The notes under the pieces were generated by a model. The model was not told the origin of the DNA and made no database searches. It worked only from the letters and a program-made list of their open reading frames with translations. This document shows, piece after piece, positions 1 to 64,000 of a DNA stretch of 64,000 nucleotides (positions are counted from its first letter, which is position 1; each line of letters begins with the position of its first letter). Made by a program: the position numbers and the translations under genes. Location: the NCBI GenBank assembly GCA_030390025.1, contig CM059430.1, forward strand, positions 62,620,001 to 62,684,000. The letters run 5' to 3'. Source of the stretch: Squalus acanthias (Eukaryota).

Positions 1-1075
1 CCGCTGGCTGGAGTCATACGTAGCACAAAGGAAGATGATTGTAGTGTATGGAGGTCAATCATCACAGCTTCAGAATATCGCTGCAGGAGTTCCTTAGGGC
101 AGTATCCGAGGCATTCAGCTGCTTCATCAACGACCTTCGCACCAGCGAAAGGTCAGCAATGGTGATGTTCGCAGCCGACTGCACAGTGTGCAGTGCCATT
201 CATAACTACTCAGATAATAAAGCAGTATATATCCGCAAGCAACAAGAACTGAACGATATTCAGGCGTGGGCAGATAACTGGCAGGTAACAATCACGCCAC
301 ACAAGTGCCAGGCAATCACTATCGCCAACAAGCGAGCGTCTAACTACCTCCCCTTGACGTTGAACGGCATTACCATCGCCGAATACCCCACCATCAACAT
401 CCTGTGAATCACCAATGACCAGAAACATAACTGGACCTGCCACATAAATACTGTGGCAACAAGAGCAGGTCAGAGGCTGGGTATTCTGCAGCGAGTGTCT
501 CAACGCCTCCTGACTCCCCAAAGTCTTTGCACCATTTAAAGGCACAAGTAAGAAGTGTGATTGAATACTCTCCATTTATCCAGATGAGTGTAGCTCCAAC
601 AACACTCACGAAGCTCGACACCATCCAGAACAAAGCAGCCCGCTTGATTAGCACCCCATCCACCACCTTAAACATTCACTCCCTCCACCACCTGCATACT
701 TTGGCTGCAGTGTTTACCATCTACAAGATTCACTGGAGCAACTCGGCAAGGCTTCTTCAGCACCACCTCCCAAATCTGCGACCTCTACCACCTAGAAGGC
801 CAAGTGCAGCAGGCGGAAGGGAACACCACCAACTCCAAGTTCCCCTTCAAGTCATACATCATTCTGACTTGGACGTACATCGCCGTTGCTTGATCGTCGC
901 TAGGTCAAAATCCTGGAACTCCATCCCCAACGGCAGTGTGGATGTGCCTTCAGCACACGGACTGCAGTGGTTCAAGAAGGCGGCTCACTACCACCTTCTC
1001 AAGGGCAACTAGGTATGGGCAATAAATGCTGGCCTTGCCAGCGACGCCCACATCCGATGAACGAATAACAAAAAA
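1..1075 (+). mobile_element. Non-LTR retrotransposon (CR1-group LINE), degenerate RT 3' fragment
   Basis: FSCFINDL...MFAAD (RT FADD region), QVRSVIEYSP, 3' tail; related copies at 36630-38075 and 52845-54310 on the minus strand. Confidence 0.8.
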
Positions 1076-1077
1076 GG

Positions 1078-1510
1078 AAAGATTGGATAGGCTGGGGTTG
1101 TTTTCTTTGGAACAGAGGAGGCTGAAGTGGAGACTTAATTGAGGTGTTTTTAATTATAAGGGGTCTTCATAGAGTCGGTAGGAAGCACCTATATGACTTA
1201 GCAGAGAGCCAATTATCAAAGGGCACATATTTAATTAATTGGTAGAAGGATTAGACGGGAGTTGAGGAGAAGTTGTTTCACTCAGAGGGCGTTGGGGGTC
1301 TGGATTGCACTGCCTGAAAGGGTGGTAGAGGCAGAAACCCTCATCACATTTAAAAGGTACTTGGATATGCATTGAAGTGCCGTAACCTGCAAGGCTATGG
1401 ATCAACAGCTGGAAAGTGGGATTAGGCTGGATGGTTCTTTTTCGACCGGCGCAGACACGATGGACCGAAAAGCCTCCTTCTGTGCCATAAATTTCTATGG
1501 TTCTATCACT
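1078..1510 (+). mobile_element. CR1 LINE 3' fragment
   Basis: Typical CR1 ORF2 C-terminus and 3' UTR ending in ttctat repeats. Confidence 0.75.
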
Positions 1511-2035
1511 CTTTTCAAATTTTATGGAGAGTTGCTCCATGGCCCCTTGGCCCTTCTGTCCTGATGTGACAACACCCGTTCATCCACATTCTCAATATTT
1601 AGACCAAGTGGACAATCACGGACCGAAGCACGAAAGAGTTGTTCAATTTCCTGAATCTAACCCTGTCGATTTGCAGGACTCTGGGAATTTAAAACCACAC
1701 CATTCTGGGAGGAGAATGCCAACAAGATATCTCGAAGATTGTGTCGTTGTATAACACTTACATCTGATGTGCTTAAATTAGGTTACCGTCATTAAAAAGC
1801 AATAAATGATAACTGATATGTGAACGCCCAAAACAAATGTGCAGAAGGAGGGCAGAAACAGCACCAAAGATGAATTACTAAGAAGGTATTAGAACAATAA
1901 TGCATGTTCAGTCAGTAAACTATAGCCATTAAATAAAGAGGAACTAAATTACTCTACTTGTTTGAAAATCCTTTGTTTTTCGTTTCGCCATTAAGATGAG
2001 GCTTAAAACTGGAAACAAAACTTGTAACATCATAA

Positions 2036-2990
2036 TTCATAGAATCATAGAATAGAAGCGTAGAATGGTTACAGCACATTCGGGCCGTCGAGCCCGTGCC
2101 GAGGCTCTGCAAGAGCACTTCAGCTAATCCCACTCCCCCAGCCCATTCGCCGTAGATCTGCAATGTTTTTCCTTCATGTGCTTATCCAATTCCCTTTTGA
2201 AAGCCACGATTGAATCTACCCCCACCACCCCTCCAGGCACTGCATTCCAGATCATTGACTTTCCTCGTTTATCCTACCAAAATCTATCACTTCGCACTTT
2301 TCTGCGTTACATTTTATCTGCCACATGTCCGCCCATTACACTAGCCTACCTGTGTCCTCTTGAAGTCTATCACTATCTTCCTCACTGTTCACTATAGTTC
2401 CAAGTTCTGTGTCATCTGTATATTTTGAAATTGTGCCCTGTACACTCAAGTCCAAGTCATTAATATATATCAAGAAAAGCAGTAACGACCCTTGGGGAAC
2501 ACCACTGTATAGGTTCCTTCAGTCTGAAAAACAACCGTTCACCACTACTCTGTTTGCTGTCACTTAGCCAATTTCGTAGCCATGCTGTCACTGTCCCTTG
2601 TATTCCATGGGCTTCAACTTTTCTGCTATGCCTATTATGTGGCACTTTATCAAACTCCTTTTGGAAGCCCTTGTACACCACATCAACCGCATTGCCCTCA
2701 TCAAACCTTTATGTTATCTCATCAAAAAACTCAATCAAGTTAGTTAAACACGATTTGCCTCTAACAAATCCGTGCTGACTTTCCTTAATTAATTCAGACT
2801 TGTCCAAGTGACTGTTAATTTTGTCCCAGATTATCGTTTCTAAAAGATTCCCCACTACCGAGGTTAAACTGACTGGCCTGTAGTTGCTAGGTTTATCCTT
2901 GCGCCCTTTTTTGAACAAGGGTGGAACATTTGCAATTTTCCAGTCCCCTGGAACCAGCCCCGAATCTAAGTAGGATTGGAAGATTACAAC
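2036..2990 (-). mobile_element. CR1 LINE RT fragment with internal deletion
   Basis: NYRPVSLTSVVG, SQHGF..GKSCLTNLIEFF, FDKVPH; (ATAGA)n tail at ~2036-2065. Confidence 0.88.
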
Positions 2991-3247
2991 ATTTACAAGA
3001 AAATATTTAACCCAAATGATACAATAGAATTTTCTGTGTTTTCTTCAGATTCTGACCACGTTTTCGGATGGAACTTGCATCTGTCTGACAATCCAGAGTT
3101 TACAGTGTAAGGGATTTCCAGCGATAGCACTCTGTCAGCGGAAAACAAGCTCAAAAAGGCAGGGGCCGACAGCTCCCAGCATGGAGCACTGTGACTGCTT
3201 TTAATAGTCTTTGTAGAGAATAGAGAGCATACACTTACAGCAATACA

Positions 3248-3536
3248 TAGAAACATAGACACATAGAAACTAGGAGCAGGAGTAGGCCATTCGGCCCGTC
3301 GAGCCTGCTCCACCATTCAATACGATCATGGCTGATCATCCAAATCCAGTACCCTGTCCCTGTTTTCTCACACAGAATCCCCATCGAGCCTGCACCGACA
3401 CATATCCCACCCTATCCCCGTAACCCCAGGTATTTAATTCCCCCTAACATATCCCATCCTATCCCTGTAACCCCACATATTTAATCCCCTCCTAACACTA
3501 AGGGTCAATTTATCATAGCCAAATCAACCAAACCCG
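3248..3536 (-). mobile_element. SINE/CR1-tail insertion present only in the left arm, TACA target duplication
   Basis: CR1-type tail plus SINE-like body; flanked by TACA at 3244-3247 and 3537-3540; empty site near 50697. Confidence 0.7.
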
Positions 3537-5933
3537 TACAAAAGCAAAATACTGTGGATGCTGGAAATCTGCAATAAAAACAGAAAATGCTGCAAATACT
3601 CAGCAGGTCAGGCAGCATCTGTAGACAGAGAAACAGAATTAACGTTTCAGGTCGATGACCCTTCAGCACAGAGAATAGCGAACATTCACTTACAGCTGCT
3701 CGTTTCTGAGTTCAGTGATCACAACCCTACTCAGAACACGCCAGATCTTGAGTTTCTTAAAAACAACCCTCGACCCCGCACCACCAATCACCCCGACCCC
3801 ACCGCCCCCGCCGGCCACTGTCCATCAACGGAAGCCGCATTGCTGAACAATCATGGCAACAGAAAGGAGATGAAGCCTTTAGTAGAGGCCATGCCCTCGT
3901 TTATGCACCACTCGAGCCTCCTCCCATCCTTCCTCCATTTCTATCAGCATAACCCTCTATTCCCTTCTCCCTCATATGTTAATCTTGCCGCCCCATAAAT
4001 GCATCAACACTCAGTTAATCTTAAAGGCGGCAGTTCAATCAAGGCACAAATCCGTCAGTACCATATATTATTATATCTGTACACATTTTCTATCCACTGT
4101 ACCATTTACAATGGAAATTGCTACCGTAAGTTTGTCAAGCTGTATTTAGACCCTCCCCGCATTAGAGGCATTGCAGCGCCGCCACTGCCAGGGAGTGTAA
4201 TTGCAGGCTAACGGTTTAAGAGAAAATTTTGTAGAAATGAATATCGGAATTTACAGATCAGAATGTACATGACTTTAAATGGGTATAGAGGTACGTCTGC
4301 ATGCACTGGTCCAAATATCACCCAGCCTCTAACCTTGTGTCGCCTGATGACTACACTCCAGTTTGAATCGCCTTGTTGAGCTCAATGCGAGTTTGACTGT
4401 ATTTTAGAAAATGTACCTTACATTTAATAAAATGGCTGATGCAGACTTACATAATAGAAGCACTGTCAGTGACTTATGATAAGATGAGCTACAACATGAT
4501 AGGAAACCTTTGTGATGATGGTTACGTCATTTTGTGGAATATTTCAGCAAGTCCTGTTGCTGACAATGACTTACCCTACATATAAAAAGGACGCGGACGT
4601 AAAATTAAGTTACTTTTTCCTTCCTATTTTGCGAAGCCTCTTGGGACGTTTCCTTCTATTTTAAAGGCGTTATAAAAATATAGATTGTTCTTGTTGTTGG
4701 ATCCTGTGGTGGGTTCTGGTTTCAACTGGAAACATTCGCTCCTCTCCACACTTGACAACAAACATCAGATAAAACTAAGGGTGAGTGATTGTATGAATTA
4801 ATCAGCGAATTATAGGTAATAATTTGTGGCGTACTGTGTTACGCACACAATCTTATCTACAATTTTTAAGTGCGGCGTCCGTGTACACGTGCAATATGAC
4901 ACACCCTTTAGAATATCCTTCAAATCACGGTGAAGCCTCCCATGCACTCGAATTAGAAGAATATTACCCTTCACTTTTCTTAACATATTTTGCCCATTGA
5001 ACTCTTGACCTGGAATATCATTCGACGAACGGTTTTTGTTTATCTAGCTAACATATCTGCTATCAAATCAATTTGCATAGTTTAATCGTGGCTCCCACGA
5101 TTTTCCTTCTAACTTTTTAGGCGGGACGCGCTGATAACAGGAAATTGCATTTGCAAAGAATCCCTGACCTGAAACACACATCGACAGTTCTCTAATGGAA
5201 TCATCAAAGCTCTATTTCCTAAATATTCAATAAGGTTATTATAACGTGAAAATAATTCCCTACGTTATCACTGACGGTTCAGATTCAGGTAACTGTGTTC
5301 GGAATAGTTCAGGTCTCCAGAGATATAACACGTCACAATGAATAGGATCTCCCAAGTATTGCGTGGAATGTGCAGCGATGTGTGGAATTATAGTAGAACA
5401 GTCTCTATACACAACTACTGTGTTAAAAAGTCATTTTTCTCACATCCAGCCTTTCTCCTAAAATATTGCTATTGTTATTAAAGAACTGATTATAAACAAT
5501 TTATAAATGCTCCCAGTTTCCTCAGCTTTGACATTTCCAGTATATCGGGTGACGTTAAAAGCAGCGTACAGCCTAAGGGAAGTTTAAGACTATTTGCTCA
5601 ATGAGATTCACTGCAAGGAATGTGCACATTGGACATCTTAATCTGGGAGAAACCAACATTGCCTCAGTGATCGGTGGTAAATTCTCCATTTAAAATTCGG
5701 ATATTATTTTTCCTAATTCTTTGCTGACCGTGACATATGTGATTCCAATGGCTGCATAAGAGCAGAACGGTCATCAAATTTCACTTCACGAACGAAACCG
5801 ATTATTTAAGCCGCAGACACAGGATGTAAAACGTCATTGTGACGCATTTCAGTTTAAATAATCAGCAAACCCTGCTTTCAGTGGCAAACACACGGTCAGT
5901 GCAGTCAGTGATCCGTTGAATCTTTTGCTCGGA

Positions 5934-5994
5934 ATGTTGTCGAGTGTGATGTTTCTTTTCCTATTCCTGTCTCTCCTGGGGATCATTTACACAG
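5934..5994 (+). CDS. Gene A exon 1, signal peptide
   Basis: ATG at 5934, 20 mostly hydrophobic codons, ACAG|GTACCT donor; homologous exons in genes B and C. Confidence 0.8.
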
Positions 5995-8900
5995 GTACCT
6001 GTTATTCTCATTCGAGCAGTCTTGATAAAAAAACTTACCAGAAGTAGTTACCACACAAATTGAATGAAATATGGTTAGTCGATCTTTATTCTTGTTACTC
6101 ATTTTCATTTCCATGTAGTAATGTGTTCTAAAATATTTGGTTCCGCATAGAGTACCATTAACCAAACTTTGAATATATTTTCTAACAGCTGCTGCACGTA
6201 CTTCGATCAGCGTGTCTCAAACTCCCAGACAAGTAACTAAATTAAGGGGGGCAGACATCACCTTCCAGTGCTTAGTCCCCCGGTCTCTTGAAAATTCAGG
6301 GGTAGAAGTGCGCTGGTGGAAACAGGGTGAGAATGAATATCTGCAAAGAGGAGCCGATAACAGAAAACTATTTACTCTGAAAGATAATGGAATCGGTTTT
6401 TTTGAGTTACTGAACGTGACTTTCCGGGACTCTGGAATGTATCACTGCGCAGTGATCCGTCAGGGAGGAATTATTGGAAATGGAACAGGATCGCATCTAA
6501 CTGTGACCGGTAAGTGACTGGAGAGAGCGGGACCGTCCAAATGTATCAAATGTAACAAGGATGATGTTTTGTCATTGTTTTACTGCACCGTCTTCGATAT
6601 TATAAAACAATTATATTAATACATTTGCAGTGACCCTCTGCTGAGAATTGCTAATTAAATGGCATAATATGACGTTCCATTTGCTGAGTTCTGTAACATT
6701 CCATCAATATTAACCAGATTAAGTAGCACGTTACTCGATCCTTCTCAAAATGCATTTATTACATCAGACTTCTGAAGAAGGAAGTTACGGATCAAATTCC
6801 AAATTTATTGATGACTGAATTATTTTTTTTCTCTTAATGCGCCGCTCCCGCCATAAACACGGCTCTCTCAGGGAGCGACCGAGGATAACATTCTTCTCTC
6901 ATGTTTAATATCCCCCAGTAACCTGATTTTCTCCATTCTCTGTTCCGCAGCTGCCCCAACTCCATTGAAGATTGTCTCCAGCACACCCGAGACCAATTCA
7001 GCTGCGTCTCTGATTCTTGTATGTGAAACGGCTGAGTTTTACCCGGGCGATTTAACCCTCGTTTGGTATAAAAATGGCATTGAAACCGCAATTGGGATAA
7101 ATTTCACTAAACGGCAGAACACTGAGGGACTGTATGAAGTTTCCAGCTCTTTTGAAGAGACGCATCCTTTGCCGAACGGGGCTGTTTACATCTGTTTGGT
7201 ATCTCATGCCTCCCTCCGGACGCCCGCCATTCTCATCCACACAGGTACGAAGCCAATATGCCAAGGAGTGAGGTCAGCCTCTGTTATATTCTGAAAGGTT
7301 ATTTCATAGAGTTTGTTCATATTTAGAATCATTAAGTTAGTTTGGAAAGCGCCCAGAAAACAGCAAAGCAAAGAGAAAATTAGTGTTTCAATGTAAAATC
7401 TTATTGACACGGAGCCATAGTAAAACCGAATGATTATTATCGTTCTCCACCCCTGTTAAACTTCATCAGCTTCCAACTGTTAAACACATATGAGCAGGCG
7501 ATGTATCTCTTCTATCCAATTATTTTCATTTCTTGCTGATTACTCAAAATTCATTTGTTTCCCTTTATCTGGTTCCTTACATGAGTTGCAGAACCAGGAG
7601 CGGCAGTTCGTTTGTCTGATTTCGAGCGTCTCCTAGTGGGTCTCCTGAGCCCGACCTCTGATGGGCGATTCACTGTGAGGGTTTTTACACTGTAAATTAA
7701 TCGCAAACACAAACCCATTTCCTGTGTTCGCAGCTCTTATTTTTCAGCAATGGCCTTCTACCCCAAAGTGCTGGATAAGCCGAGCAACCTAGAACATACA
7801 CTAAAATTCCATCATGTTTCCAAATCCCAAGACTCCAACACAGGACAACATGATTAATCCTAGGTCGTACCTTCTTCTATTATGTTCAAGGTTACCTTAA
7901 CCTCCAACTTGACTGATCGAAATCTGTTTTATTGTTTCGTCCTGGCCACAGCTCTGTCTACACCCCTTCCAGCCACACAGTCTCCCCATCCCACTTACTC
8001 TCTTTGCATCACCTCTCCAAAAGCCTCTTTCACCTAGTACATGTTGCCTTCCATCTTCCCACATCACTAAGACAGTAAACAAAGATTAGAGATAGATGTT
8101 GAGTATATTAAAATTGGAAATTGTGTGGGAGCCAATACACAACATTTGGAACTACCTAAGGAGAGAAATAACAGAGATTCCATTCATTAGGAGTGAAACA
8201 GACAAAATGCAAAAGGATGCAGCATAGACCTTTAGATAGACGTTTACAGACACCACAATGAATACAATGTGTGACAAACATAACAATAGAAAAAATTAAG
8301 AAAGAAGAATGTGTAAGGCAAAGATAGAGAGGGCAGCACAAAAGTAATTCGCAAGTGGGAAAGAAGCAAAGATACAATTGCAAGAAGAGCAACACCACAG
8401 GAGACTGATGATATTATAACCCCCGGAGTCACCTTCTTGTTACAGAATAGCCTATGCTCAAACGTACTGTGCACACCATCATTGGAAATCCATATATAAG
8501 CTTATTTCCCATGGCTTTGCGCATGGCGAGTAAGAGGTTGTACTGCTGCATAGGAAGGAGTGTGGCTTTCTGAGGGATGTAAGTAGGAGCCGTGGACACC
8601 TGAATCGAAAGAATTTGGAAATCTTTTCATAAGGAACTGAAATTAAGGAAACCTTTTTGAATGGTTGCTGGAGTACACGGACAATTCATGGGAATATAAT
8701 AAAAAACACATAAAATCGATGTTTGAATGATTAGAGCAACCCAATGTGTTGTACAACCGGGTATCTCGTCTGCCTTACAAACATTCTCAGTATAACATTA
8801 GTAAGCCTTCATGTTCCTGTATTTGATACATAACACGTATAAACATGAGGCTTATCTTTGTTTCCCGATTATATTTCATATTTTGCTGATTGTTACTCTT

Positions 8901-10292
8901 TGTTTTGTTTCCATGTTAAAATGTTTATTCATTACCGTTATCTGGTTTTACTTCATCTGGACGATTACCTGAACCTACGGTCAAGTTGTCTGCTCTCGTG
9001 TTTCTCCCAATGCAGTTCCCCATCATGATCCGCTTTTTGGCGAGTTTGAATGAAGAGTTCTGAAATTAACCCTTTGACCAACTTCTAATCCTGGCAGAGC
9101 GGTCTGAAGTGGGCTCTGTCTCATACATTTAATTTAAACTGTGCTTACTGTCTGACTGCTGTGCAGCCAGTTACATAATTTAATTACGCACTGATAAACT
9201 CGGCAGACAATAATTAATAAACCATCTCCTTCACTATTCAGTGACAATCTTACTTCAATAAAGTACAGATATGTGAACTGGGGGTTTTAACCGATTTCTG
9301 CAAGTCGGCATTTTGTAGAGGGAACGGCGAAACAATTGTTGCCGAATTGCCTGGGATTACATTAGACAGTAAGTAAAGAACATAAGAAAAGTGACGAATA
9401 AGAACAAACCATTTGGTCGAGGGAAACATTCAGCTCGTATATTACCTCACCTACACCAATCCCTCTTCGCAGTTTATGCCATAATTGTCTCATTCATTTG
9501 ATGCGGAAGTCCCTCCCATTATTATATCTAAAACGAATAACAGTTTTTAATTAAAACATCCTTATTGCCGTTCAATACTACGGAGTTACTAAAACATCAA
9601 TAGTTCAAACAATGAACTCTGCTGAGGCCTCTTTTTAGGAAACACCCGTCACAATGTACAACTTAATATATTTACTCCTATTATTCTTGCAGTTAGTGTC
9701 GGTATGACCCCTTACGACTCGGGTTTTAGATATGCGGTGGATGGATTGGCGTTCCTGCTGCTCCTGATCATCATTGGGACGCACTGCCTATTGCAGATTA
9801 ATAAAGGTGAGGTCTATAGTAAGCATTTGATTTTCATACAATAATTCAGCGAGCAACGGGGGACGGGGGAGTGAGTGTTTCCGAGTAGCGCAGAGGAAGG
9901 AGAACTAAATTATGACTTAAAGTTGAAGGCAGTGCTATCTGATTTCAGGGAGCGCTGATTATTCCGAACAGCAACGGATTCAGCTCTTTAAAACTCAGAA
10001 ATACTCCCAGAATTTAAATTAAAAGTGTCTGATTATCTAGATATTTGCTACAGAAATTTCCACTTCGCAGCATGATGAATGGAACGTATGTTGAATAGGT
10101 GTGAGACTCCGGCCCGGACTGGTTGTACACCATTCCTGGTCTCTGCAGTGGGATTTCAAACACTGATAGCACAAAGTGAAATTGAAAATCATGTTCGGCA
10201 TTATACCGACTCTGGAAACTTCTTTGAAAACATTTATTACATTTCATTACTTCACAGGGAAAAATTGCTGCAAAGTGACCGAACTGGCGTGA
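5934..10292 (+). CDS. Gene A: non-rearranging VJ-C1-TM Ig-superfamily receptor with a short tail, ~274 aa. Exons 5934-5994, 6189-6509, 6951-7244, 9693-9806, 10258-10292
   Basis: Leader MLSSVMFLFLFLSLLGIIYT; V domain C...WW...DSGMYHC plus J-like GNGTGSHLTV; C1 domain LVC...FYP...WYKNG...YICLVSHASL; TM exon FRYAVDGLAFLLLLIIIG; tail GKNCCKVTELA*. All junctions are phase 1 with GT-AG, total 825 nt, open frame. The C1 donor and last exon are less certain. Confidence 0.8.
6189..6509 (+). CDS. Gene A exon 2, germline-joined VJ Ig domain
   Basis: ttttctaacag acceptor and G|GTAAGT donor; B-strand Cys, WW, DSGxYxC and GxGSxLxV G-strand all in one exon. Confidence 0.93.
6951..7244 (+). CDS. Gene A exon 3, C1-set Ig domain
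   Basis: ctctgttccgcag acceptor; C-x4-FYP, WYKNG, YEVSSS, YxCxVxHxSL; phase-1 donor ACAG|GTACGA (3' end ambiguous). Confidence 0.88.
9693..9806 (+). CDS. Gene A exon 4, TM exon with Arg and Asp
   Basis: ttattcttgcag acceptor, AAG|GTGAGG donor; VSVGMTPYDSGFRYAVDGLAFLLLLIIIGTHCLLQINK; 114 nt as in genes B and C. Confidence 0.85.
10258..10292 (+). CDS. Gene A exon 5, short cytoplasmic tail ending in an early stop
   Basis: atttcattacttcacag acceptor; GKNCCKVTELA-TGA; downstream donor CTG|GTACAT at 10299/10300; homologous to the gene B exon at 23356-23396. Confidence 0.6.
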
Positions 10293-10957
10293 GGAGCTGG
10301 TACATTTATTCATTCATCTCGCAAAAGGTTCAAATGTGAAGAAAGATTAATATCCTAATTACGTCAGAACTGTTTGTCCATTTACTAAAAGTATTTGTCC
10401 CGCTTAATGGGCCATTCAAATCGTATTCAGCGGAATATTTGTCGCCGGCGGGAAAGGATTTCACCCTCGAGGCGAAATTGCTGTTCGGAAAAAAATGCGA
10501 GCGCGGTGTAAAACCGGTTGCCGAATCGCTATCGCCTGTTTCGTGCTACCGACGAAGACCAATTTCAGCTGCGTCCCCGATGCGTTGCTGGTTTAAGTGA
10601 TTTTCTAGCAGACAAAAAAACGGTCAGCTTCGTCGAAAATGTACCTAAGTAATAACTGTTTATAGATTCAATATTGTTTGTAATTGGGCAACTCCGTGTT
10701 CTGGAACTACCGCTCGTTTAAACATTTCCGTGACACTGCAGTGTAAAACGAATATTGACAGGTTTAATTATGAGTTATAACGAACGCAGTACTCACCGGT
10801 CAAACATTCGCACTTGTTTCACTGCATTAATTATGCTTCCTGCCCTTTGTATCTAACCCATGTTGTTCTGTTCAATGTTTAAGCAGTAGTATGTAAGCTG
10901 GTGAAGGCAATGAACTAGCCACATTAGAAAATATATAATTATTTCTGGCCCATGCGG

Positions 10958-11360
10958 GAAGAAAAGGCTTAGATTGTTGATATGCTGCAGTAGGTTTGAG
11001 CAGAACTAAGTTAACTACAAGATGTAAACTTGAAGAGGAGAGTAATGTGTCCCATCAGCCGGGGCTGGGTAGCGGATCAGAAAGACACAGATCACCAGTG
11101 CAGCACCAACATTCATGCGATAACTGAGACTACAAGTTTGGGTGACTCGGATCGTGTAGTGTACCTCAAGCTGTCTGTGTGTTATTCTGATGATTGTTTT
11201 CGGCAGCAGTCCACAAAATTGGCAAAACGACCAATTTACAATATTTCCAAACACGGGCTTACCGACAAAACAAGGGACCTACGCGACTCTAGATTTGTCA
11301 GGCTCGAAAAAGCATGGACTCCAAAAATAAAAAAAACAGGGTAACATATTCCGGTGTTAT
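10958..11360 (+). pseudogene. Decayed ITIM-tail exons downstream of gene A (relics at 10958-11058 and from 11265)
   Basis: Aligns to gene B tail exons. Acceptor cag>cgg, in-frame TAG, 1-nt deletion, donor gt>cc; second acceptor cag>ccg; residual YAAV and TYATLDL. Confidence 0.7.
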
Positions 11361-13499
11361 ATTATTGAATGTGGGTGTAATAGTTTATTATTGTCTTACT
11401 TATTTGAGGAATTTTCATTTAATTACTTGTAAGAAAATCAAATTGCCTTTCATATTTTTGATCAATCTGTAGCATTTCACAGATGACAAATCCTTGTTTT
11501 GCTGTATCTAAATATCATCATACATAAATTCAATAAAAATATATTTTATATGACCTCTGTTATCAATCAACCAATCCTGATTTATTGAACTTTTGCGGGT
11601 AAAACTGTGAAGCTGAGTTTTGAATTGTGTGTTGCGTTACCGTGTTCTGACCTCCTGTGCAGGCGATTCTCCTGGTTTGGAAGGCAGGGCGCTCTAGTTT
11701 ATGGACTCTTCCATAAACCCACTGAGCACAGCTTGCAGATGAAGGCGTATAAGATGCTTTTCTTTAAATTCTGTATGGCTAGATCACTTGAATTACCGGG
11801 TTAGAACATTGTGTGGCAGCCGATCAATTCCAGTGACCAAGGATTTAGCTCCGAATGTAAAGATAATACAAGACGAAGTGAATCCGTTGCTTCTTGTTCT
11901 GCCGAACTCTTCTGGCTTGATGACTGTGTGCATTAACAAGCGTTTTACAGCAGAGAAACAACGTCTGTACTTTTCTCTCTCTCCACATGAACCACTCAGT
12001 TAGTTCCATTTACCATTTAGATTCACACAATCGTTAATATCCCTCTTTTTCTAGCAACTAATTAAATTCTAACAGAACTCTTGGGCTGTGATTCCACAAC
12101 GTTTTGTGGCAGAGAACGTCCACATCTCATGTTCTAACCAACCTCTGAGCAAAGAGTATTTTACCTCTCCCTTTATTTTTCCCGATTATGTTAAAGTTGT
12201 GTTCACTCGCCACCGTCTACTGGACAGTGAAAATAAACTATCACTGTTTCCTTGTCATAACGCCTTGTACTTTTGAAAACCTCTATCAAGTCACTCAACA
12301 AACTTTTGTGCTCCAGTTAAAGAAGTCCACTTTTCTCAATTAATAACTCTCCATTCTTGGTCAGTTCGGCGGCGCATTTTAATTTATTTTTTATTCTTCC
12401 ATAGTTCTACATAATCTCCTACACCAGTTGAACATAATCTCCTTGCTTCTGTAATCGATACCACCAAAATCTAAACCAAGACACACCCTTTATATTTTTA
12501 CTTTGTAATAAACTGCTGTTTCAACCAGTCATTGATGTCCATCTGCTCCTCTGCAGCTTTTAAAATCCTACAATTCAAGATGCATTTCCTGTTCCTAAGT
12601 GTACCTGCAAAAATATACCATTTCACATTTCCCTGCATTCTACATCAAACATTTATCTGCCCTACAAATTAACGATCGATGTCGTCTGCTGCATTTCACG
12701 ATCTGCGTCATAATTTCTTTCCCGATTCCCCATGAAGTGCCATCTGCACGTTTTAATGATGCACCCACAGTTCCCCAGTCAAGATAATTGATGTGTATAA
12801 TTTATAGAAGTAGCCGAACGCAGCGTCCTTGGAACATCACTCGCTACGTCTTAGCACGAGAAAAGTCCTTTTACACTTAAACTTTGTTTCCTCTCTTCCA
12901 ACTATCTCTCTAACCATGTGGCCACCTTGCCCTTACTTCCACGTGGCGTTATAGTATGTGGGACGGTATCCAATGCGTTTTGAAAATTTATATAAACTTC
13001 ATCTATTGCCTTTCCTTTGACTCTTTCGTATTTCTTCAGTGAAGCCTATAAGTCAAGCGCAATCTTCCCTTTTGAAATTCGGGCTGACTGGGATTGATTA
13101 GCTCAGGTTTCTGCAAGAGATTAGCAGTTTTATCCGGAATGACACAGAGCTTGCGAGATGTAAGTAAATGTGCAAATGTTTCCTTGCCGTTTTGTTGCCA
13201 TCTGTGTCACATTCTAATTGCTCATCTAATAAAAATGCATTGGCTTCGAGCTGGAGATTTAGTCAACGTGGAGTAGATTATTTTGATAATTATGTAAACT
13301 AAAGTAACACATTCACGTACAGCAGTCAAAACATGAACATTTGGGCGTTCTATCAGTCCCGGGTTCTGATAAGATGTAAGGTATCAACGAAGGCATTGAC
13401 CAGTCTGCTTTCAGCTGCACGAGACGTTGTGCTAAATATTGACAAGAGTGTATCGATTTCTCTAGCTAAGTAAACAACACGACTGAGTAGCTCAGCTCT

Positions 13500-13855
13500 C
13501 CATGGCAAGTATATCCATCCTTAGGTAAGGAGAGCAAAGCTATACACAATACTCCAGGTGTGGTCTCACCAGGGTCCTATATAATTGCAGTAAGACGTCT
13601 TTACTCTTATACTCAAATCCTCTTGTAATAAAGGCCAACATACCATTTGCTTTTCTAAATGCTGGCTGTACCTGCATGTTAACTTTCAGTAATTTGTGTA
13701 CACGGACACCCAGGTCCCTCTGAACACCAACATTTCCAAATCTCTCACCATTTAAAACATACTCTGCTTTTCTATTTTTGCTACCAACGTGGATAACTTC
13801 ACATTTCTCCAAGTTATATTTCATTTGCCATGTTCTTGCCCACTTCTTAGCCTGG
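13500..13855 (-). mobile_element. CR1 fragment truncated at the inversion breakpoint
   Basis: KYNLEKCEVIH...LVRPHLEYCV; the right-arm counterpart extends further (39790-40760). Confidence 0.85.
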
Positions 13856-15713
13856 ATTAGAAATTAGAAATTCTTTGCAAATCTGCTCCCTCATCACCAC
13901 CAAACTCTAGTTCTATTATGTCAAACGGTGTGATAGGAACAACTTGAATGCGCAACATTACGCACAAAAAGTTTACAGTTAAGGAGAAATTGAATAAAAT
14001 GCGCTTGATTGGTAGAACTCTCTTGACATTTTGGACAATATGCAGAACCTACAATTTGTTAGCCCATGTGATCAACGTTACAGTATTCTAGGATATGAAA
14101 AAATTGCAGTGCGTTTCAGAGATTTAACCAATTTAACTGTACTTAAATATGTGTGTGGATGAAATAAAAAGGCAGAAAATGTACACGAAAACACTTAGAG
14201 AAACATATGAAAATGGAATGTATAAAAAAGTGACAGACGCCTGAAGGCGATGCACTTACACATTCCCATCTGTACCAAGAGTGAGGTTAGGACAGTTACA
14301 ATGACAAATGTGAAGTAGAATCAGTTTTGAATGTGAACATTAAGTTTTGTTTTACACTGAAACATGCGATGTGAAATAACTGCTGCTCTTCAGCACTAGA
14401 TACATTTTCAGTATGTTGCAATTAACGGAGTTAAATTTAGAACAACACGTGTTGGTGCTTTGAGCTGAGCCACTGAACCGCTTCCTTTAATTAGCTCGCA
14501 TAAGCGATTCGCCCTGGTCAATATTTAGCAGTACATCAGTGTAGCGAAAACCAGAAGGTAAAAACCCCAGCTAATCGCATTTAGTTTATCAGAACTGATC
14601 GTTCGCCCACATATTGACCTTTTAAATCATTCACATAGATGTGCCACTGTTTCGGTTAATGGATTATCAAAATAATTTACAGCACTTTGTCTCCAGTTTG
14701 AAGCAACGAATTGTCACTAGACTAGAAAATCGAATTTTAAGTAAATTGTAACATAATAACAGGTAAACAGTTGCACATTTACTGCAATTTTGCGGCCCCT
14801 GTCATTCGGGATAAAACTACAAGGTTCTTGTAGAGACCTGAGCTAATCAAGGCAAATCAGCACGGATTTCGAAAATGCAAACCGTGCTGGACTTCCTTTC
14901 TAGAATTCTTTGAAGAAACAGCAGTGAGAATAGTTCAAGAAAATGCAGCAGATGTCATTTGCATAGATTTTTTAAAATAATCAATTGAGGATAATGAGTC
15001 TTGCAAGCAGAATGCATGGCAACTTTCAAAACGGAAGCGGATATATACTATTGCAGGACTTTGATGAAAGAGGGCGAGAATGGGATAATTAGATAGATCT
15101 TTCAAAGTGCCGGACGGGCACAATGGGCCGCATGGTCTCCTTCCGTGCTGTAAGTTTCTTTAATTCTACGTGGCCATATGGGTAGACAGATGTTTGCAGG
15201 ACATAAAACAACTGGTAGCTTGTTTCAGCAGCTTCACCCGATTCACATCAGGAGCGTCACCTGGACTGGAAGTCAGAATGCAGTAACGCGACACATAAAT
15301 CAATGCACAGGTTTTGCAGTATTACTCGCCAAAAATTAGCACGAATCGTTCATTTGTGAGCAGTTGTATATAATATATTTTTATTGAACTCATGTTTGAT
15401 GATAATTAGCTACAGCAAGGCTATTACCGTATCATTGTAATCGAAAGAGTAGAGATTTGTCTTCAGTTAAATAATAGATTTAACATTAAAATACGTCAGG
15501 AAAGTTACATTACTTAAAAACAGCTAAAAGAAAATTTATCAAATAATTGTACAGTAATTAATAGCTATAGACTGCTTTCTCTGATATATCACTGGAATGC
15601 TTTACCTCCTGGAGGAATGGTATGTCACGCTTTACAAACGCGTGGAGTTGATATGGCAGCGGAATGCATTTAGTGCACACCAAAAATGTGGTTTCTGCAT
15701 CTAAAATGTATTG

Positions 15714-15887
15714 CTAATTGATTTTTCCTTCTGTGTACAAAGGCTCTGTAACTCCTCTTTGTTTTTTTGTCTGCAACTGGGCATACTCTGTGCTTCTTTC
15801 GTTATGTTTGCATTTCCCCGTTTTCTCTGAGTTAGTCAATGCTAGAGTCGTGTATGTCAGCTTGCCACGGCCTGTCCCATTTTCGGT
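15714..15887 (-). CDS. Terminal cytoplasmic exon, distal copy, with ITIM LTYTTL and ITSM-like TEYAQL
   Basis: Phase-0 acceptor ggctttacag; TENGTGRGKLTYTTLALTNSEKTGKCKHNERSTEYAQLQTKKQRGVTEPLYTEGKIN*. Confidence 0.8.
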   Translation of the reverse strand, partial: TENGTGRGKLTYTTLALTNSEKTGKCKHNERSTEYAQLQTKKQRGVTEPLYTEGKIN

Positions 15888-16094
15888 CTGTAAAGCCAAT
15901 GTTTGGGAATATTGTTAATTGGCCTTTTTGCAAGTTCAGTGGACTGCTGCTCAAAGCAGATATCAGAAGTACGCACAAATAGCCTCAATACATCACACGG
16001 TTAAATTCAGCACAAACATATTCCTTCTGCTATCGCATTAATGTTGATCTTACACTGGTGATCTATGTTTCTCTGATCTGTCACTTAGCCCTAC

Positions 16095-16196
16095 CTGATC
16101 GTACACGGTTCCCTGCTCTTCATGTTTACGTCTTGGAGTTTTCTTGGCTTTGCTCATTTCGAATGCAACATAATGCAGGATCTCAGCCGCTGCTCC
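16095..16196 (-). CDS. Cytoplasmic exon, distal copy (LHYVAF, TVYDQ)
   Basis: 102 nt, open, cag acceptor and GTAGGG donor; paralogous to 19299-19400. Confidence 0.72.
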
Positions 16197-16361
16197 CTGC
16201 ATGGGTCACAAAGAAAATGTTTGGTTATGTCGTCAGTTCATTGTTTTCACCAGTTTACGTACCGCTGATCAAACATTCAACAGATTGACCGGGGCTGGAG
16301 TTCAAGTGCACAAACGATAGTTCATATATATATAGGTAAGTGGGAATATTAAGGCACTGTG

Positions 16362-18662
16362 GTTTTAGAAGAGAAAGGCAAAATATAAAAGGTGGGGCGG
16401 TAGCCCTGATAATAATGGAGGGGATAAAGACAGTAGAAAGCAAGCATCTTAGCTCGGAAAATCAAGGTATCGAATCATTTGCTGGAACTAAGAAACAACA
16501 AGGGACAACACGGTTGGTATTAGTGTACAGGCCCCCTCCCACTATTTGTAGTGTCGGGCACAGTATAAATCAGGAACTTTGAGGTGCGTGTAACAAGGTG
16601 GAGTAAACATTGGGGAGATTAATTTTAATATAGACTGGACAAACCAAATTTGCAGTAACTCTGCAGCAAACGAGTTGTTGAAATGCATTCAAGATAGTAT
16701 TCTGGATCAAAATATCGAGGAACCAACTAGGCAACAGGCTATTTTAGAACTAGTATTGAGCAATGAGACAGGGTTAATTAATAACCTTGCATTAATGGTG
16801 CCCCTGGGGAAGAGTAATCATAATATGAGAGAATTTTATATTGTCCCAGAATTTGTGGTGGATATGATGGCGTACTCTTGGAGTACGCAGTCATACTGCC
16901 TTTGAAATTGACCACAAGTTCAGGATTTTTGCATGCGCTTGCTTATTCACTAAATCCAGAACTTGTGGTCCGTCAATTTGCACGTTGACAGATTATCTAC
17001 AGATCCACCAAAAACCTAATTGCTGGTGCAGAGTTGGGCTAATTGCCCACCAGCTGCCCAGCAATTATGTACGGAAATTTTATGGCTGGTGAAAGCAGTC
17101 ACAGGGCCTGTTTCCACAGTGTAAGGGGATAGCCGAAATGAATAAAAATGCTTTTTTTTAATTAAATGACATCCAGGAACATTAAATGCTTTAATGCGAA
17201 GCAATCCTAATGTACGATAAAGCAGCAGGTTTTTAAAATAATATTTACATTCATGATTTCCTGCACAGTGCACGGTATTTATTTAAAAGTGGGAATTACG
17301 AGTAATGAATTGGATTCCCATGATAAAAGCTCAATCTGTAATGTATTTTAAAGGCTGTAATGATTAAGTAAGGTAGTAATTTAAATGAATGAAAGACAAT
17401 CTGTTACCTGATTGGAGGAGCAGGCACACGTGTTCCCAGGTACGCCTCTGCACAGGCTGCTTCCCTGGGACCTGTGAACCATTACCCTGCCCTCCTACTC
17501 GCAGCGTCAGAGAGCAAGCTTACAAAGGAGGGCCACCATCGGGTTGGTGCGTATTCTTTTTGTAGGTCTGCGCCACACTCTGGAGCGATGCCGTGGAGCG
17601 CAATTTTTGGGCTTTTGAGTTTGAGTGATTTAGTTAAGTCCGAATTTGGGAGTAAATCTGAACAAATCAGAATATGTAGGTATGAGTCGTTGTTGGCTAA
17701 GGTAGATTGGGAAACTCGATTAACAGATATGATGGTAAATAAGCAATGGCAAGCATTTAAAGAATCAATTCATAATTCACAACAAATAACCATTCCCTTG
17801 AGGAATAAGAACCCCACGCAAAAATTGGTCCAACCGTGGCTTACAAGAGAGTTTAAAATAGTATTAAATTAAAGGAAGAGGCTTATAATGTTGACAAGAA
17901 AGAGTAGTAAATCTGACAAGTGGGGGGATTTTAGAATTTAGCAAAGGGTGAGCAAAAATTGATAAAGAAAGAGAAAAGAGAATATGAGATTAAGCTCGCA
18001 AGAGACATGAAAACAGATGGTAAAAGCTTCTATAGATATGTAAAAAGGAAGATGTTAGCGAAAATAAACGTGGGTCTCTTACAGGCTGAGACAGGAGAAA
18101 TTATAATGGGGAATAAGGAAATGGCGGAAACATTATTCAAATATTTTGTGTCCGTCTTCAGTGAAGAAGACAGAAAAAAGATTATGTAAATAATGCGTAA
18201 CCAAGGTTCTAATGAGAGTCAGGAACTTAAATAAATTAGTAATAGTAAAGAAATTGTACTGGAGAAATTAACGGGACTAAAAGCTGACAAATCTCCTGGA
18301 TCTTATGGCCTACACTTAGGGTTTTACATCAGGAGGCTACAGAGATAGTGCAAGCATTGGTTTTGATATTCCAGAATTCCCTAGATTCTAGAACGGTCCC
18401 TGTGCACTGGAAGGTAGCAAATGTAACCCGCTATACAAAAAAGGAGGGAGAGAGAAAACAGGGAACTATAGGCCAGTTGGCCTGACATCTGATGTAAGGA
18501 ATGCGAGCATATGTTATTAGGGATGTGGTAACAGAGCAGTTAGAAAATTATAATATGATCGGGCAGAGTCAACACAGATTTATGAAAGGGAAATCATGTT
18601 TCAAAAATCTGTTAGAGTTCTTTGAGCTTGTAACTAGCAGGGTAGATAAGAGGGAACCAGTG
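16362..18662 (+). mobile_element. Degenerate CR1 ORF2 (endonuclease to RT N-terminus), interrupted by a MITE
   Basis: GGAVAL, VYRPP, EPTRQQAILELVLSN, KSFYRYVK, SQHRFMKGKSC. Confidence 0.85.
16843..17613. mobile_element. Diverged MITE (PIF/Harbinger-like) inside the CR1
   Basis: Termini gtcccagaattt...aatttttgggc and AT-rich core; the CR1 sequence resumes on both sides. Confidence 0.6.
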
Positions 18663-18920
18663 AGTTTATCATCAGTTAAATAATAGATTTAACATTAAGC
18701 ATGTCAGGAAGGGTACTTTTTCTTAAAAGCAGCTAAAAGAAAATTCATCAAATAATTGAACAGTAAGTAACGACTATAGACTGCATTCTCTGATATATCA
18801 CTGGAATGGGTTACCTCTCGGAGGAATGGTATCGCACGGTAAACATACGCGTGGAGTTGATATGGTAGCAGAATTCGATCAAAACACAACAAAAAGTGAC
18901 TTCTGCAGCAAACTTTATTG

Positions 18921-19093
18921 CTAATTGATTCTTACTTCTGTGTAGACAGCCTCTGTTACTTTTCTTTGTTATTTTGTCTGCAGCTGGCCATACTCTGCGC
19001 TTCTTTCATTATTTTTGCATTTCCCCGTTTTCTCTGAGCCAGTCAATGCTAGAGTCGCGTATGTCAGCTTGTCACGGGCTGTCCCTTTTCGGT
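18921..19093 (-). pseudogene. Terminal cytoplasmic exon, proximal copy (frameshifted): LTYATL, AEYGQL, AVYTEV
   Basis: ggctttacag acceptor; 1-nt deletion and AAA>TAA relative to the 15.8-kb copy; AATAAA directly after the TAG (18914-18919). Confidence 0.75.
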
Positions 19094-19298
19094 CTGTAAA
19101 GCCAATGTTTGAGAATATTGTTACTTGGCCTTTTTGCAAATTAGTGGACTGCTGCTCAAAGCAGACATCAGAAGGACGCATAAATAGCCTCAATACAACA
19201 CACGGTTAACTTCAGCACAAACATATTCCTTCTGCTATCGTATGAATGTTGATATACACCAATGATCTATGTTTCTCTGATCTGTTACTCATTCTTAC

Positions 19299-19400
19299 CT
19301 GAGCGTACGCGGTTCTCACCTCTTCACGTTTAGGTCTTGGAGTTTTCCTGGCTCTGCTCAAATCTAATGCAGCATAATGCACGGTCTCAGCCGCTGCTCC
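19299..19400 (-). CDS. Cytoplasmic exon with ITIM VHYAAL, proximal copy
   Basis: ttcctttctgtcccatgcag acceptor, CAG|GTAAGA donor, 102 nt, phase 0-0: GAAAETVHYAALDLSRARKTPRPKREEVRTAYAQ. Confidence 0.8.
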
Positions 19401-19745
19401 CTGCATGGGACAGAAAGGAAATGTCTGGTTATGAGGCCAGTTCATTGCCTTCACCAGTTTACGTACCGCTGATCAAACATTGAACAGATTAATCTGGGCT
19501 AGAGATCAAGTGCACAAACCATAATTTATATATATTTAGATAAGTGGGAATATTAAGACACTGTGAACATTATAACTAATATTTAAACCTGTCAATGTTC
19601 ACTCTGCAATACAGCGTTACAGAAATGTTTCAATTGAGCGGCAGCTTTAGACTGTAAAGTTCTTTTTTTAAATCCAAAGAATAGATGAATCTATAAACAG
19701 ATATCACCTAGATTTTCAACGAAACAGGCAGTTTTCATTTCTGCC

Positions 19746-22330
19746 ATGGAGAGGGGAGCAGAAAGGATCAAACCAGGAGGAGGAGAGCGGATCGAGTGGG
19801 TAGGAGGTGCGATCAAAGAGGAGAGGAGAGTGGATCGAAGCGGGGAGAGCAGCTATTAAAAATAGGAGCTCGGAGAAAGAAGCTCGCAGGGGAAGAGGAG
19901 CTAGGAGAGAGATAAGCTCGGAGAGGGGAGAGGGGAGAGAGGAGTCCGGAGTGGGGAGGGAGGAGCTCAGAGAGGGAGAGAAGATCAGGAACTCAGTAAA
20001 ATAATGGGACTCAAGGCAGATAAATCCCCTGGACCTGATGGCTTACATCCTAGGGTCTTCAGGGAAGTGGCAGTGGGGATTGTGGATGCTTGGGTAATAA
20101 TTTTCCAAAATTCACTGGACTCGGCAAAGGTCCCGGCAGATTGGAAAACTGCTTCTAATGTAACACCCTTATTTAAAAAGGGTAGTAGGCAGAAGGCTGG
20201 AAATTATAGACCAGTTAGCCTAACAGCTGTGGTGGGTAAAATTTTGGAGTCTATTATTAGGGAGATAGTAACGGAACATTTAGATAAACATAATTTAATA
20301 GGACAAAGTCAGCATGGCTTTATGAAGGGGAAGTCATGTCTGACAAATTTGCTTGAGTTCTTTGAGGACATAACGTACAGGGTGGATAAAGGGGAACCAA
20401 TGGACGTAGTGTATTTAGACTTCCAGAAGGCATTCGACAAGGTGCCACATAAAAGATTATTGCTCAAGATAAAAAATCACTGGATTGGGGATAATATTCT
20501 GGCATGGCTGGAGGATTGGTTATCTAACAGGAAGCAGAGAGTTGGGATAAATGGTTCATTCTCGGACTGGCAACCAGTAGCCAGTGGTGTTCCGCAGGGG
20601 TCGGTGCTGGGTCCCCAACTCTTTACAATCTATATTAACGATTTGGAGGAGGGGACCGAGTGTAACATATCAAAGTTTGCAGATGATACAAAGATGGGAG
20701 GGAAAGTAGAAAGTGAGGAGGACATAAAAAACCTACAAGGGGATATAGACAGGCTGGGTGAGTGGGCGGAGATTTGGCAGATGCAATACAATATTGAAAA
20801 ATGTGAGGTTATGCACGTTGGCAGGAAAATTCAGAGAGCAAGTTATTATCTTAATAGCGAGAAACTGGAAAGTACTGCAGTAAAAAGGGATCTGGGGGTC
20901 CTAGTGCAAGAAAATCAAAAAGTTAGTATGCAGGTGCAGCAGGTGATCAAGAAGGCCAACGGAATGTTGGCTTTTATTGCTAGGGGGATAGATTATAAAA
21001 ACAGGGAGTTATTGCTGCAGTTATATAAGGTATTGGTGAGACCGCACCTGGAATACTGCATACAGTTTTGGTGTCCATACTTAAGAAAAGACATACTTGC
21101 TCTCGAGGTAGTACAAAGAAGGTTCACTCGATTAATCCCGGGGATGAGGGGGTGGACATATGAGGAGAGGTTGAGTAGATTGGGACTCTACTCATTGGGG
21201 TTCAGAAGAATGAGAGGCGATCTTATTGAAACATATAAGATTGTGAAGGGGCTTGATCAGGTGGATGCGGTAAGGATGTTCCCAAGGATGGGTGAAACTA
21301 GAACTAGGGGGCAAAATCTTAGAATAAGGGGATGCTCTTTCAAAACTGAGATGAGGAGAAACTTCTTCACTCAGAGGGTAGTAGGTCTGTGGAATTTGCT
21401 GCCCCAGGAAGCTGTGGAAGCTACATCATTAAATAAATTTAAAACAGAAATAGACAGTTTCCTAGAAGTAAAGCGAATTTGGGGTTACGGGGAGCGGGCC
21501 GGAAATTGGACATGAGGCCGAGTTCGGATCGGACAAGGCCCTGTGGGTGGCGGAGCGGGCCCAGGGGCTGAGTGGCCGGGTCCTGCTCCTACTTCTTGTG
21601 TTCTTTAGATTTGAGGTTAGGATCAGATCAGCCATGATCTTATTGAATGGCGGAGCAGGCTCGAGGGGCCGATTGGCCTACTCCTGCTCCTATTTCTTAT
21701 GTTCTTATGTAACTCGTAGGGAGAATATCAGGGACTTGCGGGTGGGGGCGGGGTGGAGGGTAATGTCATCAACTCGGGGAGAGAAAGTCAGGAGCTTGTT
21801 GGGTGGGGCACGGTGAGAAAGATGGGGAGGTGGGAGGAACGTGTCCAGGTCTAAAGCAGGGGGTTGAGAGCAAGAAAGTGATCCAGATAGGAAGATGCAG
21901 GTGCACATGCGCACTCGATCGAGACGCGCATGTGCAGTAACAAATGGTGCGGCGGCTGCGGCCTGCACAAGCACACTTTCGTCAGCTGCGTGCGGAGGTC
22001 AGGGGAATGTGGAGAGAGAGGAGAGTGGATTGTAGGTGAGAGAAGAGGAGGGGAGTTAAAGTGGGCAGCAGAGTGGATCCAAGGGGGCAGGGAGGAGAGG
22101 GGATCGAAGTGGGGGAGACGAGCTCGGAGAGAAAGGAGCTCGGAGAGAGAGGATATCAGAGAGAGGAGAGAGGAACCCGGAGAGGGAGAAGAAGGCCAGG
22201 AACTCGGAGAAAGGTCAGGAACTTCTTGGGGGGTAGTACAGTGAGAACAGAGGAGAGGAGGGAAGAATGTGATCCAGGTCTAAAGGGGGGGAATGTGAGC
22301 AAGAACCTGATCCAGATGGGAGGGTAGATC
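19746..22330 (+). repeat. Purine-rich (GA/GGAGA) low-complexity tract split by the young CR1
   Basis: Strong G+A bias at 19746-19995 and 21712-22330 with recurring gagctcggagag-like units. Confidence 0.6.
19996..21710 (+). mobile_element. Young 5'-truncated CR1 LINE with an uninterrupted 503-aa RT ORF (20004-21515)
   Basis: KSPGPDGLHP, NYRPVSL, YLDFQKAFDKVPH, GVPQGSVLGP, KFADD; 3' UTR ending (TTCTTATG)n. Confidence 0.96.
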
Positions 22331-24064
22331 ACGTTCTCCCGCCCTCTGTTCGGACTGGACTACGCTCTTCCACCACACTTCCTTCACACCTGCTCAACGT
22401 TCGCCCTCTCCTTCCCCACCAACACCACCCAGACCGCAGCAGTTCAAGAAGGCAGCTCAATACCACCCTCTCAAAGGCAAATAAGGATGGGCAAAAAATA
22501 AATTAATGTTAAATATGAGAGCCTATTCTGTGTTGGTCCTATAACCTGAATAATATTACATTTATGTTTTATTTCCCGGACTTGACTATTCCAATGTTCT
22601 CCTGGCCAGCTCCCATCTTCCACCGTCAGTGAACTTGAGCTCATCCAAAACTCTGCTGCACTTATCCTAACATGCAGCAAGTCTCATTCACCCACTACCC
22701 CTGTGGTCGTTGACCTAAATTAGCTCATGGTCCACCAATAATGTTCCCGCTAAGCTACACGGTCAGCAGCTGCCAGGAGGTCCCATGCAGGCTGCTTACC
22801 GGTGTTTGAATGGGAGATTTGGTGCAAGCAAGAAATTTTGAATGGGCTGTGCAGCCCGTTAAAGGGATCGTGCACCCCTCAAAAATTAGGGGGAACATTG
22901 TAAACCAACAGAATGATTTTAAAATTCTCATCTCCATGTTAAAATCCCTCCATGGCCTCACACCTTCCTTTCTGAACTCTGCATTGTGAGCGCTGTGAGT
23001 GCTCCTAACCCGAGAGGGTGAGCCCTGTCTGTTTTCTGAAAGTACTAGTGTTCGCACTGTGAGTTCTGGAGCCTGGCTGTCACAATGAATGGATCATATT
23101 ACTCATTGCAAAGATCTTGATTACTCTCCAGCAGGCATGGTCAAATTACACATTCCAGACAAACTGTTGAGTGTGTCTTGTCCTCCAAGGGGACCGATCA
23201 GAAATCTGATCTTGTCCTCGAAGGGGACCAATCAGAAATTTCGTGTTGCAACCAGACACGACCGTAGACTTAAGCTATTCTGACGTGATTATGATATAAT
23301 CTTTCCATTATAGCAACCTTGACATTTCAACCATCTACCAGGATGAATGAATGAACTCTTCACGGCGGTTCGGTCTCGTTACACATTCTTCTTTACCTGA
23401 AAACGAATGAAATTGAATGATATTGAAAGATTGAAATATTTACTCAGTTTCCGTGTCAATGATTGAAAAGACATTTCTCGAGTCAGAACAATGCATAAAC
23501 TAATTTCCAATTCCGCATTGTGCCGATAGTGTTTGAAATCCAAGCCCTTGTAGCGATCAGCAATGGTGCATTTTTTGGATTTTTTTTCGAAAACTGAGGG
23601 AATCGTTTTGGACACTAAGGGAATCAAGGGATATGGGAATAGGGTGGGAAAGTGGTGTTGAGGCTCGAGGGGTCGTATAGCCTACTCCTGGTCCTATTTC
23701 TTATGTTCAGATGTGTACAACCATTCCCCGGCCAGAGCCTCACACTCTTTCACTCAAACTAGTTGTGCATCCACAACAGAATGTGTGGGAAAGTGATTGT
23801 GTGTCAGGGTACATGTCATTTATTATGCTGCAAAGGGGGCATTTTTGTTGCAAACATCCAGATAATTATCTCCATTTTTATTACGATTCTCTGAGAATGT
23901 CTGCGTTTTAAAAATGCATTTGGTACAATCGGCGCTCTCTGAAAACAGCTCACACGGTTTTCAACTTTAATTCCGAATCGAGTTCTCATTTCCCCGTGTT
24001 ACCCGGAGACTGTCACTACCCGTGGGGTTTTAAACTAAAATGAAGTGCTTACATTAGATCTTAC

Positions 24065-24178
24065 CGTCATTATTCTGCAGTCGGCACCGCGTCCCAATGA
24101 AGATCATTAGCACTAGAAACGCCAATCCACCCACCGCACACGCAGAAGCCCAGAAGTAAAGTGAATTATCGACAATAC
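24065..24178 (-). CDS. Gene B TM exon, uncharged
   Basis: GIVDNSLYFWASACAVGGLAFLVLMIFIGTRCRLQNND; 114 nt; AG/GTAAGA boundaries. Confidence 0.85.
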
Positions 24179-25353
24179 CTGCAAGATTAATAGGAACATT
24201 ACGTTTTGACGAGCGATGGCTAACAATAGGCCTCAAGATCGTTTATTGGTTGAACTATGACGATGCTTTCAGTAACTCCGCGGTATAAAACGGCAATAAG
24301 AAAGTTTAAAAACAAAATATTATTTCTTTTAGATATAATATTTGAAGTAACTTCTTGATCGAATGGATGTAACATTCTGGATTAATCTGCGCATCGCACT
24401 ACCGGTTTAGGGATCTCAAAACAATGTTTTTGGAGAGTTAGAATACGAGAGAAATCAATTTCCCATGACCAAAAGACTTGTTCTTGTTATTGAACTCTCT
24501 TATTTATTAACATATAGTTTGAGGAAATTGGAGGCAATTTTGTCACAAGCGTTTCTTCGATGCCTGCACAAAATTCTGGATTGCAGCAAAATGTTAAAAT
24601 GCCCATTTCAATTATCCGAATTGTTTTCATTAAAGTAAGAATGTCATTGACTAGTAAAGGATATCAACGGGCGATGGTTCATTGATTATTGTCTTGGGGA
24701 CGGGAAGAGTTGTTCACAATATGATGTATTGAACCGGCTGTCCTGTCGCCTGTTTGCGGGCACAGGTTAAATGAGATTTATGAGACAGATTCCAATTAAA
24801 CCCGGTGTGACATGAACGGGTGAGGGGTAAAAGCTGACCAGGGTTTAATTTCATATCTCTACAGTAGAATTAGCCGATAGGTGGATGATGCTCAGGAACT
24901 GCATTGGAAGAAGCCCGAGTGCAAACAGCATGACTGCAGCTCCTGGTAACAATCTTGGTGCAAGGAGACCAGGCTATGGTAAAGAAGAAAACAATCTTAT
25001 CATTCAAACAAAAGAATTTGAAACGTTCTTAATAATAAGCAGGTGAGGAAATATAATGGGATAGAAAAGATAAACTCATGTTTATGATTGTTATACAATA
25101 TATTTAAAGGAATTTGAAAGCAAATAAGCTTTGACTGAGAATACTTGTGTGGAGAGCGATATAACCCGGTTTTACAAAACATTGGGTTCAATTATATTAT
25201 ACATTATAACATGAATGTAATGCTTTGGTTGAAATTCCTCATGAGACATCCGTGGACTGTCTTCATGATTATTAATAAGTGCAAACTGTACGATATATCT
25301 CTTTACGAATTTAACAGTGGCTGGCTCTCCTTTTTGGTCTGTTCGCTTCATAC

Positions 25354-25665
25354 CTTGGTTAAGTTTAGAAACAGTAAGGGTGACAAGAGCTGAAGTCTCG
25401 AGAGAGACATGAGAAACCAAACAGTTATAACGGGCGTCGCTCGGGACAGGCTGTGTCTCAACCAAAGAGCTGGAAACTTCAAACAGTCCCTCCGTGTTCT
25501 GCACTTTCCTGGTATGTATTCCTAATGCAGTTTCGATGCCATTTTTATACCAAGTGAGGGTGAAATTCTCCGGACAAAACGCAGCCGTTTCACACACAAA
25601 AGACAGAGAAGCAGGCGAATTCCCTTCAGGTGTCCTGGAGACAATCTTCAGTGGGGTTGGGGCCG
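25354..25665 (-). CDS. Gene B C1 exon (open)
   Basis: APTPLKIVS...FVCETAAFCPENFTLTWYKNG...YNCLVSHVSL...NQ; ttccgcag acceptor, CAAG|GTATGA donor. Confidence 0.88.
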
Positions 25666-26184
25666 CTGCGGAACAGAGATTGCACAAAGTCGAGTTACTG
25701 CGCACCATTGGGAGATTAAATACTATTCTGATTTACGTTCGGTCCATTTTATTATAATAGCACCATTCGAAAGCGCAGCCTCCTGTCCATTTAATGTTAC
25801 GCTCATCATCTACACACACCTGATCCATATCGCTCATGGACACCCGCATCTGTTCAATTTTACCCGCGCTATCAATCCAAGCCTTTGAGTTACTTAGCAG
25901 ACAAGTCGCAACAATTTGCTAATCAATGTTAGCTTTTCATAGTCCAAAGAATTAAGCAAGTAAACCTCGGGGGCAAGTTTGCGCGCTGAGTCCCTCCGTG
26001 TTAGGAACAGGTAGACAGTGACCAGTAATCTGCACATTGTGGGTGGCAAAATGAGGGCCTTAGTCGGTATCGGACAGATTTCACAGCCAAAGCCTGATAA
26101 TTGGTGAGAGAAATGATATTCGGTTGAACCTCAGGAGGTTTCAGCAACACAGTTCCTCTGTACTGTTTAATTTATTGGGGATTC

Positions 26185-26840
26185 ATAGAATCAAAGAAAC
26201 ACAGAAATTTCCGGCACGGGAGGCCGTCATTCGGACCATCGTGTCTGTGTCGGGCTAAAAAGAACTATCCAACCTAATTCCACTCTCCAGCTCTTAGTCC
26301 GTAGCCTTGTAGGTTCTGGCACTTCAAGTGCATATCCAAGTACTTTTTAAATGTGATTCGGGTTTCTGCCTCTACCACCCTTTCAGACAGTGAGTTCCAT
26401 ACCTCCACTACCCTCTGGGTGAAAAGATTTCTCATCAACTCCCCTATAATCCTTCTACCCATTACTTTAAATATATGCCTCCTGGATATTGGCCTCTCTG
26501 CTAAAGAAATAGATCCTTCCTATCCACTCTAACCAGGCTCCTCATAATTTTATAAAGCTCAATCAAGTCTCCCCTCAGCCTCCGCTGTTCCAAAGAAAGC
26601 AACCCCAGCCTATCCAATCTTTCCAAATAGCTAAAATTCTCCAGACATGGCAACATCCTCGTAAATCTTCTCTGTACCCTCTCTGGTACAATCACATCTT
26701 TCCTGTAATGTGGTGAACAGAACTGTACGCAGTACTGCAGCTGTGGCCTAACTTGTGTTTTATACTGTTCAAGCATAACCTCCCTGTTCTAACATTCATT
26801 GACTCGGCTAATAAAGCAAAGTATCCCGGACGCCTTTTTA
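26185..26840 (-). mobile_element. CR1 3' fragment in gene B intron 2
   Basis: VRPQLQYCVQF, ERVQRRFTRMLP, RRLRGDLIE. Confidence 0.88.
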
Positions 26841-27355
26841 GGTTAGTGAGGTGACAACGTTGTGTGTTCCAAGCTCCAATTTGTTGAGTGAAGACGTTGA
26901 TCAACAGTTAGTTTCAGCCTGGCTTTCTAATCCCTGACGCTAACATTTTCTGAGAATTAATTTCAGGAATGTTAAACCGCAGAGACAGCAATGGGGGCAG
27001 ACAGAGCATCAGTAATGGACTAAGAGCCGTGTATATGTTGGGAAAGGTGTATTAACATAAATTATTTTCAGTCTTGCAATTTGTTCAGAAATTCCGCTAT
27101 CAGACATCTGGTGTGTAAATTGTGGAGTTTTAGTCTAATTGGTTAATATTTATACATTTTGCATTACTCTGCCTGTGACATTGAGTATCTAATTATCAGT
27201 TCTACACAGAGAACACGAACATACAACTTAACTTACCTAGAAATGTATTATTAGGCATGTGTATACTTCCAAAGGCGGTGCAATAAAACAATCACAAAAC
27301 ATCCCCGTTTGTTATGTTCGATATATTTACGACTGTGCCACTCTCCTGTGTTTCA

Positions 27356-27654
27356 CAATTACTATTAGATGTGATCCGGTTCCATTTCCTCGAACTATTC
27401 CCCGATGGAACACTGCACAGTGATAGACTCCAGAATCTCGGAAAGTCGCGCTCAGCAACTGAAAGAACCCTCTCGCTTTCTGTTATCGGCGCTTGTGCGC
27501 AGGTATTCATTTTCACCCTGTTTTCACCAATACACTCTTACCTTGGAATTGTCCGGCGAGATGGGGAATAAGCAGTATAAGGTGATGTTCCCCCCTCTGG
27601 ATACAGTCGCTTGTTTTGGCACTTGAGTCACTCGGAACGTGTTGTTGTCCGCTG
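27356..27654 (-). pseudogene. Gene B VJ exon (disrupted)
   Basis: VTQVPKQATVSRGGNITLYCLFP...VYW*KQGENEYL...[frameshift]GFFQLLSATFRDSGVYHCAVFHRGIVRGNGTGSHLIV. Confidence 0.88.
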
Positions 27655-28149
27655 CTGTCAGAAAATATAGTCAAGTACAGGTTAATTGTATTAGAGATGA
27701 CCTGGGGATAGAAGACAGAAAAAACCTAGATAGAGATATTGCGGTTCACTAAATGAATGCGGAAACTACTTCGGATATGTAAATTAAAGTAGCTGGGACA
27801 ATGAATAAAGAATTGCCTGTGTAAAAAATCTGGCGGAGATTCAGGCAAAGGAAAAGCAAAGCCGCCGACATTCGGAGCAACTGATGACTCTCTGCATTAA
27901 CTGCGAGTTTGCAACTGTTAAAAAAGGTTTGCGGTTTATTTTCAATTAGATATGCCGCAATGACATTTGACATCATGTAACTGAGGGTTCAGAAATTTGC
28001 CTTCGTTTGTGAAGTGGGATTTTCTAACTTCTGCACTTAATTCGACTGCTCGAATCACATGTGTCACAGACAGCAATGAGTAAGGTAACATTTTTGATTT
28101 TCAAATGCAAAACTTACTAACACACGCGGAGTCAGTGTTGTTTCTTGAC

Positions 28150-29840
28150 AAGTAACGATAGTCTAAGCAGGTTCGACAACAGAGGAGAAGAGTTGGAGAA
28201 TGGTGATTTGGTTGACCATGTCAAAGACTACAGAGAGGTTAAGAACGAACAAAAGATGAGAGTACGCACCACGGTCACATTCACACATAATGGCCCAGAA
28301 ATTGGAGTTCGATGGTTGCCGCGGGGGTAAGGATCCCCCGCGATATCGCACTCCGCGCCTACCTTTGTGGTTTTGGCCCACACGAACTTCAGTTCCTGGG
28401 CCTCTCCCTGGTGCCGGCGCGCAGTGTGTGCGTGTCCCAGAGGCGCAGTTATTTCGATGCGACCTCTGAGATCACGTGGGCCAGTTAGAACCAATGGCAG
28501 CACACCATCTTTCATTCATAGTTTTGACAGCAAGAGCTGTCAAAACTATGAATACAACAAGCCCCCAAAAGAACAGCTAAACCTCAATTCAATTTTTAAA
28601 AAGCCATCACATTAATAAAATAACTATAGTTAAATAAATTATCCACTTTAAACAAAAATTTAAATTTTTGAAAAAATTTAAATTCTTTTTAAAAGTTATA
28701 AAAATAAACTTACCTTTCTTTAAAGTCTCTAAAAAAGATAAACCTGTTGAAAGAAATTTAAAATAATACTTAATTAACTACTTACCTTGTTAAAAGGGGG
28801 TCTTACACCTGCTTTCTTTATGTGTAAAATCTTCAACACTTACCTGCGCATTCAAACCTGAAAAAAAAATGAAGTGCGCTGCGTGCGCACAACCTGTAGC
28901 ATGCACGTGGTTCACTTAGGAACCGCCCCCTTCGCAATACCCGAAGTGCCGGTTTCCCACGCATGCGCAGTGCATGCAGGAAACGGCACTTCGGGACCTA
29001 ATACGCGAGAGTACACAGTGCGTACTCTCCCACATTAGGTCTAATTTTCGGGCCATTGCAATTCATGACCTTGGTTCGGCCGTTTAGGTGTGTGAGAGGT
29101 GGAAACTGGGTGGAGAGATTGAAACAAGAGCTGATTGGGATATAGGCACGCGTCTTTGAGGTGACAACATTCTGACTGTCTTAAGGGAGGAAAGGGAGGT
29201 TGGGTATGTGGTGGCAGTTTGCAAGAAGGGAGCAGTCGAGAGTGAGTTTATTAGGAAGGGGTGGTGACAACGGTTTCCAAACGAAAGGGGACAGTCTCTT
29301 AGGAGAGGCAGCATTTAAAATGTTAGGTTTGATGGGGGCCAGGAAAGGAAGTTGGATGGTCAGTGATTAAGTCTGAAGAGGGTCTATGAAGCAGGAGGTG
29401 GTTCATGTGGATTAGATGAGCTTAGAGAGTGCATGTGGGGAAGAAGGAAGAGATGATATAGGGAAACAAGGATTCAGAGGTATCTTATGACGTGGAGGAG
29501 ATATTTGGACTGGTGTGAAAGGTGAAAGGAGAAAGGTGTAGAGGTAGCTGCGCGGACGGTCTCTATTTGATGACAAAGAAATCCATGAGCTCTATGAACA
29601 TGTTGATAGCAGAGATATCTTTAAGCAGGTGGTTGGTAGAGGGGGGAAGTAACGGTGGGTTACCATTGCTGTCCAGGGCAATTATAGGGTACCGGGCAGT
29701 TATAGCAGAGAGCAGGAAGACTCTGCAACGCTTCACTTGGTCCAGCCAGAATAGGCTTTGGATGCCTACACCATTTGTTTGCAAGATGCGGTCAAGTGGA
29801 CTTGAGGAGGTGAAGATAAAAAGCACACCAGGGTTATAAC
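28150..29840 (-). mobile_element. Degenerate L2-type LINE fragments, interrupted by a MITE
   Basis: LLFVLNLSVVFDMVNQ resembles the L2 RT motif LDLSAAFDTVDH; pyrimidine-rich L2-like sequence at 29080-29600. Confidence 0.55.
28292..29054 (+). mobile_element. MITE, PIF/Harbinger-like, ~760 bp
   Basis: TIR ggcccagaaatt...aattttcgggcc, AAT/ATT flanks, perfect 17-bp internal hairpin at 28515-28552. Confidence 0.8.
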
Positions 29841-30279
29841 CAGAATAGGAGACAGTGAAGGATTTGCTTGGCCTAAGTTCATTTATTCTTGATTTCTGTT
29901 TCTTATAAACAGGTTTCTAAATTATTTCATTCGAGGCGTGCACAGTTCCCAGTTACACATCTCAGAAACTCACCTTGGTACAGAGCTGCAGAATCTCTTA
30001 CTCGCCATGGGAAATTTGATAATTTATAGATCTCCCATGCTGATGCTCAAAGTAAGTTTGAGGATACAATATTCAACAAGATTTCTGTTAGATCTCCATC
30101 ATTTGTAGCACTCTTGCATCCGTGTCAGAGGATTGTCGGTTCATTCCCCACTCAAGAGATTTCAACGCATCATCTACACTGCCACTTCAGTGCTGTGTTG
30201 GGGTGTGCTGCACTGTCGGAGATGTCGTTTTTCAGGTGAAATGTTAAAGAGCCACGTCTGTCCTCTCAAATCGGTCTGT

Positions 30280-30400
30280 CATTCTTTATTGCTTTCTTTT
30301 TTTTCTTACTTTCTGCATTCTTTCTATCGAGTTTTATTTCTTTCTAGCTTTCTTTCTTGCTTTCTTTCTTTCTTTCCAGCTTTCCTCCTTCCTTCCATGT
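30280..30400 (+). repeat. Degenerate (CTTT)n simple repeat
   Basis: tttctttc units visible. Confidence 0.8.
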
Positions 30401-31339
30401 AAGGGTTGCAGCTCAGCAGGTCTGGGACCAATGTCCTCGCGGGGATGTTAACTAGTGCTATGGGAGGGGCGCACCAGAATGAAGCATTAGAGATAAGATA
30501 CTAGGTGCACAGATGACTGAGAGAGACAAATCGCATTAGAATAAAGAGTAGTTCAGCAATAGAAGGGATCAGACAGGATTGAAATGCAAGGCAGAATAAC
30601 ATGTGTTTAGAGAGCACGTGTGTAAATGCTTTGAGCATGCTAAGTAAGGTTGGTAAACTACAGGCACAAGTAGGCACATGGGAGTATGAAATAATGGCAA
30701 TAACGGAAACCTGGCTTAATGGACGACCTCATTTATCCAGCATAGACTGGGGTAATAAAGGTGTAAATGGCAAAAAGGGGTTAAAAGATATGTTTCTCAC
30801 ATAAAGGATTATTGAGACACCGAATATCTGAATGTAAGTGGCTAATGAGGCAGAAACTATAATATAATTCAAACGGCAATTAGATATGCAATTCCTAATT
30901 TATTCTGGGGATATGAGCGTCGCTGGCAAGGCCGCCATTTATTGCCCATCCCCAGTGGCCCTTGAGAAGGTGATGGCGGGCTTCCTTCTTAAACGCTGCA
31001 GTGCAAGTGGTTAAAGTGCTCCCACAATGCTGTTCGGTAGGGACTTCCAGGATTTCCATCCATCAACGTTGAAAGGATATCAGCGAAAGGACAGCGAATG
31101 AAATGAGAGAACTTCAGGTGACGAGGTGGTACTGGCACAGGCGGAATTGACTCAATGGCCTCCTCCTGCTCTGCAATTTCAGTGTTTCTATAAATTGGTT
31201 TTAGCAGTCTCTGGGCAATGTCGGGGGTATAATCAAGGTTCCAGCTTATGATCCCTTCTGTAATTAACATATTCAGTGATGCCGGCTCAGGGTCACTGTC
31301 TAAGTTGACACATAAACAATTACATCTTGGGCAATTACC

Positions 31340-32540
31340 TCTATTCCATTCTCCCAGTTTCTCCGTCTCCGCCGCATCTGCTCTGACGATGCCACCTTCC
31401 ATACTAATGCTTCCGACATGTCTTTCTTTTTCCTCAAACGAGGATTCCCCTCTACTGTGGTTGACACGGCCCTTGAACGTGTCCGTTCTATTTCCCGCAC
31501 TTCTGCTCTCACCCCTTCCCCTCCCTCCCGGAACGACGATAGGGTTCCCCTTGTCCTTACTTTTCACCTCACCAGCCTCCACATTCAATGGATCATCCTC
31601 CGCCTTTTCCACAACCTCCAGCATGATCCCAACACCAAACGCATCTTCCCCTCACCTCCCCTTTCAGCATTCCAAAGGGACTGCTCCCTCCGTGACAACC
31701 TGGTCCACTCCTCTATCACCCCAAACACTCCTTCCCCTTCGCCTGGCACCTTCACGTGCCAGCACAAGAGATGCAATACATGCCCTTTTACCTCCTCCCT
31801 TCCAACTGTCCAGGGCCCCAAACACTCCTTCCAGGTGAAACAGCGATTTACTTGCACTTCTTGCAATTTAGTGCACTGTATTCGCTGCTCACGATGCGGT
31901 CTCCTCTAAATTGAGGAGACCAAATGCAGATTGGGTGAATGCTTTGCGGAACAACTCTGTTCCCTCCGTAAGGGTAACCTCGAGCTTCCGGTCACCTGTC
32001 ACTTTAATTCTCCGCTTCACTCCCACTCTGACCTCTCCGTCCTTGGCCTCTTACACTCTTCCAATGAAGCTTAACGTAAGCTCGAGCAACAGGACCTCAT
32101 TTTCGATTAGGCACTTTACAACCTTCTGGACTCAACATCGAGTTCAACAATTTCAGGACGTAACCTCGGCCCCTATTTTTTTTTCATTTTTTTCTCTCTC
32201 TCACATGGCAGCTGTCGATCATTCAGCAATTGCCATTTACACTTCATCCAGAGCCATCTTTTGTTTCTTAACTTGTCCCATTACCATCTCCTTTTGCCTT
32301 GCACCATCATCCCGATTGTCTCTTAATCTCTCCTGCCTTCCATCCTATCGCAGACCTTCCCTTTTGTTCTTTCCTCCCCTCCCCCTTTCACCTGCCCCAA
32401 GACTTACTTAAAAACCTGTTCCATCTTCAGCTTTTTCCAGTTCTGACGAAGGGGCATCGACCTAAAACGTTAACTCTGTTTCTCTCTCCACAGATGCTGC
32501 CTGACCTGCTGAGTATTTCCAGCATTTACTGTTTTTACCT
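31340..32540 (+). mobile_element. Penelope-like element 3' fragment (RT thumb, GIY-YIG endonuclease, terminal repeat)
   Basis: RGFP..VVD, RVPLVLTFH, CQHKRCNTC, FTCTSCNLVHCIRCSRCGLL*IEETK; terminal ctgacgaagg...acgttaactctg. Confidence 0.88.
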
Positions 32541-32669
32541 CTTGGGCAAGCTCCGGAGACCCGCAAAAGGCCCTGTCGTCAGGAAAAATCTGCACTTCTT
32601 GGAGAGGAGAAAATTGGTTAAACAAATATTTTGAAGCCGACTTTCTGAATTAATAAACCACTCTCTTAC

Positions 32670-32789
32670 CATTAACGGAAGTTGATTTTACCTGTTCCAC
32701 AATAATGCCCATCAGCATCAGGATTTCCAGCTAACCCAGAAACACCCGAACAATCAGTAAGCGCTCGATTCCGCCACTGTGGTCCACGT
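32670..32789 (-). pseudogene. Orphan TM-like exon relic with an intramembrane Arg
   Basis: VDHSGGIERLLIVRVFLG*LEILMLMGIIVEQVKSTSVN followed by a G|GTAAGA donor; pyrimidine tract upstream but acceptor apparently AG>AA; one internal TAG. Confidence 0.5.
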
Positions 32790-33041
32790 TTTAGGAAGAA
32801 GATAGAGCTGCACGGTTATGCCAGACTGATAGCGGCAGTAGAATTGAACCCTCAATGAAACAATTTCGGTGCGACAGGAAATAAATCATCTTTTATATTA
32901 GAAACAAAATTATTTTAGTTCTAAGGATTTCGTTAAAAATACCGAACAGGGAAATTTACCGAAAGGCTGCAAACAACGACGAGAGGAGTTCAGAACCCAG
33001 TACTATCTGTCGATTTCTTTGTTACCACGATTTTGTAATTT

Positions 33042-33801
33042 GGCCCAGAAATTCGTCCGAATATGGGAGAGTACGCACTGTGTGCTCACCCATATTCGGT
33101 CCTGAAGTGCCGGTTTCCTGTATGCACTGCGCATGCGCGGGAAACCGGCACTTCCGATATTGGGAAGGGGGCGGTTCCTAAGTGAACCACGGGCGCACGA
33201 CAGGCTGTGCGCACGCAGCACACTTAGTTTTTTTTCAAGTTTCAACGCGAGGGTAAGTATTGGATATTTTACACGTAAAAAAACAGGCGTAAGACCCACT
33301 TTTAACAAGGTAAGTAGTTAATTAAGTATTATTTTAATTTTTTTGAACAGGTTTATCTTTTTTAGAGACTTTAAAGAAAGGTAAGTTTATTTTTATAACT
33401 TTTAAAAAGACTTTAAATTTTTTCAAAAATTTAAATTTTTGTTTAAAGTGGTTAATTTATTTAACAAGAGTTATTTTATTAATGTGATGGTTTTTTTTAA
33501 ATTTAATTGAGGTTTAGCTGTTCTTTTGGGGGCAAGTTGTATTCATAGTTTTGACAGGTCTCATGTCAAAACTATGAATGAAAGATGGTGCGCTGCCATT
33601 GGCTCTAACTGACCAACGTGATCCCAGAGGTCGCTTCGAACTAACTGCGCCTCTGGGACACGCACACACTGCGTGCCGGCACCAGGGAGAAGCCCAGGAA
33701 CTGAAGTTCGTGTGGGCCAAAACCATAAAGGCAGGCGCGGAGTGCAATATCGCAGGGGATCCTTACCCCCGCGGCAACCATCGAAGTCCAATTTCTGGGC
33801 C
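33042..33801 (-). mobile_element. MITE, same family, inverted relative to 28292-29054
   Basis: TIR ggcccagaaatt...aatttctgggcc; close reverse-complement match to the 28.3-kb copy. Confidence 0.82.
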
Positions 33802-33816
33802 ATTGCGTTACACTTT

Positions 33817-34170
33817 AGGCCGCGAGTTCGCTGACCTCGGCGGGTCTGTGTCGGGCTACGTGGGTGGCGGGACCAGACCCCGTTGTTAGCTCCATCCCCC
33901 AGTGTGAAATGATTTCACCTTGATTGGGCCCGCTCATTGCATTTCCCAGCCAATGAGAGGAAGCGGGTCTGGTGACGTCATGTGATGACGCGTCATCAAC
34001 TGCTTTCCTGAAATGGACCAAGTCCAAATTTATGTTGACATTTGTGCTGTCAGTTTTCTACAGCTGCAAACACTGGCAAGTACTGCACAGAGGTGCAGGG
34101 CTGCTCCCAGGCTCTCCCATGACTTCCTCCATATGCTTATGCAGAGAGTCACAGCAGGCAGGGAGTCACA
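33817..34170 (+). mobile_element. Probable 5' fragment of a Harbinger-type transposon (promoter-like motifs and start of a Myb/SANT-like ORF)
   Basis: GC-rich start ggccgcg, CCAAT, TGACGTCA; RAAPRLSHDFLHMLMQRV resembles the Myb/SANT-like N-terminus. Confidence 0.4.
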
Positions 34171-34183
34171 GCATACAGTGGTG

Positions 34184-35059
34184 TTCCCCAAAGTTCGCTA
34201 CTGCTTTTCTTGATATACATTAATGACTTGGACTTGGGTGTACAGGGCATAATTTCAAAATATGCAGATGACACAAAACTTGGAAGTATAGTGAACAGTG
34301 AAGAGGATAGTGATAGACTTCAAGAGGGCATAGACAGGCTGGTGGAATGGGCGGACATGTGGCAAATGAAATGCAATGTAGAAAAGTGCGAAGTGATACA
34401 TTTTGGTAGGATAAACGAGGAAAGTCAATGATCTGGAATGCACTGCCTGGAAGGGTGGTGGGGGTGGATTCAATCGTAGCGTTCAAAATGGAATTGGATA
34501 AGTACATGAAGGAAAAAACATTGCAGGGCTACGGCAAAAGGGCTGGATGAGTGGGATTAGCTGAAGTGCTCTTGCTGAGATCTGGTATGGGGTCGATGGG
34601 CCGAACGGCCACCTCCTGTGCTGTAACCATTCTACACTTCTATTCTGTGATTCTATGAATTATGATGTTACAAGACTTGTTTCCAGTTGTAAGCCTCAGC
34701 TTAATGGTGAAACGAAAAACAAAGCATTTTCAAACAGGTCGAGTAATTTGGTTGGTTCCTCTTTATTTAATGGTTATACGCCCAACACCATTCCAGGCAG
34801 TGCATTCCAGATCATTGACTTTCCTCGTTTATCCTTCCAAAATGCATCACTTCGCACTTTTCTGCGTTACATTTCATCTGCCACATCTCCGCCCATTCCA
34901 CCAGCCTGTCTATGTCCGCTTGAAGTCGATCACTATCCTCCTCAAAGTTCACAATACTTTCAAGTTTTGTGTTATCTGCATATTTTGAAATTGTGCCCTG
35001 TACACCCAAGTACAAGTCATTAATATATATCAAGAAAAGCAGTTGCGATCCTTGGGGAA
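34184..35059. repeat. Local inverted repeat with ~275-bp arms (34184-34460 and 34784-35059) made of a CR1 fragment
   Basis: Mirror ORFs 34210..34431 (+) and 34812..35033 (-) share the same internal deletion junction (GRINEESQ*). Confidence 0.85.
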
Positions 35060-35367
35060 ATTTTTGTTTTAATACGTTCTTAGCAATTCATCATTGGTGC
35101 TGTTTCTACCCTCCTTCTGCACAATTGGTTTGGGCGTACACATATCAGTTATCATTTGTTCATTTTTAATGATATTAACCTAACTTAAACACATCAGGTG
35201 TAAGTGTTATAAAACGGCATTATCTCCGAGATAGCTTGTTGGCATTCTCCTACCAGAATGGTGTGGTTTTAAATTCCCAGATTTCATAAAATCGACAGGG
35301 TTAGACTCCTGGAATTGATCAACTCTTTCGTGTTTCAGTCCGTGATGGTCCACGTAGTCCAAATATT

Positions 35368-36108
35368 GGCCCAAAAATTAAACACTGAGTGTTCACGCAG
35401 GGGTAAGGCTTCCCCGCGATATCTCACTCCGCGCCTACCTTTTTCCTCCGGACCCACATGAACTTTAGTTTCAAGGATGCAGCTGTGCAGTGCTTGCGTA
35501 ACCCAGAGACGCAATTAGTTCGTGCGAGCTCTGGGATCACGTGATTCAGTTAGAGCCAATGGCAGCACACCATCTTTCATTCATAGTTTTGACAGGAAGA
35601 CCTGTCAAAGCTATGAATACTATACCCCCCGAAAAGAACAGCTAAACCTCAATTAAATTTTAAAAAAGCCATCACATTAATAAAATAAGTATAGTTAAAT
35701 AAATTAACCATTTTAACAAAAAATTAAATTTTTGAAAAAATTTAAAATCTTTTTAAAAGTTATAAAAATAAACTTACCTTTCTTTAAAGACTCTAAAAAA
35801 GATAAACCTGTTGAAAAAAATTAAAATAATACTTAATTAACTACTTACCTTGTTAAAAGAGGGTCTTATGCCTCCTTTCTTTATGTGTAAAATCTTCCAT
35901 GCTTACCTGTGCATTCAAAGCACTAAGTGCACTGCGTGCACGCAGCCTGTAGCGCGCACGCGGTTTACTTAGGAACCGCCCCCTTTTGAATTCACGAAGT
36001 GCCGGTTTCCCGCGTATGCGCAGTGCATGCTGGAAACCGGCAATTGGAGCCCAAAAACGCGAGAGTACACAGTGCGTACTCTCGCGTATTAGGTCTAATT
36101 TTCGGGCC
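35368..36108 (+). mobile_element. MITE, same family, ATT target duplication
   Basis: aaatATT-ggccc...gggcc-ATTgag versus the empty paralogous site aaatATTgag at ~52317-52326. Confidence 0.85.
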
Positions 36109-36629
36109 ATTGAGTATGTGGATGAACAATGTTGTCACACGAGGAAAGGTGGTAAAAAGGGCCATGGTGCAACTCACCATCAACGTTGAAAAGAATCATA
36201 AAATCATTGAAATTTATGGCACAGAAGGAGGCTATTCGGCCCATCGTGTCTGCGCCGGTCGAAAAAGAGCCATCCAGGCGCATCCCACTTCCCAGCTCTT
36301 GATCCATAGCCTTGCAAGTTACGGCACTTCAATGCATATCCAAGTACAATTTAATTGTGATTAGGGTTTCTGCCTCTCCAACCCTTTCAGGTAGTGTGCT
36401 CCAGACCCCCAACGCCCTCTCGGTAAAAAAAGATCTCCTCAACTCCCCTGTAATCCTTCTATCAATTACTTTAAACCTGTGCCCTTTGGTTATTGCCTTC
36501 TCTGCTAATTGATATACGCGCTTCCTATCCACTCCAACTAAGTTCCTTATAATTTTATATACCTCAATTATGTCTCCCCTCAGCATAATCTGTTCCAAAA
36601 AAACAACCTCAGCTTATCCAATTTTTCCT

Positions 36630-38075
36630 TTATTTTATTCGTTCATGGGATGTGGGAGTCGCTGGCAAGGCCAGCATTTATTGCCCATTACTAGTTGCCC
36701 TGGAGAAGATGGTGGTGAGTTGCCTTTTTTAACCGCTGCAGTCCGTGTGCTGAAGGTACTCCCACATTGCTGTGAGAGAGGGAGTTCCAGGATTTTGACC
36801 CAATGACGATGAAGGAAAGACTATTTACCTCAAAGTCAGGATGGTGTATGACTTGAAGGGAAAAGTGGAGGTGGTGCTGTTCTGATGCATCTGCTGCCCT
36901 TATCATACGAGGTGGTAGAGATCGCGGGTTTGGGAGGTGCTACCGAAGAAGCCTTGGCGAGTTGCTGCAGTGCAACCTGGAGACGGTACACACTACAGCA
37001 ACGGTACGCCGCTGGTAGAGGGAGTGAATGTTTAAGGTGGTGGATGGGGTGCCAATTAAGCGGGCTGCTTTGTCCTGGATGGTGTCGAGCCTCATGAGTT
37101 GTTGGAGCTGCACTCATCCAGGCAAGTGGAGAGTATTCCATCACGCTGCTGACTTCTGCCTTGTAGATGGTGGAAAGGCTACGGGGAGTCAGGAGGTGAG
37201 AGACTCGCCGTAGGATACCTAACCTCTGAACTGCTCTTTTTACCAAAATTTTTATGTGGCTGGTCCAGTTAAGTTTCTGGGCAATGATGATCCCCAGGAT
37301 GTTGCTGGTGGGGGATTCGGGTTTCTAAAAGCCGTTGAATGTCAAGGGGTGATGGTTCGGCTCTCGCTTGTTGCCTGGCACTTGTTTGACGCGAATGTTA
37401 CGTGCTACTTATCATCCCAAGCCTGAATGCCCTCCAGGTCTTGTAGCATGCGGGCATGGACTTCTTCATTATCTGAGGAGTTGCGGATGGCACTGAATAC
37501 TGTGCAGTCCTCAGCGAACATCCCCACTTCTGAACATATGAAGGATGGAAGGTCATTAATGAAGCAGCTGAATATGGTTCAGCCGAGGACACTGCCATGA
37601 GGAACTCCTGCAGCGATGTCCTGGGGCTGAGATGAATGGCCTCCAACTACCACAACCATCTTCCATTGAGCTAGGTATGACTCCAACCAGTGGAGAGCTT
37701 TCCCCCCAATTTCCATTGACTTCTGTTTTACTAGGGCTCCTTGATGACACACTCGGCCAAATGCTGACTGGACGTCAAGGGCAGTCACTATCACCTCACC
37801 TCTGGAATTCAGCTCTTTTGTCCATGTTTGCACCAATACTGTAACGAGGTCTGGAGCCGACTGATACAGGCGGAAACCAAACTGGGCATCAGTGAGTAAG
37901 TGCTGCTTCATAGTTATCTCGACGAAATCTTCCATCACTTTGCTAATGATTGAGAGTAGACTGATGGAGCAGTAATTGGCCGGATTGAATTTTCCTGCTT
38001 GATGTGGATAGGACATACCTGGGGAGTTTTCCACATTGTCGGAAAGATGCCAGTGTTATAGCTGTACTGGAACAC
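36630..38075 (-). mobile_element. LINE RT fragment, same family as 1-1075
   Basis: NYCSISLLSIISKVME, QFGFR, VTALDVQSAFGRV, GVPHGSVLG. Confidence 0.85.
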
Positions 38076-39789
38076 TTTTTAACCCTAACACTCTAATCTA
38101 TTTTAACCGAACACTCGCCACTAATGACTGCCGTGTCTCTCTCCATCCTCCCGTCATTCTTCCTGCCCTACCCCTTAGTGCCCCTTTATACATTCATAGG
38201 AACATAGAAACAGGAGGAGGCCATTGAGCCCCTGGAGCGTGTTCCGCCATTCAATGAGATCATGGCTGATCTGTGACCTAACTCCACATACCCGCCTTTT
38301 TCCCGAATCCCTCAATACCTTAATTTAACAAAAGGCACTCAATCTCCATTTTAAAATTAACACTTGATCTGACATCAATTGCAGTTTGCGGAAGAGAGTC
38401 CCAAACTTATACCACCCTTTGTGTGTAGAAGTTTATCCTAATTTCACTCTTGGAAGGTCTGGCTCTAACGGAAGCTGGCTTGGACATAGAAAACCAAGAA
38501 TATAGGTAAATTGCCATTTTTTGAATTAGAAAGTTGTGGAGAGTGTGGTGGGGTGGTTGATGCAACAATGTAAATATATCAATACTAGCAATGTAATCAA
38601 ATAGTGCAACTACAGAAACAGAAGACAATTGCCAACGGATCAGATTGTGATTTTTGCAGTTGTTCGGCGCTGCTAATGATGGAAATGTAAACGTTAATAC
38701 ATTTATTTGTACACAACATCCGCGATCGGAATTTATGTCATGGGCGACGCCAATACAATTATAAGTGCTGAGGTACTTCAGTTATGTATAAGGACTGGGG
38801 AAGCGGGGATTGTTCTCATTCATGCAGAAAATCATAAGAGGAGATTTGCTAGAAGTGTTTAAAATCATGAACGGTTTTGCTGGAGTAAATTTGGAGCAAC
38901 TGTTTCCAGTGGCAGAAGGGTCGATAACTAGAGGACACCGTTTTAAAGTGATTTTATGTTGAATCAGAGGCGACATGAGGAAACTTTTTTATGCAGCGCG
39001 TTGTTGTGATCTGGAATGCACTGCCTGAAAGGGTGGTGGAAGGAGTTTCAATAGTAACTTTCAAAAAGGAATTGGATAAATAATTGAAGGAAAAACATTC
39101 AGGGCTATGGGAAAAGAGCAGGGGTGTGGGACTAATTGAATAACACTAACAAAGAGCCGGCACAAGCACGATGGGCCGAATAGCGTCCCTCTGCGCGGGA
39201 TCATTCTACGATTCTATGATTCTATGATCGCTACTAACTTCTATTTCTAAGGTGTAAAATACTGTGACAGGAACAACTTGAATTAGCAAATCCTCTTAAC
39301 ATAATAACAATTATGGAGAAATTTTTACATAACTGGCCGAACTCTTGGTATTTTAGACATTTGTCCAGGTCCCACAATATCTGACCCCATGTAATCAATG
39401 TCACATTATTGTAGTACATCAAGAATTTACATCAAGCGCCAATAATTTAAACATCTTTACCGTACGGAACCTATGTGTTGTTGATTAAATAAAATGTGCA
39501 GCATGAATCCAATTAATGGCCAGACCTGGGGGAGTTAGTCTCACAGATGCCACCGTAGTCATTCGTTGCAACTGAATTGCAACATTCCTCTGAAAATGGA
39601 TACAATTATGGGGCGATTAAAGAAAATGCGCTTCAGTTTAGCCGAACTCTGCTGCTGTTTTGGACATTATCCTGAGCTGCAATTGGGAGCCCATGTGATC
39701 CATATTGCAGGATTGCTGTACATAAGGAAATTGCATCGAATGCCACGGATTTAACCAATTTCACAGTACTGAAACATCTGTGTGGACCA

Positions 39790-40760
39790 GTAAATAGAAC
39801 GGTTCCCGTGGATTGAAAACTGGCAAAGGTAACCGCACTATTTAAGAAAGGAGGGAGATAGAAAAAGGGAATGACAGACCAGTTAGCCTGACATCGGTAG
39901 TAGGGAAAATGCTATAATCTATTATTAAGGATGCTTAGAAAATAATAAAAGGATTGGGCAGAGTCAATGTGGATTTATGAAAGGGAAATCGTGTTTGACA
40001 AATCTTTTAGAGTTTTTTGCGGTTGTAACTAGGAGAATAGATAAGGGGGAACCAGTGGTTGTGGTGTATTTGGATTTTCAGAAGGCATTCGATAAGGTTC
40101 AACACAACATGTTATTGAACAAACAAGGAGCTCATGGGATTGGGGGTAATATACTAGCATGGATTGAGGATTGGTTAAGCAACAGAAAACAGAGAGTAGG
40201 GATAAACGGGTCATTTTCGTGTTGGCAGGCTGTAACTCGTGAGGTACCGCAATGATCAGTGCTTGGGCCTCAGCTATTCACAATCTACATCAATGATTTG
40301 GATGAGGGGACCAAATGTAATATATCCAAATTTTCTGATGATACAAAGCTGGGTGGGAATGTAAGTTGTGAGGAGGATGCAAGCAGGCTTCAAGGGGACA
40401 TAGACAGGCTAAGTGAGTGGGCAAGAACATGGCAAATGAAATATAACGTGGAGAAATGTGAAGTTATCCACGTTGGTAGCAAAAATAGAAAAGCAGAGTA
40501 TTTTTTAAATGTTGAGAGATTTGGAAATGTTGGTGTTCAGAGGGACCTGGGTGTCCGTGTACACAAACTACTGAAAGTTAACATGCAGGTACAGCAAGCA
40601 TTTAGAAAAGCAAATGGTATGTTGACCTTTATTACAAGAGGATTTGAGTATAAGAGTAAAGACGTCTTACTGCAATTATATAGGACCCTGGTGAGACCAC
40701 ACCTGGAGTATTATGTATAGTTTTGGTCTCCTTACCTAAGGATGGATATACTTGCCATGG
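39790..40760 (+). mobile_element. CR1 RT fragment
   Basis: KGKSCLTNLLEFF, YLDFQKAFDKV, KFSDD, LVRPHLEY. Confidence 0.9.
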
Positions 40761-42889
40761 AGAGCTGAGCTACTCAGTCGTGTTGTTTACTTAGCTAGAG
40801 AAATCGATACACTCTTGTCAATATTTAGCACAACGTCTCGTGCAGCTAAAAGCAGACTGATCAATGCCTCCGTTGATACCTTACATCTTATCAGAACCCG
40901 GGACTGATAGAACGCCCAAATGTTCATGTTTTGACTGCTGTACGTGAATGTGTTACTTTAGTTTACATAATTATCAAAATTATCTACTCCACGTTGACTA
41001 AATCTCCAGCTCGAAGCCAATGCATTTTTATAAAATGAGCAATTAGAATGTGACATAGATTGCAACATAACGGCATGGAAACATTTGCACATTTACTTAC
41101 ATCTCGCAAGCCCTGTGTCATTCCGGATAAAACTGTTAATCTCTTGCAGAAACCTGAGCTAATCAATCCCAGTCAGCCCGAATTTCAAAAGGGAAGATCG
41201 CGCTTGACTTATAGGCTTCACTGAAGAAATGCCAAAGAGTAAACGGAAAGGCAATAGATGAAGTTTATATAAATTTTCAAAACGCATTTGATACCGTCCC
41301 ACATACTATAACGCCACGTGGAAGTAAGGGCAAGGTGGCCACATGGTTAGAGAGATAGTTGGAAGAGAGGAAATATAGTTTAAGGGTAAAAGGACGTTTC
41401 TCGTGCAAAGACGTAGCGAGTGATGTTCCACCGACGCTGCGTTCGGCTACTTCTATATATTATACACATCAATTATCTTGACTGGGGAACTGTGGGTGCA
41501 TCATTAAAACGTGCAGATGACACTTCATGAGGAATCAGGAAAGAAATTATGACGCAGATCGTGAAATGCAGCAGACAACATCGATCGTTAATTTGAAGGG
41601 CAGATACATGCTTGATGTAGAATGCAGGGAAATGTGAAATAGTATATTTTTGCAGGTACATTTAGGAACAGGAAATGCATCTTGAATGGTAGCAGAGGAG
41701 CAGATGGACCTCAATGACTGATTGAAACAGAAGTTTATTACGAAGTAAAAATACAAAGGGAGTGTCTTGGTTTGGATTTTGGTGGCATCGATTACAGAAG
41801 CAAGGAGTTAATGTTCAACTGGTGTAAGAGCGTATGTAGAACTGTGGAAGAATAAAAAATAAATTAAAATGCGCCGCCGAACTGACCAAGAATGGAGAGT
41901 TATTAATTGAGAAACGTGGACTTCTTTAACTGGAGCTCAAAAGTTTGTTGAGTGACTTGATAGAGGTTTTCAAAAGTACAAGGCGTTATGACAAGAAAAC
42001 AGTGATAGTTTATTTTCACTGTCCAGTAGACGGTGGCGAGTGAGCACAACTTTAACATAATCGGGAAAAATAAAGGGAGAGGTAAAATACTCTTTGCTCA
42101 GAGGTTGGTTAGAACATGAGATGTGGACGTTCTCTGCCACAAAACGTTGTGGAATCACAGCCCAACAGTTCTGTTAGAATTGAATTAGTTGCTAGAAAAA
42201 GAGGGATATTAACGATTGTGTGAATCTAAATGGTAAATGGAACTAACTGAGTGGTTCATGTGGAGAGAGAAAAAAGTACAGACGTTGTTTCTCTGCTGTA
42301 AAACGCTTGTTAATGCACACAGTCATCAAGCCAGAAGAGTTAGGCAGTACAAGAAGCAACGGACTCACTTCGTCTTGTATTATCTTTACATTCGGAGCTA
42401 AACCCTTGGTCACCGCAATTGATCGGCTGCCACACAATGTTCTAACCCGGCAATTCAAGTGATTTAGCCATACAAAATTTATAGAAAAACATCTTATACG
42501 CCTTCAACTGCAAGCTGTGCTCAGTGGGTTTATGGAAGAGTCCATAAACTAGAGCGCCCTGCCTTCCAAACCAGGAGAATCGCCTGCACAGGGGGTCAGA
42601 ACACGGTAACGCAACACACAAGTCAAAACTCAGGCTTCACAGTTTTACCCGCAAAATTTCAATCAATCAGGAATGGTTGATTGATAACAGAGGTCATATA
42701 AAATGCATTTTTATTGTATTTATGTATGATGATATTTAGATACAGCGAAACATGGATTTGTCATCTGTGAAATGCTACAGATTGATCAAAAATATGAAAG
42801 GCAATTTGATTTTCTTACAAGTAATTGAATGAAAATTCCTCAAATATTTAATACAATAACAAACTATTACACCCACATTAAATGATATA

Positions 42890-43282
42890 ACACTAGAATA
42901 TGTTACCCTGTTTTTTTTATTTTTGGAGTCCCCTGCTTTTTCGAGCCTGAGTCGCGTAGGTCCCCTGTTTTATCTGTAAACCCGTGTTCGGAAATATTGT
43001 AAATTGGTCGTTTTGCCAATTTTGTGGACTGCTGCCGAAAACAATCATCAGAATAACACACAGACAGCTTGAGGTACACTACACGACCCGAGTCACCCAA
43101 CCCCTTGTAGTCTCAGTTATCGCATGAATGTTGGTGCTGCACTGGTGATCTGTGTCTTTCTGATCCGCTACCCAGCCCCGGCTGATGGAACACAGTCCTC
43201 TCCTCTTCAAGTTTACATCTTGTAGTTAACTTAGTTCTGCTCAAACCTACTGCAGCATATCAACAATCTAAGCCTTTTCTTC
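42890..43282 (-). pseudogene. Decayed ITIM-tail exons downstream of gene C
   Basis: Inverted counterpart of 10958-11360 with the same lesions in the first relic, plus a ~10-nt deletion in the TYATL exon. Confidence 0.65.
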
Positions 43283-43924
43283 CCGCATGGGCCAGAAATA
43301 ATTATATATTTTCTAATGTGTTACATACTACTGGTTAAACATTGAACAGAACAACATGGGTTAGATACAAAGGGCAGGAAGCATAATTAATGCAGTGATA
43401 CAAGTGCGAATGTTTGACCGGTGAGTAATGTGGTCCTTATAACTAATAATTAAACCTGTCAATATTCGTTTTACACTGCAGTGTTACGGAAATGTTTAAA
43501 CGAGCGGTAGTTCCAGAACACGGAGTTGCCCAATTACAAACAATATTGAATCTATAAACAGTTATTACTTAGGTACATTTTCGACGAAGCTGACCGTTTT
43601 TTTGTCTGCTAGAAAATCACTTAAACCAGCAACGCATCGGGGACGCAGCTGAAATTGGTCTTCGTCGGGAGCACGAAACAGGCGATAGCGATTCGGAAAC
43701 CGGTTTTACACCGCGCTCGCATTTTTTTCCGAAAAGCAATTTCGCCCCGAGGGTGAAATCCTTTCCCGCCGGCGACAAATATTTCGCTGAATACGATTTG
43801 AATGACCCATTAAGCGGGACAAATACTTTTAGTAAATGGACAAACAGTTCTGACGTAATTGGGATATTAATCTTTCTTCATATTTGAACCTTTTGCGAGA
43901 TGAATGAATAAATCTACCAGCTCC

Positions 43925-46900
43925 TCACGCCAGTTCGGTCCCTTTGCAGCAATGTTTCCCTGTGAAGTAATGAAATGTAATAAATGTTTTCAAAGATTTT
44001 TCTTGAGTCGGTATAATGCCGAACATGATTTTCAATTTCACTTTGTGCTATCAGTGTTTGAAATCCCACTGCAGCGACCAGGAATGGTGTACAACCAGAC
44101 CGGGCTGGAGTCTCACACCTATTCAACATACGTTCCATTCATCATGCTGCGAAGTGGAAATTTCTGTCGCAAATATCTAGATAATCAGACACTTTTAATT
44201 TAAATTCTGGGAGTATTTCTGAGTTTTAAAGAGCTGAATCCGTTGCTGTTTGGAACAATCAGCGCTCCCTGAAACCAGATAGCACTGCCTTCAATTTTAA
44301 GTCATAATTTAGTTCTCCTTCCTCTGCGCTACTCGGAAACATTCACTCCCCCGTCCCCCGCAGCTCGCTGAAGTATTGTATGAAAATCAAATGCTTACTA
44401 TAGATCTTACCTTTATTAATCTGCAATAGGCAGTGCGTCCCAATGATGATCAGGAGCAGCAGGAACGCTAATCCATCCACCGCATATCTAAAACCCGAGT
44501 AGTAAGGGGTCATACCGACGCTAACTGCAAGAATAATAGGAGCAAATATATTAAGTTGTACATTGTGACGGGTGTTTCCTAAAAAGAGGCCTCAGCAGAG
44601 TTCATTGGTTGAACTATTGATGTTTTAGTAACTCCGTAGTATAGAAAGGCAATAAGGATGTTTTAATTAAAAACTGTTATTCGTTTTAGATATAATATTG
44701 AGAGGGACTTCTGCATCAAATGAATGAGACAATTATAGCATAAACTGCGAAGAGGGATTGGTGTAGGTGAGGTAATATACGAGCTGAATGTTTCCATCGA
44801 CCGAATGGTTTGTTCTTATCCGTCACTTTTCTTATGTTCTTTACTTACTGTCTGATGTAATCCCAGGCAATTCGGTAACAAATGTTTCGCCGTTCCCTCT
44901 ACAAAATGCCGAATTGCAAAAATCGGTTAAAACCCCCAGTTCACATATCTGTACTTTATTGAATTAAGAATGTCACTGAATAGTGAAGGAGATGGTTTAT
45001 TAATTATTGTCTGCCGAGTTTATCAGTGCGTAATAAAATGATATAACTGGCTGCACAGCAGTCAGACAGTAAGCACAGTTTAAATTAAATGTATGAGACA
45101 GATCCCACTTCAGACCGCAGTGACAGGATTAGAAGTTGGTCAAACGGTTAATTTCAGAACTCTTCATTCAAAATCGCCAAAAAGCGGATCATGATGGGGA
45201 ACTGCATTGGGAGAAACCCGAGAGCAGACAACTTGACCGTACGTCCAGGTAATCGTCCAGATGAAGTAAAACTAGATAACGGTAATGAATAAACATTTTA
45301 ACATGGAAACAAAACAAAGAGTAACAATCAGCAAAATATGAAATATAATCGGATAACAAAGATAAGCCTCATGTTTATATGTGTTATGTATCAAATACAG
45401 GAACTTGGAGGCTCACTAATGTTATACTGAGAATGTTTGTAAGGCAGACGATATACCCGGTTTTACAACACATTGGGTTCCTCTAATCATTCAAACATGG
45501 ATTGTATGTGTTTGTTTATATTCCCATGAGTTGTCCGTGTACTCCAGCAACCATACAAAAAGGTTTCCTTAATTTCAGTTCTTTATGAAAAGATTTCCAA
45601 ATTCTTTCGATTCAGGTGTCCACGGCACCGACTTACATCCCTCAGAAAGCCCCACTCCTTCCTATGCAGCAGTACAACCTCTTACTCGCCATGCGCAAAG
45701 CCATGGGAAATAAGCTTATATATGGATTTCCAATGGTGGTGTGCACAGTACGTTTGAGCATAGGCTATTCTATAACAAGAAGGTGACTCCGGGGTTTATA
45801 ATATCATCGGTCTCCTGTTGTTGCTCTTCTTGCAATTGTATCTTTGCTTCTTTCCCACTTGAGAATTACTTTTGTGCTGCCCTCTCTATCTTTGCCTTAC
45901 ACCTTCTTCTTTCTTATTTTTTCTATTTGTATGTTTGTCACATACTTTATTCATTGTGGTGTCTGTAAAGGTCTATCTAAAGGTCTGTGCAGCACCCTTT
46001 TGGATTTTGGTCTGTTTCACTCCTAATGAATGGAATCTCTGTTATTTCTCTCCTTAGGTAGTTCCAAATGTTGTGCATTGGCTCCCACACAAGTTCCATT
46101 TTTAATATACTCAACATCTATCTCTAATCTTTGTTTACTGTATTAGTGATGTGGGAAGATGGAAGGCAACATGTACTAGGTGAAAGAGGCTTTTGGAGAG
46201 GTGATGCAAGATGGAGAGTTGAGAGAGTAAGTGGGATGGGGAGACTGTGTGGCTGGAAGGGGTGTAGACAGAGCTGTGGCCAGGACGAAACAATAAAATA
46301 GATTTCAATCAGGCAAGTTGGAGGGTAAGGTAGCCTTGAACAGTATAGAATAAGGTACGACCTAGGATCAATCATGTTGTCCTGTGTGGGAGTCTTGGGA
46401 TTTGGAAACATGATGGAATTTTAGTGTGTGTTCTAGGTTGCTCGGCTTATCCAGCACTTTGGGGTAGAAGGCCATTGCTGAAAAATAAGAGCTGGGAATA
46501 CAGGAAATGGGTTTGTGTTTGCGAGTAAATTACAGTGTAAAAACCCTTACAGTCAATCGCCCATCGGAGGTCGGACTCAGGAGCCCCACTAGGAGTCCCT
46601 CGAAACCAGACAAACGAACTGCCGCTCCTGGTCCTGCAACTCATGTAAGGAACCAGATAAAGGGAAACAAATGAGTTTTGAGCAGTCAGCAAGAAATGAT
46701 AATAATTGGATAGAAGAGGTACATCGCCTGCTCATATTTGTTTAACAGTTGGAAGCTGATGAAGTTTAACAGGCAGTTACTGGGTGGAGGACGATAATAA
46801 TCATTCGGTATTACTATGGCTCCGTGTCAATAAGATTTTACATTGAAACACTAATTTTCTCTTTGCTTTGCTGTTTTCTGGGCGCTTTCCAAACTAACTT

Positions 46901-48303
46901 TATGATTCTCAGTTTGAACAAACTCTATGAAATAACCTTCCAGAATATAACATTGGCTGACCTCACTCCTTGGCATGTTGGCTTCGTACCTGTGTGGATG
47001 AGAATGGCGGGAGTCCGGAGGGAGGCATGAGATACCAAACAGATGTAAACAGCCCCGCTCGGCAAAGGCTGCGTCTCTTCAAAAGAGCTGGAAACTTCAT
47101 ACAGTCCCTCAGTGTTCTGCCGTTTAGTGAAATTTATCCCAATTGCGGTTTGAATGCCATTTTTATACCAAACGAGGGTTAAATCGCCCGGGTAAAACTC
47201 AGCCGTTTCACATACAAGAATCAGAGTCGCAGCTGAATTGGTCTCGGATGTGCTGGAGACAATCTTCAATGGAGTTGGGGCAGCTGCGGAAAAGAGAATG
47301 GAGAAAATCAGGTAACTGGAGGATATTAAACATGGGAGAAGAATGTTATCCTCGGTCGCTCCCTCAGAGAGCCGTGTTTATGGCGGGAGCGGCGCAATAA
47401 GAGAAAAAAAATCATTCAGTCATCAATAAATTTCGAATTTGATCCGTAACTTCCATCTTCAGAAGTCTGATGTAAGAAATACATTTTGAGAAGGATCGAT
47501 TAACATGCTACTTAATCTGCTTAATAGTGATGGAATGTTACAGAACTCAGCAAATGGAACGTCATATTATGCCATTTAATTAGCAATTCCGGGCAGAGTG
47601 TCACTGTAAATGTATTAATATAATTGTTTTATAATATCGAAGACGGTGCAATAAAACAATGAGAAAACATCATCCTTGTTACATTTAATACAATTGGACG
47701 TTCCCGCTCTCTCCGGTCACTTACCGGTCACAGTTAGATGTGATCCTGTTCCATTTCCAATAATTCCTCCCTGACGGATCACTGCGCAGTGATACATTCC
47801 AGAGTCCCGGAAAGTCAGGTTCAGTAACTCAAAAAAACCGATTCCATTATCTTTCAGAGTAAATCGTTTTCTGTTATCGGCTCCTCTTTGCAGATATTCA
47901 TTCTCACCCTGTTTCCACCAGCGCACGTCTAACCCTGAATTTTCAAGGGACCGGGGGACTAAGCACTGGAAGGTGATGTCTGTCCCCCTTAATTTAGTTA
48001 CTTGTCTGGGAGTTTGAGACACACTGATCGAAGTACGCGCAGCAGCTGTTAGAAAATATATTCAAAGTTCGGTTAATTGTATTCTATGCGGAACCAGATA
48101 CTTTAGAACACATTACTACATGGAAATGAAAATGAGAAAGAAGAATAAAGATCGACTAACTATATTTCATTCAATTTGTGTGGTAACTACTTCTGGTATG
48201 TTTTTTTTTATCAAGACTGCTCGAATGAGAATAAACAGGTGCCTGTGTAAATGATCCCCGGGAGAGACAGGAATAGGAAAAGAAACATCACACTCGACAA
48301 CAT
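43925..48303 (-). CDS. Gene C: paralogue of gene A. Exons 48243-48303, 47725-48045, 46990-47283, 44411-44524, 43925-43959
   Basis: Exon lengths identical to gene A (61/321/294/114/35) and frame open. V exon differs at 9 of 321 nt by my count (5 amino-acid changes). Intron 1 donor is GC; leader has L>P. Confidence 0.78.
44411..44524 (-). CDS. Gene C TM exon
   Basis: VSVGMTPYYSGFRYAVDGLAFLLLLIIIGTHCLLQINK; ttgcag acceptor, GTAAGA donor. Confidence 0.85.
46990..47283 (-). CDS. Gene C C1 exon
   Basis: ORF track 46925..47269 with C1 motifs and the same splice sites as gene A. Confidence 0.88.
47725..48045 (-). CDS. Gene C VJ exon
   Basis: ORF track 47717..48022 with AG/GT boundaries matching gene A. 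Confidence 0.92.
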
Positions 48304-51111
48304 TCCGAGCAAAAGATTCAACGGATCACTGACTACACTGACCGTGTGTTTGCCACTGAAAGCAGGGTTTGCTGATTATTTAAACTGAAATGCGTCACAA
48401 TGACGTTTTACATCCTGTGTCTGAGGCTTAAAAAATCGGTTTCGTTCGTGAAGTAAAATTTGATGACCGTTCTGCTCTTACGCAGCCATTGGAATCACAT
48501 ATGTCACGGTCAGCAAAGAATTAGGAAAAATAATATCCGAATTTTAAATGGAGAATTTACCACCGATCACTGAGGCCATGTTGGTTTCTCCCAGCTTAAG
48601 ATGTCCAATGCGCACATTCCTTGCAGTGAATCTCATTGAGCAAATAGTCTTAAACTTCCCTTAGGCTGTACGCTGCTGTTAACGTCACCTGATATACTGG
48701 AAATGTAAAAGCTGAGGAAACTGGGAGCATTTATAAATTGTTTATAATCAGTTCTTAAATAACAATAGCAATATTTTATGAGAAAGGCTGGTGTGAGGAA
48801 AATGACTTTTTAACACAGTTGTTGTGTATAGAGGCTGTTCTACTATAATTCCACACATCGCTGCACATTCCACGCAATACTTGGGAGATCCTATTCGTTG
48901 TGACGTGTTATATCTCTGGAGACCTGAACTAATCCGAACACAGTTACCTGAATCTGAACCGTCAGTGATAACGTAGGGAATTATTTTCACATTATAATAA
49001 CCTTATTGAATATTTAGGAAATAGAGCTTTGATGATTCCATTAGAGAAATGTCGATGTGTGTTTCAGGTCAGGGATTCTTTGCAAATGCAATTTCCTGTT
49101 ATCAGCGCGTCCCGCCTAAAAAGCTTGAAGGAAAATGGTGGGAGGCACGATTAAACTATGTAAATTGGTTTGACAGCAGATATGTTAGCTAGATAAACAA
49201 AAACCGTTCGTCGAATGATATTCCAGGTCAACAGTTCAATGGGCAAAAATATGTTAAGAAAAGTGAAGGGTAATATTCTTCTAATTCGAGTGCATGGGAG
49301 GCTTCACCGTGATTTGAAGGATATTCTAAAGGGTTGTCATATTGCACGTGTCCACGGACGCCGCACTTAAAATATGTAGATAAGATTGTGTGCGTAACAC
49401 AGTACGCCACAAATTATTACCTATAATTCGCTGATTAATTCATACAATCACTCACCCTTAGTTTTATCTGATGTTTGTTGTCAAGTGTGGAGAGGAGCGA
49501 ATGTTTCCAGTTGAAACCAGAACCCACCACAGGATCCAACAACAAGAACAATCTATATTTTTATAACGCCTTTAAAATAGAAGGAAACGTCCCAAGAGGC
49601 TTCGCAAAATCGGAAGGAAAATGTAACATAATTTTACGTCCGCGTCCTTTTTATATGTAGGGTAAGTCATGGTCAGCAACAGGACTTGCTGAAATATTCC
49701 ACAAAATGACGTAATCATCATCACAAAGGCTTCCTATCATGTTGTAGCTCATCCTTTCACAAGTCACTGACAGTGTTTATATTATGTAAGTCTGCATCAG
49801 CCATTTCATTAAATGTAAGGTACATTTTCTAAAATACAGTCAAACTCGCATCGAGCTGCACAAGGCGATTCAAACTGGGGTGTAGTCATCAGGCGACACA
49901 GGGTTAGAGGCTGGGTGATATTTGGACCAGTGCATGCAGACGCACCTCTATACCCATTTAAAGTCATATACATTCTGATCTGTAAATTCCGATATAAATT
50001 TCTACAAAATTTTCTCTTAAACCGTTAGCCTGCAATTACACTCCCTGGCAGTGGCGGCGCTGCAATGCCTCTAATGCGGGAAGGGTCTAAATACAGCTTG
50101 ACAAACTTACAGTAGCAATTTCCATTATAAATGGTACAGTGGATAGAAAATGTGTACAGATATAATAATATATGCTACTGACGGACTTGTGCCTTGATTG
50201 AACTGCCGCCTTTAAGATTAACTGAGTGTAGATGCATTTATGGGGCGGCAAGATAAACATACGAGGGAAAAGGGTATAGAGAGTTATGCTGATAGAAATG
50301 GAGGAAGGATGGGAGGAGGCTCGAGTGGTGCATTAACGACGGCATGGCCTCTACTAAAGGCTTCATCTCCTTTCTGTTGCCATGATTGTTCAGCAATGCG
50401 GCTTTCGTTGATGGACAGTGGCCGGCGGGTGCGGTGGGGTCGGGGTGATTGGTGGTTCGGGGTCGAGGGTTGTTTTTAAGAAACGCAAGATCTGGCGTGT
50501 TCTGAGTAGGGATGTGATCACTGAACTCAGAAACGAGCAGCTGTAAGTGAATGCTCGCTGTTCTCTGTGCTGAAGGGTCATCGACCTGAAACGTTAACTC
50601 TGTTTCTCTGTCTACAGATGCTGCCTGACCTGCTGAGTATTTGCAACATTTTCTGTTTTTATTGCAGATTTCCAGCATCCACAGTATTTTGTTTTTGTAT
50701 CGCTGTAAGTATATGCTCTCTATTCTCTACTAAGACTATTAAAAGCAGTCACACTGCTGCAAGTTTGGAAATGTCGGCCCCAGCCTTTTTCAGCTTGTTT
50801 TCCGCTGACAGAGTGCTATCGCTGGAAATCCCTTACACTGTAAACTTTGGATTGTCAGAAAGATGCAAATTCCATCCGAAAACGTGGTCAGAATCTGAAG
50901 AAAACAGAAAAAATTCTATTGTATCATTTGGGTTAAATATTTTCTTGTAAATGTTGTAATCTTCCAATCCTCCTTAGATTCGGGGCTGGTTCCAGGGGAC
51001 TGGAAAATTGCAAATGTTATATCCTTGTTCAAAAAAGGGTGTAAGGATAAACCTAGCAACTACAGGCCAATCGACAGGGTTAGATTCATGAAATTGAACA
51101 ACTCTTTCGTG

Positions 51112-52285
51112 AGGAACGCGATGGACATCTACGGACGCTGAAAGATGCCCTCGTAAGAACAGGATATGACGCTCGACTCGTCGATCGACAGTTCCGACGG
51201 GCCACAGCGCAAAATCGCATAGACCTCCTCAGAAGGCGAACACGGGACACAACCAACAGAGTACCCTACGTCGTCCAGTACTTCCCTGGAGCGGAGAAAC
51301 TACACCATGTTCTTCACAGCCTTCAACATGTCATCGATGACGATGAACACCTCGCTAAGGCCATCCCCACGCCTCCACTACTTGCCTTCAAACAGCCACC
51401 TAACCTCAAAATTACCCAGCTTTCAGGAGAACAGCGACCACGACACCACACAACCCTGCCACGACAACCTCTGCAAGTGATGCCAGATCATCAACATAGA
51501 TACCATCATCACACGTGAGGACACTACCCACCAGGTACATGGTACATACTCATGTGACTCGGCCAACGTTGTCTACCTCATATGTTGCAGGAAAGGATGC
51601 ACCAGAGCATGGTACATTGGCGAGACCATGCAGACCCTGCGACAACATATGAATGGACACCACGCAACAATCGCCAGGCAGGATTGTTACCTCCCAGTCG
51701 GGGAACACTTCAGCAGTTAAGGACATTCAGCCTCGGATCTGCGGGTAAGCGTTCTCCAAGGCGGCCTTCGAGACACACGACAACGCAAAATCATCGAGCA
51801 GAAACTGATAGCCAAGTTCCGCACCCATGAGGATGGCCTCAACCGGGATCTTGGGTTTATGTCACGCTACATGACGTAGAGTCATTCAGACTCGAGTTGT
51901 CGTTGGCTTGTTCACAGATGTGATTTCCAGTAAAAAAATGTAAAAAGTTTAAAGTTTATGGTTTTCCGTACAGACTGCAGCATTTGACACATTAGACCCC
52001 CTGTGACCCCACCTCATTGTTTTAGTTGTATTTTGCTATGTCTTTCATATAATGCCTTCCTGACTGACCTGATTGTCTCTCTGCCGAGGTGTGATAAAAG
52101 GCAGTCAGAAAGATTAACTGTAGTTGTCTGACATTGTACGCTGCACAGGCATTTTTCTCTGTCTATATATGCTTTGCCGATCTGTATTCCTTCACGTCCC
52201 CTGACGAAGGAGCAGCAGCTCCGAAAGCTTGTGATTTTAAATAAAACTGTTGGACTATAACCTGGTGTTGTGCGACTTCTCACTT
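51112..52285 (+). mobile_element. Penelope-like element (GIY-YIG) present only in the right arm
   Basis: CDSANVVYLICCRKGCTRAWYIGETMQTLRQHMNGH; GTG flanks; empty site at ~1625-1635; hammerhead-like core at 52201-52230. Confidence 0.9.
52201..52232 (+). ncRNA. Hammerhead-ribozyme-like core in the Penelope terminal repeat
   Basis: CTGACGA-A-GGAGC-AGCA-GCTCC-GAAA-GCTT: conserved boxes, 5-bp stem II and a palindromic AAGCTT; stem I and cleavage site not confirmed. Confidence 0.45.
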
Positions 52286-52844
52286 GTGTTTCGGTCCGTG
52301 ATTGTCCACTTGGTCTAAATATTGAGAATGAGGATGAACGGGTGTTGTCACATGAGGAAAGAAGGGCCAAGGGGCCGTGGAGCAACTCTCCATCAAATTT
52401 GAAAAGAATGATAGAATCATAGACATTTATGGCACAGAAGGAGGCTATTCGGTCCATTGTGTCTGCGCCGGTCGAAAAAGAGCCATCCTGCCTAATCCCA
52501 CTTCCCAGCTGGTGATCCATAGCCTTGCAGGTTACGGCACTTCAATGCATATCCAAGTACCTTTTAAATGTGATGAGGGTTTCTGCCTCTACCAACCTTT
52601 CAGGCAGTGCAATCCAGACCCCCAACGCCCTCTGAGTGAAACAACTTCTCCTCAACTCCCATCTAATCCTTCTACCAATTAATTAAATCTATGCCCTTTG
52701 ATAATTGACTTCTCTGCTAAGTGATAAACGTGCTTCCTGCCGACTCTATGAAGACCCCTTATAATTATATACACCTCAAATAAGTCTCCCCTCAGCCTCC
52801 TCTGCTCCAAAGAAATCAACCGCAGCCTATCCAATCTTTCCTTT

Positions 52845-54310
52845 TTGTTATTCGTTCATGGGATGTGGGCGTCGCTGGCAAGGCCAGCTTTTATTACCCA
52901 TATATAGTTGCCTTGAGAAGGTGGTACTGAGCCGCCTTCTTGAACCACTGCCGTCCGTGTGCTGAAGGCACATCCACAATGCCGTTGGGGATGGAGTTCC
53001 AGGATTTTGACCGAGCGATTATCAAGCAACGGTGATGTACGTCCAAGTCAGGATGATGTATGACTTGAAGGGGAACTTAGAGTTGGTGGTGTTCCCTTGC
53101 GCCTGCTGCACTTGTCCTTCTTGGTGTTAGAGGTCGCGGGTTTGGGAGGTGCTGCTGAAGAAGCCTTGCCGAGTTGCTGCAGTGCATCTTGTAGATGGAA
53201 AACACTGCAGCCACAGTATGCAGGTGGTGGAGGTTGTGAATGTTTAAGGTGATGGATGGGGTGCTAATCAAGCGGGCTGCTTTGTCCTGGATGGTGTCAA
53301 GCTTCGTGAGTGTTGTTGGAGCTACACTCATCGGGCTAAATGGAGATTATTCAATCACACTTCTTACTTGTGCCTTTAAATAGTGGAAAGACTATGGGGA
53401 GTCAGGAGGCGGTGAGACACTCGCTGGAGAATACCCAGCCTCTGACCTGCTCTTGTTGCCACAGTATTTATGTGGCTGGTCCAGTTAAGTTTCTGGTCAA
53501 TGGTGATTCAGAGGATGTTGATGGTGGGGTATTCGGCGATGGTAATGCCGTTCAACGTCAAGCAGAGGTGGTTACACGCTCGCTGTTGGCGATAGTGATT
53601 GCCTGGCACTTGTGTGGCGCGATTGTTACCTGCCACTTATCTGCCCAAGCCTGGATGTCGTTCAGCTGTTGTTGCATGCGGACATATACTGCTTTATTAT
53701 CTGAGTAGTTATGAATGGCACTGCACACTGTGCAGTCGGCTGCGAACATCACCATTTCGGACCTTTTGCTGGAGGGAAGGTCGTTGATGAAGCAGCTGAA
53801 TGCATAGGATACTGCCCTGAGGAACTCCTGCAGCGATGTCCTGAAGCTGTGATGATTGACCTCTAACCACTGCAATCATCTTCCTTTGTGCTAGGTATAA
53901 CTCCAGCCAGAGGAAAGCTTTCCTCCAGATTCCTATTAACTTCAGTTTTACTAGGGCTCCTTGATGCCACACTCGGTCAAGTGCTGCCTTGATGTCAAGG
54001 GCAGTCACTCTCACCTCACCTCTTGTATTCAGATCCTTTGTCTATGATTGTACCAAGGCTGTAATGAGGTCTGGAGCCGAGTGGTCCTGGCGGATCCCAA
54101 ACTGGACATCAGTGATCAGGTGATTGGTGAGTAAGTGCTGCTTGATAGCACTGTCGACGACACCTTCCATCACTTTGCTGATGATTGAGAGTAGACTGAT
54201 GGGGCAGTAATTGCCAGGTCGGATTTGTCCTGCTTGATTTGAACAGGACATACCTGGCCAGTTTTCCTCATTGTCGGATAAATGCCAGTGTTATAGCTGT
54301 ACTGGAATAC
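52845..54310 (-). mobile_element. LINE RT fragment (inverted counterpart of 1-1075, extending further 5')
   Basis: NYCPISLLSIISKVMEG, VTALDIKAALDRVWHQG, GVPQGS. Confidence 0.87.
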
Positions 54311-54609
54311 TTTTTAACCCTAACACTCTAAGAGTTTTTAACCGAACACTCGCCATTCATGACTGCCGTGTCTCTCTCCATTCTCTTGTCATATTCCCTG
54401 CCCGATCCCTACGACCCCTTCATAGATTTATAGGAACATAGAAACAGGAATAGGCCATTGAGTGCCTCGAGCCTGTTCCGCCATTCAATGAGTTCATGAC
54501 TAATCTGTGACCTAACTCCACGTATTCACCTTTGGCCCATATGTCTTAATACTTTTATTTAACAAAAGGCAATCAATCTCCAATTTAAAATTAACAACAG
54601 AGAAGGACG

Positions 54610-56840
54610 ACCAACCTCAACAGAGCGGTGACCAATATTCCCATGGGGAGGTTAGGTAGTGCTGTTGAGGAGGTTTTAAACTGGCATGGCAGGGGGTGGG
54701 CACCAGCATATAGGAGTAGAAAGAGGAATAAGGTGCTTAAAGGAGTGAGTGTTTTGGATAGTACTAGAGAAGAAAGTATTACTAGAGGCGGAAGTAGTAC
54801 CATATTAGATTGGAGCAGACTAAGAAAGACTACGAAAAATTCAAAAATGGGTTTAGAAAGCATGTACTTAAACGCACAAAGTGTGGTGCGTAAGGTTGGT
54901 GAGCTAAAGGACAATTAACCGTCTGGCAATAAGATGTTGTGGCAATAACCGAAACGTCGCTTAACAATGGTGAGGACTGGGCACTTAATATTCAAGGGTA
55001 CAAGGTGTTCAGAAATGATAGGGAGGGAAAAAAGGGAGGTGGGGTGGCAGTGCTGATCAAGGAAGACATTGTAGTGTTGGAAAGGGAGGATGTGCTTGAG
55101 GGGACAAGGACAGAATCCATTTGGTTAGAGTTGAGGAGCAAAAAGTGTATGATCACTCCATTGGGAGTAATCTACAGGCCTCCAAATAGTGAGAGCGAGT
55201 TAGAGGAGCAAATCTGCAGGGAAATCACAGCGATATGTAAGAGCTATAGAGTGGTGATATTGGGGGACTTTAATTACCGAAATATCGATTGGGATAATGC
55301 TCGGGTAAAGGGAAAGGAAGGGAAGGAATTTCTGAAATGTGTTCAGGAGAATTTCTTTGACCAGTATGTTCTTGGCCCAACTAGGAAGGAGGCATTGCTG
55401 GATCTGGCGCTGGGGACTAAGGTGGGCAGGTCGACCAAGTGTCTGTGGGAGAACACTTGGGTACGAGTGATCATCGTATCACAAGATTTAGATTAGCAAT
55501 GGAGAAGAGCAAGGAACAATCTAGAGTGGAACTTATAAACTGGAATAGCGCTAACTTCAATGGAATGTGAAAGGATCTAGCCAGGGTAAAATGGAACCAA
55601 AGACTGACAGGAAAAACTGTAATGGAACACTGGGTGATCTTTAAGGAGGAGATGTTGCAAGTACAGGCAAGGTACATTCCAACAAGAGGGAAGGGTAAGG
55701 GAACCAAAGCAAGGGCTCCTTGGATGACGAGGGAGATAGAGAAGATGACGAGTCAAAAAAAGAGGGTGTATGATGAATGTCAGGTGAATTCTTCATGGGA
55801 GAACCAGGACAAATACAATAAGTTAAAAGGGGAAGTGAAGCTGAAAATAAGATTTGCAAAGAGAGAATATGAGAGTGGAATGGCGGTTAACATAAAATGG
55901 AACCCAAAAATCTTCAAACTGGAGTATGGTAGACATTGGTGTTCCCTAAGTGTCAGTGCTGGGGCCACTGCTTTATTTGATATACATAAATGACCTGGAT
56001 ATTGGAATACAGAGTAGAATTTCTAAATTTGCCGATGACATCAAACTTGGGGGTGTGGCAAACAGTGAGGATGATACCAATCGACTGCATCAGGACATAG
56101 AAAGGCTAGCAAAATGACAGACAAGTGGCAGAGGAAATATAATACAAAGAAGTGTGAGGTGTGCATTTTGGGAGAAGGAACAGGGAGAGGCGCTATACAC
56201 TTAATGGCACTTAATAGTGCAACTACAGAAACAGAAGACAATTGCCAACTGATCAGTTTGTGATTTTTGCAGTTGTTCGGCGCTGCTAATGATGGAAATG
56301 TAAGCGTCAATACATTTATTTGTACACAACATCCGCAATCAGAATTTATGTCATGGGCGACACCAATTCAAATATAAGTGCTGAGCTATTTCAGTTATGC
56401 GTAAAGACTGGAGAAGTGGGGATTATTCTCTTTTGTGCAGAGAAGCATAAGAGGAGATTTGCTAGAAGTGTTCAAAATCATGAACGATTTTTGCTGGAGT
56501 AAATTTGGAGAAACTTTTTCCAGTGGCAGAAGGATCGATAACTAGAGGACACCGATTTAAAGTGATTTTAAGTTAAACCACAGGCGACATGAGGAAACAT
56601 TTTTTACGCAGCGAGTTGTTGTGATCTGGAATGCACTGCCTGAAAGGGTGGTGGAAGCAATTTCAATAGTAACTTTCAAAAGGGAATTCGATAAATAATT
56701 GAAGAAAAAAAATACAGGGCTATGGGAAAAGTGCAGTGGTGTGGAACTAATTGCATAGCTCTACCAAAGAGCTGGCACAAGCACGACGGGACGAATGGCG
56801 TCCTTCTGTGCGGTATCATTCTACGATTCTATGATTCTAT
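54610..56840 (+). mobile_element. CR1 fragments (endonuclease at 54939-55496 and RT 3' end)
   Basis: AITET, GYKVFRNDR..KKGGGVA, GVIYRPP, ILGDFN; 3' ttctat tail near 56835. Confidence 0.87.
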
Positions 56841-57028
56841 CTCTTCCAACTTCTATTTCTAAGGTGTAAAATATTGTGACAGGAACAAGTTGAATTAGTA
56901 AATCCTCTTAAAATAGTAACAATTTTGGAGAAATTTGTACGTTACTGGCCGAACTCTGTTGGTATTTTAGACATTTGCCCAGGTGATACAATTTCTGACC
57001 CCATGTAATCAATCTCACATTATCGTAG

Positions 57029-58702
57029 TGTGAAGGAATAGCCAGGATTCAGAAAAATACACGATACTAAAAACAGTTTTCTGAAATTATTAATAAATGA
57101 CATACTGGGTTTAAAAGACATAAGCCTCAGCAGACACAGGCTGCAAACAGAATACAGGCTTATGAGATAAGATGGTTTGTTAACACAAAGCTGTGAACAC
57201 AAGCTTTGATATGGGAATGGGATATTGACAAAGACAATGCCCTATTGAAGCAAACCATTGGGAGGTTCCTCTATGTCTAGAGTTTGGGAGAAAAACAATG
57301 GAATGACCCGAGTAAAGTGTTATAATCTAACCTGTCGAACGGGTGCACAGAACATTAAAAAAAACAAGTGCCTTTGAAAAAATGACATCAATTAAGAAAT
57401 ACCTGTCGTAAAATAGTTTGATGTTAAACTTAAAGACAGGAAACAAGATTAAACATGCAATCAATTGAGCTAGCTAGAAAACAAGTAAACACTGAGTTGA
57501 AGTGTTTTCAATTTACATATTGTAAACAGAAGGCTTTGAAGAAATGACATCAAGTAAAAGAAACGCATGCTGAACAATTAGTTTTAATATTAAGCTTGAA
57601 AGATGGGGTCCCAAGGTCTGATAAAATCCAATTGAAGTAAATTAGAAATGCATGAAGATACTAGAGAAGTGTTTTAAATTTACATATTGTAAATGTGATA
57701 CCTACGGAAAGACTTTGAAAATGACATCAATGGATGCACCAAAAAAGTACATTGTTCTTGTATTGAACTTGGAATACCACGGAGTCACAACGCCCGATAA
57801 AGACTAGTTAAAGTAGTATTAGAAATTCAATAGAAAGACTTCCTAAGAATTGCATCAAACAGAAACCATTGCTGTCATTGTGTTTATGATGGTTTTTGAA
57901 ACATCTAAGTTAGAAACATAATTATGCATGCAATGGCTAAATTGACAGTAAAGACAGAAAGCATTCAACAGAGATATCAATAAAGAATAGAACAAAGTCA
58001 GCAATGAATGACTTGATACAATTAAGCTTACATCATCAGGAAATCTTCAAAGGATAAACCACCCAAAAAAGATATAAAAATAGATCTTTTCAAGCAGAAA
58101 GTCAGAAGTTGCTGGCAAGACAAGCGTTTCTCAACTTTACAGACCTTCTCTGTAAGTTTACAACTTTTGAGTCTCCGGTAATCAAGGTATTTAATTTTGG
58201 TGGATATTCTGGATTAAGAAATAAGTAGAAGTGTGGAAATGTAACGAAGTTAAGATTTGAGAATAAAGATCTGAGAATAAGATAATGTAAGCTATTTGTA
58301 TTTTGAACGATTAATGATGCGATTGCCATAATAAATGTTAACTGAATATCGGTTCTGAAATAAATCTATATCTTTTTAGAAAAGTCTCAAAGTGTGTTTC
58401 TGCATCATCTTGCGAACTCAAATTCTGTACACTCAAAGGAGTTGCAGAATGCTGGGGGGTATTCCAGACCCTTATAATATCCGGAAGGTTACAGTCTAGT
58501 TAAACTTATTAAAAGTACTGTCTGGAGGACGGTAACATCTTTAGACCGTTCTTTCCTTTAGGGAGAGGTAGTCTGACCTTTAAACCCAATTAAGCATCTT
58601 ATCAGATCCGGCTACCGCAAACTTTAGTTGAAGGTAAACGTCTGGGGAATACGCCTGATCTGGGGTAGTCCAAAAGGGCTAGGACTTGTAATTATCCCTT
58701 CA
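57029..58702 (+). mobile_element. Solo LTR, 1674 bp, TG...CA termini, GTAG target duplication
   Basis: GTAG-TGTGAAGG...CCTTCA-GTAG; empty paralogous site at ~39411; TATAAAA at 58073, AATAAA at 58262 and 58330; three ~170-bp repeats each with TGACATCA. Confidence 0.8.
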
Positions 58703-59182
58703 GTAGTTCATGAAGAAATGACACCCAGTGCCAGGAAATTAACCAACGTTACTGTACGGTACGAATAAATAAAGTGTGCAGCATGAATCCAATTCATGGC
58801 CTGACCTGGGGGAGTTAGTCTCAAAGATGCCACATTAGTAATTCGTTGAAACTGAATGAGCAACATTCCTCTAAAAATGGCTGCAATTATGGGGCGATTA
58901 AAGAAAATGCGCATCATTTTAGCCGAACTCTGTTGATATTTTGGACATTATCCAGAGCTGCAATTTGGGAGCCCATGTGATCCATATTACAATATTGCAG
59001 TACATAAGGAAATTGCATCGAATGTCCCGGATTTAAACAATTTCACTGTACTGAAACATCTGTGTGGACCAATAAATGTAACGCCAGAAAATGCATGAAG
59101 GAAACATTTCTGCTGTTTGCCTTATACTTAATATAATATGCGAAAAGAAAAAATGGGACACATGCAGGCGTCTTAAAAAGGA

Positions 59183-59630
59183 AAGACTAGCATTTATATA
59201 GGGCCTTTCATGACCACCGGACGTCTCAACACGATTTAAAGCAAATTAAGTACTTTTTGCAGTGTAGCCACAGTTGCAATGTGGGAAACGCGACAGCCAA
59301 TTGGTGCACGGCAGGCTCCTATAAACAGCAATGTGATAATGACTGGAGAATCTGTTTCTGTTATGTTGATTGAGGGATAAATATTGGCCAGGACACCGGG
59401 ATAACTCCCCTATCATCTTCGAAATAGTGCCATGGGATCTTTCACGTCCACCTGAGAAATCAGACGGGGTCTCGGTTTAATGTCTCATCCAAAAGACGGC
59501 ACCTCCGTCATTACAGCAGTCCCTTTGCACTGCACTGGAGTGATACATAGATTTTTGTGCTCACGTCCCTGGAGTGGAATTGTGAAGCCACAATACTTCT
59601 GACTCGGAGGTGAGAGTGCTACTCACTGAG
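59183..59630 (-). mobile_element. tRNA-derived Deu-domain SINE (SacSINE1-like)
   Basis: tRNA-like head on the minus strand near 59570-59630, Deu-type core (tggccaggacacc...gaaatagtgccatgggatc), L2-like tail; recognised from recall of the family, not from a search. Confidence 0.7.
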
Positions 59631-60634
59631 TCGGCGCTCGGTCCCTCGCTGTTTGTAGTGTACATTAATGATTTAGATATGAATGTAGGAGGTATGATCA
59701 GTAAGTTCGCAGATGACACGAAAACTGGTGGAGTGGTAAATAGCGAGGAGGGAAGCCTCAGGCTACAGGACGAGAAAGATGGGTTGGTCAGATGGGCAGA
59801 ACAGTGGCAAATGGAATTTAACCCTGAAAAGTGTGAGGTGATGCATTTTGGGAAGACTAACAAGGCAAGGGAATACACAATGAATGGTAGGACCCTAGGA
59901 AGGACAGAGGATCAGAGGGACCTTGGTGTGCATGTACATAGATCCCTGAATGCAGCAAGACAGATAGAGAAGGCGGTTAAAAAGGCATATGTGATACTTG
60001 CCTTCATTAGCTGAGGCATAGAATATAAGAGCAGGGAGGTTATGATGGAGCTGTACAACACGCTAGTTAGGCCACAGCTGGAATACTGTGTGCAGTTCTG
60101 GTCGCCACACTATAGGAAGGATGTGATTGCATTGGAGAGGGTGCAGAGGAGATTCACCAGGATGTTACCTGGGCTGGAGCGCTTCAGCTATGAAGAGAGA
60201 CTGGACAGGCTGGGGTTGTTTACATTAGAGCAGAGAAGGTTGAGGGGGGACCTGATTGAGGAGTCCAAAATTATGAGGGGCATAGATAGGATAGATAGAA
60301 AGAAACTTTTCCCCTTAGTAGCGGGGTCAATAACCAGGGGGCATAGTTTCAAGGTAAGGGGCAGAAGGTTTAGAGGGGATTTGAGGAAAAACTTTTCACC
60401 GAGATGGTGGTTGGAATCTGGAACTTAATGCCTGAAAGGGTGGTAGCGGCAGTAACACCCACAATATTCAAGAAGCTTTTAGATGAGCACTTGAAACGCC
60501 ATAGCATACAAGGCTACGGACCAAGTGCTGGAAAAGGGGATTAGAATAGACAGGGCTTGATGGCCGGCGCAGACACGATGGGCCGAAGGGCCTCTTTCTG
60601 TGCTCTATAACTCTGTGACTCTATGACTCTATGA
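59631..60634 (+). mobile_element. 5'-truncated CR1 inserted into the SINE head
   Basis: LGPSLFVVYINDL, KFADD, LVRPQLEYC; (TGACTCTA)n tail; TGAG on both flanks. Confidence 0.88.
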
Positions 60635-60659
60635 GCCACAGCTGACACTTAAGGAGCTG

Positions 60660-61615
60660 AAAAAAAATTATTTAAAGCCGATAAATCTCGTGAACCTAAT
60701 GGCCTGCATCCTAGGGTTTTAAAAGTGACGGCTATAGAGATAATGGATGCATTGGTTGTAACTTTCCAAAATTCCATAGATTCTAGAATGGTTCCCGCGG
60801 ATTGGAAGGTGGCAAGTGTAAACACACTATGTAAGAAAGGAGGGAGAGAGAAAATGGGAAACTACATACCGGTTAGCCTCACATCAGTAGTAGGGAACAT
60901 GCTAGAATATATTGTTAAGGAGCTGGCAACAGGGCACTTAAAAAATAATAATAGGATTGGGCAGAGTCCACATGGATTTATGAGAGGGAAATCGTTTTGG
61001 TCAAATCTGTTTGAGTTTTTTGAGGTTCTAACTAGCAGAATAGATAAGGGGGAACCAGTGGATGTGGTGTATTTGGATTTTCAGAAGGCATTCGATAAAG
61101 TGCCACAGGAGAGTTTGTTAAACAAAATTAGGGTTCATGGGATTGGGGGTAATATATGAGCATGGATTAAGGATTGGTTAACGGACAGAAAACAGAGAGT
61201 AGGAATCAACGGCTCATTTTCAGATTGGCAGGCTGTAACTAGTGTGGTACCGAAGCATCAATGCTTGGGCCTCAGCTATTCACAATCTACATCAATGATT
61301 TGGATGAGGGGACCAAATGTAATGTATCCAAGTTTGCTGATGATACAAAGCTAGCTGGGAATGTATGTTGCGAGGAGGATGGAAGGAGGTTTCAAGGGGA
61401 TATAGACAGACTAAGTTAGTGGGCAAGAACATGGCAACGTGGTGAAATGTGAAGTTACCACTTTGGTAGAAAAAATAGAAAAGCAGAGTTTTTTTTAATG
61501 GTGCGAGATTGGGAAATGTTGGTGTTCAGAGGGACCAGGGTGTCCTTGTACACGAATCTCTGAAAGTTAACTTATAGGTACAGCAAGCAATTAGGAAAGG
61601 AAATGGTATGTTGGG
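60660..61615 (+). mobile_element. CR1 RT fragment paralogous to 39790-40630
   Basis: NYIPVSLTSVVG, YLDFQKAFDKVP. Confidence 0.88.
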
Positions 61616-61994
61616 CTACTTCTATATATTATATGCATCAATTATCTTGACTGGGAAATTGAGGGTGCAACATTAAAACGTGCAAGTGACACTTTATGGG
61701 GAGTCGGGAAAGAAATTATGATTCAGATCGTGAAATTCTGTAGACGACATCGACAGCTAGTTTGAAGGGCAGATAGATGTTTGATGTAGAATGTAGGGAC
61801 ATGTGAAATAGTATATTTTGCAGGTACATTTATGAACAGGAAATGCTTCTTGAATGGTACGATTTTAAATGCTGCAGAGGAGTAGAGAGACCTCAATGAA
61901 TGATTGAAACAGAAGTTTATTACGAAATAAAAATACAAAGGGAGTTTCTTGGTTTAGATTTTGGTGGCATCGAATACAGAAGCAATGAGATAAT

Positions 61995-62694
61995 GTCCCA
62001 GATATTCCGATCGCTGGCCTCCCGCGAGCGGAGGACTGCGATCTGGAAAAATCTGCGCCCTTACCTGAGGGCTCCCGGGAGGCGCACAGTTCCGCTCCTT
62101 GGCCTCTCCAAACTGCCGGTGCGCAGGGCCCAGGTATCCCAGAGGCGCAGGTAGTTCGCAGCTTCCCTGGGATCATGTGGGCCATGGGGAGCCAATCAAA
62201 GAAGGGAATCTCCCTACATACATTTGACAGGAAGACCTGTCAAATATATGAATGGAGATCACCCCCAAAACATAGTAAAACTTTAAATAAATTTTAAAAA
62301 ACATCACATTTTTAAAATGACTTCAGAGTACAAATAAATTAAGTATTTTAAACAAAATTATAAATTTTTGAAAAAAATTATTAAAGTTTTTTACGGCGCT
62401 AAAAATAAATTTACCTTTTTTAAAAATATTTTTGAATGATAAATCAGTGAAAAAAAAAATTTTCAACACTTATCCTGGTAAAAGCAGACCCTACGCCTGC
62501 TTTTACCAGGCGCAAGAATTGTAAGGGTTTTCTGCGGGCGGAGGGTCTCCAAAAAGCGGAACTCATCGCCCGCAGAGGCACTTCTCCCGGGCAGCCGCAG
62601 CATACGCAGTGCATGCCTGAAACCGGCATTTCCGATGTCCCTGCGGGTGGGTACACAGGGCGTACCCACCCGTAGGGATCGGAATATCCGGCCC
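61995..62694 (+). mobile_element. MITE, related subfamily
   Basis: TIR cccagatattccgatc...gatcggaatatccgg; empty paralogous site at ~41805-41820. Confidence 0.8.
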
Positions 62695-64000
62695 ATTGTT
62701 CAACTTGTGTAAGAGCTTAGGTAGAACTATGGTAGAATAAAAAATAACTTAAAAGGCGCCGCCTAACTGACCAAGAATGGAGAGTTATTATTTGAGAAAC
62801 GTGGACTTCTTTAACTGGAGCACAAAAGATTGCTGAGTGGCTTGATAAAGGTTTTCAAACTACAAGTCGTTATGACAAGAAAACAGTGATAAGTTTTTTT
62901 CACTGTCCAGTAGACGGTGGCGAATGAGCACAACTTTAACATAATCGGAAAAAATAAACGGAGAGGTAAAATACTTTTTGCGCAGAGGTTGGTTAGAATA
63001 TGAGATGTGGCCGTCCTCTGCCAAAAAATGTTGCTGAATCACAGCCCAAGAGTTATTTTAGAATTGAATTAGTTGCTTGAAAACGAGGAATATTAACGAC
63101 TGTGCGAATCTAAATAGTAACTGGAACTAACTGAGTGGTTCACGTGGAGAGAAAAAAAGTGCAGTCTTTGTTTCTGAGCTGTAAAACGGTTGTTTATGCA
63201 CACAGTCATCAAGCCAGACGAGTTAGGCAGAACAAAAGGCAACGGATTCGCTTCGTTTTGTATTATCTTTACATTCGGAGCTAAACCCTTCGTCACTGGA
63301 ACTGTTCGGCGGCCTTTCATCCCGTAACTAGCCACACAATTTTCTAACCCGGTAATTCAAGTGATCTACTTCCTCAATACTCACAGCTTCATCAAGTAAA
63401 CTACGAGTTGCTTATAGCTGACGAGGCAGCCACGCTATTATAGATAACGTGTTGTAGTTCTATTCTGTCTCTTTAGGCTTGTTAATTCTCTAGTTGCGTG
63501 CCAAACAATACAACCTCCTTATATCTATATTATCCACGACTGTCAACATTTTAAAGGCCTGTTTCGTTCGGTCTTTTCTCCAATAAAAATGCATTACGCT
63601 CTGTAGAGCTTGTCTCACAACGTAAGTAGTATGTCCCGGATTCATTATTGTTGGTCGTCTTAGAACTCTCTGGAATCACTATCCTTTTCAAGAGACAGCC
63701 TAATGAGAACAATCGGGTAATTTGCTTTAGTAGCTTTAGAATCGCCTGCACACGAGTTCAGAACACGGTAACGCAACACATCAGTCAAAACTCAGGCTTT
63801 GCAGTTTTAGCCGAAAAAAGCAATAAATCAGGAATGGTTGATTGATAAGAGAGGTCGTATAACACCTATTTTTATTGACTTTATGTATGATAATAACTAG
63901 ATGCAGCAAAACAAATAGTGTATCATTACAGGGATTTGTCATCTGTGAAATACTATAGATTGATCAAAAATGTGCAAGGCAAGATCATTTTCTTACAAAT

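What the first reader, a model, noticed from the sequence alone, without database searches (positions are those of the whole stretch)
5934..48303. Cluster of non-rearranging, antigen-receptor-like VJ-C1-TM receptor genes
Seen: three genes share leader / V with fused J motif (YHC-x9-NGTGSHLxV) / C1 / TM exons, all phase 1, with no RSS between the V and J parts. Known: V plus C1 in one chain is the TCR and Ig light-chain layout. Germline-joined VJ domains occur in NKp30, CD28/CTLA4, CD8 and SIRPs, and VJ-C1 genes have been proposed as pre-RAG receptor relics. Inference: this is an expanding shark family of such receptors that I cannot assign to a named gene.
Basis: partly seen in the sequence, partly recalled or inferred. 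Interest (0 to 1): 0.85.

Follow-up and report, generated by a model that had tools for sequence, protein, structure and literature searches.

The report
Shark SIRP-like V-C1 receptor cluster
Three copies of a shark immune-receptor gene, each with one antibody-like variable domain and one constant domain and needing no DNA rearrangement, belong to a large, unstudied cartilaginous-fish family whose signalling tail matches mammalian SIRP-alpha; here one copy is broken and two have lost that tail.

Summary
The J-like motif occurs three times. Each copy has leader, V(J), C1 and TM exons in phase 1, and no RSS splits V from J.

- A (+) and C (-) are a 95.5% identical inverted duplication.
- B's V exon carries a TGA, a 22-nt deletion and a lost donor.

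The family is real and found across cartilaginous fish. 24 of 30 looked-up hits are sharks, rays or chimaera, with inconsistent automatic names: SHPS-1-like, NCR3LG1-like, Ig lambda-like, tapasin-related-like.

- The V-C1 unit scores the same against Ig light chains as against SIRP-alpha d1-d2, 72-74 bits.
- The four-tyrosine tail is SIRP-alpha-like: 40.7 bits, against a maximum of 9.7 in 2000 shuffles.
- B keeps such tail exons. A and C end early at a stop in a small exon, retain decayed tail exons, and have Arg/Asp in the TM.

My reading is a SIRP-type paired inhibitory/activating receptor cluster. I could not test synteny or PRARP. RNA contigs show the splices only in a 95%-alike paralogue. 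First readers of this scan noted the same family elsewhere on this piece.

The parts
5934..5994 (+). Gene A leader exon (ATG; GT donor; phase 1)
   Evidence: An RNA contig of a 95%-alike paralogue joins 5994 to the start of the V exon.
6189..6509 (+). Gene A V exon with fused J-like strand (GNGTGSHLTV), 321 nt
   Evidence: Pfam V-set 2e-10. AlphaFold model pLDDT 91.7. Nearest folds are VNAR, Ig V and TCR V.
6951..7244 (+). Gene A C1-set exon, 294 nt
   Evidence: Pfam C1-set 1.9e-10. Model pLDDT 87.5. All listed rows to rank 50 of the fold search are MHC class II beta2 domains.
9639..9806 (+). Gene A stalk/TM exon; Arg and Asp four residues apart in the outer TM; an alternative in-frame acceptor lies at 9683
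   Evidence: The longer form starts N-T like the catshark homologue P0004.
10258..10299 (+). Gene A inferred small cytoplasmic exon. Entered in phase 1 it reads K-N-C-C-K-V-T-E-L-A-stop (TGA 10290-10292). No RNA support.
   Evidence: It is the homologue of the exon encoding G-K-Q-G-R...E-E-L in P0161/P0170.
10981..11330 (+). Gene A decayed tail exons (fossil ITIM modules)
   Evidence: Alignment to B's tail exons shows a 1-nt deletion plus stops and an 18-nt deletion. Tail HMM gives only 8.6 and 14.3 bits.
15714..16196 (-). Distal tail cassette: T1d 16196-16095 and T2d 15887-15714 (four tyrosines, stop). It is collinear with the Heptranchias homologue.
   Evidence: Tail HMM 31.1 and 61.1 bits.
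18969..19400 (-). Proximal tail cassette: T1p 19400-19299; T2p from 19093 (canonical acceptor, runs into a stop after 9 codons) or from 19151 (alternative acceptor, open) to 18969
   Evidence: Tail HMM 44.1 and 51.9 bits. It is an 86% tandem copy of the distal cassette.
23353..23396 (-). Gene B small cytoplasmic exon homologue; no GT donor
24065..24178 (-). Gene B TM exon, uncharged TM
25354..25665 (-). Gene B C1 exon, open, 312 nt
   Evidence: It sits in a starred clade with P0161, P0170, P0004 and P0008.
27356..27654 (-). Gene B V pseudo-exon: TGA, 22-nt deletion, donor lost
27817..27871 (-). Gene B leader exon (GC donor)
42900..43259 (-). Gene C decayed tail exons, with a further 10-nt deletion that removes the Y-A-T-L-D-L core
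43918..43959 (-). Gene C inferred small cytoplasmic exon, with a stop at the same place as in A
44411..44578 (-). Gene C stalk/TM exon
46990..47283 (-). Gene C C1 exon (6 of 294 nt differ from A)
47725..48045 (-). Gene C V exon (9 of 318 in-frame nt differ from A)
48243..48303 (-). Gene C leader exon (GC donor)
3537..13854 (.). Left arm of the inverted duplication; right arm is 50699-40405. Outer pieces 1-1631 and 53913-52286 match at 93%.
   Evidence: Self-BLAST, 95.5% over 10,349 columns
61407..63998 (-). 3' flank of a further copy whose body lies beyond the window end
   Evidence: 81-87% match to A 11427-13854

Best explanation
The window holds part of a multigene cluster of non-rearranging IgSF receptors found across cartilaginous fish. 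Each gene has a split leader, one V domain with a built-in J strand, one C1-set domain, a stalk/TM exon and cytoplasmic exons. The family works like the SIRP family, as paired receptors that share similar ectodomains. Inhibitory members have an uncharged TM and a tail of two tandem modules (ITIM-type tyrosine, about 22 residues, then a T-E/V-Y-A-Q type tyrosine). This tail is collinear with SIRP-alpha's four tyrosines. Once phosphorylated it would recruit SHP-1/SHP-2 (inferred). Other members have a short tail and an Arg or Lys in the outer TM, and would signal through an acidic-TM ITAM adaptor (inferred). In this window B is an inhibitory-type gene that is decaying. Its V exon is broken three ways and its small cytoplasmic exon has no donor, yet its C1, TM and two tandem tail cassettes are still open. 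A and C are a young inverted duplicate pair of the short-tailed type. Read in phase 1, their small cytoplasmic exon stops after 11 codons (the split first codon included), and it is 2 nt shorter upstream of a shared stretch than B's. The old ITIM exons downstream are degenerating. The TM carries Arg and Asp at i, i+4. I read A and C as products of an inhibitory-to-activating (or decoy) conversion. Shown here: exon anatomy, domain types, family range, tail homology, lesions. Inferred: phosphatase and adaptor recruitment, ligand, cell type, and use of the small exon.
For: Anatomy. Domain types: Pfam and structure models. Family range: 266 hits at E<=1e-3 and 80 at E<=1e-10. 24 of 30 looked-up hits are chondrichthyan and carry a single V(J); the other 6 are multi-Ig proteins of bony vertebrates. 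All 11 hits of a second search are chondrichthyan. SIRP link: hhalign of 45 family members against 9 bovid/cervid SIRP-alpha gives probability 99.56 and E 1.7e-23, collinear through V, C1, TM and all four tail tyrosines. A tail HMM from 13 family tails scores the yak SIRP-alpha tail at 40.7 bits, and 0 of 2000 shuffles reach it (maximum 9.7). A one-module ITIM tail of a teleost multi-Ig protein scores 14.0 bits. The language-model atlas puts SHPS-1-like and SIRP-alpha clusters first, 0.97 each. Pairing: 13 of 16 short-tailed members have K/R in the outer TM against 6 of 17 ITIM-tailed ones, Fisher p 0.013, by a crude classifier. The two types are interleaved in the C1 tree. Window: tail exons of B score 31-61 bits and those of A/C 8.6-14.8 bits; lesions. 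Splicing of leader-V and V-C1 is seen in contigs of three runs of the same species label.
Against: The ectodomain is not specifically SIRP-like. No SIRP chain is among the best 60 PDB sequence hits of the V exon or among the rows listed to rank 50 of the fold search. The family V-C1 unit scores 73.8 bits on a lambda chain, 72.6 on a kappa chain and 72.4 on SIRP-alpha d1-d2. SIRPs have two C1 domains, and these genes have one. A word-indexed search with a full-length member and one with a tail found no bony-vertebrate relative. ITIM plus xEYxxI modules also occur in Siglec-type tails, so part of the tail likeness could be convergent. The RNA contigs are 90-99% alike and match neither A nor C at the variant places. 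After the C1 exon they continue into an exon that is not in the window. So expression of A and C, and the small exon, are unproven. An Asp beside the TM Arg is unusual for a DAP12-type partner. The TM/tail classifier is rough and its rows are not phylogenetically independent.
Confidence: 0.62

Rival explanations
1. A separate VJ-C1 lineage, either PRARP-like or restricted to cartilaginous fish, that is not a SIRP relative. On this view its SIRP-alpha-like tail arose by convergence on SHP-binding motifs or by exon shuffling.
For: The V exon does not find SIRP d1. The V-C1 unit is equidistant from Ig light chains and SIRP-alpha. There is one C1 rather than two. Automatic names disagree. [quoted passage not shown]
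Against: The whole-length profile alignment is collinear with SIRP-alpha, including TM and four tyrosines with similar spacing. The tail score is far above shuffles and above a one-module ITIM tail. No PRARP sequence or paper was at hand, so this rival was not tested directly.
Confidence: 0.22
2. Germline-joined immunoglobulin light-chain or TCR-like genes, meaning former rearranging loci joined by RAG in the germ line, as is known for shark Ig clusters (recalled).
For: The V plus C1 layout and split leader fit. Some members are auto-named Ig lambda-1 light chain-like. The best single V-C1 score of the family profile is to a lambda chain.
Against: TM and cytoplasmic exons with ITIM modules are present. 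None of 58 family V domains has the Phe/Trp of the Ig/TCR J motif. The best E-values of V-exon matches to antigen-receptor V domains are 8.5e-5 (IgNAR V) and 8e-4 (TCR beta); Ig V-domain matches are 1.3e-3 or weaker. There are no RSS remnants. The family is old and diverse, and includes chimaera.
Confidence: 0.03
3. All three copies in this window are non-functional relics of the family; only paralogues elsewhere are active.
For: B has at least four lesions. The tail exons of A and C are decayed. C and B have GC leader donors. No laid contig is 99% or more alike; all come from paralogues. The A/C exon differences are 7 synonymous to 12 non-synonymous (pN/pS about 0.55; the sums and the ratio are my own arithmetic), which is only mild constraint.
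Against: In A and C all four main exons are open with consensus splice sites, and both keep the same stop in the small exon. Exon divergence (2-3%) is below that of the one intron measured, between the V and C1 exons (5.9%). Short-tailed, TM-Arg members are a regular class of the family in other species. Only 3 small runs of uncertain type were available.
Confidence: 0.15

Closest known systems
SIRP family (SIRP-alpha/beta/gamma; SHPS-1, CD172)
   Same: A single-exon V domain with a G-x-G J strand is followed by C1-set domain(s), one TM and a four-tyrosine tail that aligns tyrosine by tyrosine with bovid SIRP-alpha. The family also contains short-tailed members, many with a basic TM residue, as in SIRP-beta, or with no motif, as in SIRP-gamma (features from PMC12975943 passages). 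V-only isoforms exist in both.
   Different: It has one C1 domain rather than two. The V is not close to SIRP d1. The residue before G-x-G is Asn, usually within an N-x-S/T sequon (39 of 58). The family is much larger and more divergent. A/C carry Arg plus Asp in the TM. CD47 binding and synteny are unknown.
UrIg / UrIg2 (non-rearranging shark VJ-C1 genes; PMC12227049, sections 4 and 7 read)
   Same: Both are non-rearranging, have a split leader, a single-exon VJ and C1-type domains, and occur in cartilaginous fish. The UrIg2 chain 9dmx is among the top PDB hits of the C1 exon (3.3e-10) and of the family profile.
   Different: UrIg has three C domains and is secreted. UrIg2 has nine to eleven C domains. 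Neither is reported with an ITIM tail; the paper contains no 'SIRP' and no 'ITIM'. Only the rear part of the UrIg2 V aligns with the family profile.
PRARP (chicken non-rearranging IgSF genes; Fu et al. 2019, not held, known to me only from citations and recall)
   Same: [quoted passage not shown] That they have a V-C1-TM layout is my recollection.
   Different: I could not compare them. No sequence or text was available.
Ig light chains / TCR chains / IgNAR V
   Same: The V-C1 order is shared. The V model's nearest folds are IgNAR V domains (TM 0.68-0.78, 22-28% identity) followed by Ig and TCR V. The V-C1 profile score equals that for light chains.
   Different: There are no RSS and no separate J. 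The J lacks Phe/Trp. The genes have their own TM and signalling exons.
MHC class II beta chain (beta2 domain)
   Same: All rows listed to rank 50 for the C1 exon model are class II beta2 domains (TM 0.73-0.83, 26-32% identity). Class II beta chains are also high in the sequence search (about 1e-8).
   Different: Only the C1 domain matches. There is no peptide-binding domain.

Membership tests
SIRP family | N-terminal V-set domain with a J-like G-x-G strand, encoded with V in one exon | tested here: met
   Pfam V-set 2e-10. The motif occurs x3. G-x-G is present in 52 of 58 family V domains.
SIRP family | [quoted passage not shown] | tested here: not met
   There is one C1 exon per gene in the window. 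By motif count, all but one (P0037) of the V-C1 family proteins that I fetched show one C1. P0037 has two near-identical C1 copies.
SIRP family | SIRP-alpha-type cytoplasmic tail: four tyrosines in two ITIM-type modules | tested here: met
   This holds for the family and for B's tail exons. It does not hold for A and C, whose tail exons are decayed.
SIRP family | Activating partners with a short tail and a positively charged TM residue that binds DAP12 | tested here: inconclusive
   A/C have Arg (and Asp) in the outer TM and a predicted short tail. 13 of 16 short-tailed members have K/R there. Adaptor binding cannot be tested here.
SIRP family | V domain closer to SIRP d1 than to other V domains | tested here: not met
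   No SIRP chain is in the best 60 sequence hits or among the rows listed to rank 50 of the fold search. A yak SIRP-beta1-like protein is hit only at 2e-9.
SIRP family | Orthology by synteny with the SIRP locus | not tested
Apart from family exons, the window shows only retrotransposon-type ORFs (three with RVT_1 or endonuclease domains) and ORFs without a Pfam match; 7 of the 27 ORFs listed at 110 aa or more were scanned.
SIRP family | Binding of CD47 by the V domain | not testable with these tools
   -
Rearranging antigen receptors (Ig, TCR) | V and J as separate segments flanked by RSS | tested here: not met
   V and J form one open exon. No RSS-like site lies in or beside a V exon.
Rearranging antigen receptors (Ig, TCR) | J motif F/W-G-x-G | tested here: not met
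   0 of 58 have F or W before G-x-G; 43 of 58 have Asn.
UrIg / UrIg2 | VJ followed by three or more C1-type domains; secreted (UrIg) or long multi-C membrane form (UrIg2) (PMC12227049 sections 4, 7) | tested here: not met
   There is one C1 exon, then a TM exon.
PRARP | Sequence relationship to chicken PRARP genes | not testable with these tools
   The paper is not held. No PRARP sequence was returned by any search.
B7-H6 (NCR3LG1) / tapasin-related (automatic names of some members) | B7-type V-C ectodomain, or tapasin N-terminal domain plus Ig domains | tested here: inconclusive
   No B7-H6 or tapasin chain is among the best 60 of 9411 PDB matches of the family profile. I made no direct comparison.

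The most novel reading that the evidence does not exclude
This family, found across cartilaginous fish, is their counterpart of the SIRPs and keeps the simplest antigen-receptor-like layout: one VJ and one C1. Its V is nearest to IgNAR/Ig/TCR V, its C1 is nearest to MHC class II beta2, and its tail is SIRP-alpha's. If so, SHP-recruiting SIRP signalling was already joined to a pre-RAG-type VJ-C1 ectodomain at the base of jawed vertebrates. The family would then be a living model of the non-rearranging receptor from which antigen receptors and SIRPs diverged. Activating partners would arise again and again from inhibitory genes by tail-truncating frameshifts, as caught in A and C.
Probability: 0.3. 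Interest if true: 0.7.

Novelty: new variant of a known kind. Interest (0 to 1): 0.5.

Why it matters
SIRPs have been proposed as relatives of the antigen-receptor precursor because they combine a VJ-type V with C1-set domains (PMC2785349, abstract and discussion passages). [quoted passage not shown]

A large V-C1 family with a SIRP-alpha-type tail in sharks, rays and chimaera would place this receptor design at the root of jawed vertebrates. It would sit beside UrIg and UrIg2, the non-rearranging shark genes now discussed as RAG-target relatives (PMC12227049).

It would also give comparative immunologists a natural series of inhibitory and activating pairs in which to study how such pairs arise.

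For this window alone the gain is smaller. It shows one decaying inhibitory gene and a duplicated short-tailed pair with fossil ITIM exons.

Tried and rejected
Germline-joined Ig/TCR: rejected. The genes have TM and ITIM exons, the J lacks F/W, and there is no RSS.

UrIg/UrIg2 membership: rejected on the number of C domains (PMC12227049).

B7-H6 and tapasin-related, as some automatic names say: no support in the PDB profile search.

Searches that led nowhere:
- Tail-only word-indexed search found only three Heptranchias proteins.
- Full-length word-indexed search found only 11 chondrichthyan proteins.
- Findings search by words returned nothing.
- Paper searches for a shark or chondrichthyan SIRP or ITIM family listed no relevant paper.
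- The PRARP paper and the UrIg 2023 paper are not held.

Positive selection between A and C: the counts are too small to say anything (V 4 synonymous / 5 non-synonymous; C1 1/5; TM 2/2).

RNA support for A or C themselves: not obtained. The three runs listed are small, their type is a guess, and the contigs come from paralogues.

Synteny: not obtainable. MHC notes of this scan shown to me lie on other pieces of the genome (8 of 65 shown); this is a lead only.

They may list genes of this family.

Full report
**What is in the window**

A six-frame scan finds the motif Y-H-C, nine residues, then N-G-T-G-S-H-L-x-V exactly three times: A on + at 6440-6505, B on - at 27425-27360, and C on - at 47794-47729.

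Around each lie a leader exon, a V exon that runs straight through the J-like strand, a C1 exon and a stalk/TM exon. All are in phase 1 with AG acceptors. I translated each exon on its own and built, searched or folded no joined model of any of the three genes.

- Pfam calls the A exons V-set (2e-10) and C1-set (1.9e-10), and C gives the same families.
- A loose RSS scan gave four matches in 64 kb. None is in or next to a V exon, and three of them are the same repeated flank.

**How the three copies relate**

- A and C are the arms of an inverted duplication: 3537-13854 against 50699-40405, 95.5% over 10,349 columns. Outer pieces 1-1631 and 53913-52286 match at 93%.
- Their exons differ less than the intron measured between them: V 9 of 318 nt, C1 6 of 294, V-C1 intron 5.9%.
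- B is an older paralogue, 65-73% alike at the DNA level.
- B's V exon is dead. TGG has become TGA at the conserved W-W, 22 nt are deleted before the F strand, and the donor GT is gone. A LINE fragment sits in its V-C1 intron and a 503-aa reverse-transcriptase ORF in its long cytoplasmic intron.
- The 3' flank of a further copy lies at 61407-63998.

**Tails**

Downstream of B's TM exon, on the same strand, are two tandem cassettes of two exons each (86% alike): 19400-19299 plus 19151/19093-18969, and 16196-16095 plus 15887-15714. Each encodes two modules of an ITIM-type tyrosine followed about 22 residues later by a second tyrosine.

The distal cassette is collinear with the tail of the Heptranchias homologue P0161. 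With the canonical acceptor, the proximal cassette runs into a stop after 9 codons. It stays open only from an upstream acceptor.

Between the TM and tail exons, homologues encode about 15 residues on a small exon.
- B's copy (23396-23353) has no GT donor.
- In A (10258-10299) and C (43959-43918) the copy is 2 nt shorter upstream of a shared stretch. Entered in phase 1, it stops after 11 codons, the split first codon included, at the same place in both.
- The A and C homologues of the ITIM exons have frameshifts, stops, an 18-nt deletion and, in C, a further 10-nt deletion. They score 8.6-14.8 bits against a family tail HMM, whereas B's exons score 31-61.
- A and C carry Arg and Asp four residues apart in the outer TM. 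B's TM is uncharged.

The small exon and the short tail are inferred. No RNA covers them.

**Expression**

One run search listed three small runs of the same species label. Their type is only guessed to be RNA, and they hold next to none of the stretch's words.

Laid at 90% or more, 8 contig records fell on the leader, V, C1 and last-exon regions. Two carry joints that fit the leader-V and V-C1 exon junctions.
- None is 99% or more alike.
- At ten variant places in the C1 exon they match A at none. They match C at one, and at a second place only one of the two variant letters read is C's.
- After the C1 exon they continue into letters absent from the window (0 matches with up to 3 mismatches).

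So the splicing pattern is real in a close paralogue. Expression of A and C is not shown.

**The family**

The A V exon, searched against 1.84 billion representatives, gave 266 proteins at E<=1e-3, 80 at E<=1e-10 and 3 at E<=1e-30. The best is 71% identical.

I looked up names for 30 of the 150 listed.
- 24 are from sharks, rays or the chimaera Callorhinchus and have one V(J), nearly all followed by one C1.
- The other 6 (turtle, paddlefish, viper, gecko, rainbowfish, yak) are multi-Ig proteins.
- A second search with a Callorhinchus member gave 11 proteins, all chondrichthyan.
- Their automatic names disagree: tyrosine-protein phosphatase non-receptor type substrate 1-like, SIRP beta-1-like, NCR3 ligand 1-like, Ig lambda-1 light chain-like, tapasin-related-like, class II beta-like, or uncharacterized.

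No curated identity exists in these records. In the held library I found no paper on such a family. The PRARP paper, the first UrIg paper and supplements were not available.

**What it resembles**

Ectodomain:
- The V model (pLDDT 91.7) is nearest to shark IgNAR V domains, then Ig and TCR V. No SIRP is among the rows listed to rank 50.
- The C1 model (pLDDT 87.5) has MHC class II beta2 domains in every row listed to rank 50.
- A profile of 45 members scores a V-C1 unit at 73.8 bits on a lambda chain, 72.6 on a kappa chain, 72.4 on SIRP-alpha d1-d2 and 59.5 on UrIg2.

The ectodomain is therefore antigen-receptor-like in the broad sense and not specifically SIRP-like.

The J strand keeps G-x-G in 52 of 58 members but never has the Phe/Trp of Ig/TCR J. 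43 of 58 have Asn there, and in 39 of 58 the Asn lies within an N-x-S/T sequon.

Tail:
- The family profile aligns along the whole length of bovid/cervid SIRP-alpha (probability 99.56, E 1.7e-23), with TM and all four tyrosines in order.
- A tail-only HMM scores the yak SIRP-alpha tail at 40.7 bits, against at most 9.7 in 2000 shuffles.
- It scores 35-43 bits on 14 mammalian proteins fetched with the SIRP search (13 with full-length SIRP-alpha-type tails), and 14.0 bits on the one other ITIM-tailed non-family protein at hand.
- The language-model atlas also puts SHPS-1-like and SIRP-alpha clusters first.

**Paired design**

44 family proteins had a predicted TM after I dropped 9 isoform or duplicate rows. 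Of these, 17 have two or more tail tyrosine motifs, 16 have short motif-less tails and 11 are in between.

K/R in the outer TM occurs in 13 of 16 short-tailed proteins against 6 of 17 ITIM-tailed ones (Fisher p 0.013). The classifier is crude and the rows are related.

In a C1 tree of 56 rows the two types are interleaved, often as sister pairs. A and C are sisters (100/99). B sits in a starred five-row clade with inhibitory and short-tailed members of other sharks.

This is the pattern of SIRP-alpha/beta/gamma and other paired receptors (features from PMC12975943 passages).

**Verdict**

The family can nevertheless be placed as a SIRP-type paired receptor family of cartilaginous fish with a single C1. 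Whether it is orthologous to SIRPs, to PRARPs, or to neither needs synteny and a proper tree, and I could do neither.

First readers of this scan noted the same family at eight other places shown on this piece, from 0.74 Mb before to 12.8 Mb beyond the window. They also noted a similar inhibitory-to-activating reading nearby. I took that reading as a lead and tested it here on A and C only.

Noticed in passing
window 20004-21515 (+): An intact 503-aa reverse-transcriptase ORF (Pfam RVT_1 5.9e-31) of a LINE lies on the opposite strand inside gene B's long intron, between the TM and tail exons. Further RT and endonuclease fragments are at 37579-38034 (-) and 54939-55496 (+).
   Followed up: partly
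window 26277-26907 (-): LINE 3'-end ORF fragments are inserted in the V-C1 intron of gene B. Similar copies occur at 1076-1512, 36192-36628, 52405-52841 and 60195-60630.
   Followed up: no
window 27817/27816 and 48243/48242: The leader-exon donors of B and C are GC, whereas A has GT. Because the older paralogue B shares it, GC may be the ancestral, working donor in this family rather than a defect.
   Followed up: no
proteins P0161 and P0169 (Heptranchias perlo), compared with window 27356-27654: The public gene models of the B-like gene of another shark either skip exactly the stretch of the V exon that holds B's stop and deletion, or read the V exon in a wrong frame. The same V-exon damage may therefore be shared between species. 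That would make it old, with the rest of the gene kept open.
   Followed up: partly
window 6476-6484 and family alignment A5: The residue before the J-strand G-x-G is Asn, within an N-x-S/T glycosylation sequon in 39 of 58 family members. In Ig and TCR this position holds the Phe/Trp of the V-V interface. A glycan there would argue for a monomeric V, like IgNAR V, which is also the nearest fold.
   Followed up: partly
window 15456-16361 and 18665-19565: The two-exon tail cassette is tandemly duplicated (86% identity). Each copy has its own stop codon, so they would be alternative 3' ends rather than one longer tail. Family members with three modules exist in other species (P0013, P0061).
   Followed up: partly
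window 11889-11928, 42318-42357, 63201-63240: A weak RSS-like match (heptamer with one mismatch, 24-bp spacer, poor nonamer) recurs in the shared 3' flank of A, C and the partial fourth copy. It is probably chance carried along by the duplication.
   Followed up: no
proteins P0002, P0006, P0012, P0017 (turtle, paddlefish and others): Bony-vertebrate proteins with four to six tandem V(J)-type domains and a TM are among the best hits of the shark V exon (summed E to 6e-36, about 29% identity). Their automatic names (NCAM2, hemicentin-like) look wrong.
   Followed up: no

What the first reader, a model, noticed from the sequence alone, without database searches (positions are those of the whole stretch)
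9693..44524. Paired-receptor system with an apparent inhibitory-to-activating (or decoy) conversion
Seen: gene B has an uncharged TM and downstream ITIM/ITSM exons. Genes A and C keep leader, V, C1 and TM exons open, but stop after about 11 residues of the next exon (2-nt shorter than gene B's frame requires). They have charged TM residues and multiply disabled ITIM exons. Known: SIRPa/SIRPb, KIR-L/KIR-S, LILR and Siglec pairs follow this pattern. Inference: the ancestor was inhibitory and A/C are derived activating or decoy forms with selection retained on the ectodomain.
Basis: partly seen in the sequence, partly recalled or inferred. Interest (0 to 1): 0.85.

Follow-up and report, generated by a model that had tools for sequence, protein, structure and literature searches.

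The report
Shark SIRP-like receptors that lost ITIM tails
Two mirror-image copies of a shark immune-receptor gene have lost their inhibitory tail and gained charged membrane residues, and they flank a dead inhibitory-type relative; this is a known way of making activating receptors, seen here in an early-branching vertebrate.

Summary
9693 and 44524 are the first bases of the TM exons of genes A (+) and C (-). A and C are the arms of an inverted duplication of at least 13.9 kb, about 95.5% identical. Both keep open leader, V-set, C1-set and TM exons. Their 42-nt juxtamembrane exon is 2 nt shorter than B's 44 nt, so it stops after G+10 residues. Their TM exon carries Arg and Asp. Both downstream ITIM/ITSM exons are wrecked: splice sites lost, stops, frameshift, Tyr replaced.

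- Gene B, the "inhibitory partner", is itself a pseudogene. Its V exon has a TGA stop, a 22-nt deletion and a lost donor, and the donor of its juxtamembrane exon is gone.
- B belongs to a different ectodomain lineage from A/C.
- C's first donor is GC, not GT.

Relics and selection tests support descent of A/C from an ITIM-bearing ancestor, with constraint kept on the ectodomain. "Activating" versus "decoy" is unresolved, and expression of A/C is not shown.

The family is annotated in public shark genomes as SIRP-alpha-like/SIRP-beta-like. Unchecked scan notes report the same kind of conversion at four other places in this genome. This is a new member of a known kind, of moderate interest.

The parts
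5934..5994 (+). Gene A leader exon (MLSSVMFLFLFLSLLGIIYT, then a split codon); donor GT
   Evidence: The homologous donor at 5994/5995 is used in an RNA contig of a paralog (joint 5994>6201 with 12 letters between).
6189..6509 (+). Gene A V(J) exon, open. It has Cys/Trp/Cys and a J-like GNGTGSHLTV motif.
   Evidence: Pfam V-set E=2e-10. 71% identity to Heterodontus P0001, E=1.8e-41. Splice sites.
6951..7244 (+). Gene A C1-set exon, open
   Evidence: Pfam C1-set E=1.9e-10
9693..9806 (+). Gene A TM exon (SVGMTPYDSGFRYAVDGLAFLLLLIIIGTHCLLQINK) with Arg and Asp
   Evidence: 74% identity to the TM stretch of catshark P0004.
10258..10299 (+). Gene A juxtamembrane cytoplasmic exon, 42 nt (2 nt short). 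TGA stop at 10290-10292 after G+KNCCKVTELA.
10962..11065 (+). Gene A relic of ITIM/ITSM exon a: acceptor and donor lost, 2 stops, 1-nt deletion, second Tyr changed to Ser
11253..11331 (+). Gene A relic of terminal ITIM exon b: acceptor lost, 18-nt deletion, early TAA. AATAAA at 11326.
   Evidence: One RNA(?) contig 98% alike covers 11194-11393.
48243..48303 (-). Gene C leader exon; donor is GC, not GT
47725..48045 (-). Gene C V(J) exon, open
46990..47283 (-). Gene C C1-set exon, open
44411..44524 (-). Gene C TM exon, same Arg and Asp as A
43918..43959 (-). Gene C juxtamembrane exon, 42 nt, stop after G+KHCCKGTELA
43175..43278 (-). Gene C relic exon a, with the same lesions as A; second Tyr changed to Phe
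42907..42997 (-). Gene C relic exon b, with a further 14-nt deletion
27817..27871 (-). Gene B leader exon (MSAALLFLCLNLRQIFYT), donor GC
27356..27654 (-). Gene B V pseudo-exon: TGG>TGA at 27526-27524, 22-nt deletion at 27475/27474, donor GT lost
25354..25665 (-). Gene B C1-set exon, open
24065..24178 (-). Gene B TM exon, uncharged core, RCR stop-transfer
23353..23396 (-). Gene B juxtamembrane exon (G+KEECVTRPNRREE..). No GT donor at the phase-0 end; 8 nt are missing relative to A.
19299..19400 (-). Gene B exon a1 (VHYAAL ITIM; TAYAQ)
19064..19093 (-). Gene B exon b1 read from its acceptor (TEKGQPVTS-stop); 1 nt shorter than b2
   Evidence: The same ending is seen in Heptranchias P0163.
16095..16196 (-). 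Gene B exon a2 (LHYVAF; TVYDQ), a tandem duplicate of a1
15714..15887 (-). Gene B exon b2 (LTYTTL, TEYAQL, PLYTEG, stop)
4..13854 (.). Left arm of the inverted duplication (gene A)
40405..53910 (.). Right arm of the inverted duplication (gene C)

Best explanation
The window holds three members of the cartilaginous-fish family of non-rearranging V(J)-C1-TM receptors, which public annotation calls SIRP-alpha-like or SIRP-beta-like.

Gene B is a dead copy of the inhibitory type.

Genes A and C are inverted duplicates of one short-tailed derivative. Before that duplication, three things happened to an ITIM-bearing ancestor:
- It lost 2 nt in the 44-nt juxtamembrane exon, which creates a stop 11 codons in.
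- Its two ITIM/ITSM exons then decayed.
- Its TM exon acquired an Arg and an Asp and lost the RCR stop-transfer.

The Arg is shared with a catshark protein. It also sits at the same position as in short-tailed members from Mustelus and Scyliorhinus.

Shown by sequence: the product is a type I glycoprotein with a V(J)-C1 ectodomain and a tyrosine-free tail of about 19 residues, so it cannot recruit SHP phosphatases.

Inferred: the outer-leaflet Arg couples it to an ITAM adaptor of the FcR-gamma/DAP12 kind, making it the activating-type counterpart of ITIM-bearing relatives elsewhere in the cluster. Gene A is the intact copy. Gene C may be weakened by its GC first donor.
For: - Exon maps and lesions.
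- The lesions in the juxtamembrane exon and in relic exon a are identical in A and C, so they predate the duplication.
- Intact homologs give the ancestral layout: TM, then a 14-residue exon, then exon a, then exon b (P0164, P0165, P0173).
- Selection, A vs B: dN/dS is 0.40 in V and 0.48 in C1, against 1.22 in TM and 1.4-2.3 in relic a.
- Selection, A vs C: coding exons differ at 19 of 790 positions and introns at 163 of 3528 (p=0.004). pN is below the intron rate (p=0.003). There are no stops or indels, although 1.45 and 1.79 are expected at the intron rate.
- Arg at the same position, 1-3 residues before the (C/Y)xxGG core, occurs in P0004, P0027, P0028, P0056, P0161 and P0162. All six lack an ITIM.
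- Among the 59 of 76 family members with a TM, a basic residue at the outer TM goes with no ITIM: 14 of 21 against 12 of 38 (p=0.014).
- Within each ectodomain group of the trees, both tail kinds occur.
Against: - No transcript specific to A or C was seen. The three small runs listed (RNA by guess) gave contigs only 93-96% like A. These continue after C1 into an exon that is not in the window.
- dN/dS for A vs C is 0.55, not significantly below 1 (p=0.28).
- C has a GC first donor.
- Hydropathy shifts the best TM window 7 residues towards the C-terminus in A/C. That leaves Asp at position 2 of the window and Arg outside it, so these may be interface residues rather than buried charges.
- An acidic residue next to the Arg is not typical of adaptor-coupled receptors (recalled, not tested).
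- Shark adaptors were neither searched for nor shown.
- No DNA of other sharks could be fetched, so the age of the 2-nt deletion is unknown.
Confidence: 0.6

Rival explanations
1. A/C encode a signalling-null decoy or ligand sink. Arg and Asp, four residues apart on one helix face, would neutralise each other. The lengthened hydrophobic stretch (HCLLQI in place of RCRLQN) would anchor the protein without any adaptor. The receptor would then bind ligand but transmit nothing.
For: - The R-x-x-x-D spacing and the loss of RCR.
- The tail is tyrosine-free.
- Asp is not seen in the one close TM relative, P0004, which has Gly there.
- A search with the P0004 TM region returned only P0004 itself (1 of 21 candidates).
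Against: Arg sits at the same position as in six short-tailed members from other species. This points to a conserved role for the Arg, not just tolerated drift. No structural or expression data exist.
Confidence: 0.18
2. A and C are silent or recently dead genes. The open ectodomain exons would only reflect the short time since the duplication, or gene conversion from an expressed paralog.
For: - No A/C-specific RNA contig covers the TM or 42-nt exon.
- RNA contigs 93-96% like A's leader, V and C1 come from paralogs with a different next exon. A donor for conversion therefore exists.
- C has a GC donor.
- A vs C dN/dS is 0.55, not significant.
- 12 of 19 coding differences change the protein.
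Against: - pN is below the intron divergence (p=0.003).
- There are no stops or indels where about 3.2 are expected. The Poisson chance of none is about 0.04 (my arithmetic).
- All 9 splice sites of A are canonical.
- One contig 98% like A lies on 11194-11393, beside the first AATAAA after the stop.
Confidence: 0.17
3. A/C are still inhibitory, because their TM exon splices to a distant intact ITIM exon.
For: None found. The 42-nt exon keeps a GT donor.
Against: - The stop lies inside the 42-nt exon, upstream of that donor.
- tblastn with 11 homologs finds tail exons only at the B units and the A/C relics.
- The next gene parts on A's strand are absent from the window.
Confidence: 0.03
4. The inverted duplicate is an assembly artefact, such as a mis-joined haplotype, so only one short-tailed gene exists.
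For: The two arms are strictly collinear over at least 13.9 kb.
Against: The arms differ by 4.5%, with about 18 indel events. The spacer between them is unique and 26.5 kb long. There is no N in the window.
Confidence: 0.02

Closest known systems
Mammalian SIRP-alpha / SIRP-beta1 pair
   Same: - An N-terminal V-set domain with a J-like motif, followed by C1-set and TM.
- The long-tail form has several YxxL/V motifs (B: VHYAAL, LTYTTL, TEYAQL).
- The short-tail form has a basic TM residue.
- NCBI names the shark homologs SIRP-beta-1-like and PTPNS1-like.
   Different: - There is one C1 exon here, not two.
- The TM has Arg plus Asp, not Lys.
- The V domain does not hit SIRP among its 13 PDB matches.
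- The C1 domain hits IgA, UrIg2 and MHC II beta ahead of SIRP-gamma.
- Orthology, CD47 binding and DAP12 pairing were not tested.
KIR and Ly49 activating forms derived from inhibitory ones (recalled: Abi-Rached and Parham 2005; not read here)
   Same: The tail is truncated by a frameshift or stop, ITIM-coding relics remain downstream, a charged TM residue is gained, and the event recurs within a fast-evolving cluster.
   Different: The domain types differ (V+C1 here), as does the lineage (cartilaginous fish). The partner gene in the window is dead and belongs to another ectodomain lineage.
Annotated cartilaginous-fish 'SIRP-like' V-C1 proteins (P0001/P0160 Heterodontus, P0161 Mustelus, P0162 and P0004 Scyliorhinus, P0163-P0164-P0173 Heptranchias)
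   Same: - A/C V is 71% identical to P0001 and groups with P0001, P0161 and P0162.
- B C1 is 78% identical to P0165.
- The A/C TM motif VGM..Y.SGFRY.V.GLAFLLLLII is shared with P0004.
   Different: - No database protein combines the A/C ectodomain type with the GFRY TM.
- None has the Asp.
- The truncation points of the short-tailed members differ.
UrIg / UrIg2 (PMC12227049: abstract and matched passages read)
   Same: A non-rearranging VJ plus C1 gene of elasmobranchs. The A C1 domain matches the UrIg2 structure 9dmx at E=3.3e-10.
   Different: - UrIg2 has further C domains.
- The terms ITIM, ITSM and SIRP occur 0 times in that paper.
- The genes here have a single C1, a TM, and either ITIM tails or truncated tails.
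Teleost NITRs and chicken PRARP genes (recalled; PRARP seen only as a reference-list entry in PMC10751288)
   Same: Non-rearranging V(J) receptors that come in ITIM-bearing and charged-TM forms.
   Different: As recalled, NITRs lack a C1-set domain. No comparison was run here.

Membership tests
Cartilaginous-fish non-rearranging V(J)-C1 'SIRP-like' family | V-set exon with a J-like motif, closely related to annotated members | tested here: met
   - phmmer: 266 proteins at E<=1e-3. The best is Heterodontus P0001, 71% identity, E=1.8e-41.
- Pfam V-set E=2e-10.
- Tree placement with P0001, P0161 and P0162.
Cartilaginous-fish non-rearranging V(J)-C1 'SIRP-like' family | Exon order: single C1-set exon, then TM exon, then a 14-residue exon, then ITIM exons | tested here: met
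   Pfam C1-set for A, B and C. The exon order matches P0164, P0165 and P0173.
SIRP family (SIRP-alpha/beta/gamma) | V-C1-C1 ectodomain (three Ig domains) | tested here: not met
   The window has only three C1-like exons, one per gene. The homologs also have one.
SIRP family (SIRP-alpha/beta/gamma) | Specific sequence affinity to SIRP domains | tested here: inconclusive
   - V domain: SIRP is not among the 13 PDB matches at E<=1e-3.
- C1 domain: SIRP-gamma scores E=3.5e-8, below IgA (1.3e-13), UrIg2 and MHC II beta.
- The SIRP names are automatic annotation.
SIRP family (SIRP-alpha/beta/gamma) | Lys in the TM pairing with DAP12 (beta form); SHP-1/2 binding by the tail (alpha form); CD47 as ligand; synteny | not testable with these tools
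   A/C have Arg and Asp, not Lys. Binding, ligand and synteny need experiments or a chromosome-scale view.
Paired immune receptors (functional class) | An intact inhibitory member with ITIMs next to a short-tailed member that has a near-identical ectodomain | tested here: not met
   B is broken in its V exon and at the donor of its juxtamembrane exon. B is only 60-67% (V) and 62% (C1) identical to A. At family level, both tail kinds occur within each ectodomain group.
Paired immune receptors (functional class) | Short-tailed member with a basic TM residue and no tyrosine motif | tested here: met
   Position caveat.
Paired immune receptors (functional class) | Association with an ITAM adaptor | not testable with these tools
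   No adaptor sequence or assay was available.
UrIg / UrIg2 | VJ-C1 followed by further C domains, with no ITIM tail (as read in PMC12227049: abstract and passages) | tested here: not met
   A single C1 exon is followed directly by the TM exon. ITIM exons are present in B.

The most novel reading that the evidence does not exclude
The Arg and Asp at the outer end of the A/C membrane helix may not be a docking site for a classical ITAM adaptor. They could instead be a complementary charge pair. One possibility is that they neutralise each other, giving an adaptor-free decoy. Another is that they drive pairing between V(J)-C1 chains, much as TCR chains assemble with CD3. The second case would make this shark family a living model of how antigen-receptor-like dimers assembled in the membrane before RAG.
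Probability: 0.08. Interest if true: 0.7.

Novelty: new member of a known kind. Interest (0 to 1): 0.4.

Why it matters
The findings suggest that cartilaginous fish already use the birth-and-death route that makes activating or tail-less receptors out of inhibitory ones in mammals (KIR, Ly49, SIRP). The window shows the steps in one place:
- a 2-nt deletion that truncates the tail;
- decayed ITIM exons that have lost their splice sites;
- a remodelled TM;
- a dead inhibitory relative next door.

It also gives concrete constructs for testing whether shark ITAM adaptors pair with an outer-leaflet Arg, and what a neighbouring Asp does to that pairing.

The pattern itself is textbook, and the family is already annotated in public shark genomes. 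The value is therefore comparative, not conceptual.

Tried and rejected
- **A false "next exon".** I first took 9949-10022 (A) and its counterpart in B as the exon after the TM. Its phase does not fit exon a, and no homolog contains it. The true 42/44-nt exon was found by local alignment with intact homologs. Either reading leaves A/C without an ITIM.
- **UrIg as the family.** Rejected after reading the abstract, outline and matched passages of PMC12227049: ITIM, ITSM and SIRP occur 0 times, and the domain plan differs.
- **Literature on this shark family as paired receptors.** Seven searches, plus passages of PMC10751288, found no description. This holds for that library only. The supplements of those papers were not opened and could list such genes. 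PMC10530332 is not held.
- **Dating the 2-nt deletion from other sharks' DNA.** The other DNA collections hold no shark genomes, so this was dropped.
- **More proteins with the GFRY TM.** A search on P0004 residues 225-287 returned only P0004.
- **Expression.** One run search listed 3 runs of the species, RNA only by guess, holding 0.00-0.01 of the sampled words. Laying them on 5900-11400 gave 8 contig records, none on the TM or 42-nt exon.
- **Spliced model.** Exons were searched one by one, and dN/dS counts were summed per exon without concatenation.

Full report
**Layout**

The window has no N. It is built around an inverted duplication:
- 3537-13854 matches 50699-40405 at 95.5% over 10,349 columns.
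- 4-1631 matches 53910-52286 at 93.4%.
- A unique spacer of about 26.5 kb lies between the arms.

tblastn with the window's own Ig exons finds exactly three V-like and three C1-like exons. These define gene A (+, left arm), gene C (-, right arm) and gene B (-, spacer). The finding's limits, 9693 and 44524, are the first bases of the TM exons of A and C.

**Genes A and C**

The exons of A are:
- leader, 5934-5994
- V, 6189-6509
- C1, 6951-7244
- TM, 9693-9806
- a 42-nt exon, 10258-10299

C mirrors them. All are open and phase-1 compatible. Every splice site is AG/GT except C's first donor, which is GC.

Pfam calls V-set (E=2e-10 for A, 5.5e-11 for C) and C1-set (about 2e-10).

The TM exon reads SVGMTPYDSGFRYAVDGLAFLLLLIIIGTHCLLQINK in A. 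C has one change, D>Y at residue 8.

The 42-nt exon is 2 nt shorter than B's 44-nt exon, and the missing bases lie before the shared CCGAAC.

**Relic tail exons of A and C**

Downstream lie the two tail exons in the ancestral order.

Relic a has these lesions:
- acceptor CAG>CGG
- a TAG stop
- a 1-nt deletion
- a TGA just before the ITIM Tyr
- the second Tyr changed to Ser (A) or Phe (C)
- donor GT>CC

Relic b has an 18-nt deletion and an early TAA. A has also lost its acceptor, and C has a further 14-nt deletion.

The lesions of relic a are shared by A and C, so they are older than the duplication.

The first AATAAA after the stop lies inside relic b, at 11326 in A and 42921 in C.

**Gene B**

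B does have an uncharged TM (..FWASACAVGGLAFLVLMIFIGT, then RCR). It also has open tail exons arranged as a tandemly duplicated unit about 3.2 kb long:
- a1: VHYAAL; TAYAQ
- b1
- a2: LHYVAF; TVYDQ
- b2: LTYTTL, TEYAQL, PLYTEG

But B is not an intact gene:
- Its V exon has TGG>TGA at 27526-27524, a 22-nt deletion, and no GT at the phase-1 donor.
- Its 44-nt exon is followed by ATTCAT, not GT. Eight nt are missing relative to A. The next GT is out of phase.
- Its leader donor is GC.

A LINE reverse-transcriptase ORF (20004-21515, +) sits in its long intron.

So the window contains no working inhibitory partner.

**Family context**

A phmmer search with A's V exon against 1.84 billion representatives gave 266 proteins at E<=1e-3. 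The top hits are cartilaginous-fish proteins that NCBI names "signal-regulatory protein beta-1-like" or [quoted passage not shown]. They come from Heterodontus, Scyliorhinus, Mustelus, Callorhinchus, Pristis and Heptranchias.

Intact long-tailed members (P0164, P0165, P0173, P0160) show the layout: TM, then a 14-residue exon, then exon a, then exon b.

Trees of the V and C1 domains (27 and 31 rows; the groups have 87-89% support, which is not decisive) give two placements:
- A/C group with Heterodontus P0001/P0160, Mustelus P0161, Scyliorhinus P0162 and batoid proteins.
- B groups with Heterodontus P0165/P0166, Mustelus P0008 and Scyliorhinus P0004.

Each group contains both ITIM-tailed and short-tailed members. 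Conversions, or exchanges of the signalling half, have therefore happened more than once.

The A/C TM motif is shared only with catshark P0004, which has a B-type ectodomain. This points to a mosaic origin.

Unchecked scan notes report similar "conversion" cases 10.7 kb, 374 kb and 703 kb upstream and 10 Mb downstream in the same genome. They also report many VJ-C1-TM-ITIM genes elsewhere.

**Selection**

*A vs B*

| Region | dN/dS | Note |
|---|---|---|
| V | 0.40 | p=0.0008 |
| C1 | 0.48 | p=0.01 |
| TM | 1.22 | |
| relic a | 2.25 (A), 1.43 (C) | two stops |
| relic b | 1.29 | |

*A vs C*
- Coding exons differ at 19 of 790 positions and the four introns at 163 of 3528 (p=0.004).
- There are 12 nonsynonymous and 7 synonymous differences: dN/dS 0.55, p=0.28.
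- pN is below the intron rate (p=0.003).
- At the intron rate, 1.45 stop-creating changes and 1.79 indels would be expected in the exons. None is seen.
- One splice-site hit (C's GC donor) is seen, where 0.74 is expected.

In sum, the ectodomain was under constraint over the long term. The evidence for the period since the duplication is only modest.

**The charged residues**

Arg lies 1-3 residues before the (C/Y)xxGG core. It sits at the same position in P0004, P0027, P0028, P0056, P0161 and P0162, none of which has an ITIM.

Of 76 family members examined, 17 had no TM. Among the other 59, a basic residue at the outer TM goes with no ITIM: 14 of 21 against 12 of 38 (p=0.014; a crude classifier).

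The Asp (Gly in B and in P0004) was seen only in A and C here. A scan note reports the same Arg+Asp in a gene 12.5 kb upstream (unchecked).

Hydropathy places the best 21-residue window at VDGLAF...CLLQI in A/C. That is 7 residues further C-terminal than in B, because RCR has become HCL. The charges may therefore sit at the outer interface.

**Expression**

The one run search listed three small runs of the species, labelled RNA by guess, holding 0.00-0.01 of the sampled words. Laid on 5900-11400, they gave eight contig records.

- Spliced contigs join the leader to V at A's predicted donor (5994) and join V to C1. This confirms that the exon borders are used in this family.
- These contigs are only 93-96% like A.
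- After C1 (7242) they continue into sequence that is absent from the stretch. That sequence has no VTN[SC]-type match anywhere in the window, so they come from paralogs elsewhere.
- No contig covers A's TM or 42-nt exon.
- One 201-nt contig is 98% like 11194-11393 and lacks C's deletion. This is compatible with a long unspliced 3' UTR of A, but it could also come from a paralog.

Expression of A/C is therefore open.

**Reading**

Shown:
- A/C are tail-truncated derivatives of an ITIM-bearing V(J)-C1 receptor, duplicated after the truncation.
- B is a dead inhibitory-type gene of another ectodomain lineage.

Inferred:
- The A product is an adaptor-coupled, activating-type receptor that uses its outer Arg.

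Rivals: a signalling-null decoy (Arg-Asp pair), silent or dying genes, and, unlikely, distant splicing or an assembly artefact.

**Comparison and novelty**

It works like the SIRP-alpha/beta and KIR-L/KIR-S pairs. Membership of the SIRP family proper fails on the V-C1-C1 criterion and is not backed by specific sequence affinity.

The mechanism is well known in mammals (recalled). The gene family is already annotated in shark genomes, but I found no paper describing it in seven searches.

It is a new member of a known kind, with an unusual Arg+Asp TM as its one odd feature.

**Limits**
- No DNA from other sharks.
- Supplements of the papers were not opened.
- Neighbouring genes lie outside the window.

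Noticed in passing
window 48241-48242 (C), 27815-27816 (B) vs 5995-5996 (A): The first-intron donor is GC in both C and B but GT in A. This is either two independent T>C hits or a tolerated GC donor in this family.
   Followed up: partly
window 19299-19400 vs 16095-16196: The two copies of B's exon a differ by 15 nonsynonymous and 0 synonymous changes (Fisher p=0.02). The flanking DNA is about 86% identical.
   Followed up: partly
window 19064-19093: Read from its acceptor, B's exon b1 ends TEKGQPVTS-stop because it is 1 nt shorter than b2. Heptranchias protein P0163 ends ..KGQPVTS too, so this short ending may be an old variant of the tail, not a lesion.
   Followed up: partly
window 7242 (end of A's C1 exon); runs X1-X3: RNA(?) contigs 93-96% like A's C1 exon continue into a different next exon that is not present in the window. 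An expressed close paralog with another membrane-proximal exon therefore exists elsewhere. Run X2 shows a second continuation.
   Followed up: partly
window 13505-13854 and 40259-40720: The inner ends of the inverted arms fall inside LINE reverse-transcriptase fragments. The C-side fragment continues past the arm end (39977-40255).
   Followed up: no
window 20004-21515 (+): A 503-aa open reverse-transcriptase ORF of a LINE lies in B's intron between the juxtamembrane exon and exon a1, antisense to B. Related fragments lie at 59610-61159 and 54939-55496.
   Followed up: no
window 61610-63998: This stretch is 81-90% like 11427-12819, the DNA downstream of A's relics, in C's orientation. It is probably the 3' flank of a further family member lying beyond the right end of the window.
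   Followed up: no
window 9949-10022 (A), about 23883-23936 (B): This stretch has a conserved AG acceptor and an open frame between the TM and juxtamembrane exons. It is absent from all homolog proteins, so it is probably not an exon.
   Followed up: yes
window 10014-10339 and 43904-44203: ORFs of 86-99 aa on both strands overlap the juxtamembrane exon region of A and C. They were not examined and are probably chance.
   Followed up: no

Follow-up and report, generated by a model that had tools for sequence, protein, structure and literature searches.

The window, a 64,000-nucleotide stretch of Squalus acanthias DNA, carries on its minus strand the remains of a receptor gene, gene B, made up of a leader exon, an unsplit VJ exon, one C1 exon and a transmembrane (TM) exon (Table 1). 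Behind these, on the same strand, a two-exon cassette consisting of a 102-nt exon and a terminal exon, spliced in phase 0, is present twice. The proximal and distal cassettes lie 4.7 kb and 7.9 kb behind the TM exon donor (24065), in keeping with the 5-8 kb given in a preliminary description of the locus.

Table 1 Gene B and its tail cassettes in the window
Feature	Position	Strand	Remarks
Leader exon	27817..27871	-	donor GC; GT in paralogues
VJ exon, germline-joined, broken	27363..27654	-	292 nt against 321; frame lost
C1-set exon, open	25354..25665	-	Pfam C1-set E 5.9e-8
TM exon, 114 nt, open	24065..24178	-	helix without charged residue
Linker exon remnant (44-nt type, phase 1 to 0)	23357..23396	-	acceptor kept, donor lost
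Proximal copy of duplicated segment	18665..19565	-	aligned with 15456-16361
Proximal tail module exon, 102 nt	19299..19400	-	phase 0/0, open; flanked by CAG and GTAAGA
Proximal terminal exon, broken	18921..19093	-	173 nt against the 174-nt form; acceptor CAG
AATAAA	18914..18919	-	one base past old terminal TAG of proximal copy
Spacer between copies	16362..18664	.	no linker, TM or C1 remnant
Distal copy of duplicated segment	15456..16361	-	aligns with 18665-19565 over 907 bases (86%)
Distal tail module exon, 102 nt	16095..16196	-	phase 0/0, open
Distal terminal exon, 174 nt, open	15714..15887	-	acceptor CAG
AATAAA	15380..15385	-	~330 nt behind distal stop; position of the poly(A) hexamer in most paralogues

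Tail exons of a pseudogene

The proximal 102-nt exon is as first described, with good splice sites, phase 0, the ITIM VHYAAL and a second tyrosine 23 residues further on (TAYAQ). The description of the terminal exon held for its CAG acceptor and for the AATAAA that follows TAG, but not for its reading frame. Spliced in phase 0, the proximal copy meets a stop after nine codons (TGA, 19066-19064); LTYATL, EYGQL and AVYTEV sit in a different frame, which itself has a TAA at 18971-18969, ahead of AVYTEV. Because of these earlier stops and the lost frame, the TAG beside AATAAA is not the reading-frame stop of this copy. The distal module exon reads LHYVAF ... TVYDQ, its first motif degenerate and the ITIM consensus gone, and the distal terminal exon encodes LTYTTL, TEYAQL and PLYTEG, of which the first is the one ITIM retained by the distal cassette. 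The motif set originally reported had thus been pooled from both copies: its TEYAQL is present in the distal copy only, where the proximal one reads AEYGQL. The strict ITSM, TxYxx(V/I), is absent from both cassettes of gene B, and a Pfam search returned no domain in either tail exon. A RefSeq protein of Heptranchias matches the distal terminal exon with 80% identity (E 1e-14). These are real exons, beyond chance resemblance.

Gene B itself is a pseudogene, a state that had gone unnoticed. Its VJ exon contains a stop (TGA, 27526-27524) in addition to a frameshift and retains GT at its donor (GTAATT), the leader donor is GC, and the proximal terminal exon is broken. The second extracellular domain passes the Pfam cut-off as C1-set and falls below it as C2-set. 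The initial description overlooked a 44-nt linker exon that is required to take the TM exon (phase 1) to phase 0; in gene B the donor of this linker is lost. The 292-nt VJ exon is shared with a sister pseudogene, S, and is therefore not a one-off assembly error. By the usual splice path of the family, gene B reaches neither cassette in frame, and its tail exons are most likely silent. RNA reads from three runs carrying the same species label were absent over positions 18700-19760, which is uninformative on expression. Two further small exons between TM and tail (~122 nt and ~37 nt) were considered and rejected, as their length and stops vary among paralogues and their phases do not fit.

A clustered VJ-C1 receptor family with ITIM tails

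Gene B belongs to a V-C1-TM family whose exon chain comprises leader, VJ, C1, TM, 44-nt linker, 102-nt module exon and terminal exon, and which yields an open frame of 369-375 aa ending in a five-tyrosine tail: an ITIM, a tyrosine at +23 residues, a second ITIM at +14, TEYAQL at +23 and a last tyrosine at +16. All 33 genomic tail matches (E<0.001) fall in one cluster, which holds more than 100 V exons. Using 120 of 126 V matches, we found 30 of these 33 tails within 17 kb behind a V match on the same strand, against 2/33 in a strand-flipped control; three orphan, decayed tail remnants have no V nearby. Six paralogues spliced according to the family chain were open throughout, with AG/GT at every junction and an ATG start in four of them, and are 60-74% identical to RefSeq models of Heptranchias. 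Two other paralogues, L032 and L033, were left out of the intact set owing to ATT/ATA at the start position. The RNA runs mentioned above gave repeat matches and a few low-depth pieces over L033, with no splice joint, and are again uninformative on expression.

The family's splice junctions rest on genomic splice signals together with RefSeq predictions. Among the latter, XP_067853772.1 (Heptranchias) links leader, V, C1 and TM to exactly the linker, module and terminal pieces of the tail, and comparable models are found in other sharks, in rays and in Callorhinchus (further examples are XP_067853494.1 from Heptranchias, XP_007902824.2 from Callorhinchus and XP_067905935.1 from Heterodontus). 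The AlphaFold model of one Heptranchias member has two confident Ig domains, a helix at 235-269 and a disordered tail; in Foldseek it matched Fab and TCR chains at a TM-score of ~0.27, without discrimination. This evidence supports the reading of the exons as the cytoplasmic, ITIM-bearing tail of a VJ-C1-TM family, as had been proposed. An attachment to some unrelated gene was looked for and not found. That the motifs are chance matches, or part of such a gene, is suggested by nothing except their shortness; it is refuted by the linkage to V and by the RefSeq models joining these exons to V-C1-TM, and we give it practically no credence.

In 16 of 16 open cassettes, four of the five tail tyrosines are kept, and the fifth is kept in 14. 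Purifying selection on the tail is nonetheless weak, the pooled dN/dS within the subfamily being 0.69 (bootstrap 0.48-1.04). Intact tails (gene I and the L040+39 and L046+47 models) have two canonical ITIMs behind an uncharged TM, while the second and fifth tyrosines lie mostly outside the ITIM and strict ITSM consensus. Motifs of the second type in paralogues (TEYAQL, TVYAQT, TAYAQT) do not satisfy the strict ITSM; their general form, TxYxxL or TxYxxT, resembles it enough to raise the thought of a switch or activating tail of the SAP/EAT-2 or Grb2 type in place of a brake. This seems very unlikely, given the two canonical ITIMs per intact tail, the uncharged TM and the absence of YxxL-x6-8-YxxL ITAM spacing. 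Among database proteins, 10 of 13 short-tailed forms have an Arg or Lys in the TM, against 4 of 39 long-tailed ones, a count in which the proteins are phylogenetically non-independent and certain short forms may owe their length to incomplete prediction.

We consider it probable that the tail of gene B is present twice in the window and that the gene is a disabled representative of a large, clustered and non-rearranging V-C1-TM family whose intact members likely inhibit via SHP-1/SHP-2. Ligand binding by the V domain would lead to phosphorylation of a module by Src-family kinases, and the two module tyrosines would then provide docking sites for the tandem SH2 domains of SHP-1/2 in the manner of the SIRP-alpha motif. 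Sister genes with short tails and an arginine in the TM may be activating partners. PMC12975943 and PMC5589908 describe the SIRP-alpha mechanism and a two-tyrosine peptide with a spacing of 24 residues. By this analogy, the family's tail likely works as that of SIRP-alpha does, with ITIM pairs recruiting SHP-1/2.

Origin of the doubled cassette

The two exons of a cassette resemble each other, for which an internal duplication had been suggested. Profile comparison bears this out (hhalign probability 94.6, E 7e-8), as does a DNA alignment that is gap-free or nearly so, ends at the donor position and has a score unmatched by any of 1000 codon shuffles in each of four genes. The terminal exon corresponds to a copy of the module reading on beyond the old donor position, each exon holding one two-tyrosine module; to judge by these alignments, module and terminal exons are ancient duplicates of a single such module.

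The whole cassette is doubled in three genes: B, the pseudogene S (C6 62.51 Mb) and the intact paralogue I (C6 62.77 Mb), in which both cassettes are open. In phylogenetic analysis, the distal copies group together in one clade (100/99), and the topology (I,(B,S)) is recovered for proximal and distal copies alike. This arrangement points to one origin, and the doubling arose once, before gene B parted from gene I. Tandem duplication in place would account for these sequences most simply: a single event of ~1 kb would have produced the second cassette in a gene ancestral to B, S and I, of which B and S died afterwards.

Alternatively, a neighbouring paralogue may have lost its V-C1-TM part through unequal crossing-over, leaving only its tail behind as the distal cassette. 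Divergence between the copies is 14-15%, a level seen between subfamilies, the distal clade is not shown as sister to the proximal one (an open fork), and the orphan tail remnants elsewhere in the cluster would fit such losses. Nevertheless, the spacer is devoid of linker, TM or C1 remnants, and in each of B, S and I the copies have no more than ~0.9-1.0 kb of sequence in common, making this reading rather unlikely. The right part of the spacer (18265-18662) matches a reverse-transcriptase-like repeat ORF at 19905-21515, which we take to be a LINE.

Tandem duplication, our preferred reading, leaves the question of use. Three splice paths were tried in gene I; each uses canonical sites and gives an open frame (371, 371 and 405 aa). 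The doubled cassette may therefore serve this paralogue through alternative last exons or chained phase-0 modules, giving five- or seven-tyrosine tails that tune inhibition, with gene B a dead copy of that design; we regard this as possible but doubtful. Distal cassettes are open in 3/3 genes, in contrast to the proximal terminal exon, which neither pseudogene has kept intact. AATAAA directly follows the stop at the same site in 3/3 proximal copies and lies at ~+331 in the distal ones, and database models with at least three modules exist (P0035, P0036, P0038 and P0061; 6-10 tail tyrosines). Against this, dN/dS for the distal pairs is 0.81, 0.99 and 1.62 (low power, ~90 codons), and distal exon divergence is close to that of the flanking introns, so that constraint on the distal cassette gives no sign of itself at the sequence level. 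Selection is not required for its frames to stay open across 3-9% divergence, and the first distal motif in B and S is without an ITIM.

Relation to known receptors and significance

The family shares the exon chain and tail of the RefSeq chondrichthyan V-C1-TM cluster, from which gene B differs as a pseudogene with a doubled cassette. NSFL1C and SNPH flank the human SIRP genes; in the shark, with two markers only, SEP-domain and syntaphilin-family genes are on C8 and C11, not on C6, and this marker synteny is not seen. A SIRP orthologue binding a CD47-like self ligand is suggested by the VJ + C1 ectodomain, by xTYAxL ... TEYAx(L/I) modules (spacing 23, against 24 in SIRP-alpha) and by the adjacency of inhibitory, long-tailed and short, Arg-TM forms, features that recall the SIRP family. 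When PDB was searched with the whole-family profile, SIRP-alpha came third among 7901 sequences, and many RefSeq models are automatically named SIRP-alpha-like; other automatic names for the family are tapasin-related(-like), CD276(-like), MHC II beta and Ig lambda. However, gene B and the six spliced paralogues have one C1 domain instead of two, where SIRPs are defined by V plus two C1 domains in PMC12975943. The shark family also differs in spreading its five tyrosines across module exons, in placing the Arg of its short forms near the TM start and in its sheer number of V exons in one cluster. The best 60 of 797 matches to the V-only profile include no SIRP chain; against the C1-only profile, the score of SIRP-alpha is similar to those of antibody heavy chains and lower than that of UrIg2; and none of 63 profile matches is a tetrapod protein in a search limited by its word index. 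We therefore judge orthology unlikely and, on these comparisons, membership in SIRP unsupported. The SIRPa-like tail first claimed stands as to its alternating ITIM and TxYxx(L) pairs, without strict ITSMs; the likeness appears to be one of function and motif, and no evidence of orthology was found.

A membrane-proximal ITIM followed by TxYxx ~20 residues on also recalls CD33-related Siglecs, PD-1 and PECAM-1, which have ITIM + ITSM tails. Siglecs combine a V-set with C2-set domains and have a sialic-acid-binding Arg; the shark ectodomain differs in its C1-set domain. UrIg, NKp30 and PRARP are named as non-rearranging VJ-C1 genes in PMC10751288. UrIg likewise has an unsplit VJ exon followed by C1, and UrIg2 is the top PDB match to the family's C1 profile and the second to its whole profile. 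In contrast, the UrIg locus is linked to the MHC and encodes several C domains, whereas the shark proteins are membrane-bound with ITIM tails; 0/50 MHC class I matches are on C6, many sitting on unplaced contigs.

A broader proposal, of more than 100 undescribed, antigen-receptor-like VJ-C1 paired receptors in cartilaginous fishes that are SIRP co-descendants and tune inhibition by a duplicated and alternatively spliced phase-0 module, gene I switching between five- and seven-tyrosine tails, strikes us as decidedly improbable. Our literature search, of limited coverage, found no paper describing the chondrichthyan V-C1-TM family, which is already modelled in databases; what is new here is the doubled cassette and its history. 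As the remnant of a dead gene, the gene B copy is fairly unremarkable; the receptor cluster that it marks matters more. This cluster is very large and chondrichthyan-wide, and its VJ-C1 receptors do not rearrange and have either long ITIM tails or short Arg-TM ends. In sharks it is a candidate equivalent of KIR/LILR/SIRP, and it is a living relative of the kind of gene thought to be ancestral to Ig and TCR. Its phase-0 exon module, varying in number among genes, would offer a simple route to altered signalling strength.

Tail exons in the window and their host gene

Both types of tail exon, a 102-nt module exon and a terminal exon, are present in two copies each, all on the minus strand, with CAG acceptors at all four exons and GT donors at both module exons. 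One exon of each type makes up a cassette, proximal or distal by its order behind the transmembrane (TM) exon of gene B. The exons, proposed in a preliminary description as a SIRPa-like multi-tyrosine tail, are genuine, and the AATAAA reported behind the old stop of the proximal terminal exon lies at 18919-18914. The motifs listed there hold for VHYAAL and TAYAQ in the proximal 102-nt exon; otherwise the list mixes both copies, TEYAQL being distal and the distal 102-nt exon carrying LHYVAF and TVYDQ. The proximal terminal exon is a base short and, once spliced, runs into a stop after nine codons; in its motif frame a TAA precedes AVYTEV. The proximal and distal copies align over 907 bases at 86% identity (15456-16361 vs 18665-19565).

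Exons of gene B and its two cassettes (window positions)
Feature	Position	Strand	Remarks
Leader	27871-27817	minus	donor GC
Unsplit VJ exon	27654-27363	minus	in-frame TGA; 292 nt vs 321
C1-set exon	25665-25354	minus	Pfam
TM exon	24178-24065	minus	ends in phase 1
Linker exon remnant (44-nt exon)	23396-23357	minus	donor lost
Proximal 102-nt exon	19400-19299	minus	CAG acceptor, GT donor; VHYAAL, TAYAQ
Proximal terminal exon	19093-18921	minus	CAG acceptor; one base short
Distal 102-nt exon	16196-16095	minus	CAG acceptor, GT donor; LHYVAF, TVYDQ
Distal terminal exon	15887-15714	minus	CAG acceptor; open; LTYTTL, TEYAQL, PLYTEG

Gene B is a pseudogene, whose leader, VJ, C1, TM and linker remnant exons all lie upstream of the cassettes on the same strand. 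Without the linker neither cassette is in frame, since the TM exon leaves phase 1 where the tail exons need phase 0. Its sister S, at 62.51 Mb on the same contig (C6) and 94-96% identical over aligned blocks, has the 292-nt V too, plus other lesions of its own, which argues that the damage in gene B is not one assembly slip. A 536-codon open reverse-transcriptase-like frame (19905-21515, plus strand), in a repeat we take to be LINE-type, sits inside the linker-to-tail intron of gene B.

A V-C1-TM family with a modular tail

The window covers G000:C6:62,620,001-62,684,000. Searching the genome with the distal terminal exon yielded 60 matches at E≤10 (65 candidates), 57 on C6 and 33 at E<0.001; with the gene A V exon as query there were at least 126 (150 of 231 candidates scored), 122 of them on C6 at 57.5-76.9 Mb. 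Using 120 V matches (after removing six that were the second piece of a split exon) and a 17-kb limit chosen with V-tail distances in mapped regions already known, a same-strand V was found upstream of 30 of the 33 tails, against 2/33 in the strand-flipped control. This linkage, and RefSeq models that join the exons, tie the tails to the VJ-C1-TM family, as had been suggested. The three tails without a linked V are decayed remnants; orphan terminal-exon remnants lie at G000:C6 61.476, 61.779 and 67.911 Mb, more than 45 kb from the nearest V exon. Exons were mapped in 17 regions, then in 14 more. Six genes spliced in silico have open frames throughout (369-375 aa) and AG/GT at all junctions, starting with ATG in four and ATA/ATT in two. 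Paired stretches L040+39, L046+47, L048+49, L054+53 and L056+55 form a subfamily combining a gene A-type V-C1 with a gene B-type TM and tail, its linker-to-tail introns spanning 8-13 kb.

The likeness between the two exon types, noted early as an internal duplication, is borne out: comparing their profiles gives an alignment 32 columns long, with a probability of 94.6 and an E of 7e-8. In nucleotide alignments, the 102-nt exon pairs with bases 1-111 of the terminal exon and stops at the codon of the module donor, and no codon shuffle scored as high (0/1000 in each of four genes); the terminal exon is therefore the module reading on. Database models carry one to several modules and up to 10 tail tyrosines, P0035, P0036, P0038 and P0061 having at least three modules (6-10 tyrosines). 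Four tyrosines are invariant in the open cassettes (16 of 20 examined) and one more is kept in 14/16. Tail constraint within the subfamily is weak at best, with a pooled dN/dS of 0.69 (bootstrap 0.48-1.04; close paralogues, pseudogenes included).

Genes A (window 5934-11330, plus) and C (48303-43000, minus) form an inverted pair at 95% identity (3537-13854 vs 50699-40405). Their leader, V, C1 and TM exons are open. The TM is of another type, in which Arg and Asp stand close to the beginning (FRYAVDG), and both genes keep decayed remnants of the linker and tail exons seen in gene B; they are probably long-tailed genes that became short-tailed. At least six further genes at G000:C6 61.9-62.7 Mb (L076-L078, L081, L082, L084) have this second TM type, sometimes behind a V-C1 of the long-tailed subfamily, which suggests ectodomain exchange between inhibitory and short forms. 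Arg or Lys at the TM start occurs in 10/13 short-tailed vs 4/39 long-tailed database proteins, counts that are not independent because the trait is common to kin. Of 84 entries, the count covers 52 distinct proteins whose TM is clear and leaves aside those that were short, duplicated or lacked a TM. The split is likely the pattern of a paired receptor family.

Distribution and comparison with SIRP-alpha

Two Heptranchias RefSeq proteins (among 17 candidates) match the distal terminal exon at 80% identity. The predicted full isoform XP_067853772.1 reads leader-V-C1-TM-linker-module-terminal exon, the same chain as deduced in Squalus. Against 1.84 billion representatives, the tail profile found 21 proteins, the named ones (15/15) from sharks, rays or chimaera. 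The whole-protein profile gave 63 matches, 56 of them chondrichthyan at E≤4e-57; the remainder, at E≥7e-15, include five teleost proteins and one from a clam. Database members are predicted protein models. Listed matches within most species apparently share one contig, suggesting that a single conserved cluster is present in each genome, from chimaera through to rays. The Heptranchias model P0008 ends in GQPVTS, the shifted frame of the gene B proximal terminal exon, and a two-tyrosine short tail may thus recur via frameshift or another acceptor. In P0035, P0036 and P0041 the order is V-TM and C1 is nearly or wholly absent, whilst P0013 reads V-V-C1.

For a Heptranchias member, AlphaFold predicts a pair of Ig domains, a single TM helix free of charged residues and a tail that is disordered (mean pLDDT 69, tail <50). 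Intact tails have two canonical ITIMs, with a second tyrosine 23 residues behind each; the SHP-2-activating SIRP-alpha peptide, in the part of PMC5589908 consulted, spans ITYADL to TEYASI, 24 residues from Tyr to Tyr. Portions of PMC12975943, PMC5589908 and PMC5413580 describe Src-family phosphorylation of SIRP-alpha, tandem-SH2 binding of SHP-1/2 and inhibition. By analogy, this receptor likely works in the same way: Src-family kinases would phosphorylate the tail tyrosines, the tandem SH2 domains of SHP-1/2 would bind the phosphorylated tail, and their recruitment would lead to inhibition.

The family has one C1 domain where SIRP has two, and the C6 cluster does not share two synteny markers, NSFL1C and SNPH, which we take to be neighbours of the human SIRP locus; genes of those two families lie on C8 and C11. 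Sequence affinity to SIRP is mixed: SIRP-alpha ranks third of 7901 PDB sequences against the whole-family profile, the V profile has no SIRP chain among its best 60 of 797, and against the C1 profile SIRP-alpha scores much as antibody heavy chains do. Siglec identity was rejected, the second domain being C1-set (Pfam). A family search of the genome placed none of 50 MHC class I matches on C6. Our literature search returned no description of a C6-type V-C1-TM cluster, which subscription papers and unopened supplements may cover; the part of PMC10751288 consulted treats non-rearranging VJ-C1 genes without such a cluster, and term searches for SIRP or ITIM found none in the main text of PMC12227049 or in one supplement of PMC3964593. 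The preliminary description was right about the exons and the family, and probably about function by the SIRP-alpha analogy. Membership of the family in SIRP is not supported on domain number and synteny. The tail exons in the window are remnants belonging to a pseudogene, and RefSeq already has models of its family.

The doubled cassette and gene I

Two cassettes occur in three genes: B, S and gene I, at C6 62.77 Mb (L037+L038, G000:C6:62754000-62771000, minus), which is colinear with B at 84-93%. A tree of 20 cassettes (midpoint root, one long row) recovers a distal clade (100/99) and a weaker proximal clade (89/96), both in an open fork, and within each, I lies outside B + S. The simplest reading, in which a single doubling would have preceded the I/B split, explains this tree. 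The second cassette shows no sign of being maintained, with dN/dS of 0.81-1.62 for distal pairs at low power. New here are the linker exon, the single old cassette doubling and the intact paralogue I to test it. Spliced to either cassette, or along a path chaining both modules, gene I keeps an open frame; as an intact relative of gene B, it is where alternative tails can be tested.
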